Shown: one piece after another, positions 1 to 64,000 of the stretch
Numbering within the stretch: the first letter of the stretch is position 1
Layout of the letters: each line of letters opens with the position of its first letter
Sequence record: PP886230
Source of the DNA: Escherichia phage vB_EcoM_E9.1
Strand: one strand, 5' to 3'
Length of the DNA stretch: 64,000 nt
Position numbers and translations under genes: made by a program
Notes under the pieces: generated by a model
Told to the model about the DNA's origin: nothing
Seen by the model: only the letters and a program-made list of their open reading frames with translations
The model's database searches: none

Positions 1-577
1 AGTAGGCAGAGGAAGTCTGCCGTACTTTGTAGTTTCCAAGCTCCTTTTCCATTTTGTAAATTACATCAAATGTAATCAAAAGTAATCACGCAATGATTAG
101 TACTGAATTATTACTTTCACCTTAATTACAATTACCCTTTTACCCTTCGGGGTAAAATTCAATTACCCCTTGAGGCTCCAGCAAAAAGTTGGTTAGTACT
201 CCATCCTAAATCTCGATCCTAAAAATTTTGGAGTACCTATGAAATAAAAGTTGGATCTTCGAAAGTTGAAATTTACGTTGGGACGTTTATGATTTGTGGG
301 ATATAATGATGTTTGTAGACGGGTAGTTCTCAAGAATATCAGTACTGAATGGTGAAAGAAAGTTATTGACATTATGATTCAGTACTGTATAATGTTTTAC
401 ATAGAGAGATGAGTTGCCGCAAACAATTCATTCACTCTACCTCCTGTCGTGAGACAGTACAGAAAGATAGTTCCTCCAATGGGTGGTACATCTTTTTGAA
501 CCTCATATGAAAATTGTAATAACAGTACTGATATTAACAGAATGGTGTCAGTACTGATTTTAATCTAAAGCATTATG

Positions 578-597
578 CCACCAGCACAAGCTGGTGG
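578..597. repeat. inverted Chi pair CCACCAGC-ACAA-GCTGGTGG (perfect palindrome)
   Basis: Chi octamer and its reverse complement separated by 4 nt. Confidence 0.6.
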
Positions 598-719
598 ATT
601 CCCTCTAACAGTATTCAGTACTACATGATAGTCTTCATCCTCCTAGGGTAACATAGTGAGGGCTATGATGGCAGTACTGAATACTCCCTTTCAAAAGATA
701 GATCTATGGTATAGTACTG

Positions 720-905
720 ACGGATTTTGGGCGTAGTTACCCTGGATGGATTTTGGACGTAGATATGTCTAGCCCTCCAGAAGTCTGGAAGTAAAGATGG
801 CTATCCATCTAGACGGCTAAACGGCTAGATTTCTGGATGGCTAGACGTTTGGACGGCTAAACGGCTAGATGGGTACACGTCTGGAAGTATAGACGGCTAA
901 ATCAA
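720..905. repeat. iteron-like short direct repeats (gacggctaaacggctagat x2, tctggaagta x2, ttttggRcgtag x2)
   Basis: Direct repeats read from sequence; no ORF. Confidence 0.6.
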
Positions 906-1517
906 AATTTTATTTTGTTTTTCCAATAGTTCCCCTACCGCGTGGGGATAGTTTCCCCGCAGTATCTGAAGTTAGATTTTTCTGAATCTGGAATCATTAT
1001 CTTATAAACTGGGGGCAATGTCAACGGCCTGGCCGGATATTTTTAAAAATTTTTTCAGTACTGAATTTTGGGCGTAACTATGCACCCGATGGGCTTGAGT
1101 CTTTCTCGACTTGATGGAACTATTATACAGTACTGAAAAAATAAAGCAATACCCTGGAAGCAAAAAAGTTTTAATTAATTTGCTTGCTATCCTGGGCCGG
1201 ACTATGGTACTATATTTCAGTACTGAGAAAGTGCGTTTACCTGCTAGGGTGCGGGAGTCTATCCTTTTTTTATATCTTGAATTTTGGACGGATCTTCCCA
1301 CCCCCTGGGGTATCCGCTTTCTCGCGTCTATGTAGTAATTATACGCTTTTTCAGGATCAAGTCAATACCTAAAAACAAAATAATTGAAAATAATTTAACG
1401 CGTTTAAACGGCCCGTAACGCCCTGGATTGTTGGGAGTGGTGCAAATGTATAGCTTAGGTGTATTAATGCGTTAGAATGCGTCTGAGGCCGTTTTATGGG
1501 GTGTAGTAGTGATTTGG

Positions 1518-1610
1518 TTGATTCAGTACTGAATAATAGTACTCCTATATAGAAAGATAGTTCCCCTGGATTGATTCAGTACTGAATAATAGTACTCCTA
1601 TATAGAAAGA
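1518..1610. repeat. tandem direct repeat, two 40-bp copies each containing TTCAGTACTGAA
   Basis: Copy 1 1518-1557, copy 2 1571-1610, identical. Confidence 0.7.
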
Positions 1611-1641
1611 AAACTATTTTAAAAGTATTTGTAGAAAGTAC

Positions 1642-1669
1642 TTGCACCGTACTGATAAAAGCGTATAAT
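1642..1669 (+). promoter_or_regulatory. sigma70-type promoter (TTGCAC-N16-TATAAT) plus downstream leader hairpin
   Basis: -35/-10 hexamers; hairpin gcgggaa..ttcccgc follows; this cassette recurs before most early genes. Confidence 0.6.
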
Positions 1670-1725
1670 GTTTTACATCGAGAGCGGGAACACTTCCCGC
1701 TACACTTTAAGAGAGATTAATACGA

Positions 1726-2087
1726 TGGCAACTCAAATCACCAAAATTATTGCTAACCTGGTTAACTTCCGCGACGAGATGAAAGATCTTCCGGCGGCGA
1801 CGGTTAAAACTCACATTGACGCATACCGCGAACTGATTAAAATGCTGCCGCTTAAGCGTGAACAATACGCCGCTACCGTGATGCTTGATGCGATGATCCA
1901 TAAGATGATCGCCAGTGATTTGACGATGGTTTATCAGTATATGGGCGAAAATTTCGCGGTGTGTAGTAAGCCAGTACCAGGGATGGCAACAACTGAGGAA
2001 TTGCACGGCTTAAACTTAAAACAAGATGCATGGGATAATATGCCTCGTTTCCTGGTATGGGCTGACAGTGGCAAAATTTACAAATAA
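1726..2087 (+). CDS. hypothetical early protein
   Basis: ORF with promoter, leader hairpin and SD upstream; the track ORF from 1668 begins inside the promoter. Confidence 0.65.
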
Positions 2088-2101
2088 GTTTAATAAAGTA
2101 C

Positions 2102-2129
2102 TTGCAAACTATGTTTAATGGCGTATAAT
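2102..2129 (+). promoter_or_regulatory. sigma70-type promoter (TTGCAA-N16-TATAAT)
   Basis: Consensus hexamers followed by leader hairpin ggtggggaa..ttccccac. Confidence 0.6.
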
Positions 2130-2182
2130 GTTTTACATCAGGTGGGGAATAGTTCCCCACTATATAAGAGGATTAAAAAAAA

Positions 2183-2422
2183 ATGGCTAAATCAAAAATG
2201 TTCTTAGGTCACAAAAACAAAACTCATTGGAATGTAAGCCTGTGGATTAATAACGATGAGGGATTGTATCGGTTGGCCCTGGACTTTATTGCCGCCAATA
2301 CTAATCGCAATGATGCGGCCCGTCATATGATGTTATTTTTAGAACAGACTGGACAAGATAAAACACCGGACGGATTCAAATATAGCACTACTGCGATCCG
2401 TGCGGCGATGGTTGGAATGTAA
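2183..2422 (+). CDS. hypothetical early protein
   Basis: ORF 79 aa, SD aagagga upstream. Confidence 0.65.
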   Translation: MAKSKMFLGHKNKTHWNVSLWINNDEGLYRLALDFIAANTNRNDAARHMMLFLEQTGQDKTPDGFKYSTTAIRAAMVGM

Positions 2423-2510
2423 TAGAATAGAATTTATTTAAAGTACTATTGCACGGGGATAGTACTTTATAATAGTGTTTTATTCATACACCAACGATAA
2501 GGGCAACAGC

Positions 2511-2777
2511 ATGAATATTAAGTATTTTGCGACGCGTGAACAAGCTCGGATCGCCGCTCGCCAGGACGGGGCAACGTTTAAAGATATGGGCGTACAATCG
2601 GAACGTGGTAAACGTTGGGCCATTGTAAAGCGTAGTACCGCCAGATCATTACAGTACTGGTTAGCGGCCTTAAAAAGTCCCGATAGTGTATCGCGTCGAG
2701 TGGTAGAAATAAAGCTCGACCGAAAGGGCAACCGCGTGACCGTGTACCGTACTAAAAAGATTGCAGTACTTGAATAA
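2511..2777 (+). CDS. hypothetical early protein, paralogue of 14728-15123
   Basis: Shares FKDMG and DRKGNRVTVY with the later ORF; start moved to ATG after the promoter. Confidence 0.65.
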   Translation: MNIKYFATREQARIAARQDGATFKDMGVQSERGKRWAIVKRSTARSLQYWLAALKSPDSVSRRVVEIKLDRKGNRVTVYRTKKIAVLE

Positions 2778-2784
2778 AAAGTAC

Positions 2785-2812
2785 TTGCAAACTATGTTTA
2801 AAGGCGTATAAT
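2785..2812 (+). promoter_or_regulatory. sigma70-type promoter (TTGCAA-N16-TATAAT)
   Basis: Consensus hexamers plus leader hairpin. Confidence 0.6.
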
Positions 2813-2864
2813 GTTTTACATCGAGAGCGGGAACTCTTCCCGCCTATAACCTGGAGTAATAAAA

Positions 2865-3095
2865 ATGACTAATATGTATATGACTGAAGTTAAAACCGTA
2901 AAAGATACTACCACGAATAAAACTACTTACTTACAGCGGATCTGTGGTGTATGGCAACGTATCAGCAAATCAAAGTACTTTAAATTAACATCATATGCAA
3001 ACCGTTCTGATTCATTCAGTACTGAAATAAAAGGTAATAAAGTACACCAATACGGCACTTATTATTATTACAGCCTGGACGCGATTGCAGTATAA
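2865..3095 (+). CDS. hypothetical early protein
   Basis: ORF 76 aa; SD ggagt upstream. Confidence 0.6.
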   Translation: MTNMYMTEVKTVKDTTTNKTTYLQRICGVWQRISKSKYFKLTSYANRSDSFSTEIKGNKVHQYGTYYYYSLDAIAV

Positions 3096-3123
3096 GCAGT
3101 TTACAAATCTTTACAATTGCCGG

Positions 3124-3205
3124 TATTGACTTATTTTGTCAGTACTGGCATAATGTATTCATTGGCAGATAAGCCGTAGCCCATAGGGTGCGGGAGTGTA
3201 TCTAT
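3124..3205 (+). repeat. promoter-containing repeat element (REP copy, variant): TTGACT promoter followed by conserved core cccatagggtgc
   Basis: Matches the elements at 9337, 11025, 13372, 16361 and 18622. Confidence 0.55.
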
Positions 3206-3344
3206 AGAAAAATTAGTTTAGTATAGTTACAATTGTGCACCCGGTGGGTTAGCTGTTGTCATGGGGTATATTATGCCAGTACTTGATAATGCTGTCAATA
3301 CTTTTTTTTACTATCCAGTACAGAAAACTATTTTTAAAAAGTAC

Positions 3345-3372
3345 TTGCAAACTATGTTTAAAGGCGTATAAT
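3345..3372 (+). promoter_or_regulatory. sigma70-type promoter driving a short non-coding transcript
   Basis: TTGCAA-N16-TATAAT; no ORF before the next promoter. Confidence 0.55.
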
Positions 3373-3377
3373 GTTTT

Positions 3378-3460
3378 ACATCAGGACGGGGGAACGAAAT
3401 AAGTAACTTCCCGTTAAGTAGCCCAGGAGTAAGGCACACGAAAAACTCCCCTGATAAAAT
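3378..3460 (+). ncRNA. candidate small RNA (copy 1), about 85 nt between two promoters
   Basis: Conserved sequence with compensatory-looking stems (acgggg..ccccgt, atcagga..tcccctgat); second copy at 13532-13612; no ORF. Confidence 0.35.
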
Positions 3461-3463
3461 AGT

Positions 3464-3491
3464 TTGACAAATGTTTTTAAAAGCGTATAAT
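3464..3491 (+). promoter_or_regulatory. sigma70-type promoter (TTGACA-N16-TATAAT)
   Basis: Consensus hexamers. Confidence 0.6.
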
Positions 3492-3523
3492 ACTTACATC
3501 AACTACTGAATGAGGGTTACAAA

Positions 3524-4135
3524 ATGAAAACTATCACTACTACTACTTTCGTTATGGATTTTTCTGAATTGAACGCAGAACAAAAAACGTCAGCTATCGA
3601 ACTGGTTCGGGAACGTGAAAAAAACTCAAACGACAATTATTTTTCTGAAAGTGAAATTGAATACTATAAAGAAACAGTACTACCGGAATATGGCATTAAT
3701 GACGCTGAAATACAATTCAGTGGCTTTTGGTCCCAGGGTGACGGTGCATCAATCAGTACTGACCACGTTGACGCAGTGAAGTTTTTACGCAAGGTAAGAG
3801 CATTAACTAAGTATCGCTCAATCCGTCACTTGCTGAATGAAGATGATTTGGCGATGAGTGTAAAGCGTTCGCACTCCCACTACTCGCATGAGAATACTGT
3901 AAGCGGGTACATTGAATCGGCTTACACTGATTTAACCGCAAAACAAGAAACGTTAGTTAATGAGCTTGAGGAACTACTCACTGATACTATTCGTGAATTG
4001 TCCCGCAAGTTGTACCGTGATTTAGAGAATGCATATGAGGATCAATTCACTACTGAAAACATTACGGCACTGATTGAGGGTAACGAGTATCAATTCAATG
4101 TTATTGATGGCGTAGTGGAATCAATCGAATATTAA
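3524..4135 (+). CDS. hypothetical acidic protein (203 aa)
   Basis: ORF with SD gagggt; acidic composition. Confidence 0.7.
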   Translation: MKTITTTTFVMDFSELNAEQKTSAIELVREREKNSNDNYFSESEIEYYKETVLPEYGINDAEIQFSGFWSQGDGASISTDHVDAVKFLRKVRALTKYRSIRHLLNEDDLAMSVKRSHSHYSHENTVSGYIESAYTDLTAKQETLVNELEELLTDTIRELSRKLYRDLENAYEDQFTTENITALIEGNEYQFNVIDGVVESIEY

Positions 4136-4227
4136 TTTAAAAAGTACTTGCAAACTAAGTTTAAAAGCGTATAATACTTTATATCGAGAGCGGGAATAGT
4201 TCCCGCTACTAATGAGGAATACTACAA

Positions 4228-4392
4228 ATGAATACTTTTACCTTCGCTCAATTGAACGCCCTGGATGTATTGTCTGATGCTTTGCGGGATGCAACTGAAA
4301 GCGGTTTATTTGACAATGTTGACATTCACCCTGATGTAATTAATAATTTTTGTGATGCTATCGCAGAAGTACTGGAAGATCTAAAAAAATAA
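4228..4392 (+). CDS. hypothetical small protein (54 aa)
   Basis: ORF below the track cutoff with promoter, hairpin and SD gagga upstream. Confidence 0.5.
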   Translation: MNTFTFAQLNALDVLSDALRDATESGLFDNVDIHPDVINNFCDAIAEVLEDLKK

Positions 4393-4480
4393 TAGAAAGT
4401 ACTTGCAATTAGTTTTTAGTACTGTATAATGTTTTACATAGAGGGGAGAAATGGTTCTCCCTGGTAATGAGGAAAATACA

Positions 4481-4702
4481 ATGGCTAATATCACTACTCT
4501 TTCCCAACTGGAAGCACTGGTTAAATCTATGCGGGAACATGCCGACAATATCGGCGTAAAAGATCCAGCCGTTTGCTTCTGCGACGAATTGAATGATGAT
4601 ACCCTGGTAATAGCAGAAGTCCAGGACGTTTCTAACTATTCCTCGCGTTACACTGGCGGCGTAGCAAATAAAGGTGACTTCTGTTTATACCTTACCAAAT
4701 AA
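4481..4702 (+). CDS. hypothetical early protein
   Basis: ATG after the leader hairpin; the track ORF from 4451 starts inside the hairpin. Confidence 0.65.
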   Translation: MANITTLSQLEALVKSMREHADNIGVKDPAVCFCDELNDDTLVIAEVQDVSNYSSRYTGGVANKGDFCLYLTK

Positions 4703-4705
4703 CAA

Positions 4706-4737
4706 CGCGGGGAGATAATAACTCCCCGTTACTTTTT
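4706..4737 (+). terminator. rho-independent terminator
   Basis: GC hairpin cgcggggag..ctccccg then T-run. Confidence 0.6.
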
Positions 4738-4945
4738 CAGTACTGAATCATTTAATAGACGGATCTCGGCACCCGGTGGGTTAGTGACTGTTTCGTCTTG
4801 ATGTAGTAATTATGCCAGTACTGGATGCACTTGTCAACAACTATTTTTCAAATACTTTTTATTAAAATACTTGCTAATAGTTTTTAAACGCGTATAATGT
4901 TTTGCATAGGGGGAGCGGTTCCCCTGGTAACTAAGGAATAATAAA

Positions 4946-5182
4946 ATGCTTGAACAAATCAAATCAACGTCTGCGAATGTAACGGGAACGGTTGTACACT
5001 TTACTAGTGATGAATCGCGGGGCGTTCCCTATTGTGCTGTACATGTAAACACTGATGGCAACTACTGGTTTACGGTTTACGGATCATATTCATTTGGACG
5101 ACCAGGGCATCAAAAAATTCTGGATAAAGTACAGCCAACGGGTAAAAATATCACGGCTGAAATGTTTTATAAAAAATCATAA
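4946..5182 (+). CDS. hypothetical early protein
   Basis: ORF 78 aa with promoter, hairpin and SD. Confidence 0.65.
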   Translation: MLEQIKSTSANVTGTVVHFTSDESRGVPYCAVHVNTDGNYWFTVYGSYSFGRPGHQKILDKVQPTGKNITAEMFYKKS

Positions 5183-5267
5183 AGTACTTGATAATAGTTT
5201 TTAGTACTGTATAATATTTTACATCGCAAGGGGGTAATGGTTCCCCCTGGTAACTAAGGATAATCAA

Positions 5268-5567
5268 ATGAAAGTTGCATTCATCGCCCTGGCTTTATCT
5301 GTTTCCTCTTTTGCTGTTAATGCGTCGTTAGATGTAAGTAGTGAAAAATTCATTCAGTGCACTGTAGCAATGACAGATGAAAGTACTGGCGAGATTGTAT
5401 TAAAGGATCTGGAGATTCAGCCGGAAGCATTTAAAAACGGCCCGTTCCATGAAGAAGACGAAAACGGTAGCACAACAATTTATTATGATGCCAGTACTAA
5501 ACGCGGGTCGGTCACTGTTATGGATACTGAGAAAGTAACTCATACTGGCGTTATTAATTGCCGTTGA
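5268..5567 (+). CDS. putative secreted protein with N-terminal signal peptide
   Basis: N-terminus MKVAFIALALSVSSFAVNA is hydrophobic with an AxA-type site. Confidence 0.65.
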   Translation: MKVAFIALALSVSSFAVNASLDVSSEKFIQCTVAMTDESTGEIVLKDLEIQPEAFKNGPFHEEDENGSTTIYYDASTKRGSVTVMDTEKVTHTGVINCR

Positions 5568-5588
5568 TAGATACTACGGGGTAACATC

Positions 5589-5819
5589 ATGACTAAGCGA
5601 ATTGTTTTACTTAACGAAAGCAGTACTACACAACTACTTAACGCCGTGCATTATGATATTGAAACGAGCGTTAATCTTATCAGTACTGTAGTACTGTTGG
5701 ACACTGGAAAGGTCGCCAATGATAAAGCGATTGCAGGTATACTAACGGATCTTGAGCCTGGTAGCAGTGCACCAATAACGTTAAATGGTAAAGTGTTTAA
5801 TATTTTACTCACTGATTAA
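5589..5819 (+). CDS. hypothetical protein
   Basis: ORF 76 aa immediately downstream, SD present. Confidence 0.6.
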   Translation: MTKRIVLLNESSTTQLLNAVHYDIETSVNLISTVVLLDTGKVANDKAIAGILTDLEPGSSAPITLNGKVFNILLTD

Positions 5820-5825
5820 GTACAT

Positions 5826-5850
5826 AGCCCACCTGGTGGGCTTTTTTGTT
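5826..5850 (+). terminator. rho-independent terminator
   Basis: Hairpin agcccacctggtgggct then TTTTTT. Confidence 0.7.
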
Positions 5851-6050
5851 TTTGTAGTATCGTAGTACTGAGATACTTTGAAAATAGTTTTAAAAAAGTA
5901 GTTGACATTACCGCAGAAAAGCGTAGAATGTATTACATCAAGACGGGGAGCACTAAGTAGACCGCCAGTAAGTCGAACGAAAAACTGGACACGTCGAGAA
6001 AACTTTGATACACTAATAAACGTAAACTAAACTTTAATTGAGGATTTATA

Positions 6051-6533
6051 ATGGCTAATGTAAAATCATTCATCAAAGCACTGGTAGCAAATGAAACTAA
6101 CGTCGCGGCTGAGATCCTGGCTGAACTGGATAACGATACCATGAAAGCGGTACGCAATAATTTTAACATCGCGTACAGTACTGCGAAAGAACTACAAGCA
6201 AATAAAGCGGCAGAAATTGAAGCGGCAAAGGCGGCCCGTGAAGCAGAACTACAAGCAACAATCGAAAGTATCCAGGCGGCGGTGTCTGGATTGGATCTGG
6301 AAGTGGTTGTGGAAATGGCACATAAAGCCCTGGCGGTTAAGTATGGTGAAGATAAGCCAGAATCTAAACCCAAAAAATGGATTCAGGAACGCGTAGCGGT
6401 AGTACTGGACAACGGGGAAGAATATCTGATTCCGGTGCGTGGTAACTGTATTGCGGTAGTACTGGACGCTATCAAAGAAAGCGGTATGACTCGCGAGGAA
6501 TGGATCGAAGCTCATCGCAAAGTTGAAGCATAA
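6051..6533 (+). CDS. hypothetical Ala/Lys-rich protein (160 aa)
   Basis: ORF with TTGACA promoter near 5903 and a long leader; SD gagga. Confidence 0.7.
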   Translation: MANVKSFIKALVANETNVAAEILAELDNDTMKAVRNNFNIAYSTAKELQANKAAEIEAAKAAREAELQATIESIQAAVSGLDLEVVVEMAHKALAVKYGEDKPESKPKKWIQERVAVVLDNGEEYLIPVRGNCIAVVLDAIKESGMTREEWIEAHRKVEA

Positions 6534-6554
6534 CAATTAAAGTACTGAATCACT

Positions 6555-6582
6555 AGCCCACTGTATAAGTGGGCTTTTTTGT
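6555..6582 (+). terminator. rho-independent terminator
   Basis: Hairpin agcccactgtataagtgggct then TTTTTT. Confidence 0.7.
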
Positions 6583-6817
6583 GTTTATCGTTTACCAGGC
6601 CACCAGCACCGCCTAGAAACGATTCTAACGCATTAAACGGATTATCTGATGCATTGCCCTAGCTGGTGGCGTTAAGGCTGTAAGAACGCGATTGAGAGCG
6701 TTTAAAGTATTTTGCAAAAAGTAATAAAAAGTACTTGAACGATTAAGAGATTAGCGTATAATGTTTTACATCGAGAGGGGGAAACGGTTCTCCTTCCAAA
6801 TCAAAGGAATCAAAACA

Positions 6818-7045
6818 ATGGCTATTATCATTACTCGCGTATCTGGTACTACTGGCAACGAACAAGTAGTTGCAGTCATTACGAACAAGGCAGGTGCGGA
6901 ATTGCAAAATGCAATGAATACCTGGGCCGTTAATGAGTTCGGTCAGTGGGCAAGTGTAGCATACATTGAAACCTATCAAGTGCCGTCGATTAGTTTAACT
7001 GATTTGGGCGTTGAGCGTATCCTTTGCCTTGATGAATTAAATTAA
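6818..7045 (+). CDS. hypothetical early protein
   Basis: ATG after promoter and hairpin; the track ORF from 6761 starts in the promoter. Confidence 0.65.
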   Translation: MAIIITRVSGTTGNEQVVAVITNKAGAELQNAMNTWAVNEFGQWASVAYIETYQVPSISLTDLGVERILCLDELN

Positions 7046-7130
7046 AAAAGTACTTGCAAAGTAAATCGAATAAAGTATAATACATTACATCAAGGGGAGA
7101 AATGGTTCTCCCCACTACAAGGAAACTAAA

Positions 7131-7343
7131 ATGGCTATCATTACTAAAATCAAAGTTAGTAAATCACTGGTTAAACTTGAAGAAGTGAAAGAAGGTTATA
7201 AAGTATCTTGGTGCGGTATGTATCGGACGTTCGCAGATATAGATGATGCGATCAATTATTACACTGACACGGTTAAAAACTTTGTTCGTGCTGATGTGGT
7301 TATGGCAGTGGCAACATATAAAGCATCAAAAGAAAGTAAGTAA
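7131..7343 (+). CDS. hypothetical early protein, paralogue of 10287-10466
   Basis: N-terminus MAIITKIKV resembles MAIIAKTEI. Confidence 0.65.
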   Translation: MAIITKIKVSKSLVKLEEVKEGYKVSWCGMYRTFADIDDAINYYTDTVKNFVRADVVMAVATYKASKESK

Positions 7344-7424
7344 AAATATTATCACAGTACTATTGACATAGTTTGATAGTACTGGCATAATAACTTTTAT
7401 CAAGACAACTAAGAGGAAATTAAA

Positions 7425-7769
7425 ATGGCTAACATCAATACTATAGCAGCACAAAATATCAACCTGTCTTCTGTTGAAGTTGTACATATTGCCGCTCGGC
7501 GTTGGTTCCAGGCTTCATATGGTAACACTTATTTCTCTTTAAGTGTAGACGTAGAAATTGATGGTAATTTTATTGAAGTAGTAAACGTGCCGTTCCAATA
7601 TGGATACGGGGATCATTTTGACACTGTAGCAATGGAAGAATTTAGCAAGGTTATTAATATGGAAGGTAAAGAGTTTTTACGCGGTTCTTATCTTTCCCGT
7701 TTTTGCCGTGATAATAATATCACTGTTTATAGTTCTGTTAGTGATGTTAAACGCAAAAAAGATCTTTAA
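7425..7769 (+). CDS. hypothetical early protein, paralogue of 14309-14632
   Basis: Shared GNTY, YGYG and C-terminal DVKRKKD. Confidence 0.7.
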   Translation: MANINTIAAQNINLSSVEVVHIAARRWFQASYGNTYFSLSVDVEIDGNFIEVVNVPFQYGYGDHFDTVAMEEFSKVINMEGKEFLRGSYLSRFCRDNNITVYSSVSDVKRKKDL

Positions 7770-7849
7770 TTAGCTTTACTTTATGCAGATACTTTGATAT
7801 AGTGTCTGCATAGGGGAAAGAAATTAAATTAACTTAAGAGGATAGTATA

Positions 7850-8119
7850 ATGAAAAATATCAGTACTTTAATCGATGCAGGTACTCATGTTCGTCGGTCT
7901 ATGGTTGCAACCAGTACTACAAAACAAGTAGCGAGCGGTTATCTTGTATTTGTGCACGATGGTAAACTCCTGGAACGTTCAATCAATTTTGATGTTAAAA
8001 ACAATTGCCGTTTTATTATCTTTAAGCGTGAGCAATATAAAATTGATTTACCAGCAAAGCCCATTAGTGGGGCGTACAACGTGCAATCATTGTTTGAACG
8101 TCAACCATACACCTATTAA
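7850..8119 (+). CDS. hypothetical protein
   Basis: ORF 89 aa, SD aagagga. Confidence 0.6.
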   Translation: MKNISTLIDAGTHVRRSMVATSTTKQVASGYLVFVHDGKLLERSINFDVKNNCRFIIFKREQYKIDLPAKPISGAYNVQSLFERQPYTY

Positions 8120-8170
8120 TCAAAACATCGTTAGCGGTCGATTCAGGCCGCTTATATTGGGGATTATACC

Positions 8171-8443
8171 ATGAACGTTAATCAAGTACTGAATGAGATC
8201 GAAAGCATCATTAAACCGATGAAGCGTACTGATGCTATGTTAACACCGGAAGAATGCCGCCTTTATGAGCGTTACAGCGTCGAACAAGTCCAGGCAATGG
8301 CTATGGCTACCCCAGCCGTTAAACCGCCTGAGAATGCGTTACAGGACGTTACAGGGGATTATATCATCAATCCAGTACTAGGGAAGATGGCTGCAATCAC
8401 CGAAGATCAACAAGACTACTTAAGCCAGTACTTAAAAGGTTAA
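8171..8443 (+). CDS. hypothetical protein
   Basis: ORF 90 aa. Confidence 0.6.
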   Translation: MNVNQVLNEIESIIKPMKRTDAMLTPEECRLYERYSVEQVQAMAMATPAVKPPENALQDVTGDYIINPVLGKMAAITEDQQDYLSQYLKG

Positions 8444-8448
8444 TTAAT

Positions 8449-8658
8449 ATGCTTACTGTACAGGATAAGATCGACATCTTAAAGGTTAATATGTATGTGA
8501 TTGATGCAGAACCTGGTAAAGTATTTGCATACGATGATAGTACTGTAAGCGATTTCTACTATAGCCAGGCCGTGGGGGATCTTTCTGTACAGTCGGTTAT
8601 TGAAAACGTAGTTAATGCAGCGTATGAGCATTTACTTTCAAATAGTACTTGCAATTAG
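8449..8658 (+). CDS. hypothetical protein
   Basis: ORF 69 aa, closely follows previous gene. Confidence 0.55.
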   Translation: MLTVQDKIDILKVNMYVIDAEPGKVFAYDDSTVSDFYYSQAVGDLSVQSVIENVVNAAYEHLLSNSTCN

Positions 8659-8728
8659 TTTTTAAACGCGTATAATGTTTTACATCGAGAGCGGGAATAG
8701 TTCCCGCCTCACTTTTAAGGAATATGAA

Positions 8729-8875
8729 ATGAAAGCATCAAAAAAGAGTACTAACAAGAAAGCACGTTCAACCTTAGATGGGGTATTCCCTTTACGTTTC
8801 GTTGATGAAGTGGTTTCCTACCCGCCTGGCCTTACTCCTGAGATGGTAGAAAGTTTGCGTAAATCTAAAAAATAG
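8729..8875 (+). CDS. hypothetical small basic protein (48 aa)
   Basis: In-frame ATG with SD taagga 8 nt upstream; the track ORF from 8675 begins in the promoter. Confidence 0.55.
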   Translation: MKASKKSTNKKARSTLDGVFPLRFVDEVVSYPPGLTPEMVESLRKSKK

Positions 8876-8956
8876 TACTTGCAATTAGTTTTTAGTACTG
8901 TATAATGTTTTACATGAAGGGGAGAAATGATTCTCCCCAATAACAGGAGAAACAAA

Positions 8957-9109
8957 ATGAAACAATACAACGCTCGGTTTGATGTTACTATCGGTAACGG
9001 CAAAGGTCAATTCTCTTTCAGTACTCGCCGCAGTTATACAGAAAACTTCCTGCGTAATTGTGCATTGACCGCCGCTCAAATTAAACATTATTTTCAGGCT
9101 AAAAAATGA
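8957..9109 (+). CDS. hypothetical small protein (50 aa)
   Basis: ATG after SD aggaga; promoter and hairpin upstream. Confidence 0.55.
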   Translation: MKQYNARFDVTIGNGKGQFSFSTRRSYTENFLRNCALTAAQIKHYFQAKK

Positions 9110-9195
9110 GATCATTAGCTTATTACAGTTCGGCCCTGGTCGGTGCATTGATCGCGGCGTTGTTAGTAACCTATCTATTCTTTATGGTGATTTAA
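9106..9195 (+). CDS. putative single-pass membrane peptide (29 aa)
   Basis: ATGA overlap with upstream stop; hydrophobic sequence. Confidence 0.35.
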   Translation: MRSLAYYSSALVGALIAALLVTYLFFMVI

Positions 9196-9333
9196 ATGAA
9201 TCCTAACGGTATAATTTACAGTACTCCTAAAACGAAAGCAGACAAGGTAAACGCTAAAAAAGCGAAAGTAAAGGAGTACATCAAACAAGGAATGACACGA
9301 AAGGCGGCGATTCTAAAAGCTAAAAATAAATGA
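9196..9333 (+). CDS. hypothetical small Lys-rich protein (45 aa)
   Basis: ATG directly after previous stop (TAAATG). Confidence 0.35.
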   Translation: MNPNGIIYSTPKTKADKVNAKKAKVKEYIKQGMTRKAAILKAKNK

Positions 9334-9336
9334 AAA

Positions 9337-9432
9337 AGTGGTTGACTTCGGTCAGCCATTTTGCTATTATATATTCATTGAGAGATAGCTCACTAGCCCA
9401 CAGGGTGCAGGAGTGTATCTATTGTATAATGT
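9337..9432 (+). repeat. promoter-containing repeat element (REP copy)
   Basis: ttgacttcggtcag..ctattatat then ..ctagcccacagggtgcaggagtgtatc. Confidence 0.6.
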
Positions 9433-9553
9433 TTGAGTACTGAAAACTATTTTAAAGTATTTGATAAAAAGTACTTGCAAACTATCTCAATAAGCGTATA
9501 ATGTTTTACATCGCAAGGGGAAACGGTTTCCCCTAGTAATAAGGAAACGAATC

Positions 9554-9895
9554 ATGACTATCTCAATTGCTCAATCTAACTTTGAAAATGAAATCATCGC
9601 CCAGGCACTGCGTTTAAATGATGGTCGGGCCGAAATCAATTACGGTTTCAATTCAGGCGGTTGTGAAAAATATCAGTACTTTGTAACGGCTGATGGCGGT
9701 GTACTGGGCATCAATACAGTTATTGTAAACATACAGAAAATTAATTTCAATGATCCAGACGATAGCCAGTTTTACATCACTGGCGTAGACGTGAACTATG
9801 AGGATGACTCACTAACTGATGACCACACTGGCGAGAAGTTAGAAAGTGCATACGGTGAAGATGATTATCAGTCCGGTCCAGAAGATTTCGAATAA
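9554..9895 (+). CDS. hypothetical acidic protein
   Basis: ORF 113 aa with promoter, hairpin and SD. Confidence 0.7.
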   Translation: MTISIAQSNFENEIIAQALRLNDGRAEINYGFNSGGCEKYQYFVTADGGVLGINTVIVNIQKINFNDPDDSQFYITGVDVNYEDDSLTDDHTGEKLESAYGEDDYQSGPEDFE

Positions 9896-9991
9896 TATTA
9901 AAAAATAGTTTGACAATAGATTATAGTACTGTATAATAGTTTACATCAAGGGGAGAAAAACTTCTCCCCACTAACAGAGAGAGAAAACAAA

Positions 9992-10204
9992 ATGGCTAAT
10001 ATCCGGTCGAAATTAAAAAATGCAAAACAAGTTTTATTTTCAGATCATGAATACTTTAATAAAGATATTACAGGAGTTACAAGTATCAAGGAAGTAAAAG
10101 AAAAAACCGGCGTTTTGTGTGATGTGCGATTAGTTGGGACATTTGGGAATAACGTGCTATATCGCTGTGGTGATTACAATTTTACACTGACTATCATTAA
10201 CTAA
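9992..10204 (+). CDS. hypothetical protein
   Basis: ORF 70 aa with promoter and hairpin. Confidence 0.65.
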   Translation: MANIRSKLKNAKQVLFSDHEYFNKDITGVTSIKEVKEKTGVLCDVRLVGTFGNNVLYRCGDYNFTLTIIN

Positions 10205-10286
10205 AAATATTATCACAGTACTATTGACATAGTTTGATAGTACTGACATAATAACTTTTATCAACTACACTACTAAGGAATTAAAA

Positions 10287-10466
10287 ATGGCTATCATCGC
10301 AAAAACTGAAATCATCGGCCTGGATTCTATCATCATGACGTTTGAAGATCAAAAAGGTATGTATGTGGTTTCCTATGGTGATTATGTTCGGGAGTATGAA
10401 ACGGTAGACGAAGCCTTTGAAAGTTACATTCGCCAGGTGAATAAAGCATACGACGACTACCGCTAA
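10287..10466 (+). CDS. hypothetical small protein (59 aa), paralogue of 7131-7343
   Basis: ORF below track cutoff; SD aagga; promoter 10215-10250. Confidence 0.55.
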   Translation: MAIIAKTEIIGLDSIIMTFEDQKGMYVVSYGDYVREYETVDEAFESYIRQVNKAYDDYR

Positions 10467-10565
10467 AATATATTACCAGTACTATTAAAGATATTGACAA
10501 CGTTTGATAGTACTGTATAATAAGTTTTATAAACAGTAGTTAACTTAACCTAAGAGAGAAATAAA

Positions 10566-10709
10566 ATGATCGCACTGGATTCATTCATCGACGCAGTACT
10601 GGCAAAAACTGGCGAGGATCTGACCGCAGAACAATACGCGATGATCGAACAATGTCAACAGGACGGTAAATCGGTGAAAGATACTGTTAAGATTATCCGC
10701 AAGATGTAA
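10566..10709 (+). CDS. hypothetical small protein (47 aa)
   Basis: ORF with SD agagaga and promoter upstream. Confidence 0.45.
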   Translation: MIALDSFIDAVLAKTGEDLTAEQYAMIEQCQQDGKSVKDTVKIIRKM

Positions 10710-10714
10710 GATTA

Positions 10715-10745
10715 TAGCCCACTGGTTAACGCTGGTGGGCTTTAA
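10715..10745 (+). terminator. terminator-like hairpin containing a Chi octamer
   Basis: agcccac..gtgggct stem; GCTGGTGG at 10732-10739; weak T-run. Confidence 0.45.
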
Positions 10746-10814
10746 TTCATTACCCTATACAATGCCAGTACTAAACCGTTTATCTCGTTAGAATGCGTTA
10801 CAGGACGTTTACCA

Positions 10815-11012
10815 ATGATTAGCATGAAATCAGTACAAAAACAAATAGAAACATTATCAAAAATTAAACGTAAACAGTACTCCTTAGAATATACAATCAA
10901 TGGTAACTATCATCTAATGAAAGAAAATAATTTTATAGTCATTGATGAATCATTGCAAATCATTAGTATAGTACTGAAAGCATTAATCAATGACAGAAAA
11001 AAATTAAAATAA
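10815..11012 (+). CDS. hypothetical protein
   Basis: ORF 65 aa. Confidence 0.5.
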   Translation: MISMKSVQKQIETLSKIKRKQYSLEYTINGNYHLMKENNFIVIDESLQIISIVLKALINDRKKLK

Positions 11013-11024
11013 ACTATTGACAAT

Positions 11025-11112
11025 ATCATCCAGCACTGGCATAATACTTACACCAAGACGAGAACGTCACTAACCCATAGGGTGCACAAATGTAACTGTA
11101 TAATATTGATCA
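11025..11112 (+). repeat. promoter-containing repeat element (REP copy, variant)
   Basis: TTGACA..cataat promoter then ..ctaacccatagggtgcacaaatgtaac. Confidence 0.5.
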
Positions 11113-11343
11113 AAAAATGATCTGATCAATACTTGATCAATTTGCGTAAAGTAGTATAATTCTATGCAGTTGGTTAGACGAAAGGTTATGATTAGTAGTG
11201 CAAGTGTATAAAAATTTTCATGGTGTATCGTTCCGCACATATGGGGATGAATATGTGGTATCATGTGGATTGGAAAAAGTAAGAACAAGTAATATTATTG
11301 TCGCATTACAGTACTATAGTATTTTTATAATGAGGTTAAAATA

Positions 11344-11601
11344 ATGGCTGTAGGATTCGCGAAAGATGGGGCCGAGCAAGACGAGATTAACGCAGTGATT
11401 CAGGCCGCCGTTAACCACGCTAGAAAGCAAATTAACGCACAAATAGAATCACTGATACATTGCCTCGACTGCGGCGATATAATCCCTGAGAAACGACGCC
11501 AGGCCGTTAAGGGATGTAAGTACTGCATAACTTGCCAGGAGGATCATGATAGTACTTTTAAACGTCCCCCGCGTAATTGTTGGCATAGATCTATGAGATA
11601 A
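11344..11601 (+). CDS. TraR/DksA-family C4 zinc-finger protein
   Basis: CLDCGDIIPEKRRQA..CKYCITC matches the zf-DksA/TraR pattern. Confidence 0.75.
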   Translation: MAVGFAKDGAEQDEINAVIQAAVNHARKQINAQIESLIHCLDCGDIIPEKRRQAVKGCKYCITCQEDHDSTFKRPPRNCWHRSMR

Positions 11602-11664
11602 AAAGTATTGACAGTACTGAAAGATAGTGTATAATGTTTTATATCTTAACTGAGGATAGTAATC

Positions 11665-12021
11665 ATGGGAATACAACATATCACGCGTACTACTGACAAT
11701 GGCGAGATCACTGGCTATCAAGTACAGGGCAAAGTAGCACAATTGCAGTACTGGTTTGTGAAACGTGGAATCATTGCACCGGATCTTGATTATGACCGTG
11801 TAGCGTTTATTGATTCTCTTTATGTTGATCCTGATAGTCGGGGCAATGGTGAAGGTAACGAATTAATGAATGCCTTTATTGATGCCGCCGATGATTCAGA
11901 TTGTATCATTTTAGAATGCGATACGGGAGAAGATAACGCCTTTAATCTTAAAGAATGGTACGAAGGTTTCGGATTCGAGGTACTGATCGATAGTGAATAT
12001 CCTATCATGATTTTATCATAG
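11665..12021 (+). CDS. putative GNAT-like acetyltransferase (small)
   Basis: VDPDSRGNGEGNELM resembles GNAT motif A and EWYEGFGFEV motif B; assignment tentative. Confidence 0.5.
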   Translation: MGIQHITRTTDNGEITGYQVQGKVAQLQYWFVKRGIIAPDLDYDRVAFIDSLYVDPDSRGNGEGNELMNAFIDAADDSDCIILECDTGEDNAFNLKEWYEGFGFEVLIDSEYPIMILS

Positions 12022-12099
12022 TACTTGCATTTAGTTTTCAGTACTGTTATAGTACTTGCATCAAGGGGAAACATCTTCCCCTACTAAGAGGAAATAAAA

Positions 12100-12288
12100 A
12101 TGGAAAACTTATCAAGTATTTTAGTACAAGATGATTTCGGTAATCCTGGAAGTGCTATCATTGTTCGGGGTAATAAAGCAACGTTTGTTATTGCTGGTGG
12201 ACCAGTACAGCGTAGCATTAAAAATAATGCTGTTACCATTAATAATGTACGCTATCGCTTAGATAAAGAATTGATTCATAAACTGTAA
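12100..12288 (+). CDS. hypothetical protein
   Basis: ORF 62 aa with promoter and hairpin. Confidence 0.6.
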   Translation: MENLSSILVQDDFGNPGSAIIVRGNKATFVIAGGPVQRSIKNNAVTINNVRYRLDKELIHKL

Positions 12289-12315
12289 TATTAATTTAAT
12301 AGAGGATAACAATAA

Positions 12316-12639
12316 ATGTACATTCATACTACTATCACAAAGGAAGTCCGTTGCCAGTTCGAAAGTATTCCGGGCGTATGTTTCATCACTGGTACGTTTT
12401 CCCCTGGTGATCGTGATAATCCAGTACTGTTACAATTACGCCATCCATCATGGGATAAAGCATTTGATCTACCGTTGAATGAATTCGCAACTACTGCTGA
12501 AAAGTACATTAAAAATATTCGCGAGAATGATCGACTATTCATTAATGCTTTTAGTGATTCCGCGTTAAGCGAGATCCACGGCGTATTGGTTGCAATCATG
12601 GAATCAATGCAGAAAACTAAATTCAAACAAGGTGAATAA
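12316..12639 (+). CDS. hypothetical protein
   Basis: ORF 107 aa; SD gagga. Confidence 0.65.
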   Translation: MYIHTTITKEVRCQFESIPGVCFITGTFSPGDRDNPVLLQLRHPSWDKAFDLPLNEFATTAEKYIKNIRENDRLFINAFSDSALSEIHGVLVAIMESMQKTKFKQGE

Positions 12640-12722
12640 AAACTATTGACAATGCAACCCAGTACTGTATAATAGTTTACATGAAGGGGAGAAATGATTC
12701 TCCCCACTGAGAGGAAAGAAAA

Positions 12723-12935
12723 ATGCAAGGTCAACTAATCGTTCGTAAATGGTCTGATACTAACGAAAAACCGTGGGATGTACAATACATCGGACCGGAT
12801 GGGGTATCACGTTATCAGCCTGGCGTAACGCATAGTACTGAGCAATATGCCGCCGCTCACCGCGAACGCCTGTTAGAATCCATGAAACAGGGATTCTGTG
12901 AAAAATTCATTCAAGATCATTGGCTGAAAGATTAA
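12723..12935 (+). CDS. hypothetical protein
   Basis: ORF 70 aa with promoter and hairpin. Confidence 0.65.
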   Translation: MQGQLIVRKWSDTNEKPWDVQYIGPDGVSRYQPGVTHSTEQYAAAHRERLLESMKQGFCEKFIQDHWLKD

Positions 12936-12952
12936 TAGAAGGAGTACAGCTT

Positions 12953-13045
12953 ATGCAAATGAATCCGATGATTATTGTTTTAGCTGTACTTATGATCATT
13001 CATGCAATTGTAGAAGTATTAACGCAATCAGGAGTAATAAAATGA
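12953..13045 (+). CDS. putative small membrane peptide (30 aa)
   Basis: SD aaggagt; hydrophobic; first of three overlapping micro-ORFs. Confidence 0.4.
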   Translation: MQMNPMIIVLAVLMIIHAIVEVLTQSGVIK

Positions 13046-13215
13046 TTCAAGTAGAATTATCAGTACTGAAAGATCTGTTTTATCGGTTAGGTACTACTGG
13101 AGAGTATCCTAAAAGTGATACCGCAAAACTTTTTGTATCACTCGACTTATGGCAACGCGAACAATTAGTAATGTCCTGGCGTAAAGGTAAAGCAGATCGC
13201 GAGGTGAAAGCATGA
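13042..13215 (+). CDS. hypothetical small protein (57 aa)
   Basis: ATGA overlap with upstream stop. Confidence 0.4.
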   Translation: MIQVELSVLKDLFYRLGTTGEYPKSDTAKLFVSLDLWQREQLVMSWRKGKADREVKA

Positions 13216-13361
13216 AAGAATTCTTATTCGAAGTAGTGTTTCAAGGTGTCGGTAGTAACCAACTGATTCGCTCAAGTGGTTACAATGTTAACCAGGCATG
13301 GAATAACATTAAACAAATGTACCCGAACGCTATCACCTATCGCAACCCGAAAGAAGTTTAA
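13212..13361 (+). CDS. hypothetical small protein (49 aa)
   Basis: ATGA overlap with upstream stop. Confidence 0.4.
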   Translation: MKEFLFEVVFQGVGSNQLIRSSGYNVNQAWNNIKQMYPNAITYRNPKEV

Positions 13362-13371
13362 AAATATTTGA

Positions 13372-13452
13372 AAAAGGGATTGACTCCGGTCAGTCCCTTT
13401 GCTATTATATACGCATAGAAACAATTCAGCCCACCGGGTGCATAAATGTATC
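13372..13452 (+). repeat. promoter-containing repeat element (REP copy)
   Basis: gggattgactccggtcagtccc..ctattatat then ..cagcccaccgggtgcataaatgtatc; Chi GCTGGTGG at 13451-13458. Confidence 0.6.
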
Positions 13453-13531
13453 TATTATATGCTGGTGGCTAGTACTGAAAACTATTTTTAAAAAGTACTT
13501 GCATTGTATTTAGAATCAAGTATAATGTTTT

Positions 13532-13612
13532 ACATCAGGACGGGGAACGAAACAAGTAACCCCGTTAAGTAGTCCAGGAGTAAGACATACGAAAACCTCC
13601 CCTGATAAAATA
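13532..13612 (+). ncRNA. candidate small RNA (copy 2)
   Basis: Near-identical to 3378-3460; substitutions look compatible with the proposed stems; sits between two promoters. Confidence 0.35.
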
Positions 13613-13674
13613 GTTTGACAATAGAAATTAAACGAGTATAATACTTACATCAACCACTGATAAGGAAACATAAA

Positions 13675-13950
13675 ATGCGGATTCTACTGACAGCTAACGA
13701 AATCGAACAAGTACTGACTACTAACCTGGAAGACTGGAAACGTGAAGCAGATATCCAGGCGGTTCAATGGTTAAATGATAAGTTAACGCCGGATGACTTA
13801 AGCAAGATTGTAGATCCTCAATTCTACGAAGATATCCACGACACCGCGTTAAGCGTCGAGGATGTACTAGATAAGCACTTTATTGATACTGATTTGCAGG
13901 TTTACGGTCGTAAAAACTTTATCACTATTCACGACATTTACAATAATTAA
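13675..13950 (+). CDS. hypothetical protein
   Basis: ORF 91 aa. Confidence 0.65.
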   Translation: MRILLTANEIEQVLTTNLEDWKREADIQAVQWLNDKLTPDDLSKIVDPQFYEDIHDTALSVEDVLDKHFIDTDLQVYGRKNFITIHDIYNN

Positions 13951-14037
13951 GTATTGACAAAGTATCTTAGTACTGTATAATAGTTTACATCAAGCGAGGG
14001 GAATGGTTCCCCTCCTAACTAAAAGAGAGAAATAAAA

Positions 14038-14220
14038 ATGGCTAAGTGCACTATCTGCAAGAAAGAAATAGTATTAGTTCCAAGTGCCCGTGAACGTGCC
14101 GCTCGGTTCGGTGGCAAAGCGTCAGACTATACAAAAATGTTTACTACCCATACAGCTTGCCAGGTAGCAAAACGTTCACAAGAAAGCGTAGAATTAATGC
14201 GTAAACTTTCCAAAAAATAA
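14038..14220 (+). CDS. hypothetical basic protein
   Basis: ORF 60 aa with promoter and hairpin. Confidence 0.6.
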   Translation: MAKCTICKKEIVLVPSARERAARFGGKASDYTKMFTTHTACQVAKRSQESVELMRKLSKK

Positions 14221-14308
14221 GTATTGACAAAGTATCTTAGTACTGTATAATAGTTTACATCAAGTGAGGGGAAACGGTTCCCCTCCTAACAAAGAGAGAG
14301 AAATAAAA

Positions 14309-14632
14309 ATGGCTATGATCCTTGCCCAGAAAGTAGAATTGAAAATTGTAACCTCCTTTGACATTAACGTTAATCGGTGGACTGATTCACACGGCAATAC
14401 TTACCACTCTTGCTACGTGTCTGCGTTAATTGGCGACCGCTGGGAAGACCTGGGACACGAAACCTTTACATACGGTTACGGTACACAAGGCGAATACACG
14501 GGCTTGGAGATCATTAAAGAAACCGTTATAGGTTTCAACCCGAAAGAAAAAGTTATTCACCGCATCGAGGAAGAGATCAACAAAGAAATAACAGTTCGCT
14601 ACCACGATGTAAAACGTAAGAAAGACATGTAA
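14309..14632 (+). CDS. hypothetical protein, paralogue of 7425-7769
   Basis: ATG after leader hairpin; shared DVKRKKD C-terminus. Confidence 0.7.
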   Translation: MAMILAQKVELKIVTSFDINVNRWTDSHGNTYHSCYVSALIGDRWEDLGHETFTYGYGTQGEYTGLEIIKETVIGFNPKEKVIHRIEEEINKEITVRYHDVKRKKDM

Positions 14633-14727
14633 TAGAATCCATTTAAAGTACTATTTGACATTGCCCAGATAGTACTTTATAATAGACTCTAACTTGTAGT
14701 ACTAACTTAACTAATAGGATGTATACC

Positions 14728-15123
14728 ATGATTACTAAATTCTACGCTACCCGTGAAGCTGCCCGTATTGTTGCACGCGAGGAAGGCGAAACATTTAAAG
14801 ACATGGGCAAAGATGCACCGAAAGGTCAACGCTGGGCCGTACAGTTCAAAGAGATCTCTGATATTGTGAATTCACCGGAGCCAGTACTAACAGCAGCAGA
14901 ACTAAAACGAGCGGATTTACTGGCGTCAATACTTGATGCACAAGATGAGTTTATCGCTGATTCTGATATCAAAGTACAGACAAACCACACCGCTTGGACT
15001 CACGCGGATCACCTGGCAAACCTTAAGCGTCCAAGTGAACTGATTCGCAACCAGAAAGAGATCCGACACGACCGTAAGGGTAATCGTGTAACAGTATACA
15101 GTAAACGCCGCCAGGTTATCTAA
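14728..15123 (+). CDS. hypothetical protein, paralogue of 2511-2777
   Basis: SD agga 8 nt upstream of ATG 14728; shared FKDMG and DRKGNRVTVY. Confidence 0.7.
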   Translation: MITKFYATREAARIVAREEGETFKDMGKDAPKGQRWAVQFKEISDIVNSPEPVLTAAELKRADLLASILDAQDEFIADSDIKVQTNHTAWTHADHLANLKRPSELIRNQKEIRHDRKGNRVTVYSKRRQVI

Positions 15124-15145
15124 TAACTTGCAGTACTAACAACAC

Positions 15146-15171
15146 GGCGGGATCAGTTCCCGCCTTTTTTA
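15146..15171 (+). terminator. rho-independent terminator
   Basis: Hairpin ggcgggatcagttcccgcc then TTTTTT. Confidence 0.7.
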
Positions 15172-15184
15172 TAGGACAAACAAA

Positions 15185-15439
15185 ATGATTAAGGTTCAAC
15201 TATATAAAGATAACATCTTACGGGTACACTATAAAGCACCTCAGAGAATCATCACAAAGGCCGTACAGCTTGCTAATGAGTTTATTAATGGTAACCTATT
15301 ACCAAGGAAGTTAAGCAACGGGAAACTGCGTGTAATCGATGTGGACACTAACAACAGAATAGTAATAGAGAACACAGGAAAAATAAACCTATATGAACAC
15401 CAACAATATAATAAGAAAATAAAACTAATATCACGTTGA
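15185..15439 (+). CDS. hypothetical protein
   Basis: ORF 84 aa. Confidence 0.55.
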   Translation: MIKVQLYKDNILRVHYKAPQRIITKAVQLANEFINGNLLPRKLSNGKLRVIDVDTNNRIVIENTGKINLYEHQQYNKKIKLISR

Positions 15440-15492
15440 CAGTACTCAAATGTTTTAGTACTATATGTACATACCAACACGGGGGAAACAAA

Positions 15493-15735
15493 ATGATTAC
15501 TTTAGAAAAACGTATCAAAGAAACTACATCGCTGGTGGAACTGTTAACAGTACTCAAATGTAAAACAACACCATTCAGCACGCCGGACTTTATTAATATG
15601 GTTGATGTTAATGGTCGCTATCGTATCACGGTCGAACAAGGAGCGGCGAAAGTATTCAGTACTAAAAACACGAAGGAAGTGATCCACGCCGTTAATGTTA
15701 AAAAAGTAGTTGCCATTGATAGTAAAGTACTGTAA
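15493..15735 (+). CDS. hypothetical protein
   Basis: ATG after gggggaaacaaa; the track ORF starts upstream at 15436. Confidence 0.55.
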   Translation: MITLEKRIKETTSLVELLTVLKCKTTPFSTPDFINMVDVNGRYRITVEQGAAKVFSTKNTKEVIHAVNVKKVVAIDSKVL

Positions 15736-15766
15736 GATAGTTACATTAACTCAAGGAGAACATGCA

Positions 15767-16351
15767 ATGCGTAATTATACTAAATTCATCCGTACACTGT
15801 CAGAAATGGAAACCAACAAAGAGATCCTTTCAGCTTGTCGGTTAGCTGGCCTGGAGATCATCGGTGCTGGTTCTTCCCGTATAGTATTCGCTTTAAATGA
15901 TCGGTTAGTGATTAAGGTCGCGAATTGTGATGCGGGTGTAGAACAAAATGAAACTGAATGTAAGGTATGGAATTTTTTAGACTATGACCGCCCTCAGTTG
16001 AAACAGTACTTTGCAAAGGTGCATATGCATTTATGCGATCCTGATAATATGTTTATCGTTATGGATCGGTTGAGTACTGCAAGCAAAGGCAGCGTAAAGC
16101 ACGTTAACGCGTGCAACGAATTAAAGTATAATATTAAACGTAATGCCATTGAACGCCAGCACCGCTTTGCTGATGCACTACAACACGTTGATGATACATT
16201 ATCAACACTAACGATAAGAGATATCAGAAAACAGAATATCGGCCAGGATCGTAATGGACTTATTAAAGTACTTGATTACGGTTTAACCCGCAATATCTGG
16301 AATCAGTACTATAAAAAGCGTGATGTAGAAGCAAGTAAGGTAACACGATAA
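15767..16351 (+). CDS. minimal protein-kinase-like protein (putative Ser/Thr kinase)
   Basis: Gly-rich loop IGAGSSRIVF, VIKV lysine, IRDIRKQNIG resembling HRDLKPENI, and DYG in place of DFG; SD aaggaga 6 nt upstream. Confidence 0.55.
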   Translation: MRNYTKFIRTLSEMETNKEILSACRLAGLEIIGAGSSRIVFALNDRLVIKVANCDAGVEQNETECKVWNFLDYDRPQLKQYFAKVHMHLCDPDNMFIVMDRLSTASKGSVKHVNACNELKYNIKRNAIERQHRFADALQHVDDTLSTLTIRDIRKQNIGQDRNGLIKVLDYGLTRNIWNQYYKKRDVEASKVTR

Positions 16352-16360
16352 AAAAAGATT

Positions 16361-16465
16361 AAAAAAGGGATTGACTCCGGTCAGTCCCTTTGCTATTATA
16401 TATTCATTGAGAGATAACTCACTGACCCATAGGGTGCGGAAGTGTATCTATTATATAAGTATTCA
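16361..16465 (+). repeat. promoter-containing repeat element (REP copy)
   Basis: gggattgactccggtcagtccc..ctattatat then ..cactgacccatagggtgcggaagtgtatc. Confidence 0.6.
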
Positions 16466-16573
16466 GTACTGAAAACTATTTTTAAAAAGTACTTGCATTG
16501 TACTTAGAATCAAGTATAATGTTTTATATCGAGAGGGGAAATGGTTCTCCCTCAAAGAACAAGGAATAAAATC

Positions 16574-16795
16574 ATGACTACAATGACTTGCATTCACGCT
16601 TCAAACCTGCTTAATGATGCGGCCTTTAATGTTGAAACAGAATATCAATGTTATCGGGATGAAAATAAAAAAGTTTTTGTAGTTGATAATAATGGTTTCC
16701 ATATTGAATTGCAATCCGGCTTCACTGGCGTTGATGGTAAATCAGTATGGGGCGTACAGGATGATAAAGGCACATATCATTTTAAACGTAATTAA
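16574..16795 (+). CDS. hypothetical protein
   Basis: ATG after SD aaggaat; the track ORF from 16541 starts in the leader hairpin. Confidence 0.65.
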   Translation: MTTMTCIHASNLLNDAAFNVETEYQCYRDENKKVFVVDNNGFHIELQSGFTGVDGKSVWGVQDDKGTYHFKRN

Positions 16796-16881
16796 GTATT
16801 GACAAAGTATATCAGTACTGTATAATAGTTTACATCAAGGGGAGAATAGTTCTCCCCACACCAATAAAAGGAAACATAATT

Positions 16882-17154
16882 ATGTCTAGCTACTCCGCTA
16901 CTATGATCATTAAAGATATGAACGGTAATCCTACTTCTGCTGGTGGATCATTTGGAAACATTAATTTAGATGGTCGGTTATCCATGCAATCAGCAATCGA
17001 TGCAGCGAAAGAAGTTTTTAAGAATGAATGTACTGTTAGTAAGCTGGATTATATGGGATTTGCTATCGAAAAAACTAATCGTTTTGTGGACTACAAAAAA
17101 CCACTGATGATTGATACTAACCTGAAAGCAAACGAAGTGGAGTACTTATTATGA
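16882..17154 (+). CDS. hypothetical protein
   Basis: ORF 90 aa with promoter and hairpin. Confidence 0.65.
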   Translation: MSSYSATMIIKDMNGNPTSAGGSFGNINLDGRLSMQSAIDAAKEVFKNECTVSKLDYMGFAIEKTNRFVDYKKPLMIDTNLKANEVEYLL

Positions 17155-17342
17155 CAGTTGAAGAAGTAAAAAAAGTACTGGCAGTACTACGCTATCATAA
17201 TCATTGTAAGGTGAAGAATGATCCTGATTATCTTGATTCATCCCTGGAAGAGGATACACTACAAGCAATAAGCCATATGCAAAAAATGCTTAAGCGTATG
17301 ACCGAAAAGAACAGGCCAGACTATATCGGAAATAAAATTTAA
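17151..17342 (+). CDS. hypothetical protein
   Basis: ORF 63 aa, ATGA overlap. Confidence 0.55.
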   Translation: MTVEEVKKVLAVLRYHNHCKVKNDPDYLDSSLEEDTLQAISHMQKMLKRMTEKNRPDYIGNKI

Positions 17343-17428
17343 AAAGTACTTGCATTGTAGTTAGATTAACGTATAATGTTTTACATAGAGCGGGGGAATA
17401 GTTCTCCCGCCAGTCCAGGAGATACACC

Positions 17429-17692
17429 ATGAACACTATCGAAATCACTATCAATGCACACGTATACGACAACGTAGTACTGCAAACTACTATGACCGCT
17501 AATGATACCAGTACTTTGCGGAATACTGTTATTAGTGCCGTATGTGCCGCTATCGGTGATGTCGCCCTGGAAAATGCAAAACACGTAAACGATGGTTTCA
17601 CTATGTGCAAACGTGATAACGCAAAACATATCATCGTGGAAGGTTACGGCGGTGTAGAATTTAATGTTTATATGAAAAAAGTACTTGCATAA
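17429..17692 (+). CDS. hypothetical protein
   Basis: ORF 87 aa with promoter, hairpin and SD. Confidence 0.65.
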   Translation: MNTIEITINAHVYDNVVLQTTMTANDTSTLRNTVISAVCAAIGDVALENAKHVNDGFTMCKRDNAKHIIVEGYGGVEFNVYMKKVLA

Positions 17693-17759
17693 TAACTAAA
17701 ACAAAGTATAATGTTTTGCATAGGGGGAGATATCCTCCCCCACTAAAAGGAGTACTAAA

Positions 17760-17984
17760 ATGGCTAACTTTGATGAACTGATGCGGGAAGTAGCTAACCT
17801 GGCAGAAGAGAAGAAATCATTCGATTCTATCTATAACACCGCTCATCGTGATTCAGTACTGGCATGTAACCAGGATCAAAAAGATGAACTAATCGCCACC
17901 TATCATGAAGCATGGAAGTACTACCGACAATGGGAGAAAGAAGAAAGCGAGTCTACCATCAACGGCATCAATAATCTAATCTAA
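17760..17984 (+). CDS. hypothetical protein
   Basis: ORF 74 aa with promoter and hairpin. Confidence 0.65.
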   Translation: MANFDELMREVANLAEEKKSFDSIYNTAHRDSVLACNQDQKDELIATYHEAWKYYRQWEKEESESTINGINNLI

Positions 17985-18060
17985 AAGTTTTATTTCAGTA
18001 CTATTGACATAGCTTGATAGTACTGATGTAATAACTTTACTAACTACAAGGGGAAACATA

Positions 18061-18318
18061 ATGGAACAGTTCACACAATATCGGGTAAATCCTCAAGCTA
18101 TGGCCTACGTAGAAGACCATAAAACGTTACCAGTACTGCAACCAGTTAAAGGCCATATCTATCGTGCAATGTCGTGGTGTGCGGCCCAGGATGGCTATAA
18201 AACCGTAGCCGTGGGTATGTACTGCGGTAATGGTGAATGGTTTGATCCAAATAATCCGGTAGCCATTGACAGTACTGAAAAAATGAAATGGGCCGACTAC
18301 ATCGAAGATATTTCATAA
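18061..18318 (+). CDS. hypothetical protein
   Basis: ORF 85 aa. Confidence 0.65.
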   Translation: MEQFTQYRVNPQAMAYVEDHKTLPVLQPVKGHIYRAMSWCAAQDGYKTVAVGMYCGNGEWFDPNNPVAIDSTEKMKWADYIEDIS

Positions 18319-18408
18319 AAACTATTTGACAGTACTAACCAGTAATGTATAATGTTTTACATAGAGCGGGGGAATAGTTCTCCCGCCAATAGTTTGGAGT
18401 TAAACATT

Positions 18409-18609
18409 ATGTCTATCGCTATCTCCCTGGTTGAAGTACTGAAAGAAGCTAAAGCCAACCAGATCGACGTAAAGATCCAGGAACTACAAAACGGCTTAAT
18501 CGGCTGTACTTGTACCGCTGGTGGAGCGGCAGACTATCGAGAACACGAATCACTCGAATCACTGGTTCGGTATCTTTCCATGATCGTTGATGATTGGAGA
18601 ATCATCTAA
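18409..18609 (+). CDS. hypothetical protein
   Basis: ATG after the hairpin; the track ORF from 18352 starts in the promoter. Confidence 0.6.
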   Translation: MSIAISLVEVLKEAKANQIDVKIQELQNGLIGCTCTAGGAADYREHESLESLVRYLSMIVDDWRII

Positions 18610-18621
18610 CAAAAAAGAATA

Positions 18622-18705
18622 AAAAAGGGATTGACTCCGGTCAGTCCCTTTGCTATTATATACGCATAGACAAAAACTAGCCCACAGGGTGCATAGGTGT
18701 ATCCA
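18622..18705 (+). repeat. promoter-containing repeat element (REP copy)
   Basis: gggattgactccggtcagtccc..ctattatat then ..ctagcccacagggtgcataggtgtatc; Chi at 18739-18746 just downstream. Confidence 0.6.
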
Positions 18706-18853
18706 AAATATATAGTTAATAACGGTGAGTAACTATCTGCTGGTGGAACTAAAACTATTAATAAAAAAGTATTGACAAAGTATATCAGTACTGCGATAAT
18801 GTATCTCGTAGGGCGGCAATGGTGCGACGGCCCACAAAGTTAGGAGATTCAAA

Positions 18854-19186
18854 ATGACTACTTCAATCGCTATCGTTAAAGCTTTCATCCGTACTAATGT
18901 TTCCTCTGTATTCATCGACGGCCTCGACCGTAACGTAGAATACTCAATCATTATCGCACAAACGGCAAACGGTTCTCGGTACATCCTGAATGATAGTGAA
19001 GCAAATCACTACTACTTCACTAAAGCCACTGGCTTTAAACGCATCGATGCTGATGTAGTATACGCTAAGATGAATAAGCTGGTAGATAAGATTAACGCTA
19101 AAGGTACTATAGATTTACAGTACTGGACCGAAACCGATCCAGAGTATGGATCTCACCGCTACCTGAATCCAGGTATCAAAATGTAA
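18854..19186 (+). CDS. hypothetical protein
   Basis: ORF 110 aa; TTGACA promoter near 18772 with a long structured leader. Confidence 0.7.
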   Translation: MTTSIAIVKAFIRTNVSSVFIDGLDRNVEYSIIIAQTANGSRYILNDSEANHYYFTKATGFKRIDADVVYAKMNKLVDKINAKGTIDLQYWTETDPEYGSHRYLNPGIKM

Positions 19187-19275
19187 AAAGTACTTGCATA
19201 GTACTTAGATTCATGTATAATGTTTTACATAGAGAGGGGGAAATGGTTCTCCCTCCTAAATTAAGGAGTTTTATC

Positions 19276-19677
19276 ATGACCTTCTCAATCAATTCCTTCG
19301 CTGACGTTTTAGTACTGGCCCGGACTTTTGGTAAAGATGCACTGGAGTACGCTGTAAGTAATGGCACTATCCAACCGGAACAGTGCCGCATCATTGGAAA
19401 CTGCAAACGTTGGGCGGTATCCAATACTATTGCACTGGAAAACTTCCACGATGGCAACAATGAATATTCTGTTGATGTAGTATTCGAAGCCGTTGATCTC
19501 GGCGGTATCTATAATACTAACCTGAATGATGTGCGTATCGTTCGCACGGGGTTCGGTGCTTATGATGTATCTATCCGTGAAGCTATGAACACCGGATACA
19601 TTAGCAAGGACTTACTTGCTCACATCATGCAGCTGTGTACGGAACGTAACGAAGCACGTACTATCTTAGGGCTGTAA
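19276..19677 (+). CDS. hypothetical protein
   Basis: ATG after SD taaggagt; the track ORF from 19213 starts in the promoter. Confidence 0.7.
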   Translation: MTFSINSFADVLVLARTFGKDALEYAVSNGTIQPEQCRIIGNCKRWAVSNTIALENFHDGNNEYSVDVVFEAVDLGGIYNTNLNDVRIVRTGFGAYDVSIREAMNTGYISKDLLAHIMQLCTERNEARTILGL

Positions 19678-19745
19678 GCAATACACATCACCAAACATCA
19701 TAGGCCGCTCTCTAGCGGCCTTAACTATATCAGGAGTACATACAT

Positions 19746-19955
19746 ATGTTCTATACAGTATACAGCGTTCTAGGCACTATTGCAGGCGTACATGATAACG
19801 TCAATGATGCTATGCGTACAGTACTGCAACAGGTTCCACTAAAGCCTAAGACCATTAAGCAGATGACAGCACGACTAACCAGGGCGACGGCTGGCGTGGA
19901 AGTATGGCAGGACTATGGGGATACACAGATAATCGTAAGCGTAACGAAGGATTAA
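19746..19955 (+). CDS. hypothetical protein
   Basis: ORF 69 aa, SD caggagt. Confidence 0.6.
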   Translation: MFYTVYSVLGTIAGVHDNVNDAMRTVLQQVPLKPKTIKQMTARLTRATAGVEVWQDYGDTQIIVSVTKD

Positions 19956-19959
19956 TGCG

Positions 19960-20200
19960 TAAAGGGATTTAGTACTGATTCAGAAAAAAGTCAAGGCGTT
20001 TTTAAAATTATGCGTTAAAAAAATGCATAGGTAATCCCTTGACTTTTTTGAAATAAAAGGGATTGGACTATGGCAAAATGCGTAGGGGGCTAAAGGGCGG
20101 GTAACCTTAGCGACTTCGATAAAGGGGTATTACGAATAAAATGTTATTGATTTTTTATACGAATCGTATATTATAGGATTGATATTATTTTTAATGGAGT
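19960..20200. promoter_or_regulatory. non-coding junction with inverted repeats (aaaaagtcaagg / ccttgactttttt; aaagggatt x3) at the transition to AT-rich DNA
   Basis: Inverted repeats read directly; base composition changes here. Confidence 0.45.
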
Positions 20201-20204
20201 CCCT

Positions 20205-20402
20205 ATGCGTATTTTAACTAAAGAACAGCACCACGAAAGACTTATCAATAACATGGCTATGATAATGTATAAGTCCCATGACCATGGTATTGCCTATAAG
20301 CGTGAATTAATTATGGCACTATTCATTGGAACTAACTTTCAGGAAAGGTATGTCAACGATTGGATTTGGTATTTAATTGAAGATATAACGAGTAAACTAT
20401 GA
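20205..20402 (+). CDS. family A paralogue (about 70 aa, LGTNYQE-type motif)
   Basis: Motif FIGTNFQERYV. Confidence 0.65.
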   Translation: MRILTKEQHHERLINNMAMIMYKSHDHGIAYKRELIMALFIGTNFQERYVNDWIWYLIEDITSKL

Positions 20403-20599
20403 AAATGCGTATTTTAAATAAAGAAGAATATCAATCACTGTTACGTAAAAACTTCACAAAGATTTATAATACAGACACACACGTAGAACGAATGGAGTTA
20501 TACCTTTTGATTACTTTGGGAACTAACTATCAGGAAAGATGGGTGATTCAATATATGGATACATTGAAAAATAAAATATTGTCCACGAGGAAACAATGA
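20399..20599 (+). CDS. family A paralogue
   Basis: ATGA overlap; motif TLGTNYQERWV. Confidence 0.65.
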   Translation: MKMRILNKEEYQSLLRKNFTKIYNTDTHVERMELYLLITLGTNYQERWVIQYMDTLKNKILSTRKQ

Positions 20600-20805
20600 A
20601 AACTATAACACGAACCCAATCATACGGTCTTATCTTGAAATACATGGACTTAATGGTGGATATCAGCAAAGACCTTCCTAAAACTGAAATTGAAGTTGCA
20701 AGAGCAGAGATCCGCATGTTGGCTGTACTGAACACAAACCATCAGGAAGAGTATGTTGACGATTGGATTCGATTTTTAATAGAAGATATTAAGAGTAAAC
20801 TATGA
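20596..20805 (+). CDS. family A paralogue
   Basis: ATGA overlap; motif VLNTNHQEEYV. Confidence 0.65.
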   Translation: MKTITRTQSYGLILKYMDLMVDISKDLPKTEIEVARAEIRMLAVLNTNHQEEYVDDWIRFLIEDIKSKL

Positions 20806-21017
20806 TTATTATAGAAAACTCATATCAATATACTGAACGCATCGCTGCCAGACAACTTGAAATCCTCATAATATACGAAGAGACTTCTGATTTAAACTTA
20901 GCCGAGGTATTGGAAAATGATATACTATTGGGTGCATTCTTAGGAACAGACTATCAGAAGTATTATGAGGAAAAGTATTTGTCATCTCTTGAGAAATATA
21001 TCAGGAGCAAATTATGA
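20802..21017 (+). CDS. family A paralogue
   Basis: ATGA overlap; motif FLGTDYQKYYE. Confidence 0.65.
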   Translation: MIIIENSYQYTERIAARQLEILIIYEETSDLNLAEVLENDILLGAFLGTDYQKYYEEKYLSSLEKYIRSKL

Positions 21018-21226
21018 TTTTTTTAACACCAGAAGAATATAAGAAACGTTTCAATTCCGCACAGGGTGAAATCTTACTTATATACCTTTCAAATGCAGAC
21101 CTTAACTTATCAAGGGTATTAGAAAAAGATTTACTTATGGGTGCATTCCTTGATACAGACTTTCAGGTGTATTATGTAGGGGAATACTTAATTGCACTTC
21201 AGAATTATATCAGGAGTAAACTATGA
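21014..21226 (+). CDS. family A paralogue
   Basis: ATGA overlap; motif FLDTDFQVYYV. Confidence 0.65.
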   Translation: MIFLTPEEYKKRFNSAQGEILLIYLSNADLNLSRVLEKDLLMGAFLDTDFQVYYVGEYLIALQNYIRSKL

Positions 21227-21441
21227 AACATTTAAGTAATTACGAGAAGAATAAAATTATCGTTGCTGCAATAAACAAATATTTTACACTTCCTCACACA
21301 GAAGGTTTATGTGTAAGGGAACACAGGATAAACACCACCGATATACGCATGATGGCTGTACTGGGGACGAACTTTCAGGAAGAGTATGTTGTTGCACACA
21401 TAGTTGCCCTCACTGATCTAATAAGGGACAAATGTAAATGA
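21223..21441 (+). CDS. family A paralogue
   Basis: ATGA overlap; motif VLGTNFQEEYV. Confidence 0.65.
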   Translation: MKHLSNYEKNKIIVAAINKYFTLPHTEGLCVREHRINTTDIRMMAVLGTNFQEEYVVAHIVALTDLIRDKCK

Positions 21442-21695
21442 AACACTTAACTGATGATGAATTTGAAACTATAATTCGTAAACTAACCCCCATCACAAGG
21501 ATAGTCTACGGTGACCCCAGCCTTACATGGAACCAAATGCGAGCTAAAGTTAATGAGCTATGGTTGCTGTACTTTATGGGGACTCAATATCAAGATAAGT
21601 TTTGCACAGAATATATCGAACAATTAACGAATGTTATACAGGATAAACTAGATGATTATTTGCTCACAAAACATGAAGACTTTATCAGGAGTTGA
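21438..21695 (+). CDS. family A paralogue with C-terminal read-through
   Basis: Motif FMGTQYQDKF; the usual KL-stop/ATGA junction is disrupted near 21645. Confidence 0.6.
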   Translation: MKHLTDDEFETIIRKLTPITRIVYGDPSLTWNQMRAKVNELWLLYFMGTQYQDKFCTEYIEQLTNVIQDKLDDYLLTKHEDFIRS

Positions 21696-21924
21696 GTATC
21701 AAACTGCCCTATTCTCTTTAATCCATACCCTTAGAAAAAACAATGCCTTACATGGTGCACCTGAAGTGGATGTTATCAACGGTGAACTTTATCTTATGAA
21801 ATTCATTGGAACAAACTATCAAGATCTGTTCATTCAACGATACTTATCCGCATTAAGAAACCAAATCCAATATAAAACCATCAAGGCCAAAAAAGAATGG
21901 AATAAACAATGCGACAAAGACTAA
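21652..21924 (+). CDS. family A paralogue (start uncertain, 21652 or 21673)
   Basis: Motif FIGTNYQDLFI. Confidence 0.6.
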   Translation: MIICSQNMKTLSGVEYQTALFSLIHTLRKNNALHGAPEVDVINGELYLMKFIGTNYQDLFIQRYLSALRNQIQYKTIKAKKEWNKQCDKD

Positions 21925-22160
21925 ATCACAAAATGTATTGTAAACTATTGCAGACACTGGCACAGAAACACTATGACACTGTATCTGAAATATTACCCTA
22001 TGATATCATGCGTTTAATTCATAGTGAGGCAGAGATGCTTGTACTGATGACAGGCACTGATAAAAAAGCAATTGCCAAATCAATAGATATGTTCATCGAA
22101 GCACAATGTCAACACATTAGAACCGAGATATGGAGACGAGAGAATGATAACACTAAATGA
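21909..22160 (+). CDS. family A paralogue (divergent)
   Basis: Degenerate motif LMTGTDKKAI at the usual position. Confidence 0.5.
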   Translation: MRQRLNHKMYCKLLQTLAQKHYDTVSEILPYDIMRLIHSEAEMLVLMTGTDKKAIAKSIDMFIEAQCQHIRTEIWRRENDNTK

Positions 22161-22359
22161 GTTTCAGTATCATTGGAGGTTACAAACTATCAAATCAAAA
22201 GTGTATAGTATTGTGTTAAACAAATCTATTGCACAAGAGGACAAATGTGTTATAATAGCTGAAATGAAGTTGGGTGCTTTCGTAGGGACAAACTATCAAA
22301 ACATCTACACTGACGTATTGTTAAGTGCCTTACGTAACAAGGTGGTATCCAAAATATGA
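22144..22359 (+). CDS. family A paralogue
   Basis: Motif FVGTNYQNIY. Confidence 0.65.
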   Translation: MITLNEFQYHWRLQTIKSKVYSIVLNKSIAQEDKCVIIAEMKLGAFVGTNYQNIYTDVLLSALRNKVVSKI

Positions 22360-22574
22360 GAAATTTACAAGGCTTTGAATACATCAGACTCCTGAAAACA
22401 TGCACCAGCAGAAGGAAAATCTTATCAAGCGATAAGAGCATCCAAGCTAACTTTAAGCACGCACTAGTAACTGAACTCTATGTAGGTGCACTCTTAGGCA
22501 CAAATTATCAACAAATGTATGTAGATCTATGGATTGACGCTCTACAGAAAGAGGTTAAAAGTAAATGCAAATGA
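22356..22574 (+). CDS. family A paralogue
   Basis: ATGA overlap; motif LLGTNYQQMYV. Confidence 0.65.
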   Translation: MRNLQGFEYIRLLKTCTSRRKILSSDKSIQANFKHALVTELYVGALLGTNYQQMYVDLWIDALQKEVKSKCK

Positions 22575-22783
22575 TTAATTTAAGTAAAGACGAATTTTAT
22601 GTTATACTGGCGAAAACTTATCCAGCACGTAAGGCCGTTTATGATAGTCACATTATTGAACCCTCAAAGAAGTTGATTTTAGTAAATGAGATAAAGATGC
22701 TTTCAGTCTTAGGAACAAACTATCAAGAGAATGCTGTACTGATGTTAATTGATGCCCTCCAGCGAGAGGTTAAACGTAAATGA
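22565..22783 (+). CDS. family A paralogue
   Basis: Motif VLGTNYQENAV. Confidence 0.65.
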   Translation: MQMINLSKDEFYVILAKTYPARKAVYDSHIIEPSKKLILVNEIKMLSVLGTNYQENAVLMLIDALQREVKRK

Positions 22784-23010
22784 AAATGATTAATTTAACT
22801 TACCATGAATATCAAAAACGTTTAAATGCATCCAGAGATATAAGGATTCAAATATTCAATAACAAAAGATTGAAGCCTGATATCAGGAAAATCAAAATCA
22901 TAGAAGCCGTGTTGTGCAACTTCCTAGGGACTAACTATCAGGAAGGTAAGGTAGAAAACTATCTTATAGAACTCATGAATAGTATTGAAAATAAATGTAA
23001 GGGTAATTAA
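22780..23010 (+). CDS. family A paralogue
   Basis: ATGA overlap; motif FLGTNYQEGKV; C-terminus runs into the duplicated 38-bp segment. Confidence 0.65.
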   Translation: MKMINLTYHEYQKRLNASRDIRIQIFNNKRLKPDIRKIKIIEAVLCNFLGTNYQEGKVENYLIELMNSIENKCKGN

Positions 23011-23011
23011 C

Positions 23012-23251
23012 ATGAAAATGATTAAATTATCTCAAGCAAAATATAAAGAACGCCTGGTAAAAATTGCACCTGGACTTAATGAAATCCATCACGGAGAAGT
23101 CATTAAACACGGAAATAAGATGATTATGAAACTTGAGTTAAAGGTGGGTGCATTCATAGGAACAAACTATCAGGAGTATTATGTAGATGAATACATAATC
23201 GCACTTAAGAGATACATTGGAAGAAAACTATATCTACAAACTAAAGAATAG
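23012..23251 (+). CDS. family A paralogue
   Basis: ATG start MKMIKLSQ (track ORF begins at TTG 22985); motif FIGTNYQEYYV. Confidence 0.6.
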   Translation: MKMIKLSQAKYKERLVKIAPGLNEIHHGEVIKHGNKMIMKLELKVGAFIGTNYQEYYVDEYIIALKRYIGRKLYLQTKE

Positions 23252-23280
23252 TATTGAAAATAAATGTAAGGGTAATTAAC

Positions 23281-23544
23281 ATGCAAATGATCAATTTAAG
23301 TAAAGATGAATATACCGAGCGTATGACAAAAATTACGCACAAACGTAATACAATCTATCACAACCCAGAAATTCAACACAGTAAGAAAATGATTATGATG
23401 CGTGAGTTAAAGATGGGTGTATTCTTAGGAACAAACTATCAAGATACAGAAGTAAATCGCTTAATCGCGGAGTTACTACTGGAAATCAGAGGTAAGCTGT
23501 ACTTTCATCAAATGACCCAACCACTGAGGTGTACTAAGAAATGA
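23281..23544 (+). CDS. family A paralogue
   Basis: ATG start MQMINLSK (track ORF begins at TTG 23254); motif FLGTNYQDTEV. Confidence 0.6.
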   Translation: MQMINLSKDEYTERMTKITHKRNTIYHNPEIQHSKKMIMMRELKMGVFLGTNYQDTEVNRLIAELLLEIRGKLYFHQMTQPLRCTKK

Positions 23545-23756
23545 TCAACATCACATTGCAAGAAAGATTCATCCGAATCAACTATGCAATTACCAAATTA
23601 GATGCTACTATAGGATTCCAAAGTCTACCATACAAAACCAGATTGTTATTAGAGTGTGAAGCTAAGTTGGGTGTACTATTAGGGACGCAACACCAACAAC
23701 GATATGTGGAAATCTGGATTGATCTTTTAACCCAGGATGTACATGAGAGAATGTAA
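23541..23756 (+). CDS. family A paralogue
   Basis: ATGA overlap; motif LLGTQHQQRYV. Confidence 0.65.
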   Translation: MINITLQERFIRINYAITKLDATIGFQSLPYKTRLLLECEAKLGVLLGTQHQQRYVEIWIDLLTQDVHERM

Positions 23757-24011
23757 ATGCAAAATGAAATGATATACTTAACCTATAATGAATACGTCGA
23801 GAGATTAGTTCGTGCCAAGAGATATACCAATAAACGTCCAATTGACCTAAACCAAACCCCTGCCGAAAGGAGTGCAGAAGTTTTATTCCAATCACTACCA
23901 TACCTTCTTGGAACTGATAGACAAGAGGAATATGTTGCACGTATGATTAGATATCTTAAAATCACTATTAAGGAAAAAGTAAATGCAAATGAAATACTTA
24001 ACAGACGATGA
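23757..24011 (+). CDS. family A paralogue
   Basis: Motif LLGTDRQEEYV. Confidence 0.65.
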   Translation: MQNEMIYLTYNEYVERLVRAKRYTNKRPIDLNQTPAERSAEVLFQSLPYLLGTDRQEEYVARMIRYLKITIKEKVNANEILNRR

Positions 24012-24234
24012 GTTAAAAGAACGACTAATTAAATCCAGAAAACTTACAAATCAACTTCCAAACGACACAAACAAGTCACATGCCGAAAGGAGTGCAGAAG
24101 TTTTATACATTCAACTCATGTACTTTCTTGGCACTGACAGACAAGAGTATTACATTGAAAGTATGCTTCGATATCTTAAATTCTCTATAAAGGAAAAGAT
24201 ACATGCTCAAGAATTTAAAAATCCTAACAGTTAA
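23983..24234 (+). CDS. family A paralogue
   Basis: Motif FLGTDRQEYYI; close paralogue of the previous gene (shared SHAERSAEVL). Confidence 0.65.
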   Translation: MQMKYLTDDELKERLIKSRKLTNQLPNDTNKSHAERSAEVLYIQLMYFLGTDRQEYYIESMLRYLKFSIKEKIHAQEFKNPNS

Positions 24235-24445
24235 TGAATATCATACGATTGTAATGAAAACTAATAGTGCAATTTCTAAAAAATCAAACCCAAAGTACAT
24301 ACTGGAACACACATTCGAAGAACGTCAATTAGCTTTAGTTGAAGCAAAACTTCTTGCACTCCTAGGAACAAACTATCAAGAAGAATACATCAGAAAACTA
24401 ATATACCTTTTAACTAAACATATAAGAAAAAGAAAAAATGCATGA
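24203..24445 (+). CDS. family A paralogue
   Basis: Motif LLGTNYQEEYI. Confidence 0.65.
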   Translation: MLKNLKILTVNEYHTIVMKTNSAISKKSNPKYILEHTFEERQLALVEAKLLALLGTNYQEEYIRKLIYLLTKHIRKRKNA

Positions 24446-24672
24446 AACACTTGACAGATGATGAACATGGGCTTATAGTAATGGATGTAATCAACATCGA
24501 ATACAAAAAGTTGATACGCTACCGTTGTTATGAAGATAAGCAACTCGTTCTAGCAGAACAGAAGTTGTTTCGACTCTTAAACACAAACTACCAAGCACAA
24601 TACGAAGAATCGTATATGTACCTTTTGGCGAGGAAAGCAAAAAGAGATTATGAAAATTTTAAGCGAAGGTGA
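24442..24672 (+). CDS. family A paralogue
   Basis: ATGA overlap; motif LLNTNYQAQYE. Confidence 0.65.
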   Translation: MKHLTDDEHGLIVMDVINIEYKKLIRYRCYEDKQLVLAEQKLFRLLNTNYQAQYEESYMYLLARKAKRDYENFKRR

Positions 24673-24865
24673 TTCAGTAATATTACTTATAGAGAATGCA
24701 AGTAAATTCTTAAACATAACACTGTCTGATATAGATGATGATGACAAAGAAGTACTTAGAGCCGATTTAAGAGTTCTTTTATATGTTGGAACTAACTTAC
24801 AAGAGCAATACATTGAGGACTACATCAATGAACTTAAAGAATCAGTACTGAGAAAATGCAAATGA
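24650..24865 (+). CDS. family A paralogue
   Basis: Motif YVGTNLQEQYI. Confidence 0.65.
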   Translation: MKILSEGDSVILLIENASKFLNITLSDIDDDDKEVLRADLRVLLYVGTNLQEQYIEDYINELKESVLRKCK

Positions 24866-25095
24866 AAATCATTACAGAAGAAGAATACCTAACAATCATA
24901 AATGGACTGTTTTTGAAGTTATTTGCCATTAACACATCAAAACTACCAGATACTGATAAAATCATTAAGTTAAATGAAATCTACGTTCAAGCTACTCTAG
25001 GAACTAACTATCAAGAAGCCAATGTGTATAATTACATTAATACACTCAAAAGGGTAATACAATTAAAATGCACAAACATATACACAAACCCCTAG
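24856..25095 (+). CDS. family A paralogue
   Basis: Motif TLGTNYQEANV. Confidence 0.65.
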   Translation: MQMKIITEEEYLTIINGLFLKLFAINTSKLPDTDKIIKLNEIYVQATLGTNYQEANVYNYINTLKRVIQLKCTNIYTNP

Positions 25096-25295
25096 GAACA
25101 GCAGAATACATTGAACTCATGGGATTACACTTCTCATCCTTTAAGAAACTGATGCAAGAATCAAATAATGATTTAGAATATCACATCAAAAGTTCAGATT
25201 TAAGATTGCTACTCACTCTAGGAACAGATTCCCAAGAGCGATTTGTCAATGAGCATATTAGAGCACTTTTAAATGGCATCAGGAATAAACTATGA
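25068..25295 (+). CDS. family A paralogue
   Basis: Motif TLGTDSQERFV. Confidence 0.65.
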   Translation: MHKHIHKPLGTAEYIELMGLHFSSFKKLMQESNNDLEYHIKSSDLRLLLTLGTDSQERFVNEHIRALLNGIRNKL

Positions 25296-25507
25296 AGGAA
25301 ATATCAAATCAAGAGTACTTGGCACTATTCAGGAAGAATAATCACAAATATATGGCACTTGATTCAAGAACTGATATAAGTGAACTTGAAAAAAATCTTT
25401 TGCGTTCAGATATGATAGTACTGACACTCTTAGGAACACAGCATCAAGAGAGAACTGTTAATTCACACATAGGGATTCTTATGCAGATAGTACAGGAAAA
25501 GATATGA
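25292..25507 (+). CDS. family A paralogue
   Basis: ATGA overlap; motif LLGTQHQERTV. Confidence 0.65.
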   Translation: MKEISNQEYLALFRKNNHKYMALDSRTDISELEKNLLRSDMIVLTLLGTQHQERTVNSHIGILMQIVQEKI

Positions 25508-25725
25508 TAATCATAACACAACAAGATATTCTTAAGTTCACAAGGGTTCATGCATCTGAATTTGATGCTATATTATCAAAAAGTTACAACAACCCTTATA
25601 CACAAGATGTACATTACAGTGAATTATGGATGTATATACTTTTAGGTACAAATAAACAAGAGCAAGCAGTACAGAAGTATTTGACAGCTTTACGTGATGC
25701 TACTGCTAATGGAGTACATGTTTAA
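25504..25725 (+). CDS. family A paralogue
   Basis: ATGA overlap; motif LLGTNKQEQAV. Confidence 0.65.
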   Translation: MIIITQQDILKFTRVHASEFDAILSKSYNNPYTQDVHYSELWMYILLGTNKQEQAVQKYLTALRDATANGVHV

Positions 25726-25726
25726 T

Positions 25727-25969
25727 ATGAAAGTACTGACAGAACTAGAAATGTATCATAGATTTAATAAGTACTATCATTTACTTAAGCCTATACAGAG
25801 GATTAAATGTCCATTTGAAGAGAAACAGGTTTTAATCTATGAGCACAAGTTCTTTGTATCATTAGGTACAGATCAACAAGAGTACTATTTGACGTTGTAC
25901 TTGATTACATTAATAGATTTAATTCACTATAAAACAAAACAAGCTAATAAAGAGAAATATGAAAACTAA
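25727..25969 (+). CDS. family A paralogue
   Basis: Motif SLGTDQQEYYL; ATG at 25727 chosen (track ORF from 25694). Confidence 0.6.
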   Translation: MKVLTELEMYHRFNKYYHLLKPIQRIKCPFEEKQVLIYEHKFFVSLGTDQQEYYLTLYLITLIDLIHYKTKQANKEKYEN

Positions 25970-26303
25970 TATACAACTCAAGGTATATAAATCATTTGAA
26001 CATACATATATCAAAAGTAGTCTATGTAGAGATGTAATGGATTACAAGGGTAAGCCATTCACAATTACCTATGATTCTTATGTTAGTGATTTATATATAT
26101 CATTTGTTAATTACGAAAATAAAATATACAAGCACGTTGATATTAAAGATTTAAGTACTTTATCTGAAGAGGAATACTTTCAGGAATCATTAGTATGGGA
26201 TTTAGAGTTTCCTATGCCATTAGTACATAAGATGATAGTACTAATGAAAGAATCTAAACAGGAGCCTAATGGTGATTATGAAGAACACACAGTTGAGTAT
26301 TAA
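25959..26303 (+). CDS. family B paralogue (EEYYFQ-S-L-V-D motif family)
   Basis: Motif EEEYFQESLVWD. Confidence 0.65.
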   Translation: MKTNIQLKVYKSFEHTYIKSSLCRDVMDYKGKPFTITYDSYVSDLYISFVNYENKIYKHVDIKDLSTLSEEEYFQESLVWDLEFPMPLVHKMIVLMKESKQEPNGDYEEHTVEY

Positions 26304-26673
26304 AAGTACTGATAATATTAAGAGTTATACAAGCTCAAGTACTGTGACAATCGAAGTGAATTCTCTTAATGCTGGTAATACAGTAGATAAGTTCTTTATT
26401 GCTCAAGGGTACAGGAAAGATATTCATCAATATTGTTCAGTATATGGGGAGTACAATAGTACTGAAGATATAATTTATTGGTCAACACATCAAGATTATC
26501 TAACTAAAATTGGCGTTCCAGATGTTAGTACTTTATCTGAAGAAGAATACTTTCAGTACAGCTTAGTACATGATTTACCTATACCTTTAGGGTTAATCAA
26601 GGGTATACAGGAAGAGGTTCATAAGCTTAAATCCATGAGTAAAGGTACTTTCATTAGAACAGTGCAATACTAG
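26269..26673 (+). CDS. family B paralogue
   Basis: Motif EEEYFQYSLVHD. Confidence 0.65.
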   Translation: MVIMKNTQLSIKSTDNIKSYTSSSTVTIEVNSLNAGNTVDKFFIAQGYRKDIHQYCSVYGEYNSTEDIIYWSTHQDYLTKIGVPDVSTLSEEEYFQYSLVHDLPIPLGLIKGIQEEVHKLKSMSKGTFIRTVQY

Positions 26674-26732
26674 CTTGACAGTACTTTTCATTACTGATAT
26701 AGTACACTAACGTTAATCATAGGGTAAAAATT

Positions 26733-26978
26733 ATGTTAAATTTTTTAAATTTTCTTATCGTCTTGTGTATTGTTCTTGGGATTGCACCATTTGTATTGTA
26801 TTTCATGGATTCAGATGAAATGCAGAAGATGAATTGCACAAGGACAGGACAGAGTAGAGTAGAGACGATTCTTATGCCTGTTACGGTTATTGTTAACAAC
26901 ATGCCCATTACGAACATGGTCCCTACCCTAACGACAACGTACCAGTACTCTTGTACAGACGGAGAGAGGTGGAGATGA
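26733..26978 (+). CDS. putative small membrane protein
   Basis: ORF 81 aa with hydrophobic N-terminal segment; preferred over the overlapping minus-strand ORF. Confidence 0.4.
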   Translation: MLNFLNFLIVLCIVLGIAPFVLYFMDSDEMQKMNCTRTGQSRVETILMPVTVIVNNMPITNMVPTLTTTYQYSCTDGERWR

Positions 26979-27295
26979 AATTTAATATAGCAAAAACATC
27001 GAGTATATGTATTTTTGGTTATGCAGAAGAGTTAGGTGATATTGACATTCTTTTGTACAAAAAGGATGGTGTTATGCATTTCAAGTACCAGGATGAAGAG
27101 GCAGACAATTATCTTTTACCTAATTTAGTACAAATGCAGGAAGAGGAATTATTCCAGTACAGCTTAATATACGACATTGATATTTGCACGATGCCAGTAC
27201 TAATTAGTATTCAAAAAGTGATGCTCGATATGTATGATAAGCTAATACAAGGTACATCAGGGAGAATCATTGAAATCGATATACAAGACAATTAA
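26975..27295 (+). CDS. family B paralogue
   Basis: Motif EEELFQYSLIYD; ATG at 26975 after SD ggag. Confidence 0.6.
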   Translation: MKFNIAKTSSICIFGYAEELGDIDILLYKKDGVMHFKYQDEEADNYLLPNLVQMQEEELFQYSLIYDIDICTMPVLISIQKVMLDMYDKLIQGTSGRIIEIDIQDN

Positions 27296-27488
27296 TCAAG
27301 AATGGAAGACCCAAAAGTACAGGGAATTCAACAGGAATTTTACAAAAGATGCATTGAATTTAAAAACAACAGAGTTTGATATGTTTATTTTTCTTGGAAC
27401 ACGTTCACAAGAACAATTTGTTCATTATTATATAAATTCGTTGCGAACGGAGATAGTATGCAAAACACAGGGTATTATAAAAAGGTAA
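27270..27488 (+). CDS. family A paralogue (satellite copy)
   Basis: Motif FLGTRSQEQFV. Confidence 0.6.
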   Translation: MKSIYKTINQEWKTQKYREFNRNFTKDALNLKTTEFDMFIFLGTRSQEQFVHYYINSLRTEIVCKTQGIIKR

Positions 27489-27724
27489 ACCAATATTTGT
27501 ACGCTACAAAGTACAGGGATTTTTGTTTAAAGGGTGGTGATGAAGATTTTTCTTTGCGATTATCAGAATTTAATCTGTTATTTTATCTTGGTACAAAAGA
27601 ACAAGAAGAAATGGCACAGAAATTTATCAAGCACCTTGTACAAAAAATTAATATGCAAATTTTGATGCTTAAGATACAGAATGAGATAAATGAATATGAA
27701 TCCAGAAATAGTTCAGGATCTTAA
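27458..27724 (+). CDS. family A paralogue (satellite copy)
   Basis: Motif YLGTKEQEEMA. Confidence 0.6.
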   Translation: MQNTGYYKKVNQYLYATKYRDFCLKGGDEDFSLRLSEFNLLFYLGTKEQEEMAQKFIKHLVQKINMQILMLKIQNEINEYESRNSSGS

Positions 27725-28082
27725 AAAAGTAATATTTCTTTTGAATACCAGAAGTGAATTGTATACAGAGTTAAAAGAGATTAATGCATTTTATCAGAAT
27801 TTTGTAATCCAAGAGATCAGTGATTTAATTACAGATGCATTATTTGAATTATCGGAGAAATACAAAGGTTCAGAGTTCAGTGTTAAGAATGTTATTCGTC
27901 CAAGTGCAAGGAAAATTATATTATCACATTTTACATTTGACAATAAAGATTTATTCAGTCATAATCCAAGTACAGCTTTATATTTTATTCCTGATTCAGA
28001 CAAAAATCATCCTATTCATTACGGATGGATTTTGTCATATATAGTACAAGGAAAGGAGTATCCTATTAAATGGAAAGATTAG
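27690..28082 (+). CDS. hypothetical protein
   Basis: ORF 130 aa, neither family motif. Confidence 0.55.
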   Translation: MNMNPEIVQDLKKVIFLLNTRSELYTELKEINAFYQNFVIQEISDLITDALFELSEKYKGSEFSVKNVIRPSARKIILSHFTFDNKDLFSHNPSTALYFIPDSDKNHPIHYGWILSYIVQGKEYPIKWKD

Positions 28083-28230
28083 GGCGATTAGATTATTACA
28101 CAATTAATACAAATTATTTGTTGCGTAATATAAAATCCGATTACAAAATATGGATAAAGAACAGAGATAGCATGTGTTATGAATTTTATTTAGATTATGC
28201 TATCAAACGATTTTTAAGAGAAGAACATTA

Positions 28231-28434
28231 ATGCAAAAGATTAATACGATAACATTAAATGCATTACAGGATTCATTATTAGATAGTATTAAGATGTATT
28301 ACAATATACATTTGAAGGGTGGTATTGATAATTACGATTATTATTTGAGTTTAATTACATTTGAGCACCTTTCAGTACAGGACAGGATTTTACATCCTAC
28401 AAATCCTAGGTATCCATCGATAGGTAAATTATGA
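28231..28434 (+). CDS. hypothetical protein
   Basis: ORF 67 aa. Confidence 0.5.
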   Translation: MQKINTITLNALQDSLLDSIKMYYNIHLKGGIDNYDYYLSLITFEHLSVQDRILHPTNPRYPSIGKL

Positions 28435-28979
28435 ATGAGATAGAGTTATTAGCACACAAGATAAGTACAATAATGCTTATCCTCAATAACAACCATCCTA
28501 TATCGCATATAGATGGAATCCTGAGTCAGAGGACAGGTGGTAGTTTATATTTGTCCATAAACGCAGATATCGCAAGGAAATACATTGATATCGATGTTGA
28601 AATCGAATATGATACAACGGGGATTGTTGATGTAGGTGCATTAATCAGTTCAAATCCAGTATCAGCATCCCCATTGACCAAAGATGTTAGTACAGGATTC
28701 GAAGGATATTTGTGGTACAATACCAATGATGATTATTTTATATATCAGCATTCCAATACAAATTATGATGAAGACAAATTTCAGTTCATAGACCCTTATG
28801 ATGAAGCTGGCGTATTCCAACAATCATTAATCACAAAACCGCATGAGATGATGTATCTAATGTTATTCAGTACAATGCATTTGAATTCATTAATTAAAGG
28901 TTTAAAATTTTATATTCAATTAAATTTAGTCCATGTAGTTTATGATTTATTAATGCAAGGATATAGTTATGAAGTATAA
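28431..28979 (+). CDS. family B paralogue (divergent)
   Basis: Motif EAGVFQQSLI; ATGA overlap. Confidence 0.6.
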   Translation: MNEIELLAHKISTIMLILNNNHPISHIDGILSQRTGGSLYLSINADIARKYIDIDVEIEYDTTGIVDVGALISSNPVSASPLTKDVSTGFEGYLWYNTNDDYFIYQHSNTNYDEDKFQFIDPYDEAGVFQQSLITKPHEMMYLMLFSTMHLNSLIKGLKFYIQLNLVHVVYDLLMQGYSYEV

Positions 28980-29280
28980 AATGATGTATACCCCAGATAT
29001 GATTTATGTTGAATTAGAAGATGATGACGATGGGTGGAATTTGATTTATTCAAGAAGTTCAGGTTGGTACATGGCACATTTAAATGATTCGATAGTTACA
29101 GATTATTTTGTAGATTTCAATACATTATCCGATGAAGAATTGTTCCAACAGCAATTAGTGATTGACACGGGTGGTTATGATGTCTTATTATTAAAAAAGA
29201 TACAGAAAGCTGTTATTGATTTTAAGCCCATGATATGGCAAAGGAAATATTATGACCTCGAAGTACCGTACCAGCAATGA
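28969..29280 (+). CDS. family B paralogue
   Basis: Motif DEELFQQQLVID. Confidence 0.65.
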   Translation: MKYKMMYTPDMIYVELEDDDDGWNLIYSRSSGWYMAHLNDSIVTDYFVDFNTLSDEELFQQQLVIDTGGYDVLLLKKIQKAVIDFKPMIWQRKYYDLEVPYQQ

Positions 29281-29818
29281 AATTCAGTACACCTACGCTA
29301 ATGCAATCCTTATGGGACAAAAGTTAGCTTGTATTGTTGCAGCCTTATATAATGCCCAGAAATATCACAAGCGTCATTTCCACAAATGTATTGGTATTAT
29401 TCCATCGAAGTACAATACATATATTGTGTGCACGAGTCATTTTGATAAACGATTCAATACACCTGATACCCCAAATTCCCGTAGTGTTATTGGTCTTTTA
29501 GATTTCGCCCCTGGTGCTGTTATTGGAAAGAATGATTTAGAGTACGCATGGTATAATAAAAATTCCCCATTAGTAATGGTAACATATGATAAAGAAACGA
29601 ACAAAACAATAGAGTACAATACATATAAATCAGAGGAAGAATTTTTCCAAGGTTCATTGCTTGTACCAGTGCGTTTATTGTTTTATAATGTCATAATGAG
29701 TACAGTACACAATAGTCCATTACACAAGAATCACAAAATTAATTTCAATTTTTGTGCTTATGCGATTGATGGTGTATATGAGTGTTTAATGGAGGTATTG
29801 AGTTATGAAGCTGAATAA
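29252..29818 (+). CDS. family B paralogue
   Basis: Motif EEEFFQGSLLV. Confidence 0.65.
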   Translation: MTSKYRTSNEIQYTYANAILMGQKLACIVAALYNAQKYHKRHFHKCIGIIPSKYNTYIVCTSHFDKRFNTPDTPNSRSVIGLLDFAPGAVIGKNDLEYAWYNKNSPLVMVTYDKETNKTIEYNTYKSEEEFFQGSLLVPVRLLFYNVIMSTVHNSPLHKNHKINFNFCAYAIDGVYECLMEVLSYEAE

Positions 29819-30146
29819 TACATTTGATATTAATAAGTTAAGAGAATGGTTTTATAGTATTGAAATTGAAGCCATCCCGTATCATAGATATGAACAATAT
29901 AATTTAACCAGTATTGATATCAGTGAGTTGTACGCGTATTATCAAAGTGCATTAGAGATGCATAAGTTATTTTTGAGTACAGATTTTGTTCTAAATTACA
30001 ATTTTGAGGAATTTAATAATTATAATTTAGTACAGAAATATGTAGTAGCAAAGTACATGTACCTTCAAGGAATTACAAGTATAGTGGAATTCAATACAGT
30101 CCTTGCTTTAGTTGAGGTAATTTTATGCAGTACATGTATGATTTAG
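29805..30146 (+). CDS. hypothetical protein (possibly degenerate family B)
   Basis: ORF 113 aa, only weak motif ELYAYYQSALEM. Confidence 0.5.
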   Translation: MKLNNTFDINKLREWFYSIEIEAIPYHRYEQYNLTSIDISELYAYYQSALEMHKLFLSTDFVLNYNFEEFNNYNLVQKYVVAKYMYLQGITSIVEFNTVLALVEVILCSTCMI

Positions 30147-30631
30147 AGTTCAGCTTAGATGCTGCATTTAAATATGTTCACAAGATAGAAACAATATACA
30201 GTACATTATGTGCAATAAAATCAGTAACAGAAGAGCTTGATGTTGGTGAAAGGTATCAGGTGTGGAATAATTCATTTTTTAATAAAGAACATTCTGCGAC
30301 GGTATTTTATATTTTAGCATTTAATCCCAGCAATTGTTACCCAGAGAAGCATGAACGTTATCCAAATGACGACATGTGGTTTGAGTACAAAGAAGATGCT
30401 GATATGTCGTCAATTGAAGTTCCTGATGATTTTAATGCACAAGATTTAACAGAAGAGTGGTGGTTCCAGCAGAATTTAGTACATGATGATATTGATTTAT
30501 TTTTCTATATTGCATTTAAAATGCTTTATCACAACAATATAGTTAAAGAAAGTGTATCGTTTTCATGTCTATATATTGATGATTTGTACAATGAAATTCA
30601 AATAAACATGCCCAGAACGCCTGTATCGTAA
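30125..30631 (+). CDS. family B paralogue
   Basis: Motif EEWWFQQNLVHD. Confidence 0.65.
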   Translation: MQYMYDLEFSLDAAFKYVHKIETIYSTLCAIKSVTEELDVGERYQVWNNSFFNKEHSATVFYILAFNPSNCYPEKHERYPNDDMWFEYKEDADMSSIEVPDDFNAQDLTEEWWFQQNLVHDDIDLFFYIAFKMLYHNNIVKESVSFSCLYIDDLYNEIQINMPRTPVS

Positions 30632-30648
30632 GATATGGGCTTTTTTTC
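30610..30648 (+). terminator. rho-independent terminator
   Basis: Hairpin gcccagaacgcc..atatgggc then TTTTTTT. Confidence 0.6.
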
Positions 30649-30657
30649 GTTTTGGTA

Positions 30658-30686
30658 TTGACATAGAAGACCAAAGCTGTTATCAT
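30658..30686 (+). promoter_or_regulatory. sigma70-type promoter inside the array (TTGACA-N17-TATCAT)
   Basis: Consensus -35, 17-bp spacer. Confidence 0.55.
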
Positions 30687-30714
30687 GTGTATTCATTTTA
30701 AAGGAGAACATATA

Positions 30715-31227
30715 GTGAGTTTCATAATCCCAAGTACATACGAAGATGCATCAAGTGCAGTTCATAAGATTCATTATATTTTTAATTTAATTATTAGATC
30801 TGCAAAAATTAAAATGTATGCACCTCTTGTGACAAATAATCGAAATGAAGAAATTTTTATTAGCACAGACAAAATTATTTTTCCATATTTCAATGAAGAT
30901 AGATTGTGGTTCATACATTTAGCTGCATTACAAAAATATAAGATGTCAATTCGTAATAATTTGGTTATACCGTTATATCATCCAGATATTGGAGAGGATG
31001 AGTATTTTCAGTACAGTACAGTACATCGCCATGAAGATATCTTTGTTGCTATGCTTATTGCTAAATTGAACACCGTTGATTTGGAGTACCACAAATACAA
31101 TAATAAATCATGTAAGATCATAATCCCTGCATTCATAGCTCTTTATGATTATGTGGTGCATAACAAAAAAGATGATACATATGCTTTCAATGAAGAGTAT
31201 TTGGATTTTTTTAAGGATAACATATGA
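30715..31227 (+). CDS. family B paralogue
   Basis: Motif EDEYFQYSTVH; GTG start after SD aaggaga (track ORF from 30685 overlaps the -10). Confidence 0.6.
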   Translation: MSFIIPSTYEDASSAVHKIHYIFNLIIRSAKIKMYAPLVTNNRNEEIFISTDKIIFPYFNEDRLWFIHLAALQKYKMSIRNNLVIPLYHPDIGEDEYFQYSTVHRHEDIFVAMLIAKLNTVDLEYHKYNNKSCKIIIPAFIALYDYVVHNKKDDTYAFNEEYLDFFKDNI

Positions 31228-31763
31228 GCAGTACAACAGTATCAAAAGTACAGAAAGCAATGTCATTCAATGAAATTGGTACATTTAAAGATAAGATCAT
31301 TGATTGCCTTGAATACATGATTTGTAGTAATATCGAAAGTATCGAGATATTTAACAAGACAAATCGCTCTTACCATATGATGTACATTGCAAACAATAAT
31401 GGTATCATTCCATTTATTTCGGATAGTACAATATGGTACGCATGTGATACGAAAAAAACCACAATAGGTTTACATTTATTTGAGACACATTATGATCTAA
31501 TTATTCCTGAACATTGTATGCAAGAAGAAGAATATTTTCAAATGCAATGTATACATTCACCATTAGTGTTGTTTAGTTTATATATTATACCTTATATCAC
31601 CAAATGTGTTCATGACAATAAAGCTCCGTGGAATCATGAATTTGTATCGTTGAAGTTATTGTATAATGTATTAGTAGAATATTATGATTACAGGCACAAT
31701 GGTACAATCAGTGATGTATGGGATTTTGAATCGCTAAGGGTGAAAACATACACAGGTGAATGA
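31224..31763 (+). CDS. family B paralogue
   Basis: Motif EEEYFQMQCIH; ATGA overlap. Confidence 0.65.
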   Translation: MSSTTVSKVQKAMSFNEIGTFKDKIIDCLEYMICSNIESIEIFNKTNRSYHMMYIANNNGIIPFISDSTIWYACDTKKTTIGLHLFETHYDLIIPEHCMQEEEYFQMQCIHSPLVLFSLYIIPYITKCVHDNKAPWNHEFVSLKLLYNVLVEYYDYRHNGTISDVWDFESLRVKTYTGE

Positions 31764-32379
31764 TATGACCAGAATTAAAATGTATGATTTGATGCAGTAC
31801 AGTAAAATTGCCATTCCAGTGCTTAATAAAGTGCTGGATGCATTCATTGCCAAATACCCTGAGAATTCAGTGTTATGTATTCCATTTAGTGTTCCAGATA
31901 AAGATGATATATTCCAAGTGAATGTCAGTACACGTGGTATTACATTACAGCAGAAATACATGGATACGGAATATTATGGAATAAAGTTGGATTCAGTACA
32001 GGGTTCAAAATCAGCCTATGATTTTTTTGTTCCTAATAATATAGAGTCATGGGAAACAAACATTTCAAAGAAAGATGAAAATGATGTTCCTATTAGTGGT
32101 GTGTTCAACAATAAAGTTTTTTATTATTACGAAACCGACAAATTCCCTGAAGAGTTATATTACAATTCAGAAATGAATGAAGATGTAGATGCATTCATGT
32201 TTCAATTATCTTTAGTACATGATATCATTGATGTTAAAGAGTTAAGAGCAGAAATCAATTTAGCTAAAGAGTTATCGGACATGCTGCCACCGTTTAGTAT
32301 GCTTTTTTGTGAAGGTGGTTATTTTTCAAAAGAAGTGTTTGAACATTTCGTAGATGTTGTAAAAGGGTTGGATATATAG
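31756..32379 (+). CDS. family B paralogue
   Basis: Motif DAFMFQLSLVHD. Confidence 0.65.
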   Translation: MNDMTRIKMYDLMQYSKIAIPVLNKVLDAFIAKYPENSVLCIPFSVPDKDDIFQVNVSTRGITLQQKYMDTEYYGIKLDSVQGSKSAYDFFVPNNIESWETNISKKDENDVPISGVFNNKVFYYYETDKFPEELYYNSEMNEDVDAFMFQLSLVHDIIDVKELRAEINLAKELSDMLPPFSMLFCEGGYFSKEVFEHFVDVVKGLDI

Positions 32380-32380
32380 T

Positions 32381-32575
32381 ATGCTTACAGTTGATGTTAA
32401 ACAAAAATACCGTAAGTTTGATTGGTTCACCGACAGTTTCCAGCTTGAATTATTACATTTGAATATCTGTGAAACATTATGTGCAGAAACACAAGATGAA
32501 TTTGATGATAGAGTGATGAACATAGTAATGCTTTCTTGCTTTAAACATTTTGGTTATTTTTTCGGACAGAATTGA
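32381..32575 (+). CDS. hypothetical small protein (possible family B fragment)
   Basis: ORF 64 aa with DSFQLELLHL. Confidence 0.45.
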   Translation: MLTVDVKQKYRKFDWFTDSFQLELLHLNICETLCAETQDEFDDRVMNIVMLSCFKHFGYFFGQN

Positions 32576-32583
32576 GGTAAAAA

Positions 32584-33099
32584 ATGCATCAACACAAGCA
32601 TCATTCATATGATTTTGCAATTAACATTATGAAGTTCATTCGAGCGTTGGAGGATGGGAAGCTTAGTCATAAGTACACCAAAGTGGGTGACAATTGGTTC
32701 AGAAATGATGATGAGTTCAGAAGTCATAAGATTGTTTACAGCAATAATTACAGTGCCAATTACCTACAAGATGTAGTGATGTGTTTTGAATACGTGTTGC
32801 AGTTCAGGGGTTCAATCCAGGATGAGTTGATGGAGCACATGTACATCAGATACCTTCCAATGCTCAAAGATGAAAATGTATTATTAAATTCAATATACCA
32901 ACGAGTTCGTGAAATTGAGTGCAGGGATATATTAGATACAGAAGAATCGTATTTCCAGCAATCCCTGATTTATGCACCTGATTTATTACAGGTACATAAT
33001 TTGTTTAATACATTACGTCAAAACATCAGTACAGACATATTTTTGTCATTATCGGATTATGATACATTTGTCAAAGATTTAGAGGAAATAGGTTTATGA
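32584..33099 (+). CDS. family B paralogue
   Basis: Motif EESYFQQSLIY. Confidence 0.65.
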   Translation: MHQHKHHSYDFAINIMKFIRALEDGKLSHKYTKVGDNWFRNDDEFRSHKIVYSNNYSANYLQDVVMCFEYVLQFRGSIQDELMEHMYIRYLPMLKDENVLLNSIYQRVREIECRDILDTEESYFQQSLIYAPDLLQVHNLFNTLRQNISTDIFLSLSDYDTFVKDLEEIGL

Positions 33100-33440
33100 G
33101 TCGATTTTCGGTTTATATAGTAAACGTCAGTAAAGATGGTAGTTTAATTGAATTTGATGTAGTTGATAACAATGATAATTCATATGGTATTAAGGTACAG
33201 GACAATGATGTACAGTTCAGTACAAGGACAAATTTTGAGAATCCAGTCCAAGTTCCGAATTTCATAGAAGATGAAGCTGCACGATTCCAATACGAAACGG
33301 CATATGACAATGTACATATGCATATTATTATGCAACAGAGTTTAGTTCAATTAGTTCCTTTGTTCAGACAAAATATATATGTACATGAAGTGTCGATTAA
33401 TGGCATTCAAAGTTCCGTTTTGTTCGGTACAAATATGTAA
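33096..33440 (+). CDS. family B paralogue (divergent)
   Basis: Motif EAARFQYETAYD; ATGA overlap. Confidence 0.6.
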   Translation: MSRFSVYIVNVSKDGSLIEFDVVDNNDNSYGIKVQDNDVQFSTRTNFENPVQVPNFIEDEAARFQYETAYDNVHMHIIMQQSLVQLVPLFRQNIYVHEVSINGIQSSVLFGTNM

Positions 33441-33450
33441 GGAAAGTACA

Positions 33451-33993
33451 ATGAGTTTATTAGATACATTAGAAAAAGACAGAAGTGCAATTAAGCGTTT
33501 AAAAGAGCAAGTACAAAAGATTGTATACAACGTTGATAAGTTTGAAGTCCCAGGAAGATTTGGTGATATTTCCCATACGGAGATCAAATCCCTTAAGTCA
33601 GATTTGTTGATTAAAAATAAAAATGGGTTGATTTTAGTTTTGAGTTCAGATATGATGGGGGCAACACATAGTTATAATGCAGTATCGGTGCGTTCAGAGT
33701 GTGAAGGTATATATCTATCACAGGGTTTCAATAGCGAGACACAGGTTTGTTTTTGTGATGCAGTACATGACCCTATGAAGTTCACGAGAAGTGAAGCCCA
33801 AGCGTTATTAGAGCTATCAGACGAGAGTTTGTTTCAGTACAGTACAATGTATGACAATGATAAGCTTCGTTGTATGTACGCTGTAAAGCATTATACACAG
33901 GAGTTCTCTGGATTTGCATACCTTTTAGTTAGAACCAATACCAGATATATTGATATGTTAGAAGATTACATCGATAAAGTTGTTAATGTATGA
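33451..33993 (+). CDS. family B paralogue
   Basis: Motif DESLFQYSTMYD; ATG at 33451 (track ORF from 33379). Confidence 0.6.
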   Translation: MSLLDTLEKDRSAIKRLKEQVQKIVYNVDKFEVPGRFGDISHTEIKSLKSDLLIKNKNGLILVLSSDMMGATHSYNAVSVRSECEGIYLSQGFNSETQVCFCDAVHDPMKFTRSEAQALLELSDESLFQYSTMYDNDKLRCMYAVKHYTQEFSGFAYLLVRTNTRYIDMLEDYIDKVVNV

Positions 33994-34175
33994 TGTATGA
34001 TTATGTGATGGTATAATGCTGATGAAAGAGTTATTTGAAGATCAGTTCAATACATATGTGGATAATATTCTTTATTCCAGCCGTGCTAGTCAACGAGGAA
34101 ATCGTGCTTACAATATAGATTACCTATTAGTGGTGCTGAGTTCACAGTACACCTACGCTGTACAGAGGACATATT

Positions 34176-34379
34176 ATGAATAATTTTAGAGATGTTGCTA
34201 AGGAGAAGTTCAAGTGCAGTTTAGATTTTGGGTTAAATGATTTTCTGACATGCACAATGTACAGGAATGATGATTATGAGCAATCCGTAATTTCGTTGCA
34301 CAGATATTTCGAAATAATTTACGCAAGATATCTTAGAAGGTTAGAGGGAATAGGGGATTGGAATTATGATTACGTTTGA
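34176..34379 (+). CDS. hypothetical protein
   Basis: ORF 67 aa. Confidence 0.45.
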   Translation: MNNFRDVAKEKFKCSLDFGLNDFLTCTMYRNDDYEQSVISLHRYFEIIYARYLRRLEGIGDWNYDYV

Positions 34380-34590
34380 AGAGCCGGAAGTGGCATATTG
34401 CTTTAGTGTGAAAGGTTTTGAATTCATGATGGATTCTATTTTGAAGGATACATATTTGGTTCAGATTGCAGTTGCAGATAATACAGATAATGCATTACAG
34501 CGAGTATTGAATATATACGAGAGGACGAGTCGAAGGCTTTGTGCAATGAAAAGGATTGAAGAAATCAAGGTTTCTAGGCTGAATAAATAG
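34366..34590 (+). CDS. hypothetical protein
   Basis: ORF 74 aa overlapping upstream stop. Confidence 0.45.
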   Translation: MITFEEPEVAYCFSVKGFEFMMDSILKDTYLVQIAVADNTDNALQRVLNIYERTSRRLCAMKRIEEIKVSRLNK

Positions 34591-34788
34591 AGACGTTTCG
34601 TTTTGACAGGCCGCAGGGGGGGGTCAAAAAAATTTCCGCTGAAAAACATGCTAAGGTATATGTTTAATATAAAGTTTTATATTGTGTTTTTCAGAGTACA
34701 GTTCATGTTTCTTGAAACAAAAAATACCCCGCCGCCGAACGTTCTCCTTATATTGGAGTTTACCTTATTAATTATAGTAGAGATTAAG

Positions 34789-35166
34789 ATGGAAATAAAA
34801 TATAATGAATTTTGTGCAAGGACATGGATGTACACTGGTGAGTTAGTTACGCACTCTAACTTATACAAGGGTGATTTAAACTACGCTAGGGACAAGATTT
34901 TAAAGTACTGGAATGCTGACTTTTATTTGATGGATTTTAGTACTGGGTTTAGGGGTAAAGCAACCGAGATGTTGGACTATACAGTACTTGATGATGCTGC
35001 ACTGTTTCAGGAGGCATTAGTATTTGATAAGAAGTACATCTGTACATTAGAAGAGATGATTGAATTACAGCGTAGAATTAAATGTATTCACAGGGAATGT
35101 ATAGATATCTGGTGCAGTACTGGTGAAGATAATTTTTGTAATCATTTCAATCTAGGGGAAGTGTGA
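34789..35166 (+). CDS. family B paralogue (subgroup DYT-LDD--LFQ-ALVFDKKY)
   Basis: Motif DAALFQEALVFD; ATG at 34789 (track ORF from 34603 spans non-coding sequence). Confidence 0.6.
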   Translation: MEIKYNEFCARTWMYTGELVTHSNLYKGDLNYARDKILKYWNADFYLMDFSTGFRGKATEMLDYTVLDDAALFQEALVFDKKYICTLEEMIELQRRIKCIHRECIDIWCSTGEDNFCNHFNLGEV

Positions 35167-35522
35167 TGGAATTTGATTTTTTAATATCAGTACATTCTTT
35201 TAAGAACAGTTATCAGTACTTTTGTAATTTAAACAAAGGTGATTTAATGCACAGTGCGAATGAGTATATTCATTACACTCAGGGTAAATTTACATTCATT
35301 GATTACAGTTCATTACAGTATCCACACCAAGATATGCCGGACTATACATTAATGGATACCGCAGAACTATTCCAAGAATCATTAGTATTTGATAAGAAGT
35401 ACTTGTGTACATTTGAAGAAGTTATTGCAATACAAAATGAAATGAAAGAGTATGCTGCTTTGCATAAACCCAATGCAAGTATTAATCAAGAATACAAATT
35501 CAATTTAGGAATTCAAGAATGA
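35163..35522 (+). CDS. family B paralogue (same subgroup)
   Basis: Motif TAELFQESLVFDKKY; ATGA overlap. Confidence 0.65.
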   Translation: MMEFDFLISVHSFKNSYQYFCNLNKGDLMHSANEYIHYTQGKFTFIDYSSLQYPHQDMPDYTLMDTAELFQESLVFDKKYLCTFEEVIAIQNEMKEYAALHKPNASINQEYKFNLGIQE

Positions 35523-35878
35523 CATATGATTATTCTATGTACTATTATAAGTTACCTAAAGGATGGGACTTGTGCTGTAATCTTATTAAGGGCGACTCGG
35601 AACATGAGTTGAGTTTATATATGCATTACAAAGATTCTTGTTTTAAATTTATTCATGTATCACATGACGACTATGACTATGAATCTGAGAGTCTTATAGA
35701 TTATACAGTACTGGACGATGGCGAACTATTTCAGGCTGCATTAGTGTTTGATAAGAATAAGTACTCCTGTACATTTGAAGAAATGGTTTCTTTGCAAAAT
35801 GAAATGAAGAGATTTGAAAAAGAAAACGTATTTAATCCATCCCCATCAAGAACGAATAATTATTATTTCAATATATGA
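35519..35878 (+). CDS. family B paralogue (same subgroup)
   Basis: Motif DGELFQAALVFDKNKY; ATGA overlap. Confidence 0.65.
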   Translation: MTYDYSMYYYKLPKGWDLCCNLIKGDSEHELSLYMHYKDSCFKFIHVSHDDYDYESESLIDYTVLDDGELFQAALVFDKNKYSCTFEEMVSLQNEMKRFEKENVFNPSPSRTNNYYFNI

Positions 35879-35887
35879 GATTATAAA

Positions 35888-36379
35888 ATGACATTACAGA
35901 GTTCATTGGAAAAAGCAAAGAAGATTCATGAGTACATGAATATGGCAAAAGAAGGTTCAGTTTACGGTGTTTTCAAAGACACAAGTACTCAATATTATGT
36001 ACCGGATAACCTCCTTTATAATGACTGCTCAGATACAGAAACGTGCGTACTGGATACAGAAACGTGCATACTAGATACCGACCCTAATGATTATGAATGC
36101 TTCATTAATATGCATAATGAGTACATGGTCTATATTAATGATACAGATACCATCAACAGTACTGACAGCGATTCCAATGACATTATAATTCCGAGTGAAG
36201 TACTGGAAGGTCCGTGGGATAGTGAAGAGTATTACTTCCAACAAAGTACTGTATACGATGATGAAGTACTTGATGTTATTATAATTATGTGGTACTTTAA
36301 AAGTATTGGTTCTGGGAACTTCTATTTCGATTACAAATACGTAAAGAAAACTGTAGATAACGGTATTAACAGGGGTTGA
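35888..36379 (+). CDS. family B paralogue (subgroup MSLQSALEKAKKIHEY..GPWDSEEYYFQ)
   Basis: Motif EEYYFQQSTVYD. Confidence 0.7.
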   Translation: MTLQSSLEKAKKIHEYMNMAKEGSVYGVFKDTSTQYYVPDNLLYNDCSDTETCVLDTETCILDTDPNDYECFINMHNEYMVYINDTDTINSTDSDSNDIIIPSEVLEGPWDSEEYYFQQSTVYDDEVLDVIIIMWYFKSIGSGNFYFDYKYVKKTVDNGINRG

Positions 36380-36380
36380 A

Positions 36381-36851
36381 ATGAGTTTAGAAAGAGCATT
36401 AGAGATTGCGAAGTTAATTGATTTATGCAGCAAAGAAATTGTAGCAAATTGTCTTAATGGATATCTATTCAAGGAAGGTAAATCTTATTGTCGAATGAGA
36501 TACGATGACAGTAGTGAGTACATTCACATGTATGAAGAAAACTTAGATTCTTCTGAAACAACACTCAATGGGTGTGATGTTAATTTGGAAGATAATTACA
36601 TGTACTTCTGTCGTGATGCTGATATTTTAATACAAGATTCTGACATTATATCTGGTGCAGCAGAGAAACATCTTCCATATTCAGTACTGGATAATGACTG
36701 GGGAAGTGAAGAGTACTACTTCCAGCAGAATACTATCTACGCAGAAGATGTACTTGACAAGCTTGTCATTCTGTGGTACTTTAATAATACAGATTGTCCT
36801 AGCTTCTATTTGGACTTGGATCTACTACGAGTTATAAAAGAGGATATATGA
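36381..36851 (+). CDS. family B paralogue (same subgroup)
   Basis: Motif EEYYFQQNTIY. Confidence 0.7.
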   Translation: MSLERALEIAKLIDLCSKEIVANCLNGYLFKEGKSYCRMRYDDSSEYIHMYEENLDSSETTLNGCDVNLEDNYMYFCRDADILIQDSDIISGAAEKHLPYSVLDNDWGSEEYYFQQNTIYAEDVLDKLVILWYFNNTDCPSFYLDLDLLRVIKEDI

Positions 36852-37291
36852 GTTTAGCAAGTGCACTTAAACTGGCACACAAAATACATCACTTCCACGA
36901 TAACATAAAAAGTGGGTTCTATGGTGATAAAGTAAGTGCATTTGGTGATGAGTATTATCTATCAGGTATAAAGACATACTCTGATGATATTTTACTTATG
37001 GGACAGGATAAAGACAATACTATACAGTACTCTTCATGTAGTCAATATACTAGTTTTTTTGTATATATTCCAGGTACTAAGATTACGTTTGACACATCAA
37101 ATGCACCTGTTGACTTCGGGGTACTTGATGGCCCGTGGGGTACTGAAGAGTATTATTTCCAACAGAGTTTCATTTTTAACCAAGAAATGCTTGATTCCTT
37201 GGTTGTGTTGTGGTACTTTAAGGAATTGAATTTTGAACCATTCTTTCTTGACTGGGGAGCATGTGAATATTTAAGTACAGGGGATTTGTAA
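36848..37291 (+). CDS. family B paralogue (same subgroup)
   Basis: Motif EEYYFQQSFIF; ATGA overlap. Confidence 0.7.
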   Translation: MSLASALKLAHKIHHFHDNIKSGFYGDKVSAFGDEYYLSGIKTYSDDILLMGQDKDNTIQYSSCSQYTSFFVYIPGTKITFDTSNAPVDFGVLDGPWGTEEYYFQQSFIFNQEMLDSLVVLWYFKELNFEPFFLDWGACEYLSTGDL

Positions 37292-37779
37292 TGTCATTAC
37301 AAAGTGCATTGAAAGAAGCAAAGAAGATTCATGAGTACATGATTATGGTACAGGAAGGTTCAGTACCAGGTGTATATAAAACATCTGATACTGAATTTTT
37401 TGTAAAAGACCGTGACGATTATGACGAGTCCGAGATATGTGCAGAAACATTAGTACTGCACACTGATACTGGTGACAGTGATAACTGTGAATATCATATG
37501 TACAATCAGTACATTAGTTATTGCCGTAATGAAGATATTACCATCTACAACACAGATAGTGATGCTGATGACACTATCATTCCTTATTCAGTACTGGAAG
37601 GTCCGTGGGATAGTGAAGAGTATTACTTCCAGAATACTACGTTGTACAATGAAGAAGAATTAGATGTTATTGTAATTATGTGGTATTTCAAAAGTATTGA
37701 CTCCAGTAGTTTCTATTTTGATTATGAATATGTAGAGAATACTGTAGGAGAAGGTAATGTCATTACAAAGTGCTCTTGA
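37291..37779 (+). CDS. family B paralogue (same subgroup)
   Basis: Motif EEYYFQNTTLY; N-terminus MSLQSALKEAKKIHEY. Confidence 0.7.
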   Translation: MSLQSALKEAKKIHEYMIMVQEGSVPGVYKTSDTEFFVKDRDDYDESEICAETLVLHTDTGDSDNCEYHMYNQYISYCRNEDITIYNTDSDADDTIIPYSVLEGPWDSEEYYFQNTTLYNEEELDVIVIMWYFKSIDSSSFYFDYEYVENTVGEGNVITKCS

Positions 37780-38209
37780 AAAAGCAAAAGAACTACATAG
37801 ATACTTTAACGATATAAAGGCAGGAAAGTTCAAAGAAGTGTACAAAGCCGAGAACGGCAACTACTACAAGGATGAAATGTATAATAACTCCGTTGGTGTA
37901 AGGGTTATTCTTGGGTTGAATTCCAATAGTCCTATATCGTTTTCTGAATACAATAGAGATGCAGAATTTATTAGTTATGTTGAAAATGGTAGCATTCGTT
38001 TTATTAATCGCAAAAAACCATTAATTTTGAATTATGAAGTACTGGATGGTCAGTGGGATAGTGAAGAGTATTACTTCCAAAACAGTACTGTTTACGATGA
38101 TGAAGTACTTGAAGCATTAGTTATTATGTGGTACTTAAAGAGTGTTAACTGTCCTCGATTTTATTTGGATTTCGAAGAACTTCGTAAAGATCCAGAAGGT
38201 ATAGAATGA
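37757..38209 (+). CDS. family B paralogue (same subgroup)
   Basis: Motif EEYYFQNSTVYD. Confidence 0.7.
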   Translation: MSLQSALEKAKELHRYFNDIKAGKFKEVYKAENGNYYKDEMYNNSVGVRVILGLNSNSPISFSEYNRDAEFISYVENGSIRFINRKKPLILNYEVLDGQWDSEEYYFQNSTVYDDEVLEALVIMWYLKSVNCPRFYLDFEELRKDPEGIE

Positions 38210-38520
38210 AAAACTTATTCAGTGTTCAGTACGTCCCTGGTGAAATTAGTTTATTGTATCTGTTTGATCATGATAATTCATTATTACTAGTAGTAAAGAA
38301 ATGCCAAGCTAGTTCATTTGTTGAATACATTCACGATAGTGAATATATACCTGATTTTTTAGAGTGTGATTATTACGATGAACATGAATCATTTATTTTC
38401 CAGGAATCGCTCGTGTGGGATAAATCGATCAACTTCTTTACGTTAATTGAATTACAAAAGCAGGTGAAGTATCATTGGGATTACTTAATCACACAGGATT
38501 ACATTGAGATAGAAATATAA
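38206..38520 (+). CDS. family B paralogue
   Basis: Motif ESFIFQESLVWD; ATGA overlap. Confidence 0.65.
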   Translation: MKNLFSVQYVPGEISLLYLFDHDNSLLLVVKKCQASSFVEYIHDSEYIPDFLECDYYDEHESFIFQESLVWDKSINFFTLIELQKQVKYHWDYLITQDYIEIEI

Positions 38521-38828
38521 TGACTAAAAATGAATTTGATTCACTTTGTACGGTTTATAATTCATTGACAGAAATACCTGACTTTATTAATTACATTTCA
38601 GCTTTAAATCAAATTATGCATAGTTTTGAACAATCGTTTGAAGAGAAATATGCTGGTAGAAAAGTTCTATGTCATATGTCAATGTACTTAGGAGATGGTG
38701 AGCCTTACACTACAAGTACTACATGTGAAATAAAAAAATATAATATATTATTGGGGACAATAGAATTCACAGTATCCAATGGTGGTAGTTATATGTACTT
38801 TAGAGATGGAGTGGTTGAATTATTATGA
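38520..38828 (+). CDS. hypothetical protein
   Basis: ORF 102 aa without family motif. Confidence 0.55.
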   Translation: MTKNEFDSLCTVYNSLTEIPDFINYISALNQIMHSFEQSFEEKYAGRKVLCHMSMYLGDGEPYTTSTTCEIKKYNILLGTIEFTVSNGGSYMYFRDGVVELL

Positions 38829-39274
38829 GTTACGAAAGTGCAATCAAGAAAGCAAATGATATTTTACGCGTCGTTAAATTCTTCAAAGAAAATCCTGAAT
38901 ACTTAGCTGATGAAAACCATGATCACGATGAGAGATTGAGACGAAAAATTGTCGCTTTATTTGACACTAATGCGGATAATTATAGTCTAATTGAGTTAGC
39001 ATACGACTATATTTCATTGAACCGAAACGGCAATATGGTTAATATAGAAAGACATGCGACTGAAGAATCTTTTAAAATTTCAGATATTTTATCCCTGAGT
39101 ACTGAAGAAGGGTACTTCCAGGGTAGTACTGTTTATGAACAAGGAACACTTGACAATCTATGCACATTCAGTGTAATATATCAGAAATCTGTACTGGATG
39201 TATTTTATCTTGACACTGCTGAACTGGATACACTAACCAATTTTGTTACTACTGAAGAGGCTACATTCGAGTGA
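38825..39274 (+). CDS. family B paralogue
   Basis: Motif EEGYFQGSTVY; ATGA overlap. Confidence 0.65.
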   Translation: MSYESAIKKANDILRVVKFFKENPEYLADENHDHDERLRRKIVALFDTNADNYSLIELAYDYISLNRNGNMVNIERHATEESFKISDILSLSTEEGYFQGSTVYEQGTLDNLCTFSVIYQKSVLDVFYLDTAELDTLTNFVTTEEATFE

Positions 39275-39807
39275 TGAAAGTTAACATCAATGACTTTGAT
39301 GCATTACAAGATTTATCAAAAAAGATTCGCACCATTGTACCAGTACTCAAAAAATGCAGTACTGGTTTAATCGATCCTAGTACTGTTGTTAATGAGAAGT
39401 ACAATTTTCATTATGTATTACAGGGTACTGGGGCATTCCAGAAGTGTGAGGTGCGTGAGACACACGTAATTGATACATCATTGTTTTCTATTGGTGCACC
39501 TGTGTCGAATAATACTATTTTCCTAGACAACGCTGGAAATATTCAACAATTAACATTTAAGAAAAGGAAAAAGAACAATAACATTGGTGTGTATGCGATG
39601 AAGTGGGGTCAACCTGATTTGAAGCGTGAAATTCACATCCCTAAGTACAATTACAATTCATTTGACGAACAGTGTTTTCAACTATCGTGTACTGACCCTG
39701 ACTATGCTATTATTCAGTTCTATATGGAATTGCAGATTGCATTTAACAGTAATTTGTATATTAACTTATTGGCGATGAACATCGATGAAGTATTCAAAAA
39801 CATTTAA
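39271..39807 (+). CDS. family B paralogue (divergent)
   Basis: Motif DEQCFQLSCTD. Confidence 0.6.
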   Translation: MMKVNINDFDALQDLSKKIRTIVPVLKKCSTGLIDPSTVVNEKYNFHYVLQGTGAFQKCEVRETHVIDTSLFSIGAPVSNNTIFLDNAGNIQQLTFKKRKKNNNIGVYAMKWGQPDLKREIHIPKYNYNSFDEQCFQLSCTDPDYAIIQFYMELQIAFNSNLYINLLAMNIDEVFKNI

Positions 39808-40003
39808 TCGAATTGAATACATGAGAACTGTGAGTGCAGTGTGGGACATATGGTTCACTACTAAACCAAAAATGGATTACCATGACTTTAAGCTCTTGTT
39901 CTTCGTTGGCTCTAACAAACAGGATGTTGCAATGAAGGGTTATATTCAGCACTTACAGGAACTAATCCAGAAGAGAATATATGAAAATAATAGACCAAAA
40001 TGA
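39785..40003 (+). CDS. family A paralogue (satellite copy)
   Basis: Motif FVGSNKQDVAM. Confidence 0.55.
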   Translation: MKYSKTFNRIEYMRTVSAVWDIWFTTKPKMDYHDFKLLFFVGSNKQDVAMKGYIQHLQELIQKRIYENNRPK

Positions 40004-40172
40004 CATTGCTAAACTATTCAATATATATTCTACTAGAATGATGCAAACCGACTCATATAGTACTGAATTCAAAGAGTTGAAAGTCCTGATGTACTTGGGA
40101 ACCCAATATCAGGAACAAGTTATTTTGGAATATATTAATTCGCTGAAGAAGGATATCCGTTATGTACGATGA
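39981..40172 (+). CDS. family A paralogue (satellite copy)
   Basis: Motif YLGTQYQEQVI. Confidence 0.6.
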   Translation: MKIIDQNDIAKLFNIYSTRMMQTDSYSTEFKELKVLMYLGTQYQEQVILEYINSLKKDIRYVR

Positions 40173-40722
40173 TTTAGATCTTGCGTTTGAACGTATGGTA
40201 ATTTTAATGCAATGTGCAGAAATGCATGAAACAATCCGTCGCACCAAAGGGATTGAATATACAAGTAAACTATTCTCATACGAAAGTCGTCGAGGGATGG
40301 ATCATTTTTACTGCACTGATTGTTCAAAGTTTTCAGTACTGAAATATTATCATCCTACTGTTTCCAATAATAGTTTAATATCCACATATGACGGTGATCT
40401 GTTTAGTGTAATGTATGACACATTACATCCATCAATTTCAATCTATAAAGATTGCGATAGTAGTTTATCGTATATAATTGAAGATTACTTATCTCCTAAT
40501 ACTGAAGAGAATATTTTTCAGAACAGTGTGTTGCATGATGAATTAAGTATAAAATGCATCTATATGTTCAATAAGTTAAAAGAGTACGCCGATAATAATT
40601 ACTTAATTGATAAGTTAGCAGTATTGTCTGTTTCCGTTTTTAATACAAATGACATTGATATGAAATACTATAATGAGATTTGTAAAGTACATCATATGTA
40701 TAAGGAACTATTATGTCAATAA
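40162..40722 (+). CDS. family B paralogue
   Basis: Motif EENIFQNSVLHD. Confidence 0.65.
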   Translation: MYDDLDLAFERMVILMQCAEMHETIRRTKGIEYTSKLFSYESRRGMDHFYCTDCSKFSVLKYYHPTVSNNSLISTYDGDLFSVMYDTLHPSISIYKDCDSSLSYIIEDYLSPNTEENIFQNSVLHDELSIKCIYMFNKLKEYADNNYLIDKLAVLSVSVFNTNDIDMKYYNEICKVHHMYKELLCQ

Positions 40723-40723
40723 A

Positions 40724-40764
40724 TGCAAATAAATGTTGTAGTGCAGATGTGCATTTGTTTTTTA
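40724..40764 (+). terminator. probable rho-independent terminator
   Basis: Hairpin caaatgc..gcatttg then TTTTTT. Confidence 0.5.
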
Positions 40765-40792
40765 AGAAATTAGCAAATGATATTATATATAT

Positions 40793-41317
40793 ATGCAGGA
40801 AATGATTTATCACAAACGAGCGGATTTAGAAAAAGCATTAGTACAGTTCTCATTTATGCTTGATGGTGATATATTTCTAGAGAGTGATGCATTGCGAATA
40901 GTATTAGACAAAAATGCTAAAAGATTTTTATTTCATATAGATAATAAATTATGTTCCTCCGTATGTCGTACTTTTTATAATCGTGATTCGGACTTATATC
41001 AATTCCTTTATTCTAAAGGTGCAGTAGAAGCATCATATGGTGATGGTTATGCCCTAGGAAAGAGTATTCCATTTATGAAATCATTTAAAATAGAACACAT
41101 CAGTACTGATGAAGATGCAATGTTCACAAATGATATAACTATGGGACGTGAAGATGCAATGCGATATATTACAAATTCTATGCATACATTCTTTCAACGA
41201 ACAGAATTTGATAATGTATATATATCAAATGTAAATATTTTCAATGACCTGTGTCAGTACTTGAAAAGTGTTTGTGATTTTGATGAAAGCTATTGTAAGC
41301 TTTATACTGAGGTATAA
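40793..41317 (+). CDS. hypothetical protein (possibly degenerate family B)
   Basis: ORF 174 aa; weak motif DEDAMFTNDITMG. Confidence 0.55.
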   Translation: MQEMIYHKRADLEKALVQFSFMLDGDIFLESDALRIVLDKNAKRFLFHIDNKLCSSVCRTFYNRDSDLYQFLYSKGAVEASYGDGYALGKSIPFMKSFKIEHISTDEDAMFTNDITMGREDAMRYITNSMHTFFQRTEFDNVYISNVNIFNDLCQYLKSVCDFDESYCKLYTEV

Positions 41318-41322
41318 AACAA

Positions 41323-41685
41323 ATGAACACATTAAGTATTACATACTATACAACTAAAAAATTAGTTACTTGTTTAATATCATTGAAGACAAACCATGAT
41401 GATATGTTTGATATGGCGGCATATGAATTAGAATTATCAGAAGATGGCTTCAAGAGCTATGAAGTATATAGCTATGTTCGTGAAGATGTAATTGACACTA
41501 CACTAATGCAAGAGGATGAGTTATTCCAAGAAAGTTTAGTATGGGATAATAAGTACGATTGTAACTTTGATTTCTTATGTTTAATCCAGAAAGAAATGAA
41601 AAGAATCTTTGATAATTATCCAGTGAAGAGATTGAGTACTGGACCGGAGCAGTACAGGAGAATTTTATTCCGTTATGAAGACTGA
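41323..41685 (+). CDS. family B paralogue
   Basis: Motif EDELFQESLVWD. Confidence 0.65.
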   Translation: MNTLSITYYTTKKLVTCLISLKTNHDDMFDMAAYELELSEDGFKSYEVYSYVREDVIDTTLMQEDELFQESLVWDNKYDCNFDFLCLIQKEMKRIFDNYPVKRLSTGPEQYRRILFRYED

Positions 41686-42010
41686 ATTAGTGAAAGTAAT
41701 GTACGCTACTCATATTAAACTACTACTTGTGAAATTTGATTATAATAAAAAACATAATGATTTCTATACTTTAATTCGTGATGAAAATACATTCTCCTTG
41801 CGATGCAACAATATACCGTTGAAGATAAATGATTTTACTTCACTTGACGAGGGTGAATTATTTCAAGAATCATTAGTTTTTAATAGTAATATAAAAATTG
41901 ATATAGAAGTTATTAAAAAATACCAGATTTTATTGAACAAAATTATGAATTGTTATCCATGTGAAATAGGAGGTCATATGCAGTTCAAATCAAAAATGTA
42001 TGAATTATGA
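41675..42010 (+). CDS. family B paralogue
   Basis: Motif EGELFQESLVF. Confidence 0.65.
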   Translation: MKTELVKVMYATHIKLLLVKFDYNKKHNDFYTLIRDENTFSLRCNNIPLKINDFTSLDEGELFQESLVFNSNIKIDIEVIKKYQILLNKIMNCYPCEIGGHMQFKSKMYEL

Positions 42011-42554
42011 GGTTTATATGTTAGATGAAAAAATGAACAATGGAACACAATATAATCATCTTAAGTTGGATACATTCGAATCAGCTATCAGTACTGCACA
42101 AGATATAATTGATATTATCAAGTTCATTAAAGAAAATAAGTTCAAATGTTTGAAAATACTAAATCGTTCAATGTACCGTGATAAAAATATTCATGTATCA
42201 GTACGTAGACCGAAAGATCAAGAAAGTGGGAGAGATTTCTATAACAACAGTGAGCAGTTCGAATGTGAATATGATCCAGAATTCAGAGGCGGTTTCATGT
42301 GTTACAGTATAAAGGATACCTCACACATTGAGATACGTTCATCGAAAGGTGGCATACGTACATTAGAGTTCATTGATATAGTTTTAAATCAGGAATACTA
42401 CTTTCAACTATCATTATTGTTTCCTGCATACGATTTAGGAGTTCTATTCATGTATAAGTACTTTCATGAGCACTGGAATGAAGACTTCTATCTGGACTTA
42501 GAAGATTACCAATTAGTTTGGAAAGAAATGGTAGAACTTCGCAATCCCTCTTGA
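42000..42554 (+). CDS. family B paralogue
   Basis: Motif QEYYFQLSLLF. Confidence 0.65.
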   Translation: MNYEVYMLDEKMNNGTQYNHLKLDTFESAISTAQDIIDIIKFIKENKFKCLKILNRSMYRDKNIHVSVRRPKDQESGRDFYNNSEQFECEYDPEFRGGFMCYSIKDTSHIEIRSSKGGIRTLEFIDIVLNQEYYFQLSLLFPAYDLGVLFMYKYFHEHWNEDFYLDLEDYQLVWKEMVELRNPS

Positions 42555-42580
42555 CACCCACCGATTCTTTGTGATATAAT
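42551..42580 (+). promoter_or_regulatory. sigma70-type promoter inside the array (TTGACA-N18-TATAAT)
   Basis: Consensus hexamers; leader hairpin ccctttat..taaaggg. Confidence 0.55.
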
Positions 42581-42613
42581 CCCTTTATATTAATTGTAAA
42601 GGGTTATAACACA

Positions 42614-43090
42614 ATGTCCAAAGACCTATCATTTAGCAATGCACAAAAAATAGCAAAAGACATTATCAGGGTTTATAAATTCCTTGCGAATGTTACTGAA
42701 GATTTTTCCGTGGGGGAACATAAAGTTATTAAACGAAATGGATACCTTTCATTTATGGATGGGTTACTCTATAGTTCAGATGAATCAACTTGTAGCATTA
42801 GAGTACTTGATGAAGTACCAAGTGGTGATTTTATTTCATACCATTTTCCAAGTTCAGATAATTTCAAATACTACAATCATCTTCTTATAAATGAAGCATT
42901 TAATACGATTGTAATTAACACTGAAGAAGAGTTCTTCCAGTACAGTACTGTGTATCCAGAGAGGATTGTTTTCAGTTCAGTGATTTACACTGCCCTTAAA
43001 AATGAACTAAATTCCGATAGTGATCATTTCTACTTGGACCTGAACAATGTCGATTGTATTATTGAGTACATGGAGAAAAATGGTTTATGA
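42614..43090 (+). CDS. family B paralogue
   Basis: Motif EEEFFQYSTVY. Confidence 0.65.
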   Translation: MSKDLSFSNAQKIAKDIIRVYKFLANVTEDFSVGEHKVIKRNGYLSFMDGLLYSSDESTCSIRVLDEVPSGDFISYHFPSSDNFKYYNHLLINEAFNTIVINTEEEFFQYSTVYPERIVFSSVIYTALKNELNSDSDHFYLDLNNVDCIIEYMEKNGL

Positions 43091-43581
43091 TTACTACAGA
43101 ATATGATTACTATGGTGTTTTAGAATTTACAGAAAATATCTATCGCATTGCAAAGGAGTTCAGAAGTCCTAAGCCTTTTGGTGGTATGTTTCAATACGAT
43201 GAGTTCAGTTCATCCAAAGGAAGACTTGCATTTACTAATGTTAGAGGTAATCAAATCTACGCGGAGTACTTTGATGATAATGACTTTCATTACAAAACCG
43301 AATACATTTCATATTGCCCTGGGTCTGATTTGAAGATTAATATTGATACCTTTAGAGATTCAGTGCTTGTCCCTTATAGTGAGTTAGTTTTCATGACAGA
43401 AGAAATGTACTTCCAAGGGTCTTGTATTCATGATGCAAAAGTACTTAATGCTATGTTATTTTATGGTGCACTACTTCATCATTACAAATACAAACAACGA
43501 TTCTTTTTAGATTTAGTAGTATACTATAAATGCGTGGATTATTTGAATGCAAAATACGACAACAATTCAGTACATGACTGA
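43087..43581 (+). CDS. family B paralogue
   Basis: Motif EEMYFQGSCIHD; ATGA overlap. Confidence 0.65.
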   Translation: MITTEYDYYGVLEFTENIYRIAKEFRSPKPFGGMFQYDEFSSSKGRLAFTNVRGNQIYAEYFDDNDFHYKTEYISYCPGSDLKINIDTFRDSVLVPYSELVFMTEEMYFQGSCIHDAKVLNAMLFYGALLHHYKYKQRFFLDLVVYYKCVDYLNAKYDNNSVHD

Positions 43582-43909
43582 TGGTTCTGAATACTTTGTT
43601 TCAAGATATGTAATCACACACAACCATTATGTAACCTATATTCCAGAGTACAATCAATTTTATATTCAGATTTATCAAAATAATGGAAAGATAAATGATA
43701 TATATTCAGAAATAAAAATCCCTGATTATAGTACTTTATCAGTAGAGGAATTGTTTCAGGAGAACACTATAAGTACTGAAGATGTGTACGAAATAATGGA
43801 ATACCAAAAGGTACTTAAACATTTTCATGAAACAAATGATATACAAATAGATATTGTTAAACCGTGGTGTTACAATACATATGAGGTAAATTATGTTAGA
43901 AATGATTAA
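43547..43909 (+). CDS. family B paralogue
   Basis: Motif VEELFQENTIS. Confidence 0.6.
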   Translation: MQNTTTIQYMTDGSEYFVSRYVITHNHYVTYIPEYNQFYIQIYQNNGKINDIYSEIKIPDYSTLSVEELFQENTISTEDVYEIMEYQKVLKHFHETNDIQIDIVKPWCYNTYEVNYVRND

Positions 43910-44306
43910 AATTATGCAACGCTGTATTGTTGACCAACACGGGGTATATGGATATCGTTTAAGTGCTCCTATTGACAAAAATAAAACAACCTATGTAAGC
44001 TATAATGCTGTACAAGGATTTGATATATTCATTAGTACTAATTATCAAATCAAACAAGCTAAAGATGTGTCTATAATGACCCCTGATGAGTTATTTCAGT
44101 ACAGCTTAGTCTTTCCTACATGTATCGATTTACAACGTCTAGGAGCGATACAGAAGGTTTTACGCGAACATAAAGTACAACCCAATAAAGTCACACACAT
44201 TCCAGAAACAATCTTCAAAACCATAGAAGTAGAAACTCCTGATTATATGTTAAGTGATGATGAGTTCTACGAGAAGCACTTCCCTGGTAAAGTTTGGAGA
44301 GACTAA
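43893..44306 (+). CDS. family B paralogue
   Basis: Motif PDELFQYSLVF. Confidence 0.65.
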   Translation: MLEMIKIMQRCIVDQHGVYGYRLSAPIDKNKTTYVSYNAVQGFDIFISTNYQIKQAKDVSIMTPDELFQYSLVFPTCIDLQRLGAIQKVLREHKVQPNKVTHIPETIFKTIEVETPDYMLSDDEFYEKHFPGKVWRD

Positions 44307-44797
44307 TGAACCGAAAGTACAGAGAAACTATGAAGTTCGCTAAGGAGTGTTTAGAAGTGTTTGAGTTCATCAATGCTCATAAAGATTTACTCCATAGATA
44401 CATTGCAATCAGTGAGACAGATGACCATAGGTACATATGTTCTCGAATTCAAGATAAGATATATAAGATTGTGTTCTCGGAAACATACACAGATACATCT
44501 AATTCACTATATGATTTTGCACGTACTGATTACGTTTCATACAAATCTTGGTCTGATAGTATTAAAATTGTGCACAAGCAAAATACATTTTATTCTTTTC
44601 TTACAGACATTTCCGAAGAAAGTTACTTTCAAAACAGTTTAATTTATACAGAAAAAGAACTCAAAATGTTATTCATAATGTCGTACTTTAAAAAGTACTG
44701 CAAATTTAATACATTATCTTTTGAGATTTCTGCAATGAAAGTATTCATTAAAAATGTAAAAGAATTAAAGAGGGCTTTTAATGTACATAGAAAATGA
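44294..44797 (+). CDS. family B paralogue
   Basis: Motif EESYFQNSLIY. Confidence 0.65.
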   Translation: MERLMNRKYRETMKFAKECLEVFEFINAHKDLLHRYIAISETDDHRYICSRIQDKIYKIVFSETYTDTSNSLYDFARTDYVSYKSWSDSIKIVHKQNTFYSFLTDISEESYFQNSLIYTEKELKMLFIMSYFKKYCKFNTLSFEISAMKVFIKNVKELKRAFNVHRK

Positions 44798-45323
44798 GAA
44801 TGTAAAATGCATTACTGACATTTGTATAAAATTAATGAAAATTTTCATTAACCCAAAATACAAGACTCGTTCTTTACGTCATAATATTGATGAGCATTGT
44901 ACCATTAATATACTAGGTAGTATTCTTGATGTAAAATATGATGGTAAAATGTTATTCGGTATAAGAGAAGAGAAGATAGATGATGCATTCTTTTCTTCTA
45001 AAGATAAATTTGAACCTTCTGATTATAAAGTGATTATTCGTGATGATAGCATCTATATTAGTAGTGATTATTCAAATTACTTCGATAAAATATACACTGA
45101 AAACGTTGACTACCATTATGAAATGATAGATTTACCAGTAACAGACATTGATATGGAGAGAATCAAATTTTCATTATCAGATAATGAGTACTTAGGTATA
45201 CAAACATATTATTCACTACAAGGAAAGATTCCACCTGCTATGTATATAAGGATTGAGATTGGTAATGTATTCAATGATAAGGTTATATCTATTGCTGATA
45301 AAATATTGAGGGTTGAATTATGA
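44781..45323 (+). CDS. hypothetical protein (possibly degenerate family B)
   Basis: ORF 180 aa, weak motif. Confidence 0.55.
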   Translation: MYIENENVKCITDICIKLMKIFINPKYKTRSLRHNIDEHCTINILGSILDVKYDGKMLFGIREEKIDDAFFSSKDKFEPSDYKVIIRDDSIYISSDYSNYFDKIYTENVDYHYEMIDLPVTDIDMERIKFSLSDNEYLGIQTYYSLQGKIPPAMYIRIEIGNVFNDKVISIADKILRVEL

Positions 45324-45883
45324 ATATCAATGATTACCAATTTCATAGGCTTGAATTTCGTCATTGTGTTGCATTTGCAAAAACATTGATGTGCATCATT
45401 GACACTCTTTCATCCAAACAATTTCGTAAGGATAATGATTTATTTCTGAAAAAAGGTCGTGTAACATCAACCGATATCGGTATTGAACTATTTGTTGATA
45501 TCAGTGTTGATACCGGAGACAGTACAAGGGTTGGTTGTATAGGTCATATTGGTACACATTGCTTCACATGGAATCCAAATACAAGTCAAGTACGAATTGA
45601 TTATAGAAATTCACGTTGGGTTGATCTTAGTACTGAATCAGATTTAGAATCAGCTATGTTCCAGCTAAGTTTAATTCACAATCCTAATGAACTTCTTTAC
45701 ATTATTACTTTCAGTTATCTGTTACAAAACTACGATAATCCATCAGGATTTTTCATAGAATCAGATATAGATGAAATTATGGAAGAGATTCCAAGTTTAA
45801 AGAATATTCTCGAAGAAAAAGATTTCTATGAAGACTTCAGAGATTTATACGACATGCACTTGGAGTTATTTAAAAATGGATAA
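45320..45883 (+). CDS. family B paralogue
   Basis: Motif ESAMFQLSLIH; ATGA overlap. Confidence 0.65.
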   Translation: MNINDYQFHRLEFRHCVAFAKTLMCIIDTLSSKQFRKDNDLFLKKGRVTSTDIGIELFVDISVDTGDSTRVGCIGHIGTHCFTWNPNTSQVRIDYRNSRWVDLSTESDLESAMFQLSLIHNPNELLYIITFSYLLQNYDNPSGFFIESDIDEIMEEIPSLKNILEEKDFYEDFRDLYDMHLELFKNG

Positions 45884-46394
45884 AGATGATATTCTAATTA
45901 GACTAATTAATAGTTTAATAAAGTTCTCAAATAATGATGTCGATACATACAAAGTGGGGGATATTGAATTTAAATCATTTGGTATGTACGGTGAGGATAA
46001 AACATATTATGCGTCAATGAAATTTCAAGATTTTCACGAGATGTTAATATCGTTATCATATGAAGATGTTGATCCAAGATGGAGTTCCAGTATTTCACTA
46101 TCGAGAATGGTAATTCGTAGTAAGCATCGTTATATTTCGTCAAAGAATACTCCTAACTTGATTAATATTGTGTTGAATGAAAATACAAATCCCCTATCTA
46201 AACATGATATCGTACCGTTAACCGATGAAGTTATTTTTCAATTGAGTACCATTTGTGATGAAGATGTGATATCATGTATGAAAATTTATGAGAAGGTTGG
46301 GAGTGATATTCCCATGAACTATTACCTAACTATAGATGGAACGTACCTTCGAGATGAGGTTCTAGCGTACATCGACAGTGTTTTACCAAAATAA
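45876..46394 (+). CDS. family B paralogue
   Basis: Motif DEVIFQLSTICD; ATG at 45876 overlapping upstream stop (track ORF from 45828). Confidence 0.6.
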   Translation: MDKDDILIRLINSLIKFSNNDVDTYKVGDIEFKSFGMYGEDKTYYASMKFQDFHEMLISLSYEDVDPRWSSSISLSRMVIRSKHRYISSKNTPNLINIVLNENTNPLSKHDIVPLTDEVIFQLSTICDEDVISCMKIYEKVGSDIPMNYYLTIDGTYLRDEVLAYIDSVLPK

Positions 46395-46416
46395 AGACCC
46401 GTATGGGTCTTTTTGT
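46395..46416 (+). terminator. rho-independent terminator
   Basis: Hairpin agacccgtatgggtct then TTTTTG. Confidence 0.65.
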
Positions 46417-46469
46417 GTTTATGGCTTTACAAGAGCATTCAGGTGTGTTATACTTGATTTTAACTAGAG

Positions 46470-47048
46470 TTGGAGGAATCTATGAGTACTGAATTAATTA
46501 AAGAAGTCACATTACTTCTGAAGCATTGTTTTAAGTTCATTCCTGATACTGGCTCACGCCAGTACATTAAAGTTAATGAGAAATATAACATCAATATCCT
46601 TGTATCTGAAACTGCGAGCAGTTATGCAAACATTGAGTTGGATTCTGAAGAAAAATATACAGTATTACAAATCATAGCAGATGTACAACGTAAACAAGAT
46701 TATCGTTCTTCATTTTACAACGATCATCTGTGTGTTTGCTCAAACTTCAGTGAGAATAAAATTGTGTATAAGAATTTATACACACATGAAGTGATTGATA
46801 CATATAATTATAAAATTTCATCTGATGAATACAATGTTCTAATGTTCAACGCAAACCTTTTGTATGATGCCAGTACTGTACGCTGTTTAGAGTTAGCATA
46901 TAAAATTCCAAAGATCATGGAAAGAAAAGATTTGATTCACTTTAAAACTATTTTAAAATACAGTACAAAAGAATTAGAGGATTTAGTACAGGCTCTTAAG
47001 AATTTCATTAATGAACATATACCTGTTAAATTCGAGGATGCACAATGA
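46470..47048 (+). CDS. hypothetical protein (possibly degenerate family B)
   Basis: ORF 192 aa; SD ggagga. Confidence 0.6.
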   Translation: MEESMSTELIKEVTLLLKHCFKFIPDTGSRQYIKVNEKYNINILVSETASSYANIELDSEEKYTVLQIIADVQRKQDYRSSFYNDHLCVCSNFSENKIVYKNLYTHEVIDTYNYKISSDEYNVLMFNANLLYDASTVRCLELAYKIPKIMERKDLIHFKTILKYSTKELEDLVQALKNFINEHIPVKFEDAQ

Positions 47049-47629
47049 ACCATATCAGAACTAAAATTTTGAGACTCATGCATGACATTGCAGAACTTTC
47101 AGAGATTCATGACATTACAGAAATTGTTGAATTTGATGATTATCGACTGAAAATTGAAAACAAATCCAAACATCGTTTTGGATCAGTTCAGTTGGATGTA
47201 TATAAAACTTATGAATTTTCTAAAAAAATTAAAAGTTCATGGGATACGATTACTATGTACATTCGCACATCCAGAAATCGTGAACGTATTGGTTCTATTT
47301 CTTCTAATATGGTATTTGCGAATGCATTACATGAAAAAATGAATAAAATTGTAGAATCTAATTTCAGTGAAGATGATGGATTTATTGGGTTGGATGTTCC
47401 ACCAGAATTAGACCAAAGTGAAGATATTCGAGATGCATTCATTTTCCAGAAATCCTTGTTGGACAATTACAAAGAATTCGAGTACTTAATGCTTTGTTAC
47501 GATACTGCAAAAATTCTTGATTGTGGTGAACTAGTTATGTACAATGATTTTATCAATTGCAAGACTGATGTTCTGAATACACTACTTCAAAATATAGAAT
47601 CTGTTAAGGAAAAATATGAACGCTTATAG
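47045..47629 (+). CDS. family B paralogue
   Basis: Motif DAFIFQKSLLD; ATGA overlap. Confidence 0.65.
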   Translation: MNHIRTKILRLMHDIAELSEIHDITEIVEFDDYRLKIENKSKHRFGSVQLDVYKTYEFSKKIKSSWDTITMYIRTSRNRERIGSISSNMVFANALHEKMNKIVESNFSEDDGFIGLDVPPELDQSEDIRDAFIFQKSLLDNYKEFEYLMLCYDTAKILDCGELVMYNDFINCKTDVLNTLLQNIESVKEKYERL

Positions 47630-48194
47630 TTATATGACAGAACGCCATCAGTTATTATATGATATCAGTAAAAAAATGCTATCAATTGTTGGTAGTGCGA
47701 AAGAAATTGAAAAACAATATCTCATCCGTGATGTATCAATTTCATCCAAATGTTGGTCAAATGAATATTACGACCACGGTATTCTTACTATTTCTGGGGC
47801 CAGAAATATTTGTATTGTAAAAAATAAAAGTAAAAGTAATGAAGAGTGTGAGATTAGAACCGATATACAAATTAAGGATGATGGAAGTTTTTCACACCAC
47901 CCATTCCATATTAGTACTGTTGGTGTTTTATATAATATTAAAGTACTATTCGGTGATGAAGAGTATGTGTTAAAATCTATCAATCCAGATTCAAGTACAG
48001 TTGAAGAAGAACTGTCCCAGATGAGCACTGTTATACCTGAAGAGGTTCTTAGTACTATTATTTTTTGTAGTTTAATTTATCATGAATACAAAAAGAACCA
48101 GTTCGATTTCCACATGTTAGGAACGTACATCTTCAATAATTTGAATGTAGATCGTTTAAAAGCATTAAATGCAGCAATGGATAAGGTTATATAA
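47616..48194 (+). CDS. family B paralogue (divergent)
   Basis: Motif EEELSQMSTVI. Confidence 0.6.
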   Translation: MNAYSYMTERHQLLYDISKKMLSIVGSAKEIEKQYLIRDVSISSKCWSNEYYDHGILTISGARNICIVKNKSKSNEECEIRTDIQIKDDGSFSHHPFHISTVGVLYNIKVLFGDEEYVLKSINPDSSTVEEELSQMSTVIPEEVLSTIIFCSLIYHEYKKNQFDFHMLGTYIFNNLNVDRLKALNAAMDKVI

Positions 48195-48622
48195 TGACAA
48201 GAGATGATTGTTTGTACATATGGGATATAATTGAAACTACACTTTCAAATCCAGAAAATTATAAAACAAAAAAAAGACAACGACACAAAATATGGATAGA
48301 TTTGTTCGTTGAGGGCATACACGCAGTGACTATTTGGGATTCACCGAGGGCATCAGCATCTACTCTATTGGACAATGAATGCATTGATTGCATTAATTCC
48401 ACTTTTCATCTCTACGGTACTACATTTTTCGGTACATTTCTGGATATTGAAAGTAAAGATGATATTGATTCACTTGCGTTACAATACCAAGTACTGTATA
48501 ATACTAAATTAATTTACGATTTAGTACTAGCTTCTTATGTGTATAAATTAATGATGAAATATAATCATATTTCTGTTTCAGTTTATACTAAGGATATTCT
48601 TTCATTAAGAGACAAAACATGA
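48194..48622 (+). CDS. hypothetical protein (possibly degenerate family B)
   Basis: ORF 142 aa, weak motif SLALQYQVLY. Confidence 0.55.
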   Translation: MTRDDCLYIWDIIETTLSNPENYKTKKRQRHKIWIDLFVEGIHAVTIWDSPRASASTLLDNECIDCINSTFHLYGTTFFGTFLDIESKDDIDSLALQYQVLYNTKLIYDLVLASYVYKLMMKYNHISVSVYTKDILSLRDKT

Positions 48623-49128
48623 GTTTATTAAATGCACGCGAATTAGTTGAGATGTATGAGATTTTGTCTTCATATAAAAATTCTCATGGAGATGTGATTC
48701 TCGACAAAAAGTTCCATGTCAGTGTTGAACATATATCAAATATAGATATGATTTCTTTGGTGGAAAGTAATAAGTCAGGTCTTGAACGCGATATCATGCG
48801 TTTGATTTATATTCCCAAACCATCATATACTAATGATAGTTCAATTAGTAATGAGACATTCATGTATAGTCCTGGTACGGATTCTACTATAGTATCGCTG
48901 TCCAATAAATCAATGGGTACTTTCCAATTCATCTATACCAGTACTGATAACATTGAAGAAATTGAATTTCAAAACAATACATTAAGTCCATGTAGTAGTG
49001 TTATAACCTTTATGTCATATCTATGGTCAACTAAAACAAGTGCTGTTGTATATAGTTCAAATTATACACAAGATAGTATTGTTGAATCATATAAAGTTCT
49101 AAAGGAATACTATGAAAATAACAAATGA
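48619..49128 (+). CDS. family B paralogue (divergent)
   Basis: Motif EEIEFQNNTLS; ATGA overlap. Confidence 0.6.
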   Translation: MSLLNARELVEMYEILSSYKNSHGDVILDKKFHVSVEHISNIDMISLVESNKSGLERDIMRLIYIPKPSYTNDSSISNETFMYSPGTDSTIVSLSNKSMGTFQFIYTSTDNIEEIEFQNNTLSPCSSVITFMSYLWSTKTSAVVYSSNYTQDSIVESYKVLKEYYENNK

Positions 49129-49693
49129 TTTTATTAAAAGTGTAGTACACCCTATGCTTAGTATTATGAAAAAAATACAGAATCTACCGGAAGATAACGA
49201 TTACAAGTTTAATCGTTTTGATTCAGATGTGTTTTGTATTGAAATTGAAATTAATAACAATCGCAATTTACATTTAAAATTCAAAGAATCGTCAAGTCCG
49301 TACTACAACTTTGATATGAATTTTAAAATAGATACTGACATTGAAGAAAACGTAATATCAAATCATACTAGCAAAAATGGTTTTATGCATAGAACTACTA
49401 TGTACAATAATAAAAATAGTATTATATCTAAATGGAATCATCAATTCACTAAAATTTGTGAAATTGAATATAGTGATTTTGGTGAAGAGAATTACTTTCA
49501 GTTAAGTACAATTCATGAACTTCCACCGTATGATTATGTTAAAACATGGTTTGATATTCATAATATAATTGATGATGCAATCAAACTTCCATTTGGTGTG
49601 TCAATATCATATACTGCTCCTAAAACATTTGTTTTTACTGAAGATATGATTATGAAAAAGATATGGGCAATTATCCCACTTATGATGGATTAA
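49112..49693 (+). CDS. family B paralogue
   Basis: Motif EENYFQLSTIH. Confidence 0.65.
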   Translation: MKITNDFIKSVVHPMLSIMKKIQNLPEDNDYKFNRFDSDVFCIEIEINNNRNLHLKFKESSSPYYNFDMNFKIDTDIEENVISNHTSKNGFMHRTTMYNNKNSIISKWNHQFTKICEIEYSDFGEENYFQLSTIHELPPYDYVKTWFDIHNIIDDAIKLPFGVSISYTAPKTFVFTEDMIMKKIWAIIPLMMD

Positions 49694-49754
49694 ATTCGTA
49701 CCAGGGGTTGACTCTGGTATTTTTGTATGATACATTGTCCTAAAGGAGAATTTT

Positions 49755-50306
49755 ATGAACTACAATCATGATCTTTTTACATTATGTGCATCCAAATGTG
49801 TTGATGGATGGACAGATAAAATCAATACCATAATTCATCGATATCTGGTCTTTAGTTCTCGTGCACGAAGTGAGGGGGCTATGGATTTCAAATATACACT
49901 ATCTATTGATGGTGTAACTATCCATGCAGACGAAGAACGTCTGAGCATTAATTTGTATGATTCCTGTGTATTTGCTATTCACCAAAAGATGGGGAAAGGA
50001 TGGGGTTGTAATAACATTAACTCAAAAGCTATCTTTTGGGTTGGTCACCACCAGACAGTACTTGATCCTTCAATCAAATCTAATCTTTTATCCGATAATA
50101 TGGTTTATGATTTATTGTACTCCGAAGAACAACATTTTCAGTTAAGTACATTACATGATCTGGCACAGTACGAGGATTGTTACAAAACATTAGAACTATG
50201 CCATTCCCTTGAACTTAAAGATAAATTGATACAAGTTTACCCTTCATTCTTTCATGAAGAAGTACAAAGTACACTAGATCATATTTTATATGGATACGAT
50301 AAATGA
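49755..50306 (+). CDS. family B paralogue
   Basis: Motif EEQHFQLSTLHD; SD aaggaga. Confidence 0.65.
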   Translation: MNYNHDLFTLCASKCVDGWTDKINTIIHRYLVFSSRARSEGAMDFKYTLSIDGVTIHADEERLSINLYDSCVFAIHQKMGKGWGCNNINSKAIFWVGHHQTVLDPSIKSNLLSDNMVYDLLYSEEQHFQLSTLHDLAQYEDCYKTLELCHSLELKDKLIQVYPSFFHEEVQSTLDHILYGYDK

Positions 50307-50905
50307 GAAAAAGTTATCAAGAAGCTATTGACTTAATTCGTGAAGTTATCAAGGTGGCTCCTGCTGCTATTGAGTTCAAGAAGTCCATATACAAGAAGTA
50401 TGGTTCAATGTCGAGTATGTGCTTTCAAAAGAAACGTAGAGCATTCACTACCCAGTACTGGAATGATTCTATCATCCTGAGCAATGAGACTCAGCGTATT
50501 TTAACACTAGAATCTGAACCTAATGAGTACGGGGAAGGGAACATTTGTGTACCTGATTATGATGAAATTAACTTCAACTGCGGTGATTTTGAAACAACAT
50601 TATTACTTCATGAGGGTTATCCAGAAGGTGATGTATTAGCTGAGTACAATCCAAAAACTAAAATTCTCAAAAGAGGAATCCAGTTCACTATTAATAACAA
50701 AGATGATGTTCAAGCAGCACTGATGCAACTGAGTACAAGTGAACCTATCACTATTAGTGTAGAAGAGTTATGGGGAATTATTTCAGTACTCAATGAGTGC
50801 TACAAAGTAAAATCATTGCGTAAACACAGCATTATATTACATACCAATATGGCAAATATAAAATGTAAGCACATTCAAGAAATGGTGGTTCCAGATGGAC
50901 TTTAA
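50303..50905 (+). CDS. family B paralogue (divergent)
   Basis: Motif QAALMQLSTSE; ATGA overlap. Confidence 0.6.
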   Translation: MRKSYQEAIDLIREVIKVAPAAIEFKKSIYKKYGSMSSMCFQKKRRAFTTQYWNDSIILSNETQRILTLESEPNEYGEGNICVPDYDEINFNCGDFETTLLLHEGYPEGDVLAEYNPKTKILKRGIQFTINNKDDVQAALMQLSTSEPITISVEELWGIISVLNECYKVKSLRKHSIILHTNMANIKCKHIQEMVVPDGL

Positions 50906-51479
50906 AGAAATTGAAAGTAAATTAAAGTACTTCAAAGATATCAAACTTCTTTGGAAAAAGTATAAAGTTGATTACAATTTCAGTGATGATGAGACAATAA
51001 AATACATTGAGATTAATATCAAAATCAAGTTCAAGAATAATAATTATGGTGAAGTAACCTTAAATCATACTGGTATATCACTCAAGGACTATGATGGTAC
51101 AACACTCGCATATTTTGACTTCACACCAGAACCAGGTGAAACACTACTTAGTGAGATAAATTCCTATGACATGGAAGTGTTCGGCGGGAATCCGTTACTG
51201 TTCCGACTTTCTGAAGAGTGGAGTGAAGAGTACTACACTTACAAAGATGGTGTAGTACTTGACATTCATGGAGAAGTTGTGAATGACTTGGAAGAACGTT
51301 TGTTCCAAGAATTGTGTGTTTCAAATACTTCATATGCATACAATCATATCCTTGACATGTTTGATTTATATAGTAAAATAGATGCTGAAATGAAGGCACA
51401 TGGTATTCATTACCTTACAATTAACGACTATGCTCAACTCGAAACCGCTGTGAAAGCATTGACTAAAGTACTGAAATAG
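50895..51479 (+). CDS. family B paralogue (divergent)
   Basis: Motif EERLFQELCVS. Confidence 0.6.
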   Translation: MDFKEIESKLKYFKDIKLLWKKYKVDYNFSDDETIKYIEINIKIKFKNNNYGEVTLNHTGISLKDYDGTTLAYFDFTPEPGETLLSEINSYDMEVFGGNPLLFRLSEEWSEEYYTYKDGVVLDIHGEVVNDLEERLFQELCVSNTSYAYNHILDMFDLYSKIDAEMKAHGIHYLTINDYAQLETAVKALTKVLK

Positions 51480-51488
51480 GAATGAAAT

Positions 51489-51902
51489 ATGAAACTGTAT
51501 CATGCGAGTACTGTAAAAATTGATAACTTTTATATCCCGTATGGTGGTCTTCATATGGGAGGTAAACACAGTGCTTTGGAAGCTGCATTACGCAAGCTGA
51601 GAAGCCCACTGAACGTAGTAGACGCATGTACAGTATACTTGCATACCTTAGAAGTTGATGTTGATAACGTGCTTCTGTGTGAAGATTTAGGCAGTGATGA
51701 TGAGTGGCGTTCACTTATTGAGAATTGCACTGCTCAAGGTTATGATGCTGTTCAGTACAAAAATGACTACGAGCCTGATAATGTTCCTAGCTTTATGATT
51801 TGGGATGCATCTAAAGTTCGCATCATTGAAGTTGATGCTATGCATATGGATGAAGCTGAAATGATTATCGAAGATTTTCTTGATGAATATGAAGGTGTAT
51901 AA
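51489..51902 (+). CDS. hypothetical protein unrelated to the flanking paralogues
   Basis: ORF 137 aa, no family motif, visibly less AT-rich than neighbours. Confidence 0.6.
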   Translation: MKLYHASTVKIDNFYIPYGGLHMGGKHSALEAALRKLRSPLNVVDACTVYLHTLEVDVDNVLLCEDLGSDDEWRSLIENCTAQGYDAVQYKNDYEPDNVPSFMIWDASKVRIIEVDAMHMDEAEMIIEDFLDEYEGV

Positions 51903-52438
51903 TGACTGACCCGATGGTAGCACTGGCACGTACTAAGTTACTATTAAAGATTGGTGAGATTTTTACGGTTCTTCTGTCCAATAATATTGATATTACTGAG
52001 CTAGATATTAAGCAACCGTGGGAAGTGACTATGTTCTCGGCGTTCCACCGATTGTCATATAAAGGTGAAAGTGTTCTTGATTTTAACCCTAAAGCAAAAT
52101 TCATAGATTATGCTGCGTTGTACAGAGAGTTGCACCGAAATATTTATTCCGGTTGTATAACCAATAACTTCAAAGAAATTAAAGTTCAAACTGCATCACA
52201 TGAGTTCAATGATTTACTTTATCCAGAATTTAATCTAACGGAAGAATTACTCTTTCAGTACTCGTTAATTCTCACAAATCTCGAAACACTAGAGTTCTAC
52301 AAAGAGTTAGTAGATATTTTTATGAATACACGACTTTCAAAAGATATTGTGATATTCTGGTATACAGAGCATGTTACGGAGGAATTGCTTACTGAATTTC
52401 TTCTAAATATGACAGCTATAAAGGAGAAGTTATGTTAG
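51902..52438 (+). CDS. family B paralogue
   Basis: Motif EELLFQYSLIL. Confidence 0.65.
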   Translation: MTDPMVALARTKLLLKIGEIFTVLLSNNIDITELDIKQPWEVTMFSAFHRLSYKGESVLDFNPKAKFIDYAALYRELHRNIYSGCITNNFKEIKVQTASHEFNDLLYPEFNLTEELLFQYSLILTNLETLEFYKELVDIFMNTRLSKDIVIFWYTEHVTEELLTEFLLNMTAIKEKLC

Positions 52439-52905
52439 ATATTTTAGGAAACATCGATACTGCAAATTATTTTATCCAGGACGCACTGTTCAATACAGTT
52501 CAACAAGGATTAGAAGTTCGTCATAACGTTTACCAAGGTGATGGTTATTTCGTTGATATTGTTGAGGCACGAAAGAATACGTTTAATGTTAACATTACAA
52601 CACTGGGTAGACAGAACATTGCACGAATTTTAGTAAGTAAAGATGAAATTGTATTGAGATACAGTGCTAAGTTTATGTTGACTTATAAGAAAAAAACTGA
52701 TATGTTCAGTACTAATTTATTTGATGAGCCATTTGACCTTGAAGATATTGAAGCTACTTTCTTTACTCAAAGTACTATGGTAAAATACACTGATGTTCAA
52801 TTTTCTGCTGATGTAATGTCAGAAACATTACAAATGATCAAGGTATTATTTTATGCATTTGAGCAATTTAGAGAAGAAAGAAACAAGGTTAACAACCACA
52901 GATGA
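52432..52905 (+). CDS. family B paralogue (divergent)
   Basis: Motif EATFFTQSTMV. Confidence 0.6.
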   Translation: MLDILGNIDTANYFIQDALFNTVQQGLEVRHNVYQGDGYFVDIVEARKNTFNVNITTLGRQNIARILVSKDEIVLRYSAKFMLTYKKKTDMFSTNLFDEPFDLEDIEATFFTQSTMVKYTDVQFSADVMSETLQMIKVLFYAFEQFREERNKVNNHR

Positions 52906-53266
52906 ACTAATAGAGGCGATGACTAAGGAGTCAAAATACCACAAAGGGATTCGTCTATATTTTATAGATATTGGTTCAATGGAAGGCATATACATTTATG
53001 GTTCACAATCTTTATCTTATGATGTAATGCCAAAAAAACATGTAAAAATCTTTTTAGGTTCAAATAAAAAAACTTTCTTGACAATTAATGATAAAAACGT
53101 TATTATGAATTCGTTGGGTCATGATAAGGTGGAAATTGATCTAAACACACTGGAGGATATTGATTTTTTTCAATACGAGTGTTTAGGTGTTGACTTACAT
53201 GGCATTAGTAGCGATATGATAAAATCATTAATCAAATATTTCGAAGGTGTTCATAAATGTATCTAA
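52853..53266 (+). CDS. family B paralogue (divergent; start may be ATG 52919)
   Basis: Motif DIDFFQYECLG. Confidence 0.55.
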   Translation: MHLSNLEKKETRLTTTDELIEAMTKESKYHKGIRLYFIDIGSMEGIYIYGSQSLSYDVMPKKHVKIFLGSNKKTFLTINDKNVIMNSLGHDKVEIDLNTLEDIDFFQYECLGVDLHGISSDMIKSLIKYFEGVHKCI

Positions 53267-53754
53267 CTAAATCAATGAAAAATTCATTTGATAAAATTAA
53301 GAGTTGTCTTGATGGAGAAAATATTACAAGTGTTACACAAACTGCTGACCAAATTCAAAGCAGTTCAAGTGATTGCACTGTTATTTTTGGTTTACATAGT
53401 CTGCGTTTATCAATAGTAAATAATATTGACAACACTGCTATTGTAATCACACCATGCAATATTCAAAATGAGAATGGTGTATATCTTCATCACATGGGAA
53501 CAGTATTTCACATTTTCAATTCAAACGAAAACATTGTTAAGGAATACAATACTCTTAATATTGATTCAGGTGAATTATTTCAAATGAGTACTTTGTACTC
53601 ATGTAATTTTACAGATACTTCATGTATTTTGCCATTTTTCTTGGAAATTATTAAGAAAATGGAAAATTTAAAACGTGAATACAATAAAGAAATGGTTCCT
53701 GAAGCTATATTAAATATTACTAATGCTATAGAGAAGTATAATGCAGTGACTTAA
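53257..53754 (+). CDS. family B paralogue
   Basis: Motif GELFQMSTLY. Confidence 0.65.
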   Translation: MYLTKSMKNSFDKIKSCLDGENITSVTQTADQIQSSSSDCTVIFGLHSLRLSIVNNIDNTAIVITPCNIQNENGVYLHHMGTVFHIFNSNENIVKEYNTLNIDSGELFQMSTLYSCNFTDTSCILPFFLEIIKKMENLKREYNKEMVPEAILNITNAIEKYNAVT

Positions 53755-53796
53755 TAAAAACGCACATGGAGTGCATTAGAAGATCAAGGATAGATC

Positions 53797-54270
53797 ATGG
53801 AGATTAAAACTGTTGAAAATGGGAAAATTGATGACATTTTAGAGTTGGACGCATTCAAAGTTCATGATATAATGTTTAATGTGAAGGACATTATTCAATG
53901 TCTATTTTTGTGTAGCAAGACAATGCATGATTTTTTTCACAACCCAAATACTAACGTTTTTATACTAACAATCAGTACTGAAAACTCGTTTATCATGGGT
54001 ATGCCTATGAGTACAAATGAACAATATATTGATTGTGTTATTCGTAATAACGATAGTATTACGCCACAATCTGAAGTACGTAAAAAGAAAAACACCTACA
54101 CAATCAAAGATGATAAAATTATGATGTGCTGTAGTAAAGGGTTTATATTAGATAATTTTATCGTCAAAGACAGTTATCACGACTTTAAAGTGTCTGAAAA
54201 TCAATCCAATGTAGTTCTTTATGCGAGTGACATAGAAAGTCTAACAGTTAAAGATCCCAGTTTGGAGTAA
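53797..54270 (+). CDS. hypothetical protein
   Basis: ORF 157 aa. Confidence 0.6.
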   Translation: MEIKTVENGKIDDILELDAFKVHDIMFNVKDIIQCLFLCSKTMHDFFHNPNTNVFILTISTENSFIMGMPMSTNEQYIDCVIRNNDSITPQSEVRKKKNTYTIKDDKIMMCCSKGFILDNFIVKDSYHDFKVSENQSNVVLYASDIESLTVKDPSLE

Positions 54271-54273
54271 GTA

Positions 54274-54404
54274 TGGCTAAGAAAGTAAACAATTTCGTAC
54301 AGAAACACATGAATGAGTTTAACAAGCCTCAGACACATGTGGACCGTAAAAAAGCAATGAAGAATGGTAAAGTAAAACACAAGTCGAGATTTATTCTCGA
54401 CTAA
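54274..54404 (+). CDS. hypothetical small Lys-rich basic protein (43 aa)
   Basis: ORF below track cutoff; SD ggagt upstream. Confidence 0.4.
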
Positions 54405-54437
54405 TTTTTTGTCCGAAATTTAGGAGATTGTATTACT

Positions 54438-55283
54438 ATGGATACAACAGATTTTCGTAATTTCAAAAAGTATTCAGTACTTGAACATATCAACGAATTT
54501 CTGAATTCCCCAACACCATTTGGTATCAGTACATCAGATACATACGATGGATATAGAATCTTCCCATGCAATGACTTTCAAATTTCTGTCAAAAAAGGTA
54601 CTTCAAAAGAAGTTGCAATTCGTGATGTAGTAATGTATAGCGATTCTTCTATTTATTACTGTCATGATGTGAACAAGTTTGAATCTCTTGCAACACCTAA
54701 TTGTTCATACTACAAATCACATGACACGATGATGTATAAAGAACAACATATCAATGGTGTTTCGTTCTATAAAACTAGCAGTGATAAATCATATACATCT
54801 AGAGATGATTTTGGAAAATACACATGTACTATGCACACGGATAATGAAAAAACAAATTACACTCATTCATTCGAGTCCAAATTCCAAGAGAGTGAAGTTT
54901 CAAATATCACTATACAAGAACAGGTTTCAGAAGGCATTGTATATCGTAGCACTGCATTCTTTCGCATGAAAGATATTGCCACAGGCAGACCAATGATGTA
55001 CAATATTGATATATACATGAAAGGTGATATATCCGAAATAGTGATTAGTACTGGTTATCGTGAAAAATATACAGTTACAATGGAATCACCAGATGCATCA
55101 TTAGTTCACCTCTTTAACAATTTATATACATTCCAATTCGAACTTAGTTTCGATCCAAATGAATATCAAATATTTGATATATTAAAAAGTAATATTATTA
55201 ATAAGTTAGAATATTACTACAAGTTAGGTGGTAAGATGTGCATAGTTAATACTATGTTACATAACATAAAAGAAACATTATAA
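54438..55283 (+). CDS. hypothetical protein (281 aa)
   Basis: Long ORF in AT-rich DNA; SD aggaga. Confidence 0.7.
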   Translation: MDTTDFRNFKKYSVLEHINEFLNSPTPFGISTSDTYDGYRIFPCNDFQISVKKGTSKEVAIRDVVMYSDSSIYYCHDVNKFESLATPNCSYYKSHDTMMYKEQHINGVSFYKTSSDKSYTSRDDFGKYTCTMHTDNEKTNYTHSFESKFQESEVSNITIQEQVSEGIVYRSTAFFRMKDIATGRPMMYNIDIYMKGDISEIVISTGYREKYTVTMESPDASLVHLFNNLYTFQFELSFDPNEYQIFDILKSNIINKLEYYYKLGGKMCIVNTMLHNIKETL

Positions 55284-55299
55284 ATCTGGAGGATTTGGT

Positions 55300-55593
55300 A
55301 TGGATACTAAATTCAAAATTATTTTTAAAACTAAGCCGTATATTCCACATACCGCAGAACGTTTTATACCACATGGTGCTGAGGAAATTATTCACCAAGA
55401 TGGTACTAAGTTATACCTTGTTCCTTGTTCTTATGAACGTGCAGTAGAAATGTTACTAATGAATGCTAGACTATGCAAAAACAAGTACATTAGTTACCTA
55501 TACAATGAACATATTTTAGATTTCAATGATGAAAATATGTTCATTCTAGCAATCGAGGATTTTGATAACTGGTACAATATTATTAAAATCTAA
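55300..55593 (+). CDS. hypothetical protein
   Basis: ORF 97 aa; SD ggagga. Confidence 0.6.
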   Translation: MDTKFKIIFKTKPYIPHTAERFIPHGAEEIIHQDGTKLYLVPCSYERAVEMLLMNARLCKNKYISYLYNEHILDFNDENMFILAIEDFDNWYNIIKI

Positions 55594-55600
55594 TGAAAAT

Positions 55601-55648
55601 AATGTGAACATATTAGATTCTTGTGATATAATGTTCACATCTTTTTTT
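55601..55648 (+). terminator. rho-independent terminator
   Basis: Hairpin atgtgaacat..atgttcacat then TTTTTTT; a TATAAT sits in the loop. Confidence 0.6.
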
Positions 55649-55664
55649 GATAACGGAGATATAG

Positions 55665-56051
55665 ATGAATACAAGTTCAATCCTAAAAGCAATTGGTGGT
55701 GTTTTACTCATTGAAGTAAAAGGTGAGCCAAAGCTATGCTGTTTAGAAGATATGAAGAATACAAAACACTTCAGTACTGGTCAGATTTTCAATGCCATTC
55801 GTATTCTAAATGACAAATCCATTGCTGATTATGGAAAAGTTTGGCCTGTATATCAAAATGCTGATGGTGATATCAGTACTGATTGGAAAACAATTGAGGC
55901 GGTACGACAAAGTTGTGAGAGTGATTGGGACTTCATTGTTGAAGTTTGTGATCAACTACAAGAAGATGTTCCAGAAATTGTCGAACGAAAAGAAGTCCTA
56001 TCACGACTTGAAAAATTCCGTCACGGAACACTACAGTATGACACAATCTAA
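55665..56051 (+). CDS. hypothetical protein
   Basis: ORF 128 aa; SD ggagat. Confidence 0.6.
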   Translation: MNTSSILKAIGGVLLIEVKGEPKLCCLEDMKNTKHFSTGQIFNAIRILNDKSIADYGKVWPVYQNADGDISTDWKTIEAVRQSCESDWDFIVEVCDQLQEDVPEIVERKEVLSRLEKFRHGTLQYDTI

Positions 56052-56100
56052 TCTGCTTATTAAAAATATCTAATTAACATTATATAAAAGGAATTTAAAA

Positions 56101-56406
56101 ATGGAAGACAATGGAATGAAATTTGATATGTTTGAAGGTGTACCAGAGTTCGATTTCAACAAACTTGAAGAAGGTGAGGAATCAGAACTAGTCAGTGTTA
56201 CACTTAAAGCAGATTCTAAGAAGAAATATTCATCAGCAGTACGTTCACGTTCACAAGAAGAATACGAAACATTTATTGAAAGTATTCATTATGAAACATT
56301 CCATCATGCAGATGGAACTCCATATGAAGTACGTGTAACAGTGCTGAAGCCTGAAGTAAATCCAATGGAAAATCTACGTCCTGTTTACTGCTGGGCAAGT
56401 CACTAA
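56101..56406 (+). CDS. hypothetical acidic protein
   Basis: ORF 101 aa; SD aaggaa. Confidence 0.6.
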   Translation: MEDNGMKFDMFEGVPEFDFNKLEEGEESELVSVTLKADSKKKYSSAVRSRSQEEYETFIESIHYETFHHADGTPYEVRVTVLKPEVNPMENLRPVYCWASH

Positions 56407-56414
56407 TAAACCAA

Positions 56415-56447
56415 AGGACGGGATTTGTTATCTCGTCCTTTTTTTAT
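56415..56447 (+). terminator. rho-independent terminator
   Basis: Hairpin aggacgggatttgttatctcgtcct then TTTTTTT. Confidence 0.7.
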
Positions 56448-56457
56448 CTGGAGATGT

Positions 56458-57312
56458 ATGAAACTTTATCTAATCGTTGACTACAATAAGGATTATGCTG
56501 GTAACTTCACCGAAGATTCGGATGGATATTGCACATCGACTAATGTCAATGTACGTATCAGTAATGCTCATGAACATGAATCTTGTAAAAATCTAAAAGA
56601 TTTTATCACATACCGAGCATTTGAAAAGAACTTCTGCCGCAGTAGATATTCGAAGTTTGAGTACCCGTTAATTGATGTTCCTGATGATTTAATGTTCCAG
56701 TTAATGCTAACTGGAGTTCAAGATTATGATTACATAGCATATAATCATATTACTAAGAAAATTTATATTGGTACATCATCACATGACACTTCTATGTATG
56801 CATCATGCCCAGATGATCGAATGAATGATAGAAAATCATACTATAGTGGATCAGTTGGTTTAAATGATTCATTAAATGAAAATTTATTCTTTGAGTATGT
56901 TTATGATTACCATCATGAGAAAAAAGAACGTGAAGATTACTGTATAGCAATTGATAGTACTAATGGGTATGAAGACGTGAAAGAAGCACTTATGCCGTAC
57001 ATTATTGAAAAGTACTACAAAGATTTTCAGTACTGTAGTAATTTTCTAATCAGAAATTCTATTATAATCGGTCGCCAATCTAGTGCATACTCTCAGTACT
57101 ATAATGATTCACCAGTAGCATCGGCAAATGAAATGTGTGATATTTTACAAATTCCACGTGAAGATATGGCATTCATTTTTACATCTTTTATTGAAGATGA
57201 TGAGTTGTATATTAAAAATAAACACCGTTTCATGCCAAGCAAGATTGAGGTTATTCGAAGTTTTAGTGTTGATATACTAACAAATTTCACAGAAAAAACC
57301 GAATATAACTGA
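56458..57312 (+). CDS. hypothetical protein (284 aa) with two family-B-like motifs
   Basis: DDLMFQLMLTGVQDYD and ENLFFEYVYDY; ATG after the terminator (track ORF from 56425 overlaps it). Confidence 0.65.
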   Translation: MKLYLIVDYNKDYAGNFTEDSDGYCTSTNVNVRISNAHEHESCKNLKDFITYRAFEKNFCRSRYSKFEYPLIDVPDDLMFQLMLTGVQDYDYIAYNHITKKIYIGTSSHDTSMYASCPDDRMNDRKSYYSGSVGLNDSLNENLFFEYVYDYHHEKKEREDYCIAIDSTNGYEDVKEALMPYIIEKYYKDFQYCSNFLIRNSIIIGRQSSAYSQYYNDSPVASANEMCDILQIPREDMAFIFTSFIEDDELYIKNKHRFMPSKIEVIRSFSVDILTNFTEKTEYN

Positions 57313-57341
57313 GACAAATGATAAGTTAATGATATAATATA

Positions 57342-57377
57342 AGGTGACAACATAATATGTTAGTCACCTTTTTTTAA
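57342..57377 (+). terminator. rho-independent terminator
   Basis: Hairpin aggtgacaacataatatgttagtcacct then TTTTTTT. Confidence 0.7.
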
Positions 57378-57990
57378 TCCTGAAAGGTTCCCATAAGGAA
57401 ATGATTAAAAGCCTAATCCACTCGAAAATGTAGAGGGTAGATGAGTAGTCCTTTCAGTACGAACAGCAGATGAAACCCGTTAGATGATGGCATAGTTTGA
57501 ACCACTCACGGCAATGCGGCTGTATAAAGAACTCCAATAGGATAAAGAGAGTTCCTCGATAGACATATAAGGATCGCACCTTACCAATTATCTAAGGGAG
57601 ATTTCATAAGAAATATGCGGTCGGAATTATACAATATAGTTGCGTCCAAATTTTGTGAAATCAAATACAAGTACTGGTCATATGGTATTTGTATTATGTG
57701 TCGGGATGTTTAAGACCGACGACCGTTGCTACAAGAACCGCGATAGAGAGAAACAGAGCAACCCGCTTTCGTCTCGTAAGAGAATTCGTGATATGAACTA
57801 TGTGAAGGCCACCAGCGTCAAACTTTTTTGTTCTTTCCCCTGCGGGGGGATGAAATATGCTCAAGCAAACCCCGTCAATATTAATTAAAAGAAAATAGTA
57901 CTTGTAGAATTAGACATGCGTAGCATGGTAATTCTACTGATGTTGATGAAATCAACGTCACGTATATTCATTGATGTTTCCATAGGAATA

Positions 57991-58536
57991 ATGATGGCAT
58001 TTATTAGAAAACAAAAAACTTTTACCTATAAGACTTTGGATTTTGTTGATTGTGAAAACCAATTACAAGATGAAGATAACTTTACAGGATTTGTTGTTAT
58101 TAAAGAAAAAGGATGCATTTCTTACATAAAGGAATTACAGAACGGCATTGAAGTTACTTCAGTCAAATTACTTCCTACACAAAAACCAACAATATTAAAA
58201 GCACAGTATGGTAATTATTTCGAGGAAAGATATAGTAATAATTTAATAAGTGTTAAGGCTTATATTATAAAAGGAGAACTAGAAGGAGAATATAGAAAAT
58301 ACAACCCACAAGGAAAATGTGTTTGGGTTAAATACTTCAATTCAGGAAATGATGTAACATCTGAAATAATTGAGTTTTTAGGTTTAACATGTACCCCTGA
58401 AACTCTTCATGATTACAAATTTAATACTGAAGAAGAGTTTAATCTGATGATGCGTTATGGTTCACATTTTAAATTTTTGTATGAATATAACATTGACAGT
58501 AGTACTTTTGATAAGATAGTACAGAACTGTCTATAA
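57991..58536 (+). CDS. hypothetical protein (start uncertain: 57916, 57991 or 57994)
   Basis: ORF; SD aggaa before the ATGATG pair at 57991. Confidence 0.55.
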   Translation: MMAFIRKQKTFTYKTLDFVDCENQLQDEDNFTGFVVIKEKGCISYIKELQNGIEVTSVKLLPTQKPTILKAQYGNYFEERYSNNLISVKAYIIKGELEGEYRKYNPQGKCVWVKYFNSGNDVTSEIIEFLGLTCTPETLHDYKFNTEEEFNLMMRYGSHFKFLYEYNIDSSTFDKIVQNCL

Positions 58537-58552
58537 CAAAAGGATTTATAAC

Positions 58553-59074
58553 ATGTCGAAGAAGGATACTTCGAACAAACATTCAGTACACTTCAGTACT
58601 GGTAAAGATAACTGGACAACTCCAAAAGATTTCTTTGAAGAGTTAGATGAGTTATGGGGATTTACGCTTGATGCTGCTTGTGTTGATGAGACTGCATTAT
58701 GTGAGAATTATTTTACACCAAATGATGATTCTCTTTCACAGGATTGGGGAAAGAATATAGTTTGGTTGAACCCTCCATATAGTGATTTGAAAACATGGTT
58801 ATCTAAAGCAGTAGATGCGTATAATAAAGGGGCAACTGTATTAATTCTTGTACCATCAAGAACGGATACTATAGCTTTTCAGGATTATGCTGCGAAAGTT
58901 TGTGATTGTATTTGTTTTATTAAGGGAAGGTTACGATTTGGTATCCCAGAAGAACCAGAGAAGAAAACAGATTCAGCACCATTTCCTTCGTGTCTGATAG
59001 TACTAGATAAGTACTTAACCACTGCTAAAATCAATTATCTTAAATCTCTTGGATTGGTGATGAAGAATTTATGA
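58553..59074 (+). CDS. phage Dam-type DNA N6-adenine methyltransferase
   Basis: N-terminal W-TP..FF..LD..WGFTLDAA and catalytic NPPY motif. Confidence 0.8.
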   Translation: MSKKDTSNKHSVHFSTGKDNWTTPKDFFEELDELWGFTLDAACVDETALCENYFTPNDDSLSQDWGKNIVWLNPPYSDLKTWLSKAVDAYNKGATVLILVPSRTDTIAFQDYAAKVCDCICFIKGRLRFGIPEEPEKKTDSAPFPSCLIVLDKYLTTAKINYLKSLGLVMKNL

Positions 59075-59604
59075 AAGAAACATGTATATTATCATTTATG
59101 AGATGTAACCCAGTCCACAATGGTCATGGTTTAGTTTTTGAAAAGGCCAAAACATTACAAGAACAGTACAATGCAGATTTGAAAATATATCTAAGCACCA
59201 GTACTGATAATATAAAAAACCCGCTTCCTCCTGAATTAAAGATGTATTACACTGAGGGTTTCTATCCTTCGGTTCAAGAAAACATTTATACTGAAGATAA
59301 TCTTTTTGATATAATGCGTGAATTAGATGGAAAATATTTAGATGTATTTTTTATATGTGGTTCAGACCGTATTGATTCTTTTCAGAAAACACTTGACAGT
59401 TACAATGGGAAGTTGTATAATTTTTGTAATATAAAAGCAATTCAAGCAGGTATTGACCGCCAATCAAGTCAATATAGCTCAACACAAATGCGTAACTTCG
59501 CAAAAAATGAAGATTTTGATAGTTTTCGTGAGTTTTTACCTGGAAATGACGAGGACTTAAAAATACAATTATTTGAAGACGTTATAAAATACATGAGGAA
59601 ATAA
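59071..59604 (+). CDS. nucleotidyltransferase-like protein with HxGH motif (possible NMN/NaMN adenylyltransferase-like)
   Basis: N-terminal SFMRCNPVHNGH resembles the FDP.H.GH motif of cytidylyltransferase-fold enzymes; ATGA overlap with the methyltransferase gene. Confidence 0.45.
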   Translation: MKETCILSFMRCNPVHNGHGLVFEKAKTLQEQYNADLKIYLSTSTDNIKNPLPPELKMYYTEGFYPSVQENIYTEDNLFDIMRELDGKYLDVFFICGSDRIDSFQKTLDSYNGKLYNFCNIKAIQAGIDRQSSQYSSTQMRNFAKNEDFDSFREFLPGNDEDLKIQLFEDVIKYMRK

Positions 59605-59606
59605 TT

Positions 59607-59900
59607 ATGTCAGTACTGTTCAAAACCAATCCAGTACTTTGGGATCAAAATGAGCAATCAGGATTTCGTTCCATCCATGTTGAATACAAAGGTAATACTG
59701 TAGTTGCAATTATTGCTAACAAAACTCTAGGAAACTGGACTGCACAGGTTGTTCCTATGGGATATTCTTACACATCTGATGAGGTTCAATTCCTGGCTGA
59801 ACTATATCGTCAAGTGCCGTTTATCATTAATGTACTAGAAGGTAATGATACATTATCACATGCAGATGTGATTAATTTTCTTGGAAACTTGCATGTGTGA
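59607..59900 (+). CDS. hypothetical protein
   Basis: ORF 97 aa directly downstream. Confidence 0.6.
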   Translation: MSVLFKTNPVLWDQNEQSGFRSIHVEYKGNTVVAIIANKTLGNWTAQVVPMGYSYTSDEVQFLAELYRQVPFIINVLEGNDTLSHADVINFLGNLHV

Positions 59901-60180
59901 TGAAATAAATCTTACAGGATATTTTTTACAAGAATCAATGATTAAATTTAGTGATAAATTTTCAGTACTGGATGGTATCGAAATGTGGCATGTCAAACCA
60001 CTGTTCCACACTTTCAGTAAAGAGCACAAAATGTTATTGACTGAAGCCAGTAAATCAAATAACATATGTGAAATCAAAATTGGTGTAAATGTCTATAAAG
60101 GGATGGTTATCTTTTTTGACAATAACAGCAACTACTTTTATATTGTTAAGGAGCATTACGTTGACAAATACAAATACTAA
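59881..60180 (+). CDS. hypothetical protein
   Basis: ORF 99 aa. Confidence 0.55.
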   Translation: METCMCDEINLTGYFLQESMIKFSDKFSVLDGIEMWHVKPLFHTFSKEHKMLLTEASKSNNICEIKIGVNVYKGMVIFFDNNSNYFYIVKEHYVDKYKY

Positions 60181-60775
60181 TACATACTTCCGTTATCTTC
60201 GCTTAGGTCTTTCCCTACGTCCGATCCGTGGAAAGTGCGATTCACTCGCTGACCTTGACTATGCATATGCATTACATCATGAAGGTGTACAGTATGTATT
60301 GGGTGATTATGGTGAATTTGAAGAAACAAATGACAGTACTGGAATTAATGCTGGTGTAGAAAATCTTAACAACATTGCTAACAGTTCTCGCCATGACATT
60401 GTGTTACAGATTCAAAACTTTATTGAGCAACACACAGGCAAACGTGTTTGGTGCTATGTCGGTACTGATGCACAAATGTCAATTTCATTCGGTAACGATG
60501 AAGGATATGTTGCACAGCTTATTATGGATTTTGAATCTGAAGAGAAGTTTTTAGAATTCAAAGAAAAGATTATTCAGTCACTTGTTGATATGGGTATCCC
60601 CGAAGATAAAATGCCAGAAGTCCAAAACATTGATGAATTTGTTTTGATTCCATCTGATGAGAAATATGATGCAATGTTTACTGCTCTTAATATTCCAGGA
60701 GTTATTGTGGAGTACTTTGATGATGGTGATGATAGTATCTATATCGATCTAGATGACGATGACGACGATGAATAA
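60161..60775 (+). CDS. hypothetical protein with poly-Asp C-terminus
   Basis: TTG start 7 nt after SD aaggag (track ORF from 60089 overlaps upstream gene); C-terminus DLDDDDDDE. Confidence 0.6.
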   Translation: MTNTNTNTYFRYLRLGLSLRPIRGKCDSLADLDYAYALHHEGVQYVLGDYGEFEETNDSTGINAGVENLNNIANSSRHDIVLQIQNFIEQHTGKRVWCYVGTDAQMSISFGNDEGYVAQLIMDFESEEKFLEFKEKIIQSLVDMGIPEDKMPEVQNIDEFVLIPSDEKYDAMFTALNIPGVIVEYFDDGDDSIYIDLDDDDDDE

Positions 60776-60780
60776 TGTAC

Positions 60781-60810
60781 ATAGCCCGACATAAGTTCGG
60801 GCTATTTTTG
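60781..60810 (+). terminator. rho-independent terminator
   Basis: Hairpin atagcccgacataagttcgggctat then TTTTTG. Confidence 0.7.
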
Positions 60811-60821
60811 TAAGGGGATAT

Positions 60822-61097
60822 ATGAATTATAAAGTTCTACAATATACATACAGTGTTTTGTTTGATTTACATCACAATGGAAGATATCTCAATACAATAC
60901 GAGAAAACACATTCACTCATACTATCTGGATTAATCACTTAATAATGATACGTGAATATTTTGTTAATAGTGAGATAATCATTCGTGGTAAAAAACAGAA
61001 GATAGAACAAGTTAATAGTTTTGGTGGTAAATTAGTACTATCATTTATAGATAGTAATACTAATGAAAGATATAGTATAGATTTGGTGGACATATGA
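60822..61097 (+). CDS. family C paralogue (90-100 aa, N-terminal TYK-LYDL motif)
   Basis: N-terminus MNYKVLQYTYSVLFDLHHNG; SD aagggga. Confidence 0.6.
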   Translation: MNYKVLQYTYSVLFDLHHNGRYLNTIRENTFTHTIWINHLIMIREYFVNSEIIIRGKKQKIEQVNSFGGKLVLSFIDSNTNERYSIDLVDI

Positions 61098-61360
61098 ATT
61101 ATAAAGATTTCCTACTAACATACAAGATTATTCGAGATTTAGCACACGACAATGATAGCCCTAGTCTAGAAGACACATGCACTGAAATGATTCATACGAT
61201 TCGTGGTAAGATTAAAAAAAAATTCAGTACTGTTATTATTGGTGATGACCATGCAGAATTTTCTGATATAATCATTAGACGTGATGGTAAAGTTGAGGTT
61301 CAGTACTACACTGATTTTGGATTTACCAGTATTCCGTTGGAGATATTCCCTTGGGATTAA
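61094..61360 (+). CDS. family C paralogue
   Basis: N-terminus MNYKDFLLTYKIIRDL; ATGA overlap. Confidence 0.6.
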   Translation: MNYKDFLLTYKIIRDLAHDNDSPSLEDTCTEMIHTIRGKIKKKFSTVIIGDDHAEFSDIIIRRDGKVEVQYYTDFGFTSIPLEIFPWD

Positions 61361-61662
61361 ATTTAAATGATATACAATTCACTTATAAGATCCTATATGA
61401 TTTGTATGATGTATACCTTGTTAGTAACAACATAGGTTCACATAACCCATACAAAGAACAACCATTTATTGATTTATATATTGAGTACTTAGATTCAGTA
61501 GGTGAATATATAAAAAAGAATTACAGTACTTTTATCGATGGAAATGATATATTCGAGTTCTCTGGAGTTAAATCATACAATGGGATTATCCATGTTGAAT
61601 TTCTTGAAATAACCGATAGGGGATTTATCGAGATTAAAGTTGTGAAGTTGGTGAATTTATAA
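61351..61662 (+). CDS. family C paralogue
   Basis: N-terminus ..NDIQFTYKILYDLYDV. Confidence 0.6.
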   Translation: MGLNLNDIQFTYKILYDLYDVYLVSNNIGSHNPYKEQPFIDLYIEYLDSVGEYIKKNYSTFIDGNDIFEFSGVKSYNGIIHVEFLEITDRGFIEIKVVKLVNL

Positions 61663-61672
61663 GAGGTTACAT

Positions 61673-61984
61673 ATGTTATTAAATGATATACAATTCACAT
61701 ACAAATTTTTGTATATCCAATACGCTACGGTTGATGCTGGAGAATATCTCTACAGTGAAATCTATCGTTCGGTATGGATAAAGTTTTTGGATGAATTACA
61801 TGAATATTACCATGATTTGTGTATAGTTCGTGATAATAAAATATACAAATTTCGCGATATTGTTAGTCATAGCGGTAAGCTACGATTGGAATTAAGTACT
61901 GATAGTGATGTTGATTGGATTGGTGTAAATTTACTGGAATTGAAGAATGAAAAACAACTTAAAGGAAATACAAGTATTTTATAA
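61673..61984 (+). CDS. family C paralogue
   Basis: N-terminus MLLNDIQFTYKFLYIQY. Confidence 0.6.
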   Translation: MLLNDIQFTYKFLYIQYATVDAGEYLYSEIYRSVWIKFLDELHEYYHDLCIVRDNKIYKFRDIVSHSGKLRLELSTDSDVDWIGVNLLELKNEKQLKGNTSIL

Positions 61985-62231
61985 ATTCTTATACTTATCA
62001 TATGTAAAAGATGAGTACTATGAAAGTGTATATTATTTTTTATGGCAACATTACCGTACTATAGTAAGAGATTTATATATAGGAAAATCTATCATATCCA
62101 ATGGTGAAAAATGTATCTGTACGGATGTAGTTAGTTTTAATGGTTCTTTAACACTGTGTTTCAGATGCGATAATAATAGTGGGTCATTTTCATTAAACGT
62201 ATATCAGTTAGAAGGAATAAATTTTGAATAA
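61947..62231 (+). CDS. family C paralogue
   Basis: N-terminus ..LKEIQVFYKFLYLSY. Confidence 0.55.
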   Translation: MKNNLKEIQVFYKFLYLSYVKDEYYESVYYFLWQHYRTIVRDLYIGKSIISNGEKCICTDVVSFNGSLTLCFRCDNNSGSFSLNVYQLEGINFE

Positions 62232-62424
62232 ATGTCCATATTGTAACAGTACTCAATTAGCTCGTTTCCGTTTAGATTCAGACTGGGCGACTGGTGCTGG
62301 TGATTTCTTCCCTATTAATGATGATGCAGAATACACCGAAGAACAGCACAAAGATTTTGATAAATCATGGCGACCTGACATTGAGTGCATTTATTGCCTT
62401 AATTGTGAGCGTGTTCATGACTAA
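62224..62424 (+). CDS. small zinc-ribbon protein (4 Cys)
   Basis: CPYC near N-terminus and CIYCLNC near C-terminus. Confidence 0.6.
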   Translation: MNKCPYCNSTQLARFRLDSDWATGAGDFFPINDDAEYTEEQHKDFDKSWRPDIECIYCLNCERVHD

Positions 62425-62680
62425 AGCTGAACTAATAGTTCATACATATAAAATGATATCAAGTACTGAGTTATCATATAGTGCAGATAATCCAGTACTG
62501 GATTATTTTGTTGAATTATTGAAAGAGCATTATATTGGTAAATCACTGATTCTTAATAATATTAATTTCACGGTAAAGGATGTAGCACCTGGAAAAAACG
62601 TACTAATAGTATGTGTTACTTCATCTGATAACCCAGTATACCCAATATCAATAATTTTTGAGATATTAGGAGATTTATGA
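62417..62680 (+). CDS. hypothetical protein (possible family C relative)
   Basis: ATG at 62417 overlapping upstream stop (track ORF from 62294). Confidence 0.5.
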   Translation: MTKAELIVHTYKMISSTELSYSADNPVLDYFVELLKEHYIGKSLILNNINFTVKDVAPGKNVLIVCVTSSDNPVYPISIIFEILGDL

Positions 62681-62967
62681 ATATCATTTTAATGCAGAAA
62701 ACATATGCTATATTGGTGAAAGATTATTCCATTACTTTCGATTCACAAGAAAGTGCTCTACATAACCTATACAAAAACGTAACACAAGAATACAGAAATA
62801 TGTTTTCTGACTTAGTAGTAGGAAGGTATTTCAGTACTAGAAAATACCCAAAACTTCAAATAGTTGATGTTTCTTTTTATTTCAATGGTCATATTACTAT
62901 TCATAGTTTAGACCAAGATTCAACAACGTACTTAAACTTTTCATTTGATGAGGTAACATTTTTATGA
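62677..62967 (+). CDS. family C paralogue
   Basis: N-terminus MNIILMQKTYAILVKDY; ATGA overlap. Confidence 0.55.
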   Translation: MNIILMQKTYAILVKDYSITFDSQESALHNLYKNVTQEYRNMFSDLVVGRYFSTRKYPKLQIVDVSFYFNGHITIHSLDQDSTTYLNFSFDEVTFL

Positions 62968-63140
62968 GAACAGTATTTTTTATCTGGAGTCTTTTTTCAT
63001 TGGCAGTACTGACAGTATGTGGGATTTGTTTCCTTTCATCAATTAATACTTGGTATATCAATTTACTATTTCCATTTGTCGGTGTTGGTTTAGGGTTTAC
63101 TTTGCATAGTGTATGTAAGGATTACAATGAGAACAAATGA
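62964..63140 (+). CDS. putative small membrane protein (58 aa, two hydrophobic segments)
   Basis: ORF below track cutoff; ATGA overlap with upstream stop. Confidence 0.45.
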   Translation: MRTVFFIWSLFSLAVLTVCGICFLSSINTWYINLLFPFVGVGLGFTLHSVCKDYNENK

Positions 63141-63405
63141 AGTACTTATTGCTGAAACAATGAAGATGATTTACAATATCACGTCAGCACAGAATATGCC
63201 CTATCCAACTAAGTCTTTATTGAGGACTGTGTATCTGGGGATAGTACAGGAGTACTACAAATCCAAGCACCGAAGCATTATTAGTGTTTATCGTGATTAT
63301 GAAAGGATTCGTATTTTATTCTGGAACAAGAATCGAGTACGTTCTGAATGTGACCTAGTGGACTTTAAATTAGAGAATCTTTATTGCTATAAACAGGGAC
63401 AATAG
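63127..63405 (+). CDS. hypothetical protein
   Basis: ATG at 63127 preferred over the GTG at 63109 used by the track. Confidence 0.5.
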   Translation: MRTNEVLIAETMKMIYNITSAQNMPYPTKSLLRTVYLGIVQEYYKSKHRSIISVYRDYERIRILFWNKNRVRSECDLVDFKLENLYCYKQGQ

Positions 63406-63462
63406 TTTAATTCATGATATAATAATGGGTAAGGAACAATAATTAACACAAGGAGTGTGTGA

Positions 63463-64000
63463 AATGCTTGACCGTATCCGTTTCGCTACAGAGATGGCGA
63501 ATGAATTAAACATGGCAAATTTCCAAATGTTAACATCAGTAATGGCTGAACATGCATGTGCTTATTCTGTAAGTGGTGTGCAGTGTGGTCAGGAGAATAT
63601 GTTAGCAGATGTTTATAGTGAAGTGCAAAGTAAGCAATATAGTGTAAAGACATATAAGGATAAGTTTGTTAGTCTTTATATGAACGAAGATATTGCCGAA
63701 GACCGTAAATTCACTGATTTTATTATTGAACGCCGAGTATCAGGTGTATCTAATCCTAATGCATCAAGCGAGGAAGTTTTTGCAGAAGTACTGAAAGATA
63801 TATACGAAAATGAATTAAAAAGTAAGAATCATTACAATGTACGTGAAACTAACACAGTGCTCTTGGGATATGATGAAGACGAAGAATACTATTATTTTCG
63901 TATGACTGAAGTTCCTTTTGAATACAAATCTCCATATACAACTACAGTGAAAGAATTTACTGAAAAAAGTAAAAACTTCATGAAGCATGAAGGAAATCGT
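63463..64000 (+). CDS. hypothetical protein, 3' partial (continues past window end)
   Basis: SD aaggag 8 nt upstream of ATG; open frame with no stop to the window end. Confidence 0.6.

Follow-up and report, generated by a model that had tools for sequence, protein, structure and literature searches.

The palindrome AGTACT is highly iterated and under selection in RaK2/121Q-type jumbo phages

The 64,000-nucleotide stretch of DNA analyzed here (the window) is part of a jumbo phage genome of the 121Q/PBECO4/RaK2 type and is crowded with the palindrome AGTACT. AGTACT is the top-ranking hexamer of the window by count, with exactly 250 copies (a mean of 3.9/kb). The expectation is 21.4 from mononucleotide composition and 17.4 ± 3.7 from dinucleotide-preserving shuffles, which reached a maximum of 28, and the enrichment over the dinucleotide expectation is 14-fold. 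The over-representation noticed by eye in the original prediction is thus confirmed by exact counting, and the background of about 0.3/kb estimated there is correct. The sampled densities also hold: positions 1–1300, 26–27 kb, and 35–36 kb, which are dense samples above the window mean, contain 12, 8, and 6 copies, respectively, and 30–31 kb, described as nearly empty, contains 0. The density in host DNA is about 0.06/kb in one sampled 50-kb stretch. The saturation of jumbo-phage genomes with AGTACT appears to be undescribed.

The force on AGTACT acts on the DNA itself and is strand-symmetric, as indicated by the symmetric flanks of the sites, by an enrichment in non-coding DNA that exceeds that in genes, and by the use of all reading frames. 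Non-coding DNA contains 72 sites in 9.5 kb (7.6/kb), whereas the density in the genes of the window is 3.2/kb. The coding sites are distributed over the three frames as 71/43/62, in agreement with the claim that several frames are used. C precedes the motif at 109 of the 250 sites, mirrored by G following it at 123, whereas G at −1 (22 sites, the rarest base there) and C at +1 (16 sites) are disfavored. The motif is preferentially extended to CAGTACTG or TTCAGTACTGAA, and the flanks are reverse-complement symmetric (CAGTACTG) although the genes are all on one strand. An origin in codon-pair usage with no excess in non-coding DNA is contradicted by the 176 coding copies, compared to 49 ± 5 after shuffling of synonymous codons, and by the larger non-coding excess.

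Codon choice is bent towards the motif. The dipeptide Ser-Thr is written AGT-ACT in 267 of 521 cases, whereas 84 are expected (about 16% from codon usage), and the range of this share is 51–63%. Val-Leu following an A is written GTA-CTN in 145 of 239 cases, where 42 would be expected, and tyrosine is encoded by TAC in 71 of 93 cases in the context nAG-Tyr-Tnn, compared to 27% elsewhere. The bias is also present in RaK2, GAP32, and XbC2; the same codon test did not reveal it in PA5oct or Vibrio 2.275.O. Between close relatives, the motif bases diverge by 1.1% and their flanks by 3.2%, so that the sites evolve about three times more slowly, and 5% of the sites have changed, compared to 14% of composition-matched hexamers (P = 1e-5). 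Gains and losses of sites between these relatives are balanced (12 versus 12), and the substitutions that create or destroy AGTACT are of all kinds. Across genera, 24 of 88 RaK2 sites (27%) are conserved in the E. coli phage, compared to 16% of controls (P = 0.007). The spacing of the sites is more even than random (coefficient of variation 0.77–0.82 versus 0.99), with shorter maximum gaps of about 2 kb. In RaK2/121Q-type jumbo phages, AGTACT is therefore a highly iterated palindrome maintained by selection, with three properties of the HIP1 type: an excess of at least about tenfold, occurrence in all frames and between genes, and conservation above the neutral level.

The excess is common to the tested members of the clade that infect E. 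coli, Salmonella, Klebsiella, Cronobacter, and Xanthomonas, and reaches 919 copies versus 101 expected (about ninefold) in a 352-kb relative. Among the genomes tested, it is absent from Pseudomonas phage PA5oct and Vibrio phage 2.275.O. The GC content of PA5oct is similar. No other palindrome is enriched, and the genome is otherwise purged of such words: of the 64 six-base palindromes, 23 have zero copies in the same genomes, as does GCGC. The argument that restriction targets should be depleted fits these other palindromes, whereas AGTACT is enriched 9–14-fold. Since AGTACT alone is enriched amid this purge, a large benefit must offset the risk of restriction. The original interpretation of AGTACT as a functional DNA site, and not a codon artefact, is well supported by selection, codon choice, symmetric flanks, conservation across genera, and the depletion of other palindromes. 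The maintenance of the motif at about ten times the chance level, with the help of codon choice, while other palindromes were mostly deleted, points to a protein that reads AGTACT. Genuine Chi (GCTGGTGG) is separately enriched in the window, with 12 copies compared to 0.4 expected.

The early region (Table 1) contains 133 AGTACT sites, with a density of 10.8/kb outside genes and 4.7/kb within them. Of all sites in the window, 38 abut a −35 hexamer (AGTAC running into TTGCAA or AGTACTATTGACA) and 17 abut an extended −10 element (AGTAC running into TGTATAAT). The promoter contexts pointed out previously, aaAGTACTtgcaa at −35 and tAGTACTgtataat at −10, are thus real and recurrent. Together, 55 sites are embedded in promoters at two fixed positions, about 22% of those in the window, and 195 are located outside promoters. 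Distances between paired sites peak at 20–22 bp, and several promoters carry both sites. This geometry resembles that of an operator, with a palindrome overlapping core promoter elements and pairs 20–22 bp apart. The dual-site architecture is kept in Klebsiella phage OU509535 (AGTACTTGACAACTGATTTCAGTACTGTATAAT and others). The promoter cassettes are related by duplication and are therefore not independent, and the helical phasing of close pairs is marginal (p 0.02–0.09). Intergenic DNA also carries perfect 12-bp palindromes; the recurrence proposed for TTCAGTACTGAA is borne out by seven copies in the window, compared to 0 in shuffles.

Table 1 Features of the window related to the distribution of AGTACT
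Feature	Position	Strand	Remarks
Early region	1..20000	+	Short genes, almost all with a separate sigma-70-type promoter
Perfect 12-bp palindrome TTCAGTACTGAA	1054..1065	.	Other copies at 1522, 1575, 3015, 4736, 16462, 40332
Dual-site promoter AGTACTTGCAATTAGTTTTTAGTACTGTATAAT	4398..4430	+	AGTACT starts 20 bp apart
Further dual-site promoters	5183-5215, 8874-8906, 7356-7391, 10217-10252, 17997-18032		
First AGTACT-free gap	19977..24750	+	Within tandem paralogue array
Tandem array	20205-25725	+	About 25 paralogous genes of about 70 aa; phrog_4148
Stretch between gaps	24751..27201	.	16 AGTACT sites
Second gap, ACT-free block	27200..34833	+	7,634 nt without ACT trinucleotide on the sense strand
Right part of window	34904..64000	.	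101 AGTACT sites, 99 within tightly packed genes
Dam-family (PF05869) N6-adenine methyltransferase	58553..59074	+	Sole candidate modifier in the window
177-aa ORF	59071-59604	+	Start overlapped by stop of the PF05869 methyltransferase gene

Two complete gaps, 19,977–24,750 and 27,202–34,903, interrupt the distribution of AGTACT, and they differ in cause. Many relatives share the two AGTACT-poor stretches, which measure 4.8 kb and 7.6 kb. The first gap contains nine copies of TGTACT at a conserved position of the paralogues. Beyond the second, AGTACT returns at 3.7/kb in the right part of the window, for which a synonymous shuffle expects 30 ± 4.5 sites. The second gap corresponds to a block that is devoid of ACT on the sense strand (log10 P about −64), whereas the window contains 1,208 ACT trinucleotides (19/kb) and its next longest ACT-free gap measures 370 nt. 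None of the 115 threonine codons in the block is ACT, and Ser-Thr is written AGT-ACA in 16 of 17 cases. The complement of ACT, AGT, is present at a normal level (191 copies). The block contains 41 copies of AGTACA, compared to 15 from a codon shuffle, in all frames and with the same TTC...G flanks. The block arises from a separate constraint, and the motif persists there as AGTACA, the closest form that lacks ACT. The absence of ACT, the AGTACA substitute, and the genome- and clade-wide extent of the trait all escaped the original prediction. Sequences lacking one sense-strand trinucleotide are known from transcripts immune to mRNA interferases, such as ACA-less transcripts for MazF and GCU-less ones for MqsR. 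The sequence-specific interferases of E. coli include MazF (ACA), ChpB (ACD), and MqsR (GCU) (PMC12151602). However, the block contains ACA (237), ACG (47), and GCT (58), and the three enzymes do not fit as its cause. A limited literature search did not find a nuclease specific for ACU only.

AGTACA is also strand-polar. To the left of 24.2 kb, 13 of 14 copies are on the minus strand, most of them nine non-independent paralogue copies, whereas to the right 55 of 56 are on the plus strand, where the enrichment starts at position 24294. The switch is independent of gene orientation and local only, with a flat cumulative skew over the rest of the genome. The polarity suggests that a strand-asymmetric process also matters.

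The two concrete proposals of the original prediction, a site for a dimeric DNA-binding protein or for a sequence-specific modification, are still the leading readings of AGTACT. We tentatively favor the former, in which a phage-encoded symmetric protein may control early promoters and mark or organize the phage DNA. The motif would be recognized as duplex DNA by a reader that has two-fold symmetry and is specific to the clade, probably a dimeric DNA-binding protein that the phage encodes, with CAGTACTG or TTCAGTACTGAA as its optimal site. Early sites at the upstream edge of the −35 element and in the spacer before the extended −10 element, 20 bp apart, would bring a bound dimer into collision or cooperation with RNA polymerase, and promoter copies of AGTACT may serve as operators that switch early promoters used by the host polymerase. 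Elsewhere, about 2.6 evenly spaced sites per kb, put into every gene via synonymous codons, may mark or organize the phage DNA, although this genome-marking role is a conjecture. If the protein only regulated transcription, it would have no need for a saturation of the late structural and replication genes with sites, which argues against regulation alone. The retention of AGTACA where ACT is banned suggests that the reader tolerates a near-site, which would be more in keeping with a DNA-binding protein than with an enzyme of restriction or modification. However, a symmetric dimer should be tolerant of central substitutions, yet the fallback AGTACA alters only position 6. No DNA-binding domain was detected in the 30 window proteins scanned against Pfam or PHROGs.

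It is possible, but unlikely, that AGTACT is instead the target of a phage modifying enzyme and serves as an epigenetic self-mark. The candidate is the Dam-family methyltransferase, perhaps together with the adjoining 3′ ORF, and the modified sites would serve to protect the DNA, to time early promoters after replication, or to discriminate between strands, in parallel to the proposed link between HIP1 and orphan methyltransferases. A 6-bp palindrome is of typical size for a methyltransferase target, and methylation would account for the tolerance of one palindrome in an otherwise purged genome. The methyltransferase–ORF pair is found throughout the AGTACT-rich clade, in Asteriusvirus, RaK2/K64-1, PHA46/Munch, Erwinia, Yersinia, and XbC2 phages, with no Pseudomonas phage among the matches listed or tallied at E < 1e-25. 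However, protection accounts for tolerance and not for 9–14-fold enrichment or saturation at the codon level. PF05869 enzymes usually methylate GATC. Methyltransferases rarely accept a changed base, which makes it difficult to explain why the ACT-free block has kept AGTACA at the density of the motif. RaK2 DNA reportedly resists many restriction enzymes, in line with a modification, but its methylation was reported in the CpG context (PMC3622015), and a C5 enzyme is the only other methyltransferase found in the relative genome. Reading of the motif on single-stranded DNA by the replication machinery, as a start site of a T4-type gp61 primase or a loading signal for helicase or clamp, is rather improbable. 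T4 primase uses GCT and GTT sites and makes a pentamer primer with one cryptic base; correspondingly, 5′-AGTACT-3′ would template the 5-nt primer GUACU plus one cryptic 3′ base, which matches the hexamer length, and a palindrome would serve both strands. Saturation of both strands, even spacing, and maximum gaps of about 2 kb fit priming. The identity of the primase tracks the trait, with at least 63% within the clade compared to 41% for Vibrio 2.275.O and 30% for PA5oct, both of which are without it. In the ACT-free block, the single variant that is retained changes position 6 and thereby preserves GTACT on the other strand, and its polarity flips at about 24.2 kb regardless of gene orientation, although the left arm consists mostly of the paralogue copies. 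Nevertheless, we know of no primase with a hexamer requirement, and ACT itself is abundant. Priming also leaves unexplained the fixed positions in early promoters, conserved across genera, and the nearly site-free 4.8-kb paralogue array.

AGTACT would lack a function if it had accumulated by a neutral directional drive, for instance by gene conversion or very-short-patch repair with a bias similar to that of Dcm/Vsr at CCWGG, but this is very improbable. The turnover of positions between genera at kept density, the balanced gains and losses, and the C5-methyltransferase of the relative are consistent with it. However, no single-mismatch neighbor is depleted; AGTATT and AATACT, whose depletion would be the signature of such repair, occur at 1.41 and 1.05 of expectation. 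The variety of substitutions that change sites also speaks against drive, and a genome-wide process would neither spare the two conserved AGTACT-poor stretches nor write AGTACA in place of AGTACT; even spacing and fixed promoter positions are likewise unexpected. Hardly any credence is left for an artefact, whether it stems from codon pairs, from base composition, or from copies of one promoter cassette. Codon usage carries part of the signal, since the synonymous shuffle yields 49 coding copies and not 17, and about 22% of the sites are in related cassettes. The artefact is refuted by the coding excess over that shuffle, by the use of all frames, by the 195 sites outside promoters, by codon usage that is itself bent towards AGTACT, and by the absence of the effect from PA5oct at similar GC. 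Binding of the host nucleoid-occlusion factor SlmA is suggested by the AGTACT at the center of its consensus GTGAGTACTCAC (PMC3020112) and by the enterobacterial hosts of most of the clade, but is extremely improbable. The consensus requires G1, T2, A4, and G5 (PMC3020112), and G is the base least used at −1 of AGTACT. SlmA-type half flanks accompany 9–10 of 919 sites per side, compared to about 28 estimated by hand from base composition, and full relaxed sites number 0 in both the window and the 352-kb relative, so that SlmA binding is not supported as the explanation.

Several known systems share features with AGTACT. SlmA and Noc sites are also palindromic, dispersed over the chromosome, missing from one region, and mark the location of DNA; however, they number about 50 per chromosome, compared to about 900 AGTACT per phage genome, and SlmA flanks are depleted here. 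The CCWGG excess of Dcm/Vsr in E. coli is likewise an over-representation of a methyltransferase target, which AGTACT may be, but its signature, depletion of deamination neighbors, is absent for AGTACT. Chi, KOPS, and DNA-uptake sequences are selected for a DNA-processing protein, dispersed in genes, and kept for density and not position. In contrast to AGTACT, which as a palindrome cannot be polar, they are asymmetric and strand-polar. SPO1 TF1 and φ29 p6 are global DNA-binding proteins that phages encode and that favor certain sites on phage DNA. The role proposed for the reader of AGTACT would be alike: it would bind phage DNA by preference, coat or organize it, and shut off early promoters. 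However, TF1 recognizes hydroxymethyluracil DNA and not a six-base word, and no homologue was found among the window proteins scanned. The closest analogue is the cyanobacterial HIP1 (GCGATCGC), which has been linked to orphan methyltransferases and to selection (Elhai 2015 PMC4390886; Xu 2018 PMC5861425). AGTACT differs from HIP1 in being 6 bp long and AT-rich, in occurring in a virus and not a cell, amid near-total loss of other palindromes, in its fixed places inside sigma-70-type promoters, and in the strand-specific AGTACA of one block. Nevertheless, both are short palindromes in genome-wide excess, present in all frames and between genes, conserved beyond neutral expectation, and present in genomes that also encode an orphan methyltransferase (PMC5861425, PMC4390886), for AGTACT the candidate of the Dam family.

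The hexamer AGTACT occurs 250 times in the window, whereas 21 copies are expected from the base composition, and dinucleotide-preserving shuffles contain 17.4 ± 3.7 copies with a maximum of 28. The strong over-representation claimed in the original prediction thus holds against shuffled sequence, and a recount confirms the densities that had been estimated there by eye in sampled stretches. AGTACT ranks above all other hexamers of the window, and its sub-words CAGTAC and GTACTG come next. The bases around the motif mirror each other: of the 250 sites, 109 have C directly before the core and 123 have G directly after it, and the disfavoured bases are G before the core (22 of 250) and C after it (16 of 250). 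The extended form CAGTACTG is present 60 times, and the 12-bp palindrome TTCAGTACTGAA is found seven times, compared to zero in the shuffles. Two observations speak for rejecting a motif read at the level of RNA: the reverse-complement symmetry of the flanks and the location of the promoter sites upstream of transcription starts. The density of AGTACT is 5–11 per kb in the first 20 kb, about 6 per kb between 24.7 and 27.2 kb, and 2–5 per kb between 35 and 64 kb. The intervening two gaps do not contain a single copy (see the table).

The abundance of AGTACT stands out from a general loss of palindromes. In the complete 352-kb genome of the relative EC22.5-2, 23 of the 64 six-base palindromes do not have any copy, for example CCATGG (0 versus 48 expected) and TGGCCA (0 versus 44), and the only palindrome that is clearly enriched is AGTACT. 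The tetramer GCGC is missing from both EC22.5-2 (180 expected) and the window (40.5 expected), as well as from the analyzed stretches of RaK2, GAP32, PHA46, XbC2, and OU509535; PA5oct and Vibrio phage 2.275.O contain 47 copies each. Palindrome loss is what would be expected if unmodified DNA were under heavy restriction pressure. Against this background, the excess of AGTACT, a restriction-type palindrome and the site of the commercial enzyme ScaI, is even more striking.

Coordinates of features in the window and in two related phages
Feature	Coordinates	Details
Non-coding segment	1-1113	
Degenerate 8/16/40-bp repeats (GGCTAAACGGCTAGAC...)	809-901	
Chi GCTGGTGG	578-18746 and 57809	12 copies, 0.4 expected
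Repeated promoter cassettes	2088-2182, 2778-2864, 4136-4227	examples, within 1-20000
AGTACA polarity switch	16499-35189	switch near 24.2 kb
First AGTACT gap	19,977-24,750	zero AGTACT
Overlapping paralogue array, phrog_4148	20205-25725	further members at 27270, 27458, 39981
ACT-free block	27,200-34,833	zero ACT on + strand
Second AGTACT gap	27,202-34,903	zero AGTACT
AGTTCA and GTTCAG excess	27250-34850	
Methyltransferase gene and 177-aa ORF	58553-59604	methyltransferase 58553-59074 (+)
ACT-free run of EC22.5-2	OR845138.1 58328-66539	8,213 nt, homologous to the block
ACT-free run of PHA46	L010 41122-43509	1,955 + 434 nt

The motif is enriched in both non-coding and coding DNA. According to our gene calls, which match the annotation of phage G17 wherever both exist, non-coding DNA contains 72 copies in 9.5 kb (7.6 per kb). 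The coding sequences harbor 176 copies (3.2 per kb; 71, 43, and 62 in the three frames), whereas a synonymous-codon shuffle within each gene yields 49 ± 5. Codon-pair usage, by which the original prediction could have been explained away, therefore does not account for the excess, and the non-coding DNA is the denser of the two. The use of codons was analyzed in the long open reading frames of EC22.5-2. Codon usage predicts 84 AGT-ACT among the 521 Ser-Thr pairs, and 267 are observed. Where Val-Leu follows a codon with a final A, 145 of 239 pairs read GTA-CTN (42 expected), and Tyr positioned between nAG and Tnn is encoded by TAC in 71 of 93 cases, compared to 27% elsewhere. The positions of AGTACT along genes are uniform. 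Thus, the motif is imposed at the DNA level wherever the protein sequence permits. Copying of promoter cassettes was rejected as the sole source of the motif, since it explains only 55 of the 250 sites.

Almost every gene of the early region, which is formed by the first 20 kb of the window and is a mosaic of short genes, is preceded by a near-consensus sigma-70-type promoter. The promoters given as examples in the original prediction are correct, and AGTACT occupies two positions in such promoters. In one, it adjoins the -35 hexamer, and the final T is common to both (AAAGTAC-TTGCAA or AGTACTATTGACA); in the other, it adjoins the extended -10 element (CAGTAC-TGTATAAT). Pattern counts assign 38 copies to the -35 edge and 17 to the extended -10, which represents 22% of all sites. 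In promoters with both sites the motifs start 20–22 bp apart, and the dual arrangement AGTACTTGACA-N12-CAGTACTGTATAAT is also present in the Klebsiella phage relative OU509535. A dimer bound at either position would overlap with the contacts of RNA polymerase. Some of the early promoters lack AGTACT, and therefore the motif is not necessary for promoter function as such. The helical phasing of closely spaced pairs is only marginal.

The early promoters belong to repeated cassettes composed of a promoter, a conserved leader GTATAATGTTTTACATCGAGAGCGGGAA...TTCCCGC with a hairpin, and a ribosome-binding site, reminiscent of the mobile promoter–stem-loop cassettes of T4-type phages. Of the 12 copies of the E. 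coli Chi sequence, eleven are located in the first 19 kb and nine are on the + strand, and several are intergenic and adjoin AGTACT sites. Position 1 of the window is also position 1 of the fEgEco12 record, and the non-coding segment at the start of the window may therefore represent a terminus of the genome or a region for packaging or replication.

The window is 87–98% identical to Asteriusvirus jumbo phages of E. coli (121Q, PBECO4, G17, phAPEC6, fEgEco12, and others) with genomes of 350–380 kb. In EC22.5-2, AGTACT is present 919 times compared to about 101 expected, at 1–3.5 per kb throughout the genome in both gene orientations and at 7 per kb in the early region. The motif is also enriched in Salmonella phage PHA46 (204 versus 14.5 in 50 kb), the core genes of Klebsiella phage RaK2 (114 versus 10.8), Cronobacter phage GAP32 (96 versus 11.2), Xanthomonas phage XbC2 (63 versus 8.1), and OU509535. 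The primases of this clade of RaK2/121Q-type jumbo phages are at least 63% identical. Enrichment was not detected in the outgroups Pseudomonas phage PA5oct (three copies in 50 kb; primase identity 30%) and Vibrio phage 2.275.O (11 versus 8 expected; 41%). The codon-level test separates the phages identically, with the bias in the clade and none in the two outgroups. A scan of IMG/VR using the primase alignment identified only four loci, two from known genomes and two from distant contigs, and both of the distant contigs lack the trait. The window also encodes a Dam-family (PF05869) N6-adenine methyltransferase. A 177-aa ORF at 59071-59604, whose start overlaps the methyltransferase gene, has no Pfam match and is annotated as a cytidylyltransferase or nucleotidyltransferase in various records; the pair is kept throughout the clade.

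Comparison of related genomes indicates how AGTACT sites are maintained. The window and EC22.5-2 differ overall at 3.6% of positions, with a divergence of 1.1% inside the motif versus 3.2% in the twelve bases on either side. Twelve of the 242 aligned sites are changed, compared to 14% of composition-matched hexamers (P=1e-5), and gains and losses are balanced at 12:12 with substitutions of all kinds. The aligned core genes of RaK2 and the E. coli phage are 69% identical in nucleotide sequence, and the same codon position is kept for 24 of 88 sites (16% in controls, P=0.007); therefore, most positions of AGTACT turn over while the density is retained. In four separate regions, the spacing of the sites is more even than random (CV 0.77–0.91 versus about 0.99), and the largest intervals free of AGTACT are shorter than expected.

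The first gap is made up of about 25 tandem paralogues, each encoding about 70 aa. Its + strand contains neither AGTACT nor AGTACA, the near-form changed at position 6; nine TGTACT are found there at one conserved position of the paralogues. A recent foreign origin of both gaps was rejected, since they are kept at 84–97% identity in at least 30 relatives and a non-homologous block of PHA46 has the same AGTACA and ACT-free pattern. Searches of the early and gap proteins against Pfam and PHROGs did not provide any informative match, and assigned no known function to the proteins of the ACT-free block. A promoter and terminator scan of 19.5–36.5 kb found fewer promoter-like matches than in shuffles and did not cleanly delimit units.

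The second gap overlaps a 7.6-kb block whose + strand is devoid of the trinucleotide ACT, in any frame or intergenic. ACT is present 1,208 times in the window, the second-longest run without it is 370 nt, and at the flanking rate of 19 per kb the block has log10 P of about -64. Other words are not affected: the complement AGT is present at a normal level (191 copies), and the block contains 237 ACA, 50 ACC, and 47 ACG. None of the 115 Thr codons in the block is ACT, compared to 43–50% in the flanks. In the 352 kb of EC22.5-2, no trinucleotide shows such an anomaly apart from ACT in the homologous run, and no run of comparable score was found in seven other sequences scanned likewise (four related phages, the two outgroups, and the E. 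coli sample). The PHA46 run is located in genes for which no similarity to genes of the window was detected.

The ACT-free block contains 41 AGTACA, compared to 3.7 expected from a Markov model and 14.9 ± 2.7 in synonymous shuffles. These copies are distributed among the frames as 16, 12, and 12, have TTC...G flanks as AGTACT does, and encode Ser-Thr as AGT-ACA in 16 of 17 cases. Thus, the force that makes AGTACT is still active in the block, and is overridden by a stronger ban on ACT. The excess of AGTACA on the + strand starts at 24.3 kb, ahead of the ACT ban, and has faded by about 52 kb. To the left of the polarity switch, 13 of 14 AGTACA are on the - strand, and to the right 55 of 56 are on the + strand, even though every gene of the window is on the + strand. 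Near 26 kb there is also a sharp change of the AT and GC skews. A genome-wide replication skew was rejected as the source of the polarity, which is limited to about 30 kb. AGTTCA (18 versus 4.1 expected) and GTTCAG (13 versus 2.2) are likewise over-represented within the block and may be another rewriting of the motif. The block may provide immunity to an ACU-specific RNase or reflect a strand-specific DNA process. Of the mRNA interferases of E. coli, those given in PMC12151602 (MazF, ACA; ChpB, ACD; MqsR, GCU) do not fit because these triplets are present in the block.

Taken together, the facts most likely call for a strong, strand-symmetric, clade-specific reader of DNA that recognizes about 8–12 bp and tolerates AGTACA, and its benefit most likely depends on the density of sites. 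The explanation that we rank first, tentatively, is a phage-encoded dimeric DNA-binding protein, because the promoter geometry is operator-like and conserved across genera, the palindromic flanks are extended, and a near-site is tolerated. Such a protein is predicted to act genome-wide, marking, organizing, or protecting the phage DNA. Modification of AGTACT by the clade-conserved Dam-family methyltransferase, ranked second, would account for the safety of this one palindrome; however, it leaves both the abundance of the motif and the retained AGTACA unexplained, and we regard it as rather unlikely. Somewhat less probable again is a replication signal on single-stranded DNA, for example a start site for primase. 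It would match the length of the hexamer, the variant at position 6, the regular spacing of the sites, and their strand polarity in the AGTACA form, but does not match the promoter positions; to our knowledge, a hexamer primase-start signal of this type does not have a precedent.

The other explanations carry little weight. A neutral repair drive of the VSP/Vsr type is very improbable, since none of the single-mismatch neighbours of AGTACT was found to be depleted. A codon or composition artefact is disfavoured by the synonymous shuffles and dipeptide tests, and can practically be dismissed. The same applies to binding of SlmA, which was rejected by a direct test of the flanks. The rest of the probability belongs to mechanisms beyond those considered here.

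It is conceivable, although doubtful, that the phages distinguish their own unmodified DNA and some RNA from those of the host by sequence words alone. AGTACT would serve as a saturating positive mark read by a phage protein: its frequency is about 2.6 per kb in the phage and about 0.06 per kb in a 50-kb sample of E. coli K-12 with three copies, and phage densities are 40–60 times that of the host sample. The lack of host-abundant words, such as GCGC with 6.8 copies per kb in the E. coli sample, would enable a phage or host nuclease to act on one DNA only, and the operon block without ACT would be immune to a putative ACT/ACU-specific nuclease. If so, the reader of AGTACT and the ACT-specific activity would be two new sequence-specific factors.

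At eligible dipeptides, the clade of 350-kb phages spends over half of the codon choices that are free on AGTACT. This investment, together with the erasure of other palindromes, implies that the fitness stake must be large. Discovery of the reader could reveal a new control of early transcription, organization of very large genomes, or self-marking without base modification, and the ACT-free block points to an unrecognized trinucleotide-specific activity in phage–host conflict. The system is tractable, since E. coli K-12 supports growth of the phages, the promoters are simple, and the ACT-free block is a natural internal control. The word statistics can also be used to recognize phages of the clade and to demarcate genome modules.

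AGTACT is not mentioned in papers on RaK2, CBB, PA5oct, and jumbo phages or in a full-text phage search; an earlier description is possible because few subscription journals were covered. Chi, uptake sequences, and HIP1 are over-represented words that each led to, or await, dedicated DNA machinery. Among known phenomena, the nearest is cyanobacterial HIP1, a palindrome over-represented 15–300-fold, under selection, of unknown function, and linked to orphan methyltransferases (PMC5861425, PMC4390886). AGTACT has the descriptive properties of HIP1. However, it differs in its viral host, its sequence, the near-complete avoidance of other palindromes alongside it, its fixed positions in promoters, and the ACT-free dialect.

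Follow-up and report, generated by a model that had tools for sequence, protein, structure and literature searches.

The window, a stretch of 64,000 nucleotides from Escherichia phage vB_EcoM_E9.1, opens with a leader of about 1.65 kb in which, in agreement with the original prediction, there is no credible open reading frame. The longest candidates are 1002–1301 (minus strand, 99 aa), 1111–1335 (plus, 74 aa), 193–372 (minus, 59 aa) and 409–510 (plus, 33 aa). The minus-strand frames 1002–1301 and 193–372 matched neither PHROG nor Pfam, and these two together with 409–510 (plus) were rejected as genes on account of indels of 1 nt or of non-triplet length that close relatives carry near 1162, 335 and 482, respectively. 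The first gene begins with an ATG at 1725, and its product matches phrog_7352 (E = 6e-59). The features discussed below, which include the far boundary of the direct terminal repeat (DTR) to which the leader is assigned, are the following, with positions counted along the window and a caret marking a cut.

1–21, plus: mature left genome end; concatemer cut ..CCACTA^AGTAGG, the junction being read from the right DTR copy of fEgEco12 and from G17
5–21, plus: terminal hairpin GGCAGA-ggaag-TCTGCC, adjoining the left cut
60–90, plus: 10-nt direct repeats AAATGTAATC AAAAGTAATC.. (TRF period 10)
138–157: hairpin TTTTACCC-ttcg-GGGTAAAA with ATTACCC repeats on its flanks, recognized in the sequence
176–242, plus: most conserved island of the leader, with arms AGTACTCCA (195–203) and TGGAGTAC (230–237) around ATCCTAAA direct repeats
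366–393, plus: predicted rightward sigma-70 promoter P_R0 (TTGACA, 16 nt, TATAAT; 12/12 consensus), its spacer closed by CAGTACTG (380–387)
398–620, plus: structured untranslated stretch downstream of P_R0, with a 5' hairpin, an invariant CTGTCGTGAGACAG hairpin and paired palindromes at 523 and 549
578–597: inverted Chi pair, both orientations: CCACCAGC (578–585), acaa, GCTGGTGG (590–597)
719–905, plus: repeat array; 21-nt repeats (GAYGGATTTTGGRCGTAG..) at 719–739 and 745–765, then about 17 units of 8-bp period, consensus CTAGAnGn, at 770–905
918–964: conserved TTTTCCAwTAGyTCCCCTwCCGCG, then a covarying hairpin (936–964); 7 sequences, six lineages
1116–1149, minus: predicted leftward early-type promoter P_L2 and leader start (TTGCTT, 16 nt ending in CAGTACTG, TATAAT at 1127–1122)
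1292–1365, minus: predicted leftward promoter P_L1 (TTGACT at 1365–1360, TATAAT at 1343–1338; 11/12 consensus) with conserved leader ACATAGACGCGAGAAAGCGGAtACCCC-GGGGT
1466–1497, plus: element like the inverted repeats IRD'/IRD of the T5 injection-stop region (AATGCGTTAGAATGCGTCTGAGGCCGTTTTATGG), matching T5 9346–9377 and 6265–6289
1518–1610, plus: tandem duplication with a 40-nt identical core and 53-nt period, CAGTACTG and AGTACT in each unit
1642–1727, plus: predicted first early promoter P_R1 (AAAGTAC-TTGCAC, 16 nt, TATAAT at 1664–1669), 5' hairpin at 1684–1700, RBS, ATG at 1725
20063–20107, plus: right boundary of the DTR, mapped by homology; TTGGACTATG exactly 35 nt before the cut ..GGGTAACCT^TAGCGACTTCG
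340, 380, 523, 549, 672, 1056, 1128, 1218, 1524, 1577: exact CAGTACTG; one-mismatch versions at 99, 617, 711 and 1646

Among 43 related records, 33 have a query coverage of 80% or more, and five, all from Asteriusvirus (the PBECO4/121Q-like phages), start at base 1 of the window: CRJP21, ELP-22, fEgEco12, BF17 and vB_Ec-M-J, which align to it with 94.5–97% identity. A DTR is annotated at 1..21525 in the vB_Ec-M-J record, and the published account of fEgEco12 gives a DTR of 20,993 bp determined by PhageTerm, with which restriction digests agree; DTRs have also been reported for G17, BF17, Sharanji and ELP-22, of about 20 kb where a size is stated. The records of the relatives contain both DTR copies; the window, being 64 kb of the genome, contains one. 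Termini of the relatives are PhageTerm-mapped, and for fEgEco12 digested as well, and those of the present phage are placed by homology to them (closest records 96–98% identity) and by the start of the window at the identical base. Based on these comparisons, positions 1–1650 are probably the untranslated left-terminal leader of a DTR of about 20.1 kb (window 1–20,107) in an Asteriusvirus jumbo coliphage, acting as a terminal processing and early-control region, and we put the probability of this reading at roughly 0.72. Three roles had been proposed for the region from its architecture. The terminal one is borne out by the shared first base and the mapped ends. The packaging site stands in so far as the left cut lies at the region's left edge and its motif is common to three lineages, with the terminase recognition sequences as candidates only. 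The third, a replication origin, is considered last. The terminal position itself has already been published; the internal anatomy of the leader appears to be undescribed, the accounts consulted of the ~20-kb terminal repeats of this phage group giving only lengths and one of them stating that the repeat region could not be given a function.

On the concatemer, the gene-free stretch extends some 300 bp to the left of base 1, as seen at the right-hand DTR copy, which places the cut within about 1.95 kb of non-coding DNA. The right end is concordant in fEgEco12, G17, CRJP21, BF17 and, with a difference of one base, vB_Ec-M-J, the other exception being the ELP-22 record, which is about 130 nt short; the CRJP21 and BF17 records terminate at ..GGGCGGGTAACCT, the G17 coordinates agree with a boundary at 20,107, and the GC content falls there. 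Both TTGGACTATG and its spacing to the right cut are kept in the phages Kae01 and Muenster, which represent other lineages of the wider, Rak2-like set compared here. Left cuts read CCACTA^AG in Asteriusvirus and Muenster and CCGCTA^TA, lacking the AG, in Kae01, and the right cuts, written as the reverse complement, read TCGCTA^AG, TGGCTA^AG and GTGCTA^AG. Of the seven mapped junctions, which come from three lineages, six have (G/A)CTA^AG and one has GCTA^, the orientation being inverted between the two boundaries; the chance of a shared in-register 5-mer is 0.0018 per random left/right pair. Because the window holds 73 copies of CTAAG, this pentamer cannot be the whole recognition signal. When the end junctions of T5 were compared for the motif, no CTA^AG was found, only a weak CCACWG at +4..+9 common to both ends.

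The inverted (G/A)CTA^AG cuts fit a scheme in which staggered nicks are made and the repeat is then copied by strand displacement. The nuclease, site-specific and probably the terminase, would nick the top strand at the left boundary and, at the right one, the bottom strand; strand-displacement synthesis over 20 kb would then provide each packaged genome with a complete repeat, following the classical T7/Watson scheme; PhageTerm positions can reveal neither nicks nor overhangs, and the staggered-nick step is one that we purely infer. The inverted shared motif would predict strand-specific nicks and synthesis of a 20-kb copy. The T7 concatemer junction reportedly consists of a terminal repeat flanked by short direct-repeat arrays, with pac signals and with transcription across the junction. 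Both systems have defined ends and short-period direct repeat arrays beside the boundary, a promoter reads across the junction in T7 and is predicted to do so here, and the staggered-nick and strand-displacement model would apply to both; T7 differs in having a repeat of 160 bp, against 20 kb here, in using promoters of the phage polymerase rather than host sigma-70 promoters, and in the unit and sequence of its arrays. In lambda (cosN–cosB) and SPP1 (pacL/pacR), conserved elements stand at fixed distances around a cut that is defined by its sequence. Elements that correspond to them here are TTGGACTATG, placed 35 nt from the right cut, and on the left GAAGTC at +12..17, although in this case there are two inverted cuts 20 kb apart, and repeats that would bind a small terminase were not identified. 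The elements that keep their distance from either cut are candidate terminase sites.

Recognition elements would most likely reside in the terminus-proximal modules (1–242) and in the flank outside the cut. GAAGTC occupies +12..+17 of the left end, and GAAGTC or AAAGTC is found at the same place in the starts of BF, XbC2 and Muenster. The DNA of positions 1–260 has a fold with z = -3.55, and the 10-nt repeats vary in copy number between strains, vB_Ec-M-J having one extra unit after position 71. The island at 176–242 is 93% identical in Kae01 (at 86–128) and 82% identical in XbC2 (at 54–120), has a match in Serratia phage BF too, and is almost invariant in the divergent EJP2 despite differing flanks. 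An 18-mer from it was found in only six IMG/VR contigs, four of which are 348–371 kb long; an IMG/VR scan with the 16-mer TCCGMTTTCTCKCGTC returned mostly chance matches. In EJP2, the first ~175 nt and the outer flank are unrelated to those of the other strains, which means that the terminus-proximal sequence is not kept across the whole genus.

Gene-free leaders of 1.1–1.8 kb are present in the annotated records of five other Rak2-like lineages, Kae01, Muenster, BF, Yen9-03 and XbC2. Islands at 176–242, 506–599, 730–905, 918–980 and 1292–1345 are shared across lineages, and the array and hairpin module occurs in GAP32 as well. The leader is a mosaic of non-coding modules common to these five lineages.

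The inverted Chi pair noted in the original prediction is present. Within 6.6 kb of the left end it includes the only Chi oriented for RecBCD entering there, and it recurs with a different loop in Kae01 (484–503) and in 121Q/JNE01; in EJP2 the hairpin is lost and both octamers persist at shifted positions. The 'terminator' annotated by ARNOLD over this hairpin in G17 was discarded as an intrinsic terminator, the stem having no T-run after it. As a hallmark of the leader, Chi has to be given up in favor of a feature of the whole DTR, in which the exact octamer 5'-GCTGGTGG-3' occurs 9 times on the plus strand and twice on the minus strand, where 0.11 and 0.08 are expected. The same strand bias is seen in the DTRs of Kae01 (12/2) and Muenster (7/1). 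In three lineages a roughly 100-fold enrichment of Chi on one strand is confined to the DTR. The double Chi could serve as a RecBCD stop and recombination signal for the left end, complementing the nine plus-strand Chi that would guard the right end; the one-sided enrichment predicts either dependence on host RecBCD or protection from it. Terminal Chi clusters in P1 and the lambdoid phage LLS (PMC12315714) likewise exceed expectation by far, lie in or near the terminal redundancy and strongly favor the orientation active on RecBCD that comes in from one end. The phages considered here differ from these in being virulent jumbo myoviruses with an exact 20-kb DTR, and in that the inverted Chi pair close to their other end brings in the reverse polarity.

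Alternatively, the leader might be an injection-stop or entry-pause region of the T5 type, its arrays binding a host or virion factor that pauses transfer during expression of the early genes of the DTR. We regard this as unlikely. As in Repeat Regions 1–3 of T5, a gene-free, repeat-rich block of more than 1 kb straddles the boundary of a long DTR, with 1.65 kb inside and about 300 bp spilling into unique DNA; direct repeats, inverted repeats and palindromes crowd both regions, early promoters of a strong host type are close by, and the DTR is full of small early genes. The T5 layout is that of a mirror image, its untranslated 1.2-kb Repeat Region 3 occupying the inner edge of the terminal repeat with a 270-bp overrun into unique DNA, and relative to gene direction the leader is at the opposite boundary. 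In the right-hand DTR copy, the leader lies 18.5–20.1 kb from the right terminus, which would be the inner edge of the first-entering DNA if the right end leads, and the Chi polarity suits an exposed right end. It does not identify the leading end, however, since in T5, too, the two Chi of the repeat are directed at the right end, the last to enter.

At the sequence level, the IRD'/IRD match at 1466–1497 scores 35.4 bits, compared to 25.3 ± 2.2 in 150 dinucleotide shuffles, none of which reached it, and the element is 97% conserved within the genus. Arrays of GAGAATGATTCTCATT in the Kae01 and Muenster leaders match the iss repeats of T5 (E = 2.6e-10), and the T5-like phages Pontus and AhSzq-1 have the same 8-bp array, which in Pontus lies directly beside GTGCAAATYCGA repeats resembling those of the T5 region. 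On the other hand, the match to T5 itself is limited to the first ~30 nt of IRD', no DnaA box corresponds to the paired boxes of the T5 IRD'-spacer-IRC', no long inverted repeat pair of the IRC/IRD type was seen, and the AGTACT-type palindromes are absent from the T5 repeat. DnaA boxes are the core of iss in Davison's proposal, and these phages have never been reported to transfer their DNA in two steps. A broader conjecture, for which we would give low odds, is that Rak2-like phages use the 20-kb repeat like the first-step-transfer DNA of T5: the right end would enter first, shielded from RecBCD by 7–12 oriented Chi, about 30 early genes would be expressed, the leader at the inner edge of the repeat would act as both entry-pause and processing signal, and strand-specific nicking at inverted GCTA^AG sites, separated by 20 kb, would restore the repeat. 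Whichever way this falls, some elements are common to the leader and the still unexplained injection-stop region of T5. These elements, the shared cut motif, the conserved elements beside both cuts and the one-sided Chi enrichment have a bearing on the maturation and protection of the very long linear genomes of jumbo phages, and on the engineering and annotation of therapeutic coliphages of this genus.

Beyond the terminus-proximal modules, the favored reading takes the leader to be an early control region in which predicted divergent host-type promoters yield structured untranslated RNAs. P_R0 has the architecture of the ~30 early promoters of the DTR, and comparison with Muenster and Yen9-03 gave matching promoters built in this way. 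P_L1 and P_L2, both in the leader, are the only good leftward promoters that the DTR has, and they resemble the rightward early promoters; the P_L2 module is a second copy of the module at 1292–1345, which was matched in all five left ends of other lineages compared. Transcription from P_L1 and P_L2 would run leftward, towards and across the cut site, and P_R1 would begin the series of about 30 early transcription units with which the DTR is filled. Downstream of P_R0, the RNA of 398–620 folds with -70.3 kcal/mol (z = -6.07), 12 of its 59 pairs show compensatory changes in six strains, and no open reading frame in it is conserved among relatives; in the hairpin at 936–964, 6 of 10 pairs stay paired through changes on both sides. 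A search of positions 1–2200 with the covariance models of Rfam 15 gave no match at E ≤ 1. A LexA box was considered for CAGTACTG-TATAAT and rejected by eye, the CTGT-N8-ACAG spacing being absent, and in a full-text literature search for CAGTACTG, TCAGTACTGA, AGTACTTGCA and TATAATGTTTTACAT the matches listed were unrelated to phages, the two promoter strings occurring in none.

These same features raise the question of whether the region is an ordinary transcriptional leader or small-RNA locus that adjoins the terminus by chance and has no role in cutting or packaging. Its promoters are of the common early architecture, its untranslated RNAs are structured with some covariation, and most of it (300–1650) is distant from the cut. 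We nevertheless find this explanation doubtful, given that the cut lies within the same gene-free block, that the island at 176–242 and GAAGTC at +12..17 are terminus-proximal and keep their position across lineages, and that no Rfam family was matched. A replication origin, whether of the iteron type or T4-like, with an early transcript forming an R-loop in an adjacent AT-rich stretch and priming synthesis, is very improbable: direct repeat arrays and palindromes are present, and the strong predicted promoters P_L1 and P_R0 would direct transcription into untranslated AT-rich DNA (e.g., 1265–1290 and 1360–1400), but AT-rich stretches are not diagnostic, TTWTNCACA (DnaA box) has 0 matches on either strand of the leader, IHF-like matches number one, a Fis consensus scan found none, there is no GC-skew switch in the leader, the repeat unit is 8 bp instead of the 17–22 bp of helically phased iterons, unit numbers vary freely among strains, the same array type adjoins the termini of unrelated DTR phages, and no initiator was recognized among the five nearest flanking genes scanned, which match PHROGs of unknown function or a DUF and, in one case, marginally a holin family (E = 0.0025).

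The repeats and palindromes that had suggested an origin or packaging region are for the most part as described, and in the terminal leader that we favor they are probably protein-binding sites. The direct repeats at 720–905 consist of two 21-nt repeats followed by units in an 8-nt register, with TRF periods of 8, 16, 32 and 40 and with unit-sized indels of +8 or +16 nt at position 832 in relatives; arrays of this type were also found in BF, Yen9-03, XbC2, GAP32 and the podovirus KPV811, besides the two T5-like phages. At least 11 cAGTACTGa palindromes had been counted, and there are 10 exact copies of CAGTACTG in positions 1–1650 plus four one-mismatch variants. Their standing as a local hallmark does not hold, the motif being genome-wide: the whole window has 60 copies where 0.7 are expected, and AGTACT is its commonest hexamer, with a local density of CAGTACTG in the leader of 6 per kb, about 7 times that of other intergenic DNA by our count. 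The SlmA-binding sequence (GTGAGTACTCAC), each half-site of which has been defined as having G at positions 1 and 5, T at 2, A at 4 and a purine at 3 (PMC3020112), was examined as an identity for AGTACT/CAGTACTG and rejected, there being no GTRAGYRCTYAC in the 64 kb and the usual flanks being TTC..GAA. The two identical 40-bp units, 1518–1557 and 1571–1610, agree at 100% of positions with a period of 53 nt; as deduced from indels, JNE01 has one extra unit of this array, and 121Q and EJP2 have deletions inside it. Copy number of the 53-nt, 8-nt and 10-nt units alike differs among strains.

Window positions 1-1650, a gene-free leader, belong to a recurrent region of jumbo coliphages. Megablast with window 1-1700 matched 43 phage records, 33 of which cover at least 80% of the query at one place; the top matches are 310-386-kb genomes of the PBECO4/121Q type, with identity up to 97.6%, and the records opened among them are Asteriusvirus or unclassified relatives. 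Window base 1 is the exact first base of five records (CRJP21, BAU.Micro_ELP-22, fEgEco12, BF17 and vB_Ec-M-J), the last of which has 1..21525 labelled 'Direct Terminal Repeats' and its first gene from 1760. In fEgEco12, the direct terminal repeat (DTR) measures 20,993 bp by PhageTerm, and the linear arrangement and end fragments were confirmed by restriction digests (PMC13070987); coverage indicated a terminal redundancy of ~20 kb in G17 (PMC6563267), and DTRs have been reported for BF17 (~20.5 kb), Sharanji (20,668 bp) and ELP-22 (DTR class, no size). By homology, the fEgEco12 repeat has its right boundary at window 20,107, in agreement with the boundary derived from G17 coordinates; the same boundary, ...GGGCGGGTAACCT, is the record end of both CRJP21 and BF17, and G+C drops there from ~0.39 to ~0.32. 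The ELP-22 record stops ~130 nt short of the right terminus common to fEgEco12, vB_Ec-M-J, G17, CRJP21 and BF17, its deposited repeat having probably been trimmed. Since base 1 matches the relatives and the right boundary falls at 20,107, homology to the relatives' termini makes the leader the opening 1.65 kb of a DTR of 20,107 bp. On these sequence comparisons, it forms the untranslated leader at the terminus of a long DTR, with the left cut of the genome at its edge, and belongs to a known class of terminal-repeat boundary regions. Whereas its terminal position is already published for the genus, its internal anatomy is undescribed as far as the searchable literature shows, that anatomy comprising an inverted cut motif, modules conserved across lineages, leftward promoters, T5-like elements and a Chi pair placed within a DTR-wide Chi bias.

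The right-hand repeat copy of fEgEco12 supplies the sequence that precedes base 1 in the concatemer. Outside the left cut lie ~300 further gene-free bases with three more TTCAGTACTG, and the flank meets the genome at ...GATATCCCACTA/AGTAGGCAGAGG. PhageTerm-defined junctions were compared in three lineages (Asteriusvirus, Kae01, Muenster).

Junctions at the two DTR boundaries (slash, cut)
Left cut, CCACTA/AGTAGG, fEgEco12 and G17
Left cut, CCACTA/AGTCCG, Muenster (Alcyoneusvirus)
Left cut, CCGCTA/TATCTT, fENko-Kae01
Right cut, reverse complement, GAAGTCGCTA/AGGTTA, fEgEco12, with vB_Ec-M-J within one base
Right cut, reverse complement, GGTGGCTA/AGGCAT, Kae01
Right cut, reverse complement, AAAGTGCTA/AGCCTA, Muenster

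Read inward, both packaged ends begin 5'-AG, with the Kae01 left end as the sole exception; the discarded side ends in (G/A)CTA, and the motif is inverted between the two boundaries. For a random left/right pair, the chance of an in-register shared 5-mer is 0.0018. With 73 copies of the cut pentamer in the window, recognition must draw on further context. Candidate context elements are TTGGACTATG, located exactly 35 nt inside the right cut (window 20,063-20,107) and at the same distance in Kae01, as is its Muenster counterpart TCGGACTGTT, the sequence between element and cut not being conserved; GAAGTC or AAAGTC, which occupies +12..+17 counted from the left terminus in the window, BF, XbC2 and Muenster; and the palindrome CAGTACTG, found 10-25 nt outside several cuts. 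An asymmetric site in opposite orientations at the two boundaries would fit a strand-specific nuclease that nicks opposite strands at the two sites, top at one and bottom at the other, after which displacement synthesis would give each genome a full repeat. Both T5 genome ends, read inward, carry CCACWG at +4..+9 (TGTCCACTG and GAGCCACAG), which may be another inverted end motif, taken from one record (T5 1-10, 10,210-10,219) whose boundaries are of uncertain base-level accuracy.

Every element that the original prediction had recognized in the leader was recovered. It had seen no credible ORF, and 1-1650 holds short ORFs only: two on the minus strand gave no PHROG or Pfam match, unlike five downstream genes in the same scan, and an alignment of nine Asteriusvirus leaders shows the reading frames broken at ~335, ~482 and ~1162 by indels of 1 nt or of non-triplet length. 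The direct repeats placed at 720-905 resolve into two 21-nt copies followed by ~17 units in 8-nt register (719-905), the 40-bp units 1518-1557 and 1571-1610 are indeed identical, and the inverted Chi pair reads CCACCAGC-acaa-GCTGGTGG (578-597). The tandem units are unstable between strains, which differ in the nine aligned leaders by indels of a 53-nt unit, an 8-nt unit (at 832) and a 10-nt unit (at 71). The palindrome cluster comprises ten exact CAGTACTG, a density ~7x that of other intergenic DNA by our own count, so that the local cluster is real; as a local hallmark it fails, since the motif is spread genome-wide and thus not diagnostic. There are 60 copies of CAGTACTG in 64 kb against 0.7 expected, and no hexamer of the window is more frequent than its core, AGTACT (250 against ~21 expected); both turn up in each of the three reading frames as well as between genes. 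Two small-gene blocks (20-24 kb and 28-34 kb) lack AGTACT and CAGTACTG. Kae01 and Muenster likewise have an excess of AGTACT, which the T5 repeat lacks. An SlmA site does not fit as the identity of either motif.

In annotated records, the left ends of Kae01, Muenster, Serratia BF, Yersinia fHe-Yen9-03 and Xanthomonas XbC2, all from other Rak2-like lineages, are likewise gene-free for 1.1-1.8 kb, and a mostly gene-free stretch of GAP32 contains the module of array and hairpin. Pairwise comparison of the window with the other-lineage left ends revealed collinear islands.

Islands shared with other lineages (window positions)
176-242, arms AGTACTCCA/TGGAGTAC enclosing ATCCTAAA repeats
506-599, takes in the Chi pair
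8-bp array (CTAGAnGn)
918-980, contains a covarying hairpin
1292-1345, matched in 5 of 5 lineages compared

Kae01 matches the first island with 93% identity, and EJP2, although divergent elsewhere, has it almost unchanged; an 18-mer from it was found in no more than six IMG/VR contigs, of which four measure 348-371 kb. In the hairpin of 918-980, 6 of 10 pairs still pair after changes on both sides (seven sequences). Compared with other Asteriusvirus, EJP2 is unrelated over window 1-175 (~175 nt) and the flank outside the cut, and nearly identical over 176-300, which suggests a terminal module exchange or else a different end.

Some elements of the leader recall T5 and other DTR phages. The CTAGAnGn array recurs in the T5-like phages Pontus of Vibrio (14 units, adjoining GTGCAAATYCGA repeats similar to those that the T5 repeat has at its inner end) and AhSzq-1 of Aeromonas (25 units), and in the podovirus KPV811, 70-140 nt from the genome end. 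Where the window has this array, Kae01 and Muenster have GAGAATGATTCTCATT repeats that match those of the T5 injection stop signal (iss) with E = 2.6e-10; such palindrome arrays lie at 680-800 and 1029-1056 in Kae01, 783-917 and 1058-1096 in Muenster, and 9547-9716 in T5. Those of Klebsiella jumbo phage leaders resemble, by eye, the Fur-box consensus. Window 1466-1497 aligns to the T5 inverted repeats IRD'/IRD with 35.4 bits, a score reached by 0 of 150 shuffles (25.3 +/- 2.2). T5 Repeat Region 3 is an untranslated 1.2 kb at the inner edge of the repeat, with a 270-bp overrun into unique DNA, and DnaA-box pairs are proposed to be the core of the iss (Davison, bioRxiv 10.1101/866236). The leader block is a mirror image of that region and lacks the DnaA-box pairs, and its relation to the iss region is one of resemblance with partial homology, not membership.

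On the + strand, all nine GCTGGTGG octamers of the window fall inside the DTR (590...18,739; 0.11 expected), with none in the next 44 kb; the corresponding counts are 12 against 1 in the next 30 kb in Kae01 and 7 against 0 in Muenster. This ~100-fold Chi enrichment is confined to the DTR and to its + strand, with 1-2 sites in the opposite orientation in each of the three phages. Sequence contexts differ between the sites of the window DTR, so these are not one repeated element. By the published orientation rule (PMC12315714), they would be active on RecBCD entering via the right genome end; the opposite polarity comes from the inverted pair of the leader, 578 nt from the left end. EJP2 has lost the hairpin formed by the pair and keeps both octamers at shifted positions, an argument that selection acts on Chi and not on the hairpin. 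P1 and lambdoid LLS are known to carry terminal clusters of oriented Chi (PMC12315714), and a limited full-text literature search found no report of them in these jumbo phages.

A catalogue of TTG...TATAAT sites gave ~30 rightward sigma-70-type promoters in the DTR (window 1642-19,230), all of one rigid build: AAAGTAC-TTGCAA/TTGACA, a 16-nt spacer ending in AGCG or (T/C)AGTACTG, TATAAT-GTTTTACAT, a GGGGAGAA..TTCTCCCC 5' hairpin and then an RBS.

Predicted promoters of the leader
366-393, + strand, P_R0, 12/12 consensus match
1642-1669, + strand, P_R1, serves the first gene
1365-1338, - strand, P_L1
1149-1122, - strand, P_L2

P_L1 and P_L2 are the only two good leftward promoters in the whole DTR, and the island 1292-1345 corresponds to the P_L1 -10 element together with the leader transcribed from it. 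Folding of the P_R0 transcript region is stronger than that of shuffles (z = -6.07), with some compensatory changes, and z is -3.9 for the P_L1 region; Rfam returned no family match for the leader. The predicted leftward transcripts would run towards the cut site and, in concatemers, across it, and we infer that such transcription might serve maturation. The original prediction had offered an origin, a packaging site or a terminal region; the latter two are supported, packaging in part, whereas the origin is not: a consensus scan found no DnaA boxes in the leader, neither the size nor the phasing of its repeats is that of iterons and their copy number is unconstrained, a scan of the five neighbouring genes recognised no initiator, and cumulative GC skew rises monotonically through the region. 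P_L1 or P_R0 might still drive an origin of the T4 R-loop kind, although nothing specifically supports one. Window 1621-1700 is also ~80% identical to ~150-kb coliphages of the ESCO13/Schickermooser type. The leftward module recurs at 4738-4830, between DTR genes, with GGCACCCGGTGGG.., TTTCGTCTTGATGTAGTAATTATGC and CAGTACTG, and TTGACA beyond.

What the first reader, a model, noticed from the sequence alone, without database searches (positions are those of the whole stretch)
578..18746. Multiple Chi octamers GCTGGTGG on the + strand of the early region, including inverted Chi pairs
Forward Chi read at 590-597, 6662-6669, 10732-10739, 12193-12200, 13451-13458, 16939-16946, 18527-18534 and 18739-18746 (8 copies in ~19 kb against about 0.3 expected). 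Reverse copies at 578-585 and 6600-6607 form inverted pairs with the adjacent forward sites. E. coli RecBCD is attenuated by Chi when it approaches from the 3' side of this sequence, so the bias could protect DNA ends from RecBCD and points to an enterobacterial host.
Basis: partly seen in the sequence, partly recalled or inferred. Interest (0 to 1): 0.65.

Follow-up and report, generated by a model that had tools for sequence, protein, structure and literature searches.

The report
Chi-site island in jumbo-phage terminal repeat
The cluster of E. coli Chi sequences is real and exactly fills the ~20-kb repeat at each end of this giant E. coli phage's linear genome, which suggests the phage uses the host's RecBCD enzyme to protect and join its DNA ends rather than being destroyed by it.

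Summary
There are 9 (not 8) GCTGGTGG on the + strand between 590 and 18746, plus CCACCAGC at 578 and 6600, against 0.1-0.3 expected. The + strand has none in the other 44 kb.

The window starts at the physical left end of a 121Q/Rak2-like E. coli jumbo phage (Asteriusvirus). By homology to fEgEco12, positions 1-20107 are the left copy of a ~20-kb direct terminal repeat (DTR) of early genes. The Chi island coincides with this repeat.

The enrichment is specific to exact Chi: the 24 one-mismatch neighbours total only 3 copies. It is about 25-fold in the DTR against about 2-fold in the 333-kb unique genome of fEgEco12. The sites are conserved beyond background within the genus. The island recurs at non-orthologous positions in the DTRs of Klebsiella phage fENko-Kae01 (12 sites) and Pectobacterium phage CBB (7 sites). 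It is absent from the DTR of the Pseudomonas relative PA5oct (0 sites).

Plus-strand sites face the right genome end. The two minus-strand sites face the left end. One sits in a conserved Chi-N4-Chi hairpin ~0.5 kb from the terminus.

Best reading, inferred and not tested: RecBCD entering at the genome ends is switched by Chi inside the repeat, and RecA then recombines the two repeats. The principle is known from P1 and LLS-type lambdoid phages. The phage group and the architecture are new.

The parts
1..20107 (+). Left copy of the long direct terminal repeat (DTR). It holds about 50 small + strand early genes with their own sigma-70-type promoters. GC is 0.385, against 0.31-0.33 in the following DNA.
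   Evidence: Bases 1-80 are identical to the PhageTerm- and restriction-mapped left terminus of fEgEco12. The right boundary ...GGGTAACCT|TAGCGACTT was placed by alignment to fEgEco12 position 20993/20994. fEgEco12 has an exact 20,993-bp repeat at both ends. The right-hand copy lies outside the window.
578..597 (.). Terminal inverted Chi pair, CCACCAGC-ACAA-GCTGGTGG: a perfect 8-bp hairpin 0.58 kb from the left terminus. It presents an active Chi to RecBCD from either direction.
   Evidence: The fold is -15.7 kcal/mol with z = -3.2. It is conserved in fEgEco12, 121Q and SP27 (minus arm in all; the plus arm is mutated in SP27). In Klebsiella phage fENko-Kae01 it sits at 484-503 with unalignable flanks. 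The loop is flipped ACAA/TTGT between relatives.
6599..6670 (.). Second inverted Chi pair: CCACCAGC at 6600-6607 and GCTGGTGG at 6662-6669. It forms a 9-bp long-range stem in an intergenic region.
   Evidence: Both arms are conserved in fEgEco12 and SP27. In 121Q the minus arm is lost (CCGTCAGC). fENko-Kae01 has a minus-strand Chi at the same fractional position, 0.36.
10731..10738 (+). Chi in the 3' arm of a terminator-like hairpin, AGCCCACUGG-UUAA-CGCUGGUGGGCU. G-U pairs in the 5' arm mean that no minus-strand Chi is formed.
   Evidence: -21.8 kcal/mol, z = -4.2. Conserved in fEgEco12, 121Q and SP27.
12193..12200 (+). Chi inside small ORF 12100-12288, in frame 0 (GCT GGT GG).
   Evidence: Conserved in all three close relatives.
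13461..13468 (+). Intergenic Chi, about 60 nt downstream of a repeated hairpin/promoter element.
   Evidence: Conserved in all three close relatives.
15531..15538 (+). Chi inside ORF 15493-15735, in frame 2 (CTG GTG).
   Evidence: Conserved in all three close relatives.
16939..16946 (+). Chi inside ORF 16882-17154, in frame 0.
   Evidence: Conserved in close relatives. The homologous codons in CBB read GCTTGCGG, so the site is not inherited from deep ancestry.
18517..18524 (+). Chi inside ORF 18352-18609, in frame 0.
   Evidence: Conserved in fEgEco12 and SP27. The region is unaligned in 121Q.
18739..18746 (+). Rightmost Chi, intergenic and unstructured, 1,361 bp from the right edge of the repeat. 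In the right-hand repeat copy it would be the first Chi met by RecBCD entering the right genome end.
   Evidence: Conserved in all three close relatives.

Best explanation
The feature is a host-Chi island that fills the ~20-kb direct terminal repeat of a linear jumbo-phage genome.

Shown:
- The window begins at the genome's left terminus, and 1-20107 is the left repeat copy.
- Exact E. coli Chi is about 25-fold over-represented there and only there.
- Nine sites lie on the + strand and two on the - strand.
- The sites are conserved within the genus, and the island is re-created at different positions in the terminal repeats of distant relatives on other enteric hosts.

Inferred mechanism:
1. 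After injection (or whenever free genome ends exist), host RecBCD loads on a terminus.
2. From the right end it travels leftwards through the right repeat copy and meets 9 correctly oriented Chi, the first 1.4 kb in. At 30-40% recognition per site (general knowledge of RecBCD), only 1-4% of enzymes would cross the repeat unswitched.
3. From the left end it meets the two minus-strand Chi at 0.58 and 6.6 kb.
4. At Chi the enzyme stops degrading the 3'-ended strand and loads RecA.
5. For a single infecting genome, the only homologous duplex available is the other terminal repeat. Invasion or annealing between the repeats therefore gives a circle or a concatemer with one repeat copy, which removes the ends and seeds replication. 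DNA lost distal to Chi is redundant.

This explains why the island stops exactly at the repeat boundary. The phage thereby exploits RecBCD rather than inhibiting it.
For: - Counts and chance expectation.
- Terminus and repeat: the fEgEco12 record carries an exact 20,993-bp repeat at both ends, mapped by PhageTerm and restriction digests (PMC13070987). Window bases 1-80 equal that terminus. The right repeat copy of vB_Ec-M-J starts at the base aligned to window position 1 (query 1 aligns to record 357049 = 378573-21525+1; repeat length). The boundary in the window is 20107.
- Confinement to the repeat: fEgEco12 has 10 Chi(+) per repeat against 14 in 332.7 kb (0.48 vs 0.042 per kb, P=5e-7). Observed/expected is ~25 in the repeat and ~2.5 in the unique part. 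The window has 9 vs 0 (P=3e-5). fENko-Kae01 has 12 vs 1 (P=1e-4). CBB has 7 vs 2. 121Q (9) and SP27 (8) have none in their flanks.
- Specificity for exact Chi. Chi is the top GC-rich octamer in every enteric repeat.
- Purifying selection: 8 of 8 aligned sites are intact in 121Q, where only 55% of octamers are identical (P=0.008).
- Independent acquisition: apart from the terminal hairpin, sites in fENko-Kae01 and CBB are non-orthologous.
- Host control: PA5oct's 39-kb repeat has the same architecture and 36.5% GC but 0 enteric Chi.
- Geometry: minus-strand sites lie at 0.03 and 0.33-0.36 of the repeat. Plus-strand sites are skewed to the right half (20 of 28 in three lineages, P=0.018), and the last one lies 0.4-1.7 kb from the right edge.
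- No recognisable RecBCD inhibitor among 49 repeat-encoded proteins, and no detectable T4 gp2-like end protector in fEgEco12.
- Precedents: P1 (bioRxiv 10.1101/2021.07.08.451572) and LLS-class lambdoids (PMC12315714).
Against: - No experiment links these phages to RecBCD.
- It is unknown which end enters first, or whether the ends are accessible. A comparative review states that T4-like (group 2) jumbo phages generally carry a DNA end protector (PMC7824862), so my negative search may be a sensitivity failure.
- The phage group encodes its own T4-type recombination set: gp46/47-like, UvsX, UvsY-like, gp32 and endonuclease VII. In lambdoid phages, high Chi correlates with the absence of such genes.
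- All repeat genes are on the + strand, so orientation toward the right end cannot be separated from co-orientation with transcription. In the unique part of fEgEco12, Chi lies on the sense strand about 20:3.
- The left end is guarded by only two sites.
- PA5oct shows no island of the proposed Pseudomonas Chi GCTGGCGC, so the strategy is not universal in the wider clade.
- An older paper assumed headful packaging for 121Q without mapping the ends (PMC5646251).
- The window itself does not contain the right-hand repeat copy.
Confidence: 0.55

Rival explanations
1. Pure end protection or RecBCD sink. The Chi array only switches off or disassembles the few RecBCD molecules that load on the ends, so that the genome and later replication intermediates survive. 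Recombination between the repeats is done by the phage's own UvsX, gp46/47 and related proteins, or is not needed.
For: The phage encodes a complete T4-type recombination set. The many co-oriented sites close to the right end fit a 'fail-safe stop'. No anti-RecBCD gene is detectable. Chi-dependent protection of linear DNA is established (Dabert et al. 1992, as cited in the text read).
Against: According to the evidence reviewed, Chi-dependent survival of linear DNA in vivo needs RecA and a homologous partner. A pure stop signal would work equally well just inside the unique DNA, yet the island ends at the repeat boundary: 0 sites in the next 44 kb of the window and 0 in the 6 kb to the left of the repeat in 121Q.
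Confidence: 0.2
2. The sites act later in infection. They would act on ends created in the replicating or packaging pool (terminase cuts at repeat boundaries, broken forks) rather than on the infecting genome. This is analogous to lambda/LLS, where the end not held by terminase is open to RecBCD.
For: In LLS-class phages, Chi is clustered at and oriented toward the end left free during packaging. Here the same top-strand, right-end geometry holds. If virion ends are capped by a gp2-like protein, only intracellular ends would be exposed.
Against: By late times a T4-like phage usually has its own recombination and nuclease machinery running. A cut at the left repeat boundary would leave an upstream end in unique DNA that has no properly oriented Chi for more than 25 kb in fEgEco12. 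The packaging direction is unknown.
Confidence: 0.12
3. Immune evasion through RecBCD-linked defences. Stopping RecBCD near the ends would limit the degradation products that feed CRISPR spacer acquisition. Using Chi instead of an inhibitor would avoid triggering defences that guard RecBCD, such as retron Ec48.
For: The absence of a recognisable RecBCD inhibitor fits a 'do not inhibit' strategy. Retron guarding of RecBCD is described in the text read. That Chi limits spacer acquisition is established knowledge and was not tested here.
Against: This is a benefit layered on the same Chi-RecBCD interaction rather than a distinct mechanism. It does not predict confinement to the repeat. Nothing in the sequence bears on it directly.
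Confidence: 0.05
4. No RecBCD role. The octamer is a by-product of composition, codon use or GC-rich terminator stems in early genes, or it is the binding site of a phage protein that merely coincides with Chi.
For: The repeat is more GC-rich than the rest (0.385 vs ~0.32). Two sites lie in hairpin stems related to an AGCCCAC/GTGGGCT terminator family. Three of four coding sites are the same in-frame GCT GGT GG. Genome-wide, Chi tends to lie on the sense strand.
Against: Expectation stays at or below 0.3 under Markov orders 0-4. One-mismatch neighbours and same-composition octamers are not enriched. Hairpin stems would give equal numbers on both strands, not 9:2. Five of nine sites are intergenic, and several of these are unstructured. 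The island is rebuilt at non-orthologous positions in three genera whose hosts all use this Chi, and is absent from the compositionally similar PA5oct repeat.
Confidence: 0.04

Closest known systems
Phage P1: terminally redundant DNA cyclised by host RecBCD/RecA, with 50 Chi sites denser toward the DNA ends (Subramaniam & Smith, bioRxiv 10.1101/2021.07.08.451572)
   Same: Both have linear injected DNA with redundant ends. Chi is strongly over-represented and concentrated where the ends lie. Sites face both ends. The proposed role is Chi-stimulated recombination between the terminal repeats.
   Different: P1 is temperate and packages 95 kb by headful from pac, so its ends are spread over tens of kb and Chi is abundant on both strands (31/19). 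Here the termini are fixed and the island is sharply bounded by a 20-kb exact repeat, with a 9:2 strand ratio. The phage is a virulent 350-kb myovirus with its own recombinase genes. The RecBCD/RecA requirement is shown for P1 but untested here.
LLS-class lambdoid phages without a Rec module: 8-25 co-oriented Chi clustered at the right end (Zheng et al. 2025, PMC12315714)
   Same: Both show an excess of exact host Chi, a strong bias to the orientation active for RecBCD entering the right end, end clustering, and no recognisable RecBCD inhibitor.
   Different: LLS phages have cos ends without long repeats and lack phage recombination genes, which is the defining correlation of that class. The relatives of this phage encode UvsX, UvsY, gp46/47 and gp32. 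In LLS the Chi sites lie in unique DNA.
Long direct terminal repeats carrying early genes: T5 first-step-transfer repeat (10.2 kb) and the 39-kb repeat of the related jumbo phage PA5oct
   Same: All are exact long terminal repeats packed with small early genes driven by host-type promoters. PA5oct repeat genes are highly transcribed early. T5's repeat also holds two + strand Chi at 0.80-0.85 of its length and none in the next 14 kb.
   Different: PA5oct has no enteric Chi and no cluster of the proposed Pseudomonas Chi. T5 has only two sites, and no Chi role has been described for its repeat.
Chi+ mutations in lambda red gam (the original Chi phenotype; summarised)
   Same: The same octamer, the same orientation rule relative to the free DNA end, and the same benefit: RecBCD-dependent formation of packageable multimers.
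   Different: Those are laboratory single-site mutations in a phage that naturally lacks Chi. Here there is a natural, conserved multi-site array.

Membership tests
Functional enteric Chi site (RecBCD regulatory sequence) | Exact octamer 5'-GCTGGTGG-3' | tested here: met
   There are 9 + strand and 2 - strand exact copies within 1-20107. Near-matches are not enriched.
Functional enteric Chi site (RecBCD regulatory sequence) | The host's RecBCD recognises this octamer (enteric bacteria) | tested here: met
   The closest relatives are E. coli phages. Islands are also present in Klebsiella and Pectobacterium phages and absent in the Pseudomonas relative. That all tested enteric species use this Chi is stated. 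The host of the window's own phage is inferred from 95-97% identical relatives.
Functional enteric Chi site (RecBCD regulatory sequence) | Oriented so that RecBCD coming from a double-strand end approaches from the 3' side | tested here: met
   Given the termini mapped in relatives, + strand sites face the right genome end in the right repeat copy, and - strand sites at 578 and 6600 face the left end. The right copy is not in the window, so this rests on homology.
Functional enteric Chi site (RecBCD regulatory sequence) | Chi-dependent nicking, hotspot activity or protection in vivo or in vitro | not testable with these tools
   Requires purified RecBCD on repeat fragments, or infection of rec mutants.
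End-clustered Chi-rich phages of the LLS class (Zheng et al. 2025) | Many Chi, biased to one strand and clustered toward one genome end | tested here: met
   The strand ratio is 9:2. All sites lie within the terminal 20 kb. fEgEco12 has 0.48 per kb in the repeat against 0.042 per kb in the unique DNA.
End-clustered Chi-rich phages of the LLS class (Zheng et al. 2025) | No phage recombination (Rec) module | tested here: not met
   fEgEco12 is annotated with gp46/47-like nuclease subunits, RecA/UvsX, a UvsY-like protein, gp32 and endonuclease VII. The window's phage should therefore not be filed in this class.
End-clustered Chi-rich phages of the LLS class (Zheng et al. 2025) | No RecBCD inhibitor | tested here: inconclusive
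   Pfam and PHROG scans of 49 repeat-encoded proteins found no Gam, Abc2 or gp5.9-type match. Most of these proteins are of unknown function, and the rest of the genome was not scanned.
End-clustered Chi-rich phages of the LLS class (Zheng et al. 2025) | Growth enhanced by host RecBCD | not testable with these tools
   Needs plating on rec mutants.
P1-type strategy (terminal redundancy recombined by host RecBCD/RecA at Chi) | Terminally redundant linear virion DNA | tested here: met
   Relatives carry exact ~20-22-kb direct terminal repeats. The window starts at that terminus. The repeats are fixed, not permuted as in P1.
P1-type strategy (terminal redundancy recombined by host RecBCD/RecA at Chi) | [quoted passage not shown] | tested here: not met
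   Chi is the most frequent GC-rich octamer, but 62 octamers reach at least 9 copies in the repeat. Counts above Chi's are mainly AGTACT- or promoter-derived, AT-rich octamers.
P1-type strategy (terminal redundancy recombined by host RecBCD/RecA at Chi) | Actively oriented Chi available to RecBCD from either end | tested here: met
   Nine sites face the right end and two face the left end. The arrangement is strongly asymmetric.
P1-type strategy (terminal redundancy recombined by host RecBCD/RecA at Chi) | Growth requires recA, recBC and Chi recognition | not testable with these tools
   Genetic experiment needed.
Long direct terminal repeat with early genes (T5 / PA5oct type) | Identical sequence at both genome ends | not testable with these tools
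   The window holds only the left 64 kb. The feature is shown for the relatives fEgEco12, fENko-Kae01, CBB and PA5oct (annotated repeat_region).
Long direct terminal repeat with early genes (T5 / PA5oct type) | Densely spaced small genes with host-type promoters, expressed early | tested here: met
   There are 12 perfect-consensus + strand sigma-70 promoter matches, and a repeat-specific AAGTACTTGCA motif occurs 13 times in the repeat and 0 times elsewhere. Early expression is shown by RNA-seq only for PA5oct.

The most novel reading that the evidence does not exclude
The ~20-kb terminal repeat of Rak2/121Q-like jumbo phages may be a dedicated RecBCD-handling module. Under this reading it is a sacrificial, duplicated buffer carrying a graded array of outward-facing Chi sites, plus a conserved bidirectional Chi hairpin next to the terminus. 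Its role would be to convert the host's main anti-phage exonuclease into the enzyme that circularises or concatemerises a 350-kb genome in the first minutes of infection, before the phage's own T4-type recombinase is made. If so, virulent phages that own a full recombination system would still depend on host Chi-RecBCD-RecA. The rule 'Chi-rich phages lack Rec genes' would not be general. Chi clustering could also be used to predict the termini and hosts of uncultured long-repeat phages.
Probability: 0.4. Interest if true: 0.72.

Novelty: new variant of a known kind. Interest (0 to 1): 0.6.

Why it matters
RecBCD is the main destroyer of linear foreign DNA in enteric bacteria. How large virulent phages with exposed linear ends cope with it is known only for a few models: T4 gp2, lambda Gam and T7 gp5.9.

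Here a whole group of 350-kb phages appears to use the host's own 'self' signal instead of an inhibitor. The signal is placed precisely in the one part of the genome that is duplicated and can therefore be both sacrificed and recombined.

This extends the P1/LLS principle to virulent jumbo phages that have their own recombinases. It also gives a functional rationale for the unexplained ~20-kb terminal repeats.

The prediction is simple to test: plating and early DNA fate on recB, recC (Chi-blind), recD and recA hosts.

On the practical side, several of these phages are therapy candidates, and their host range could depend on the RecBCD/Chi specificity of the target strain.

Tried and rejected
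- Composition or coding artefact: rejected. Markov orders 5-6 give inflated expectations (1.3-8) only because, on 19 kb, they are trained on the sites themselves.
- Host-derived DNA: rejected. GC is 0.385, and the Chi density of 0.45 per kb is about twice that of E. coli (~0.2 per kb, from my own knowledge; the text read states only that P1's density is two to three times that of E. coli).
- IMG/VR scan for the terminal hairpin CCACCAGC-N4-GCTGGTGG: 46 contigs. Nearly all are unrelated and GC-rich, and only 121Q itself matches the window. This says nothing about generality.
- Rfam on 1-21000: no family.
- Pfam and PHROG scans of 49 repeat-encoded proteins: DksA/TraR zinc finger, GNAT, ParE-like and kinase-like domains, otherwise unknown. 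No known RecBCD inhibitor.
- T4 gp2-like end protector: not found by tblastn or phmmer in the whole fEgEco12 genome (gp4 control positive), nor by PHROG profile among the neighbours of the gp4 homologue. Left unresolved, because a review reports such proteins in this broad group.
- Host-switch prediction: only half fulfilled. PA5oct lacks enteric Chi but has no island of GCTGGCGC either.
- Intergenic preference of the sites (5 of 9, P=0.12; 7 of 11 with the minus sites, P=0.03) and right-half skew (pooled P=0.018) are weak trends, not proofs.
- Literature searches for Chi combined with jumbo phages, terminal repeats or the literal octamer found no prior description for this phage group. The fEgEco12 paper proposes circularisation via the repeats but never mentions Chi or RecBCD.

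Full report
OBSERVATION. An exact search of the window finds GCTGGTGG nine times on the + strand. The sites are at 590, 6662, 10731, 12193, 13461, 15531, 16939, 18517 and 18739. Its complement occurs three times, at 578, 6600 and 57809. Both reverse copies and both 'inverted pairs' are correct.

Expected numbers for 1-19000 are 0.10-0.31 under Markov orders 0-4. P(>=9) is 4e-11 or lower. No forward copy lies in 19001-64000.

The excess is specific to the exact octamer. The 24 one-mismatch neighbours together occur three times on the same strand. Chi ranks first of the 168 octamers of identical composition (9 against a mean of 0.31). It is also the most frequent octamer with at least six G/C.

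WHAT THE REGION IS. The window is 88-97% identical to E. coli jumbo phages of the 121Q/PBECO4 type (Asteriusvirus, 350-385 kb). I retrieved the complete genome of the best-covered relative, fEgEco12. It is deposited with an exact 20,993-bp direct repeat at both ends. The authors mapped this repeat with PhageTerm and confirmed it with restriction digests (PMC13070987).

The first 80 bases of the window equal that left terminus. In vB_Ec-M-J the right repeat copy, computed from the record length and the 21,525-bp repeat reported, begins at the base aligned to window position 1. Aligning the fEgEco12 repeat/unique junction places the right boundary in the window at 20107/20108.

So the 'early region' is the left copy of a ~20-kb direct terminal repeat (DTR). 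It holds about 50 small + strand genes and is 68% coding. It has 12 perfect-consensus sigma-70 promoter matches and a repeat-specific promoter motif. GC drops from 0.385 to 0.31-0.33 at its edge. In the related Pseudomonas phage PA5oct the equivalent 39-kb repeat is highly transcribed early (PMC7318152). All nine forward Chi sites and two of the three reverse ones lie inside the repeat.

CONFINEMENT TO THE REPEAT. In fEgEco12 each repeat copy has 10 forward Chi, which is 0.48 per kb and about 25 times the order-3 expectation. The 332.7-kb unique part has 14 forward and 10 reverse sites, which is 0.04 per kb and about 2-2.5 times expectation. The binomial P is 5e-7. In the window the contrast is 9 against 0 in the following 43.9 kb (P=3e-5).

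COMPARATIVE EVIDENCE. 121Q has nine and SP27 eight forward sites. All lie within the repeat-equivalent, with none in the flanks retrieved.

Two distant relatives have independently determined repeats. Klebsiella phage fENko-Kae01 (19,736 bp) has 12 forward Chi in the repeat against one in the next 30 kb. Pectobacterium phage CBB (22,456 bp) has seven against two. In every one of these repeats Chi is the most frequent GC-rich octamer.

Within the genus the sites are conserved beyond background. All eight alignable window sites are intact in 121Q, where only 55% of aligned octamers are identical (P=0.008). There are also lineage-specific gains (fEgEco12 11378, 121Q 1437) and losses.

Between genera the sites are not orthologous. 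For example, window 16939 corresponds to GCTTGCGG in the CBB homologue. Only the terminal hairpin is positionally shared. High Chi density is therefore maintained by turnover, which is the signature of selection on the motif itself.

As a negative control, PA5oct has the same repeat architecture and a similar composition (36.5% GC). It has no GCTGGTGG on either strand in 50 kb. It has no island of the proposed Pseudomonas Chi either, so the strategy is not universal.

GEOMETRY. RecBCD recognises Chi only when it approaches from the 3' side. With the mapped termini, the forward sites are active for an enzyme entering the right genome end and moving left through the right repeat copy. The first site lies 1,361 bp inside (0.4-1.7 kb in relatives). 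The sites are skewed to the right half of the repeat (20 of 28 in three lineages, P=0.018).

The two reverse sites are active for an enzyme entering the left end. They sit at fractions 0.03 and 0.33-0.36 of the repeat, both in Asteriusvirus and in fENko-Kae01.

The first reverse site is half of a perfect hairpin, CCACCAGC-N4-GCTGGTGG, at 578-597 (-15.7 kcal/mol, z=-3.2). This hairpin recurs at 484-503 in fENko-Kae01 amid otherwise unalignable sequence. Its loop is flipped (ACAA or TTGT) among close relatives.

With a per-site recognition of 0.3-0.4 (general knowledge of RecBCD), 1-4% of enzymes would traverse the repeat from the right unswitched, against 36-49% from the left.

MECHANISM (inferred). 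A Chi-activated RecBCD stops degrading the 3'-ended strand and loads RecA. According to the evidence reviewed by Subramaniam and Smith, linear DNA is rescued in vivo only if it can then recombine. For a single infecting genome, the only homologous duplex is the other terminal repeat. This explains why the island ends exactly at the repeat boundary.

Tails made from the two ends are complementary over most of the repeat. Invasion or annealing would then give a circle or concatemer with one repeat copy. This is the outcome the fEgEco12 authors postulated without naming a mechanism.

Two negative results fit a phage that has to deal with RecBCD at its ends. No known RecBCD inhibitor family is detectable among 49 repeat-encoded proteins. 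No T4 gp2-like end protector is detectable in fEgEco12. Both are weak evidence, and a review reports end protectors in this broad group.

CAVEATS.
- Nothing here is experimental.
- All repeat genes are on the + strand, so orientation toward the right end is confounded with transcription. In the unique genome, Chi follows the sense strand about 20:3.
- The phages encode UvsX, UvsY-like, gp46/47-like, gp32 and endonuclease VII. This contradicts the 'Chi-rich means no Rec module' correlation of lambdoid phages.
- The left end is thinly guarded.
- The order of DNA entry is unknown.
- One older paper assumed headful packaging for 121Q.
- The right repeat copy is outside the window.

COMPARISON WITH KNOWN SYSTEMS. 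The principle is established. Phages can enrich host Chi near their DNA ends and use RecBCD/RecA.

P1 has 50 sites that are denser toward the ends, and it requires recA, recBC and Chi recognition. LLS-class lambdoids have 8-25 co-oriented, right-end-clustered sites, no Rec module, and growth aided by RecBCD.

The present case works like these but is not a member of either class. It fails the 'no Rec module' criterion. It has fixed rather than permuted ends. Its island is delimited by an exact 20-kb repeat.

I found no paper that links Chi with jumbo phages or terminal repeats. I therefore rate it a new variant of a known kind.

VERDICT. Interest is 0.6. The statistical and comparative case for selection is strong, the architecture is new, and the prediction is directly testable. 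The underlying principle, however, is already known.

Noticed in passing
window, whole length (e.g. 523-530, 549-556; 133 copies in 1-20107 and 117 in 20108-64000): The palindromic hexamer AGTACT is the single most frequent hexamer both inside and outside the terminal repeat. Expected counts are 6-48 and 11-50 under Markov orders 1-3. fEgEco12 has 839 copies in its 333-kb unique part. The motif occurs in genes as well as between them and also marks the fENko-Kae01 terminus. There is no positional link to Chi, and no literature was found. Its function is unknown; it might be a protein-binding or modification site.
   Followed up: partly
window 9335-9372, 13373-13410, 16364-16401, 18624-18661: A repeated intergenic element, AAAGGGATTGACTCCGGTCAGTCCCTTT-GCTATTATAT (a 12-bp hairpin overlapping promoter-like hexamers), is present in four copies. 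It has recognisable copies in the terminal repeats of fENko-Kae01 and CBB.
   Followed up: partly
window 1-1667: The first 1.6 kb at the genome terminus has no convincing ORF. It contains a terminus-proximal hairpin (GGCAGAGGAAGTCTGCC, 5-21), a perfect TTGACA-16-TATAAT promoter at 366-393, a CAGTACTG-flanked hairpin at 523-556, and the Chi hairpin. It could be a non-coding early transcript, or it could hold packaging or entry signals.
   Followed up: no
window 586-589: The 4-nt loop of the terminal Chi hairpin is ACAA in the window and SP27 but TTGT in fEgEco12 and 121Q. The whole hairpin is therefore inverted ('flip-flop'). This suggests the hairpin or cruciform forms in vivo.
   Followed up: partly
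window 1-20107 versus 20108-64000: The promoter-type motif AAGTACTTGCA occurs 13 times in the repeat and never in the following 44 kb (15 vs 1 in fEgEco12). The repeat therefore has its own promoter class.
   Followed up: partly
window ~20400-28000: Immediately right of the repeat lies a long run of tightly packed 65-85-aa + strand ORFs with overlapping stops and starts. This contrasts with the individually spaced genes of the repeat. It may be a paralogue array.
   Followed up: no
L014 (phage T5) 8127-8134 and 8689-8696: T5's 10.2-kb left terminal repeat (first-step-transfer DNA) carries two + strand Chi at 0.80 and 0.85 of its length and none in the next 14 kb. This is a small-scale echo of the jumbo-phage pattern.
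   Followed up: partly
L007 (fEgEco12 300001-350000) 33825, 33963, 37110, 37368, 37623, 47288: Six of the ten minus-strand Chi in the unique genome lie on the sense strand of the minus-strand RCC1-like paralogue genes. Three of them are spaced about 256 nt apart in one gene, presumably one per protein repeat.
   Followed up: no
window 57809-57816: This is the only Chi outside the repeat (minus strand). It lies just upstream of a T-run and a GC hairpin (CCCCTGCGGGGGG), so it is probably in a terminator region and unrelated to the island.
   Followed up: no
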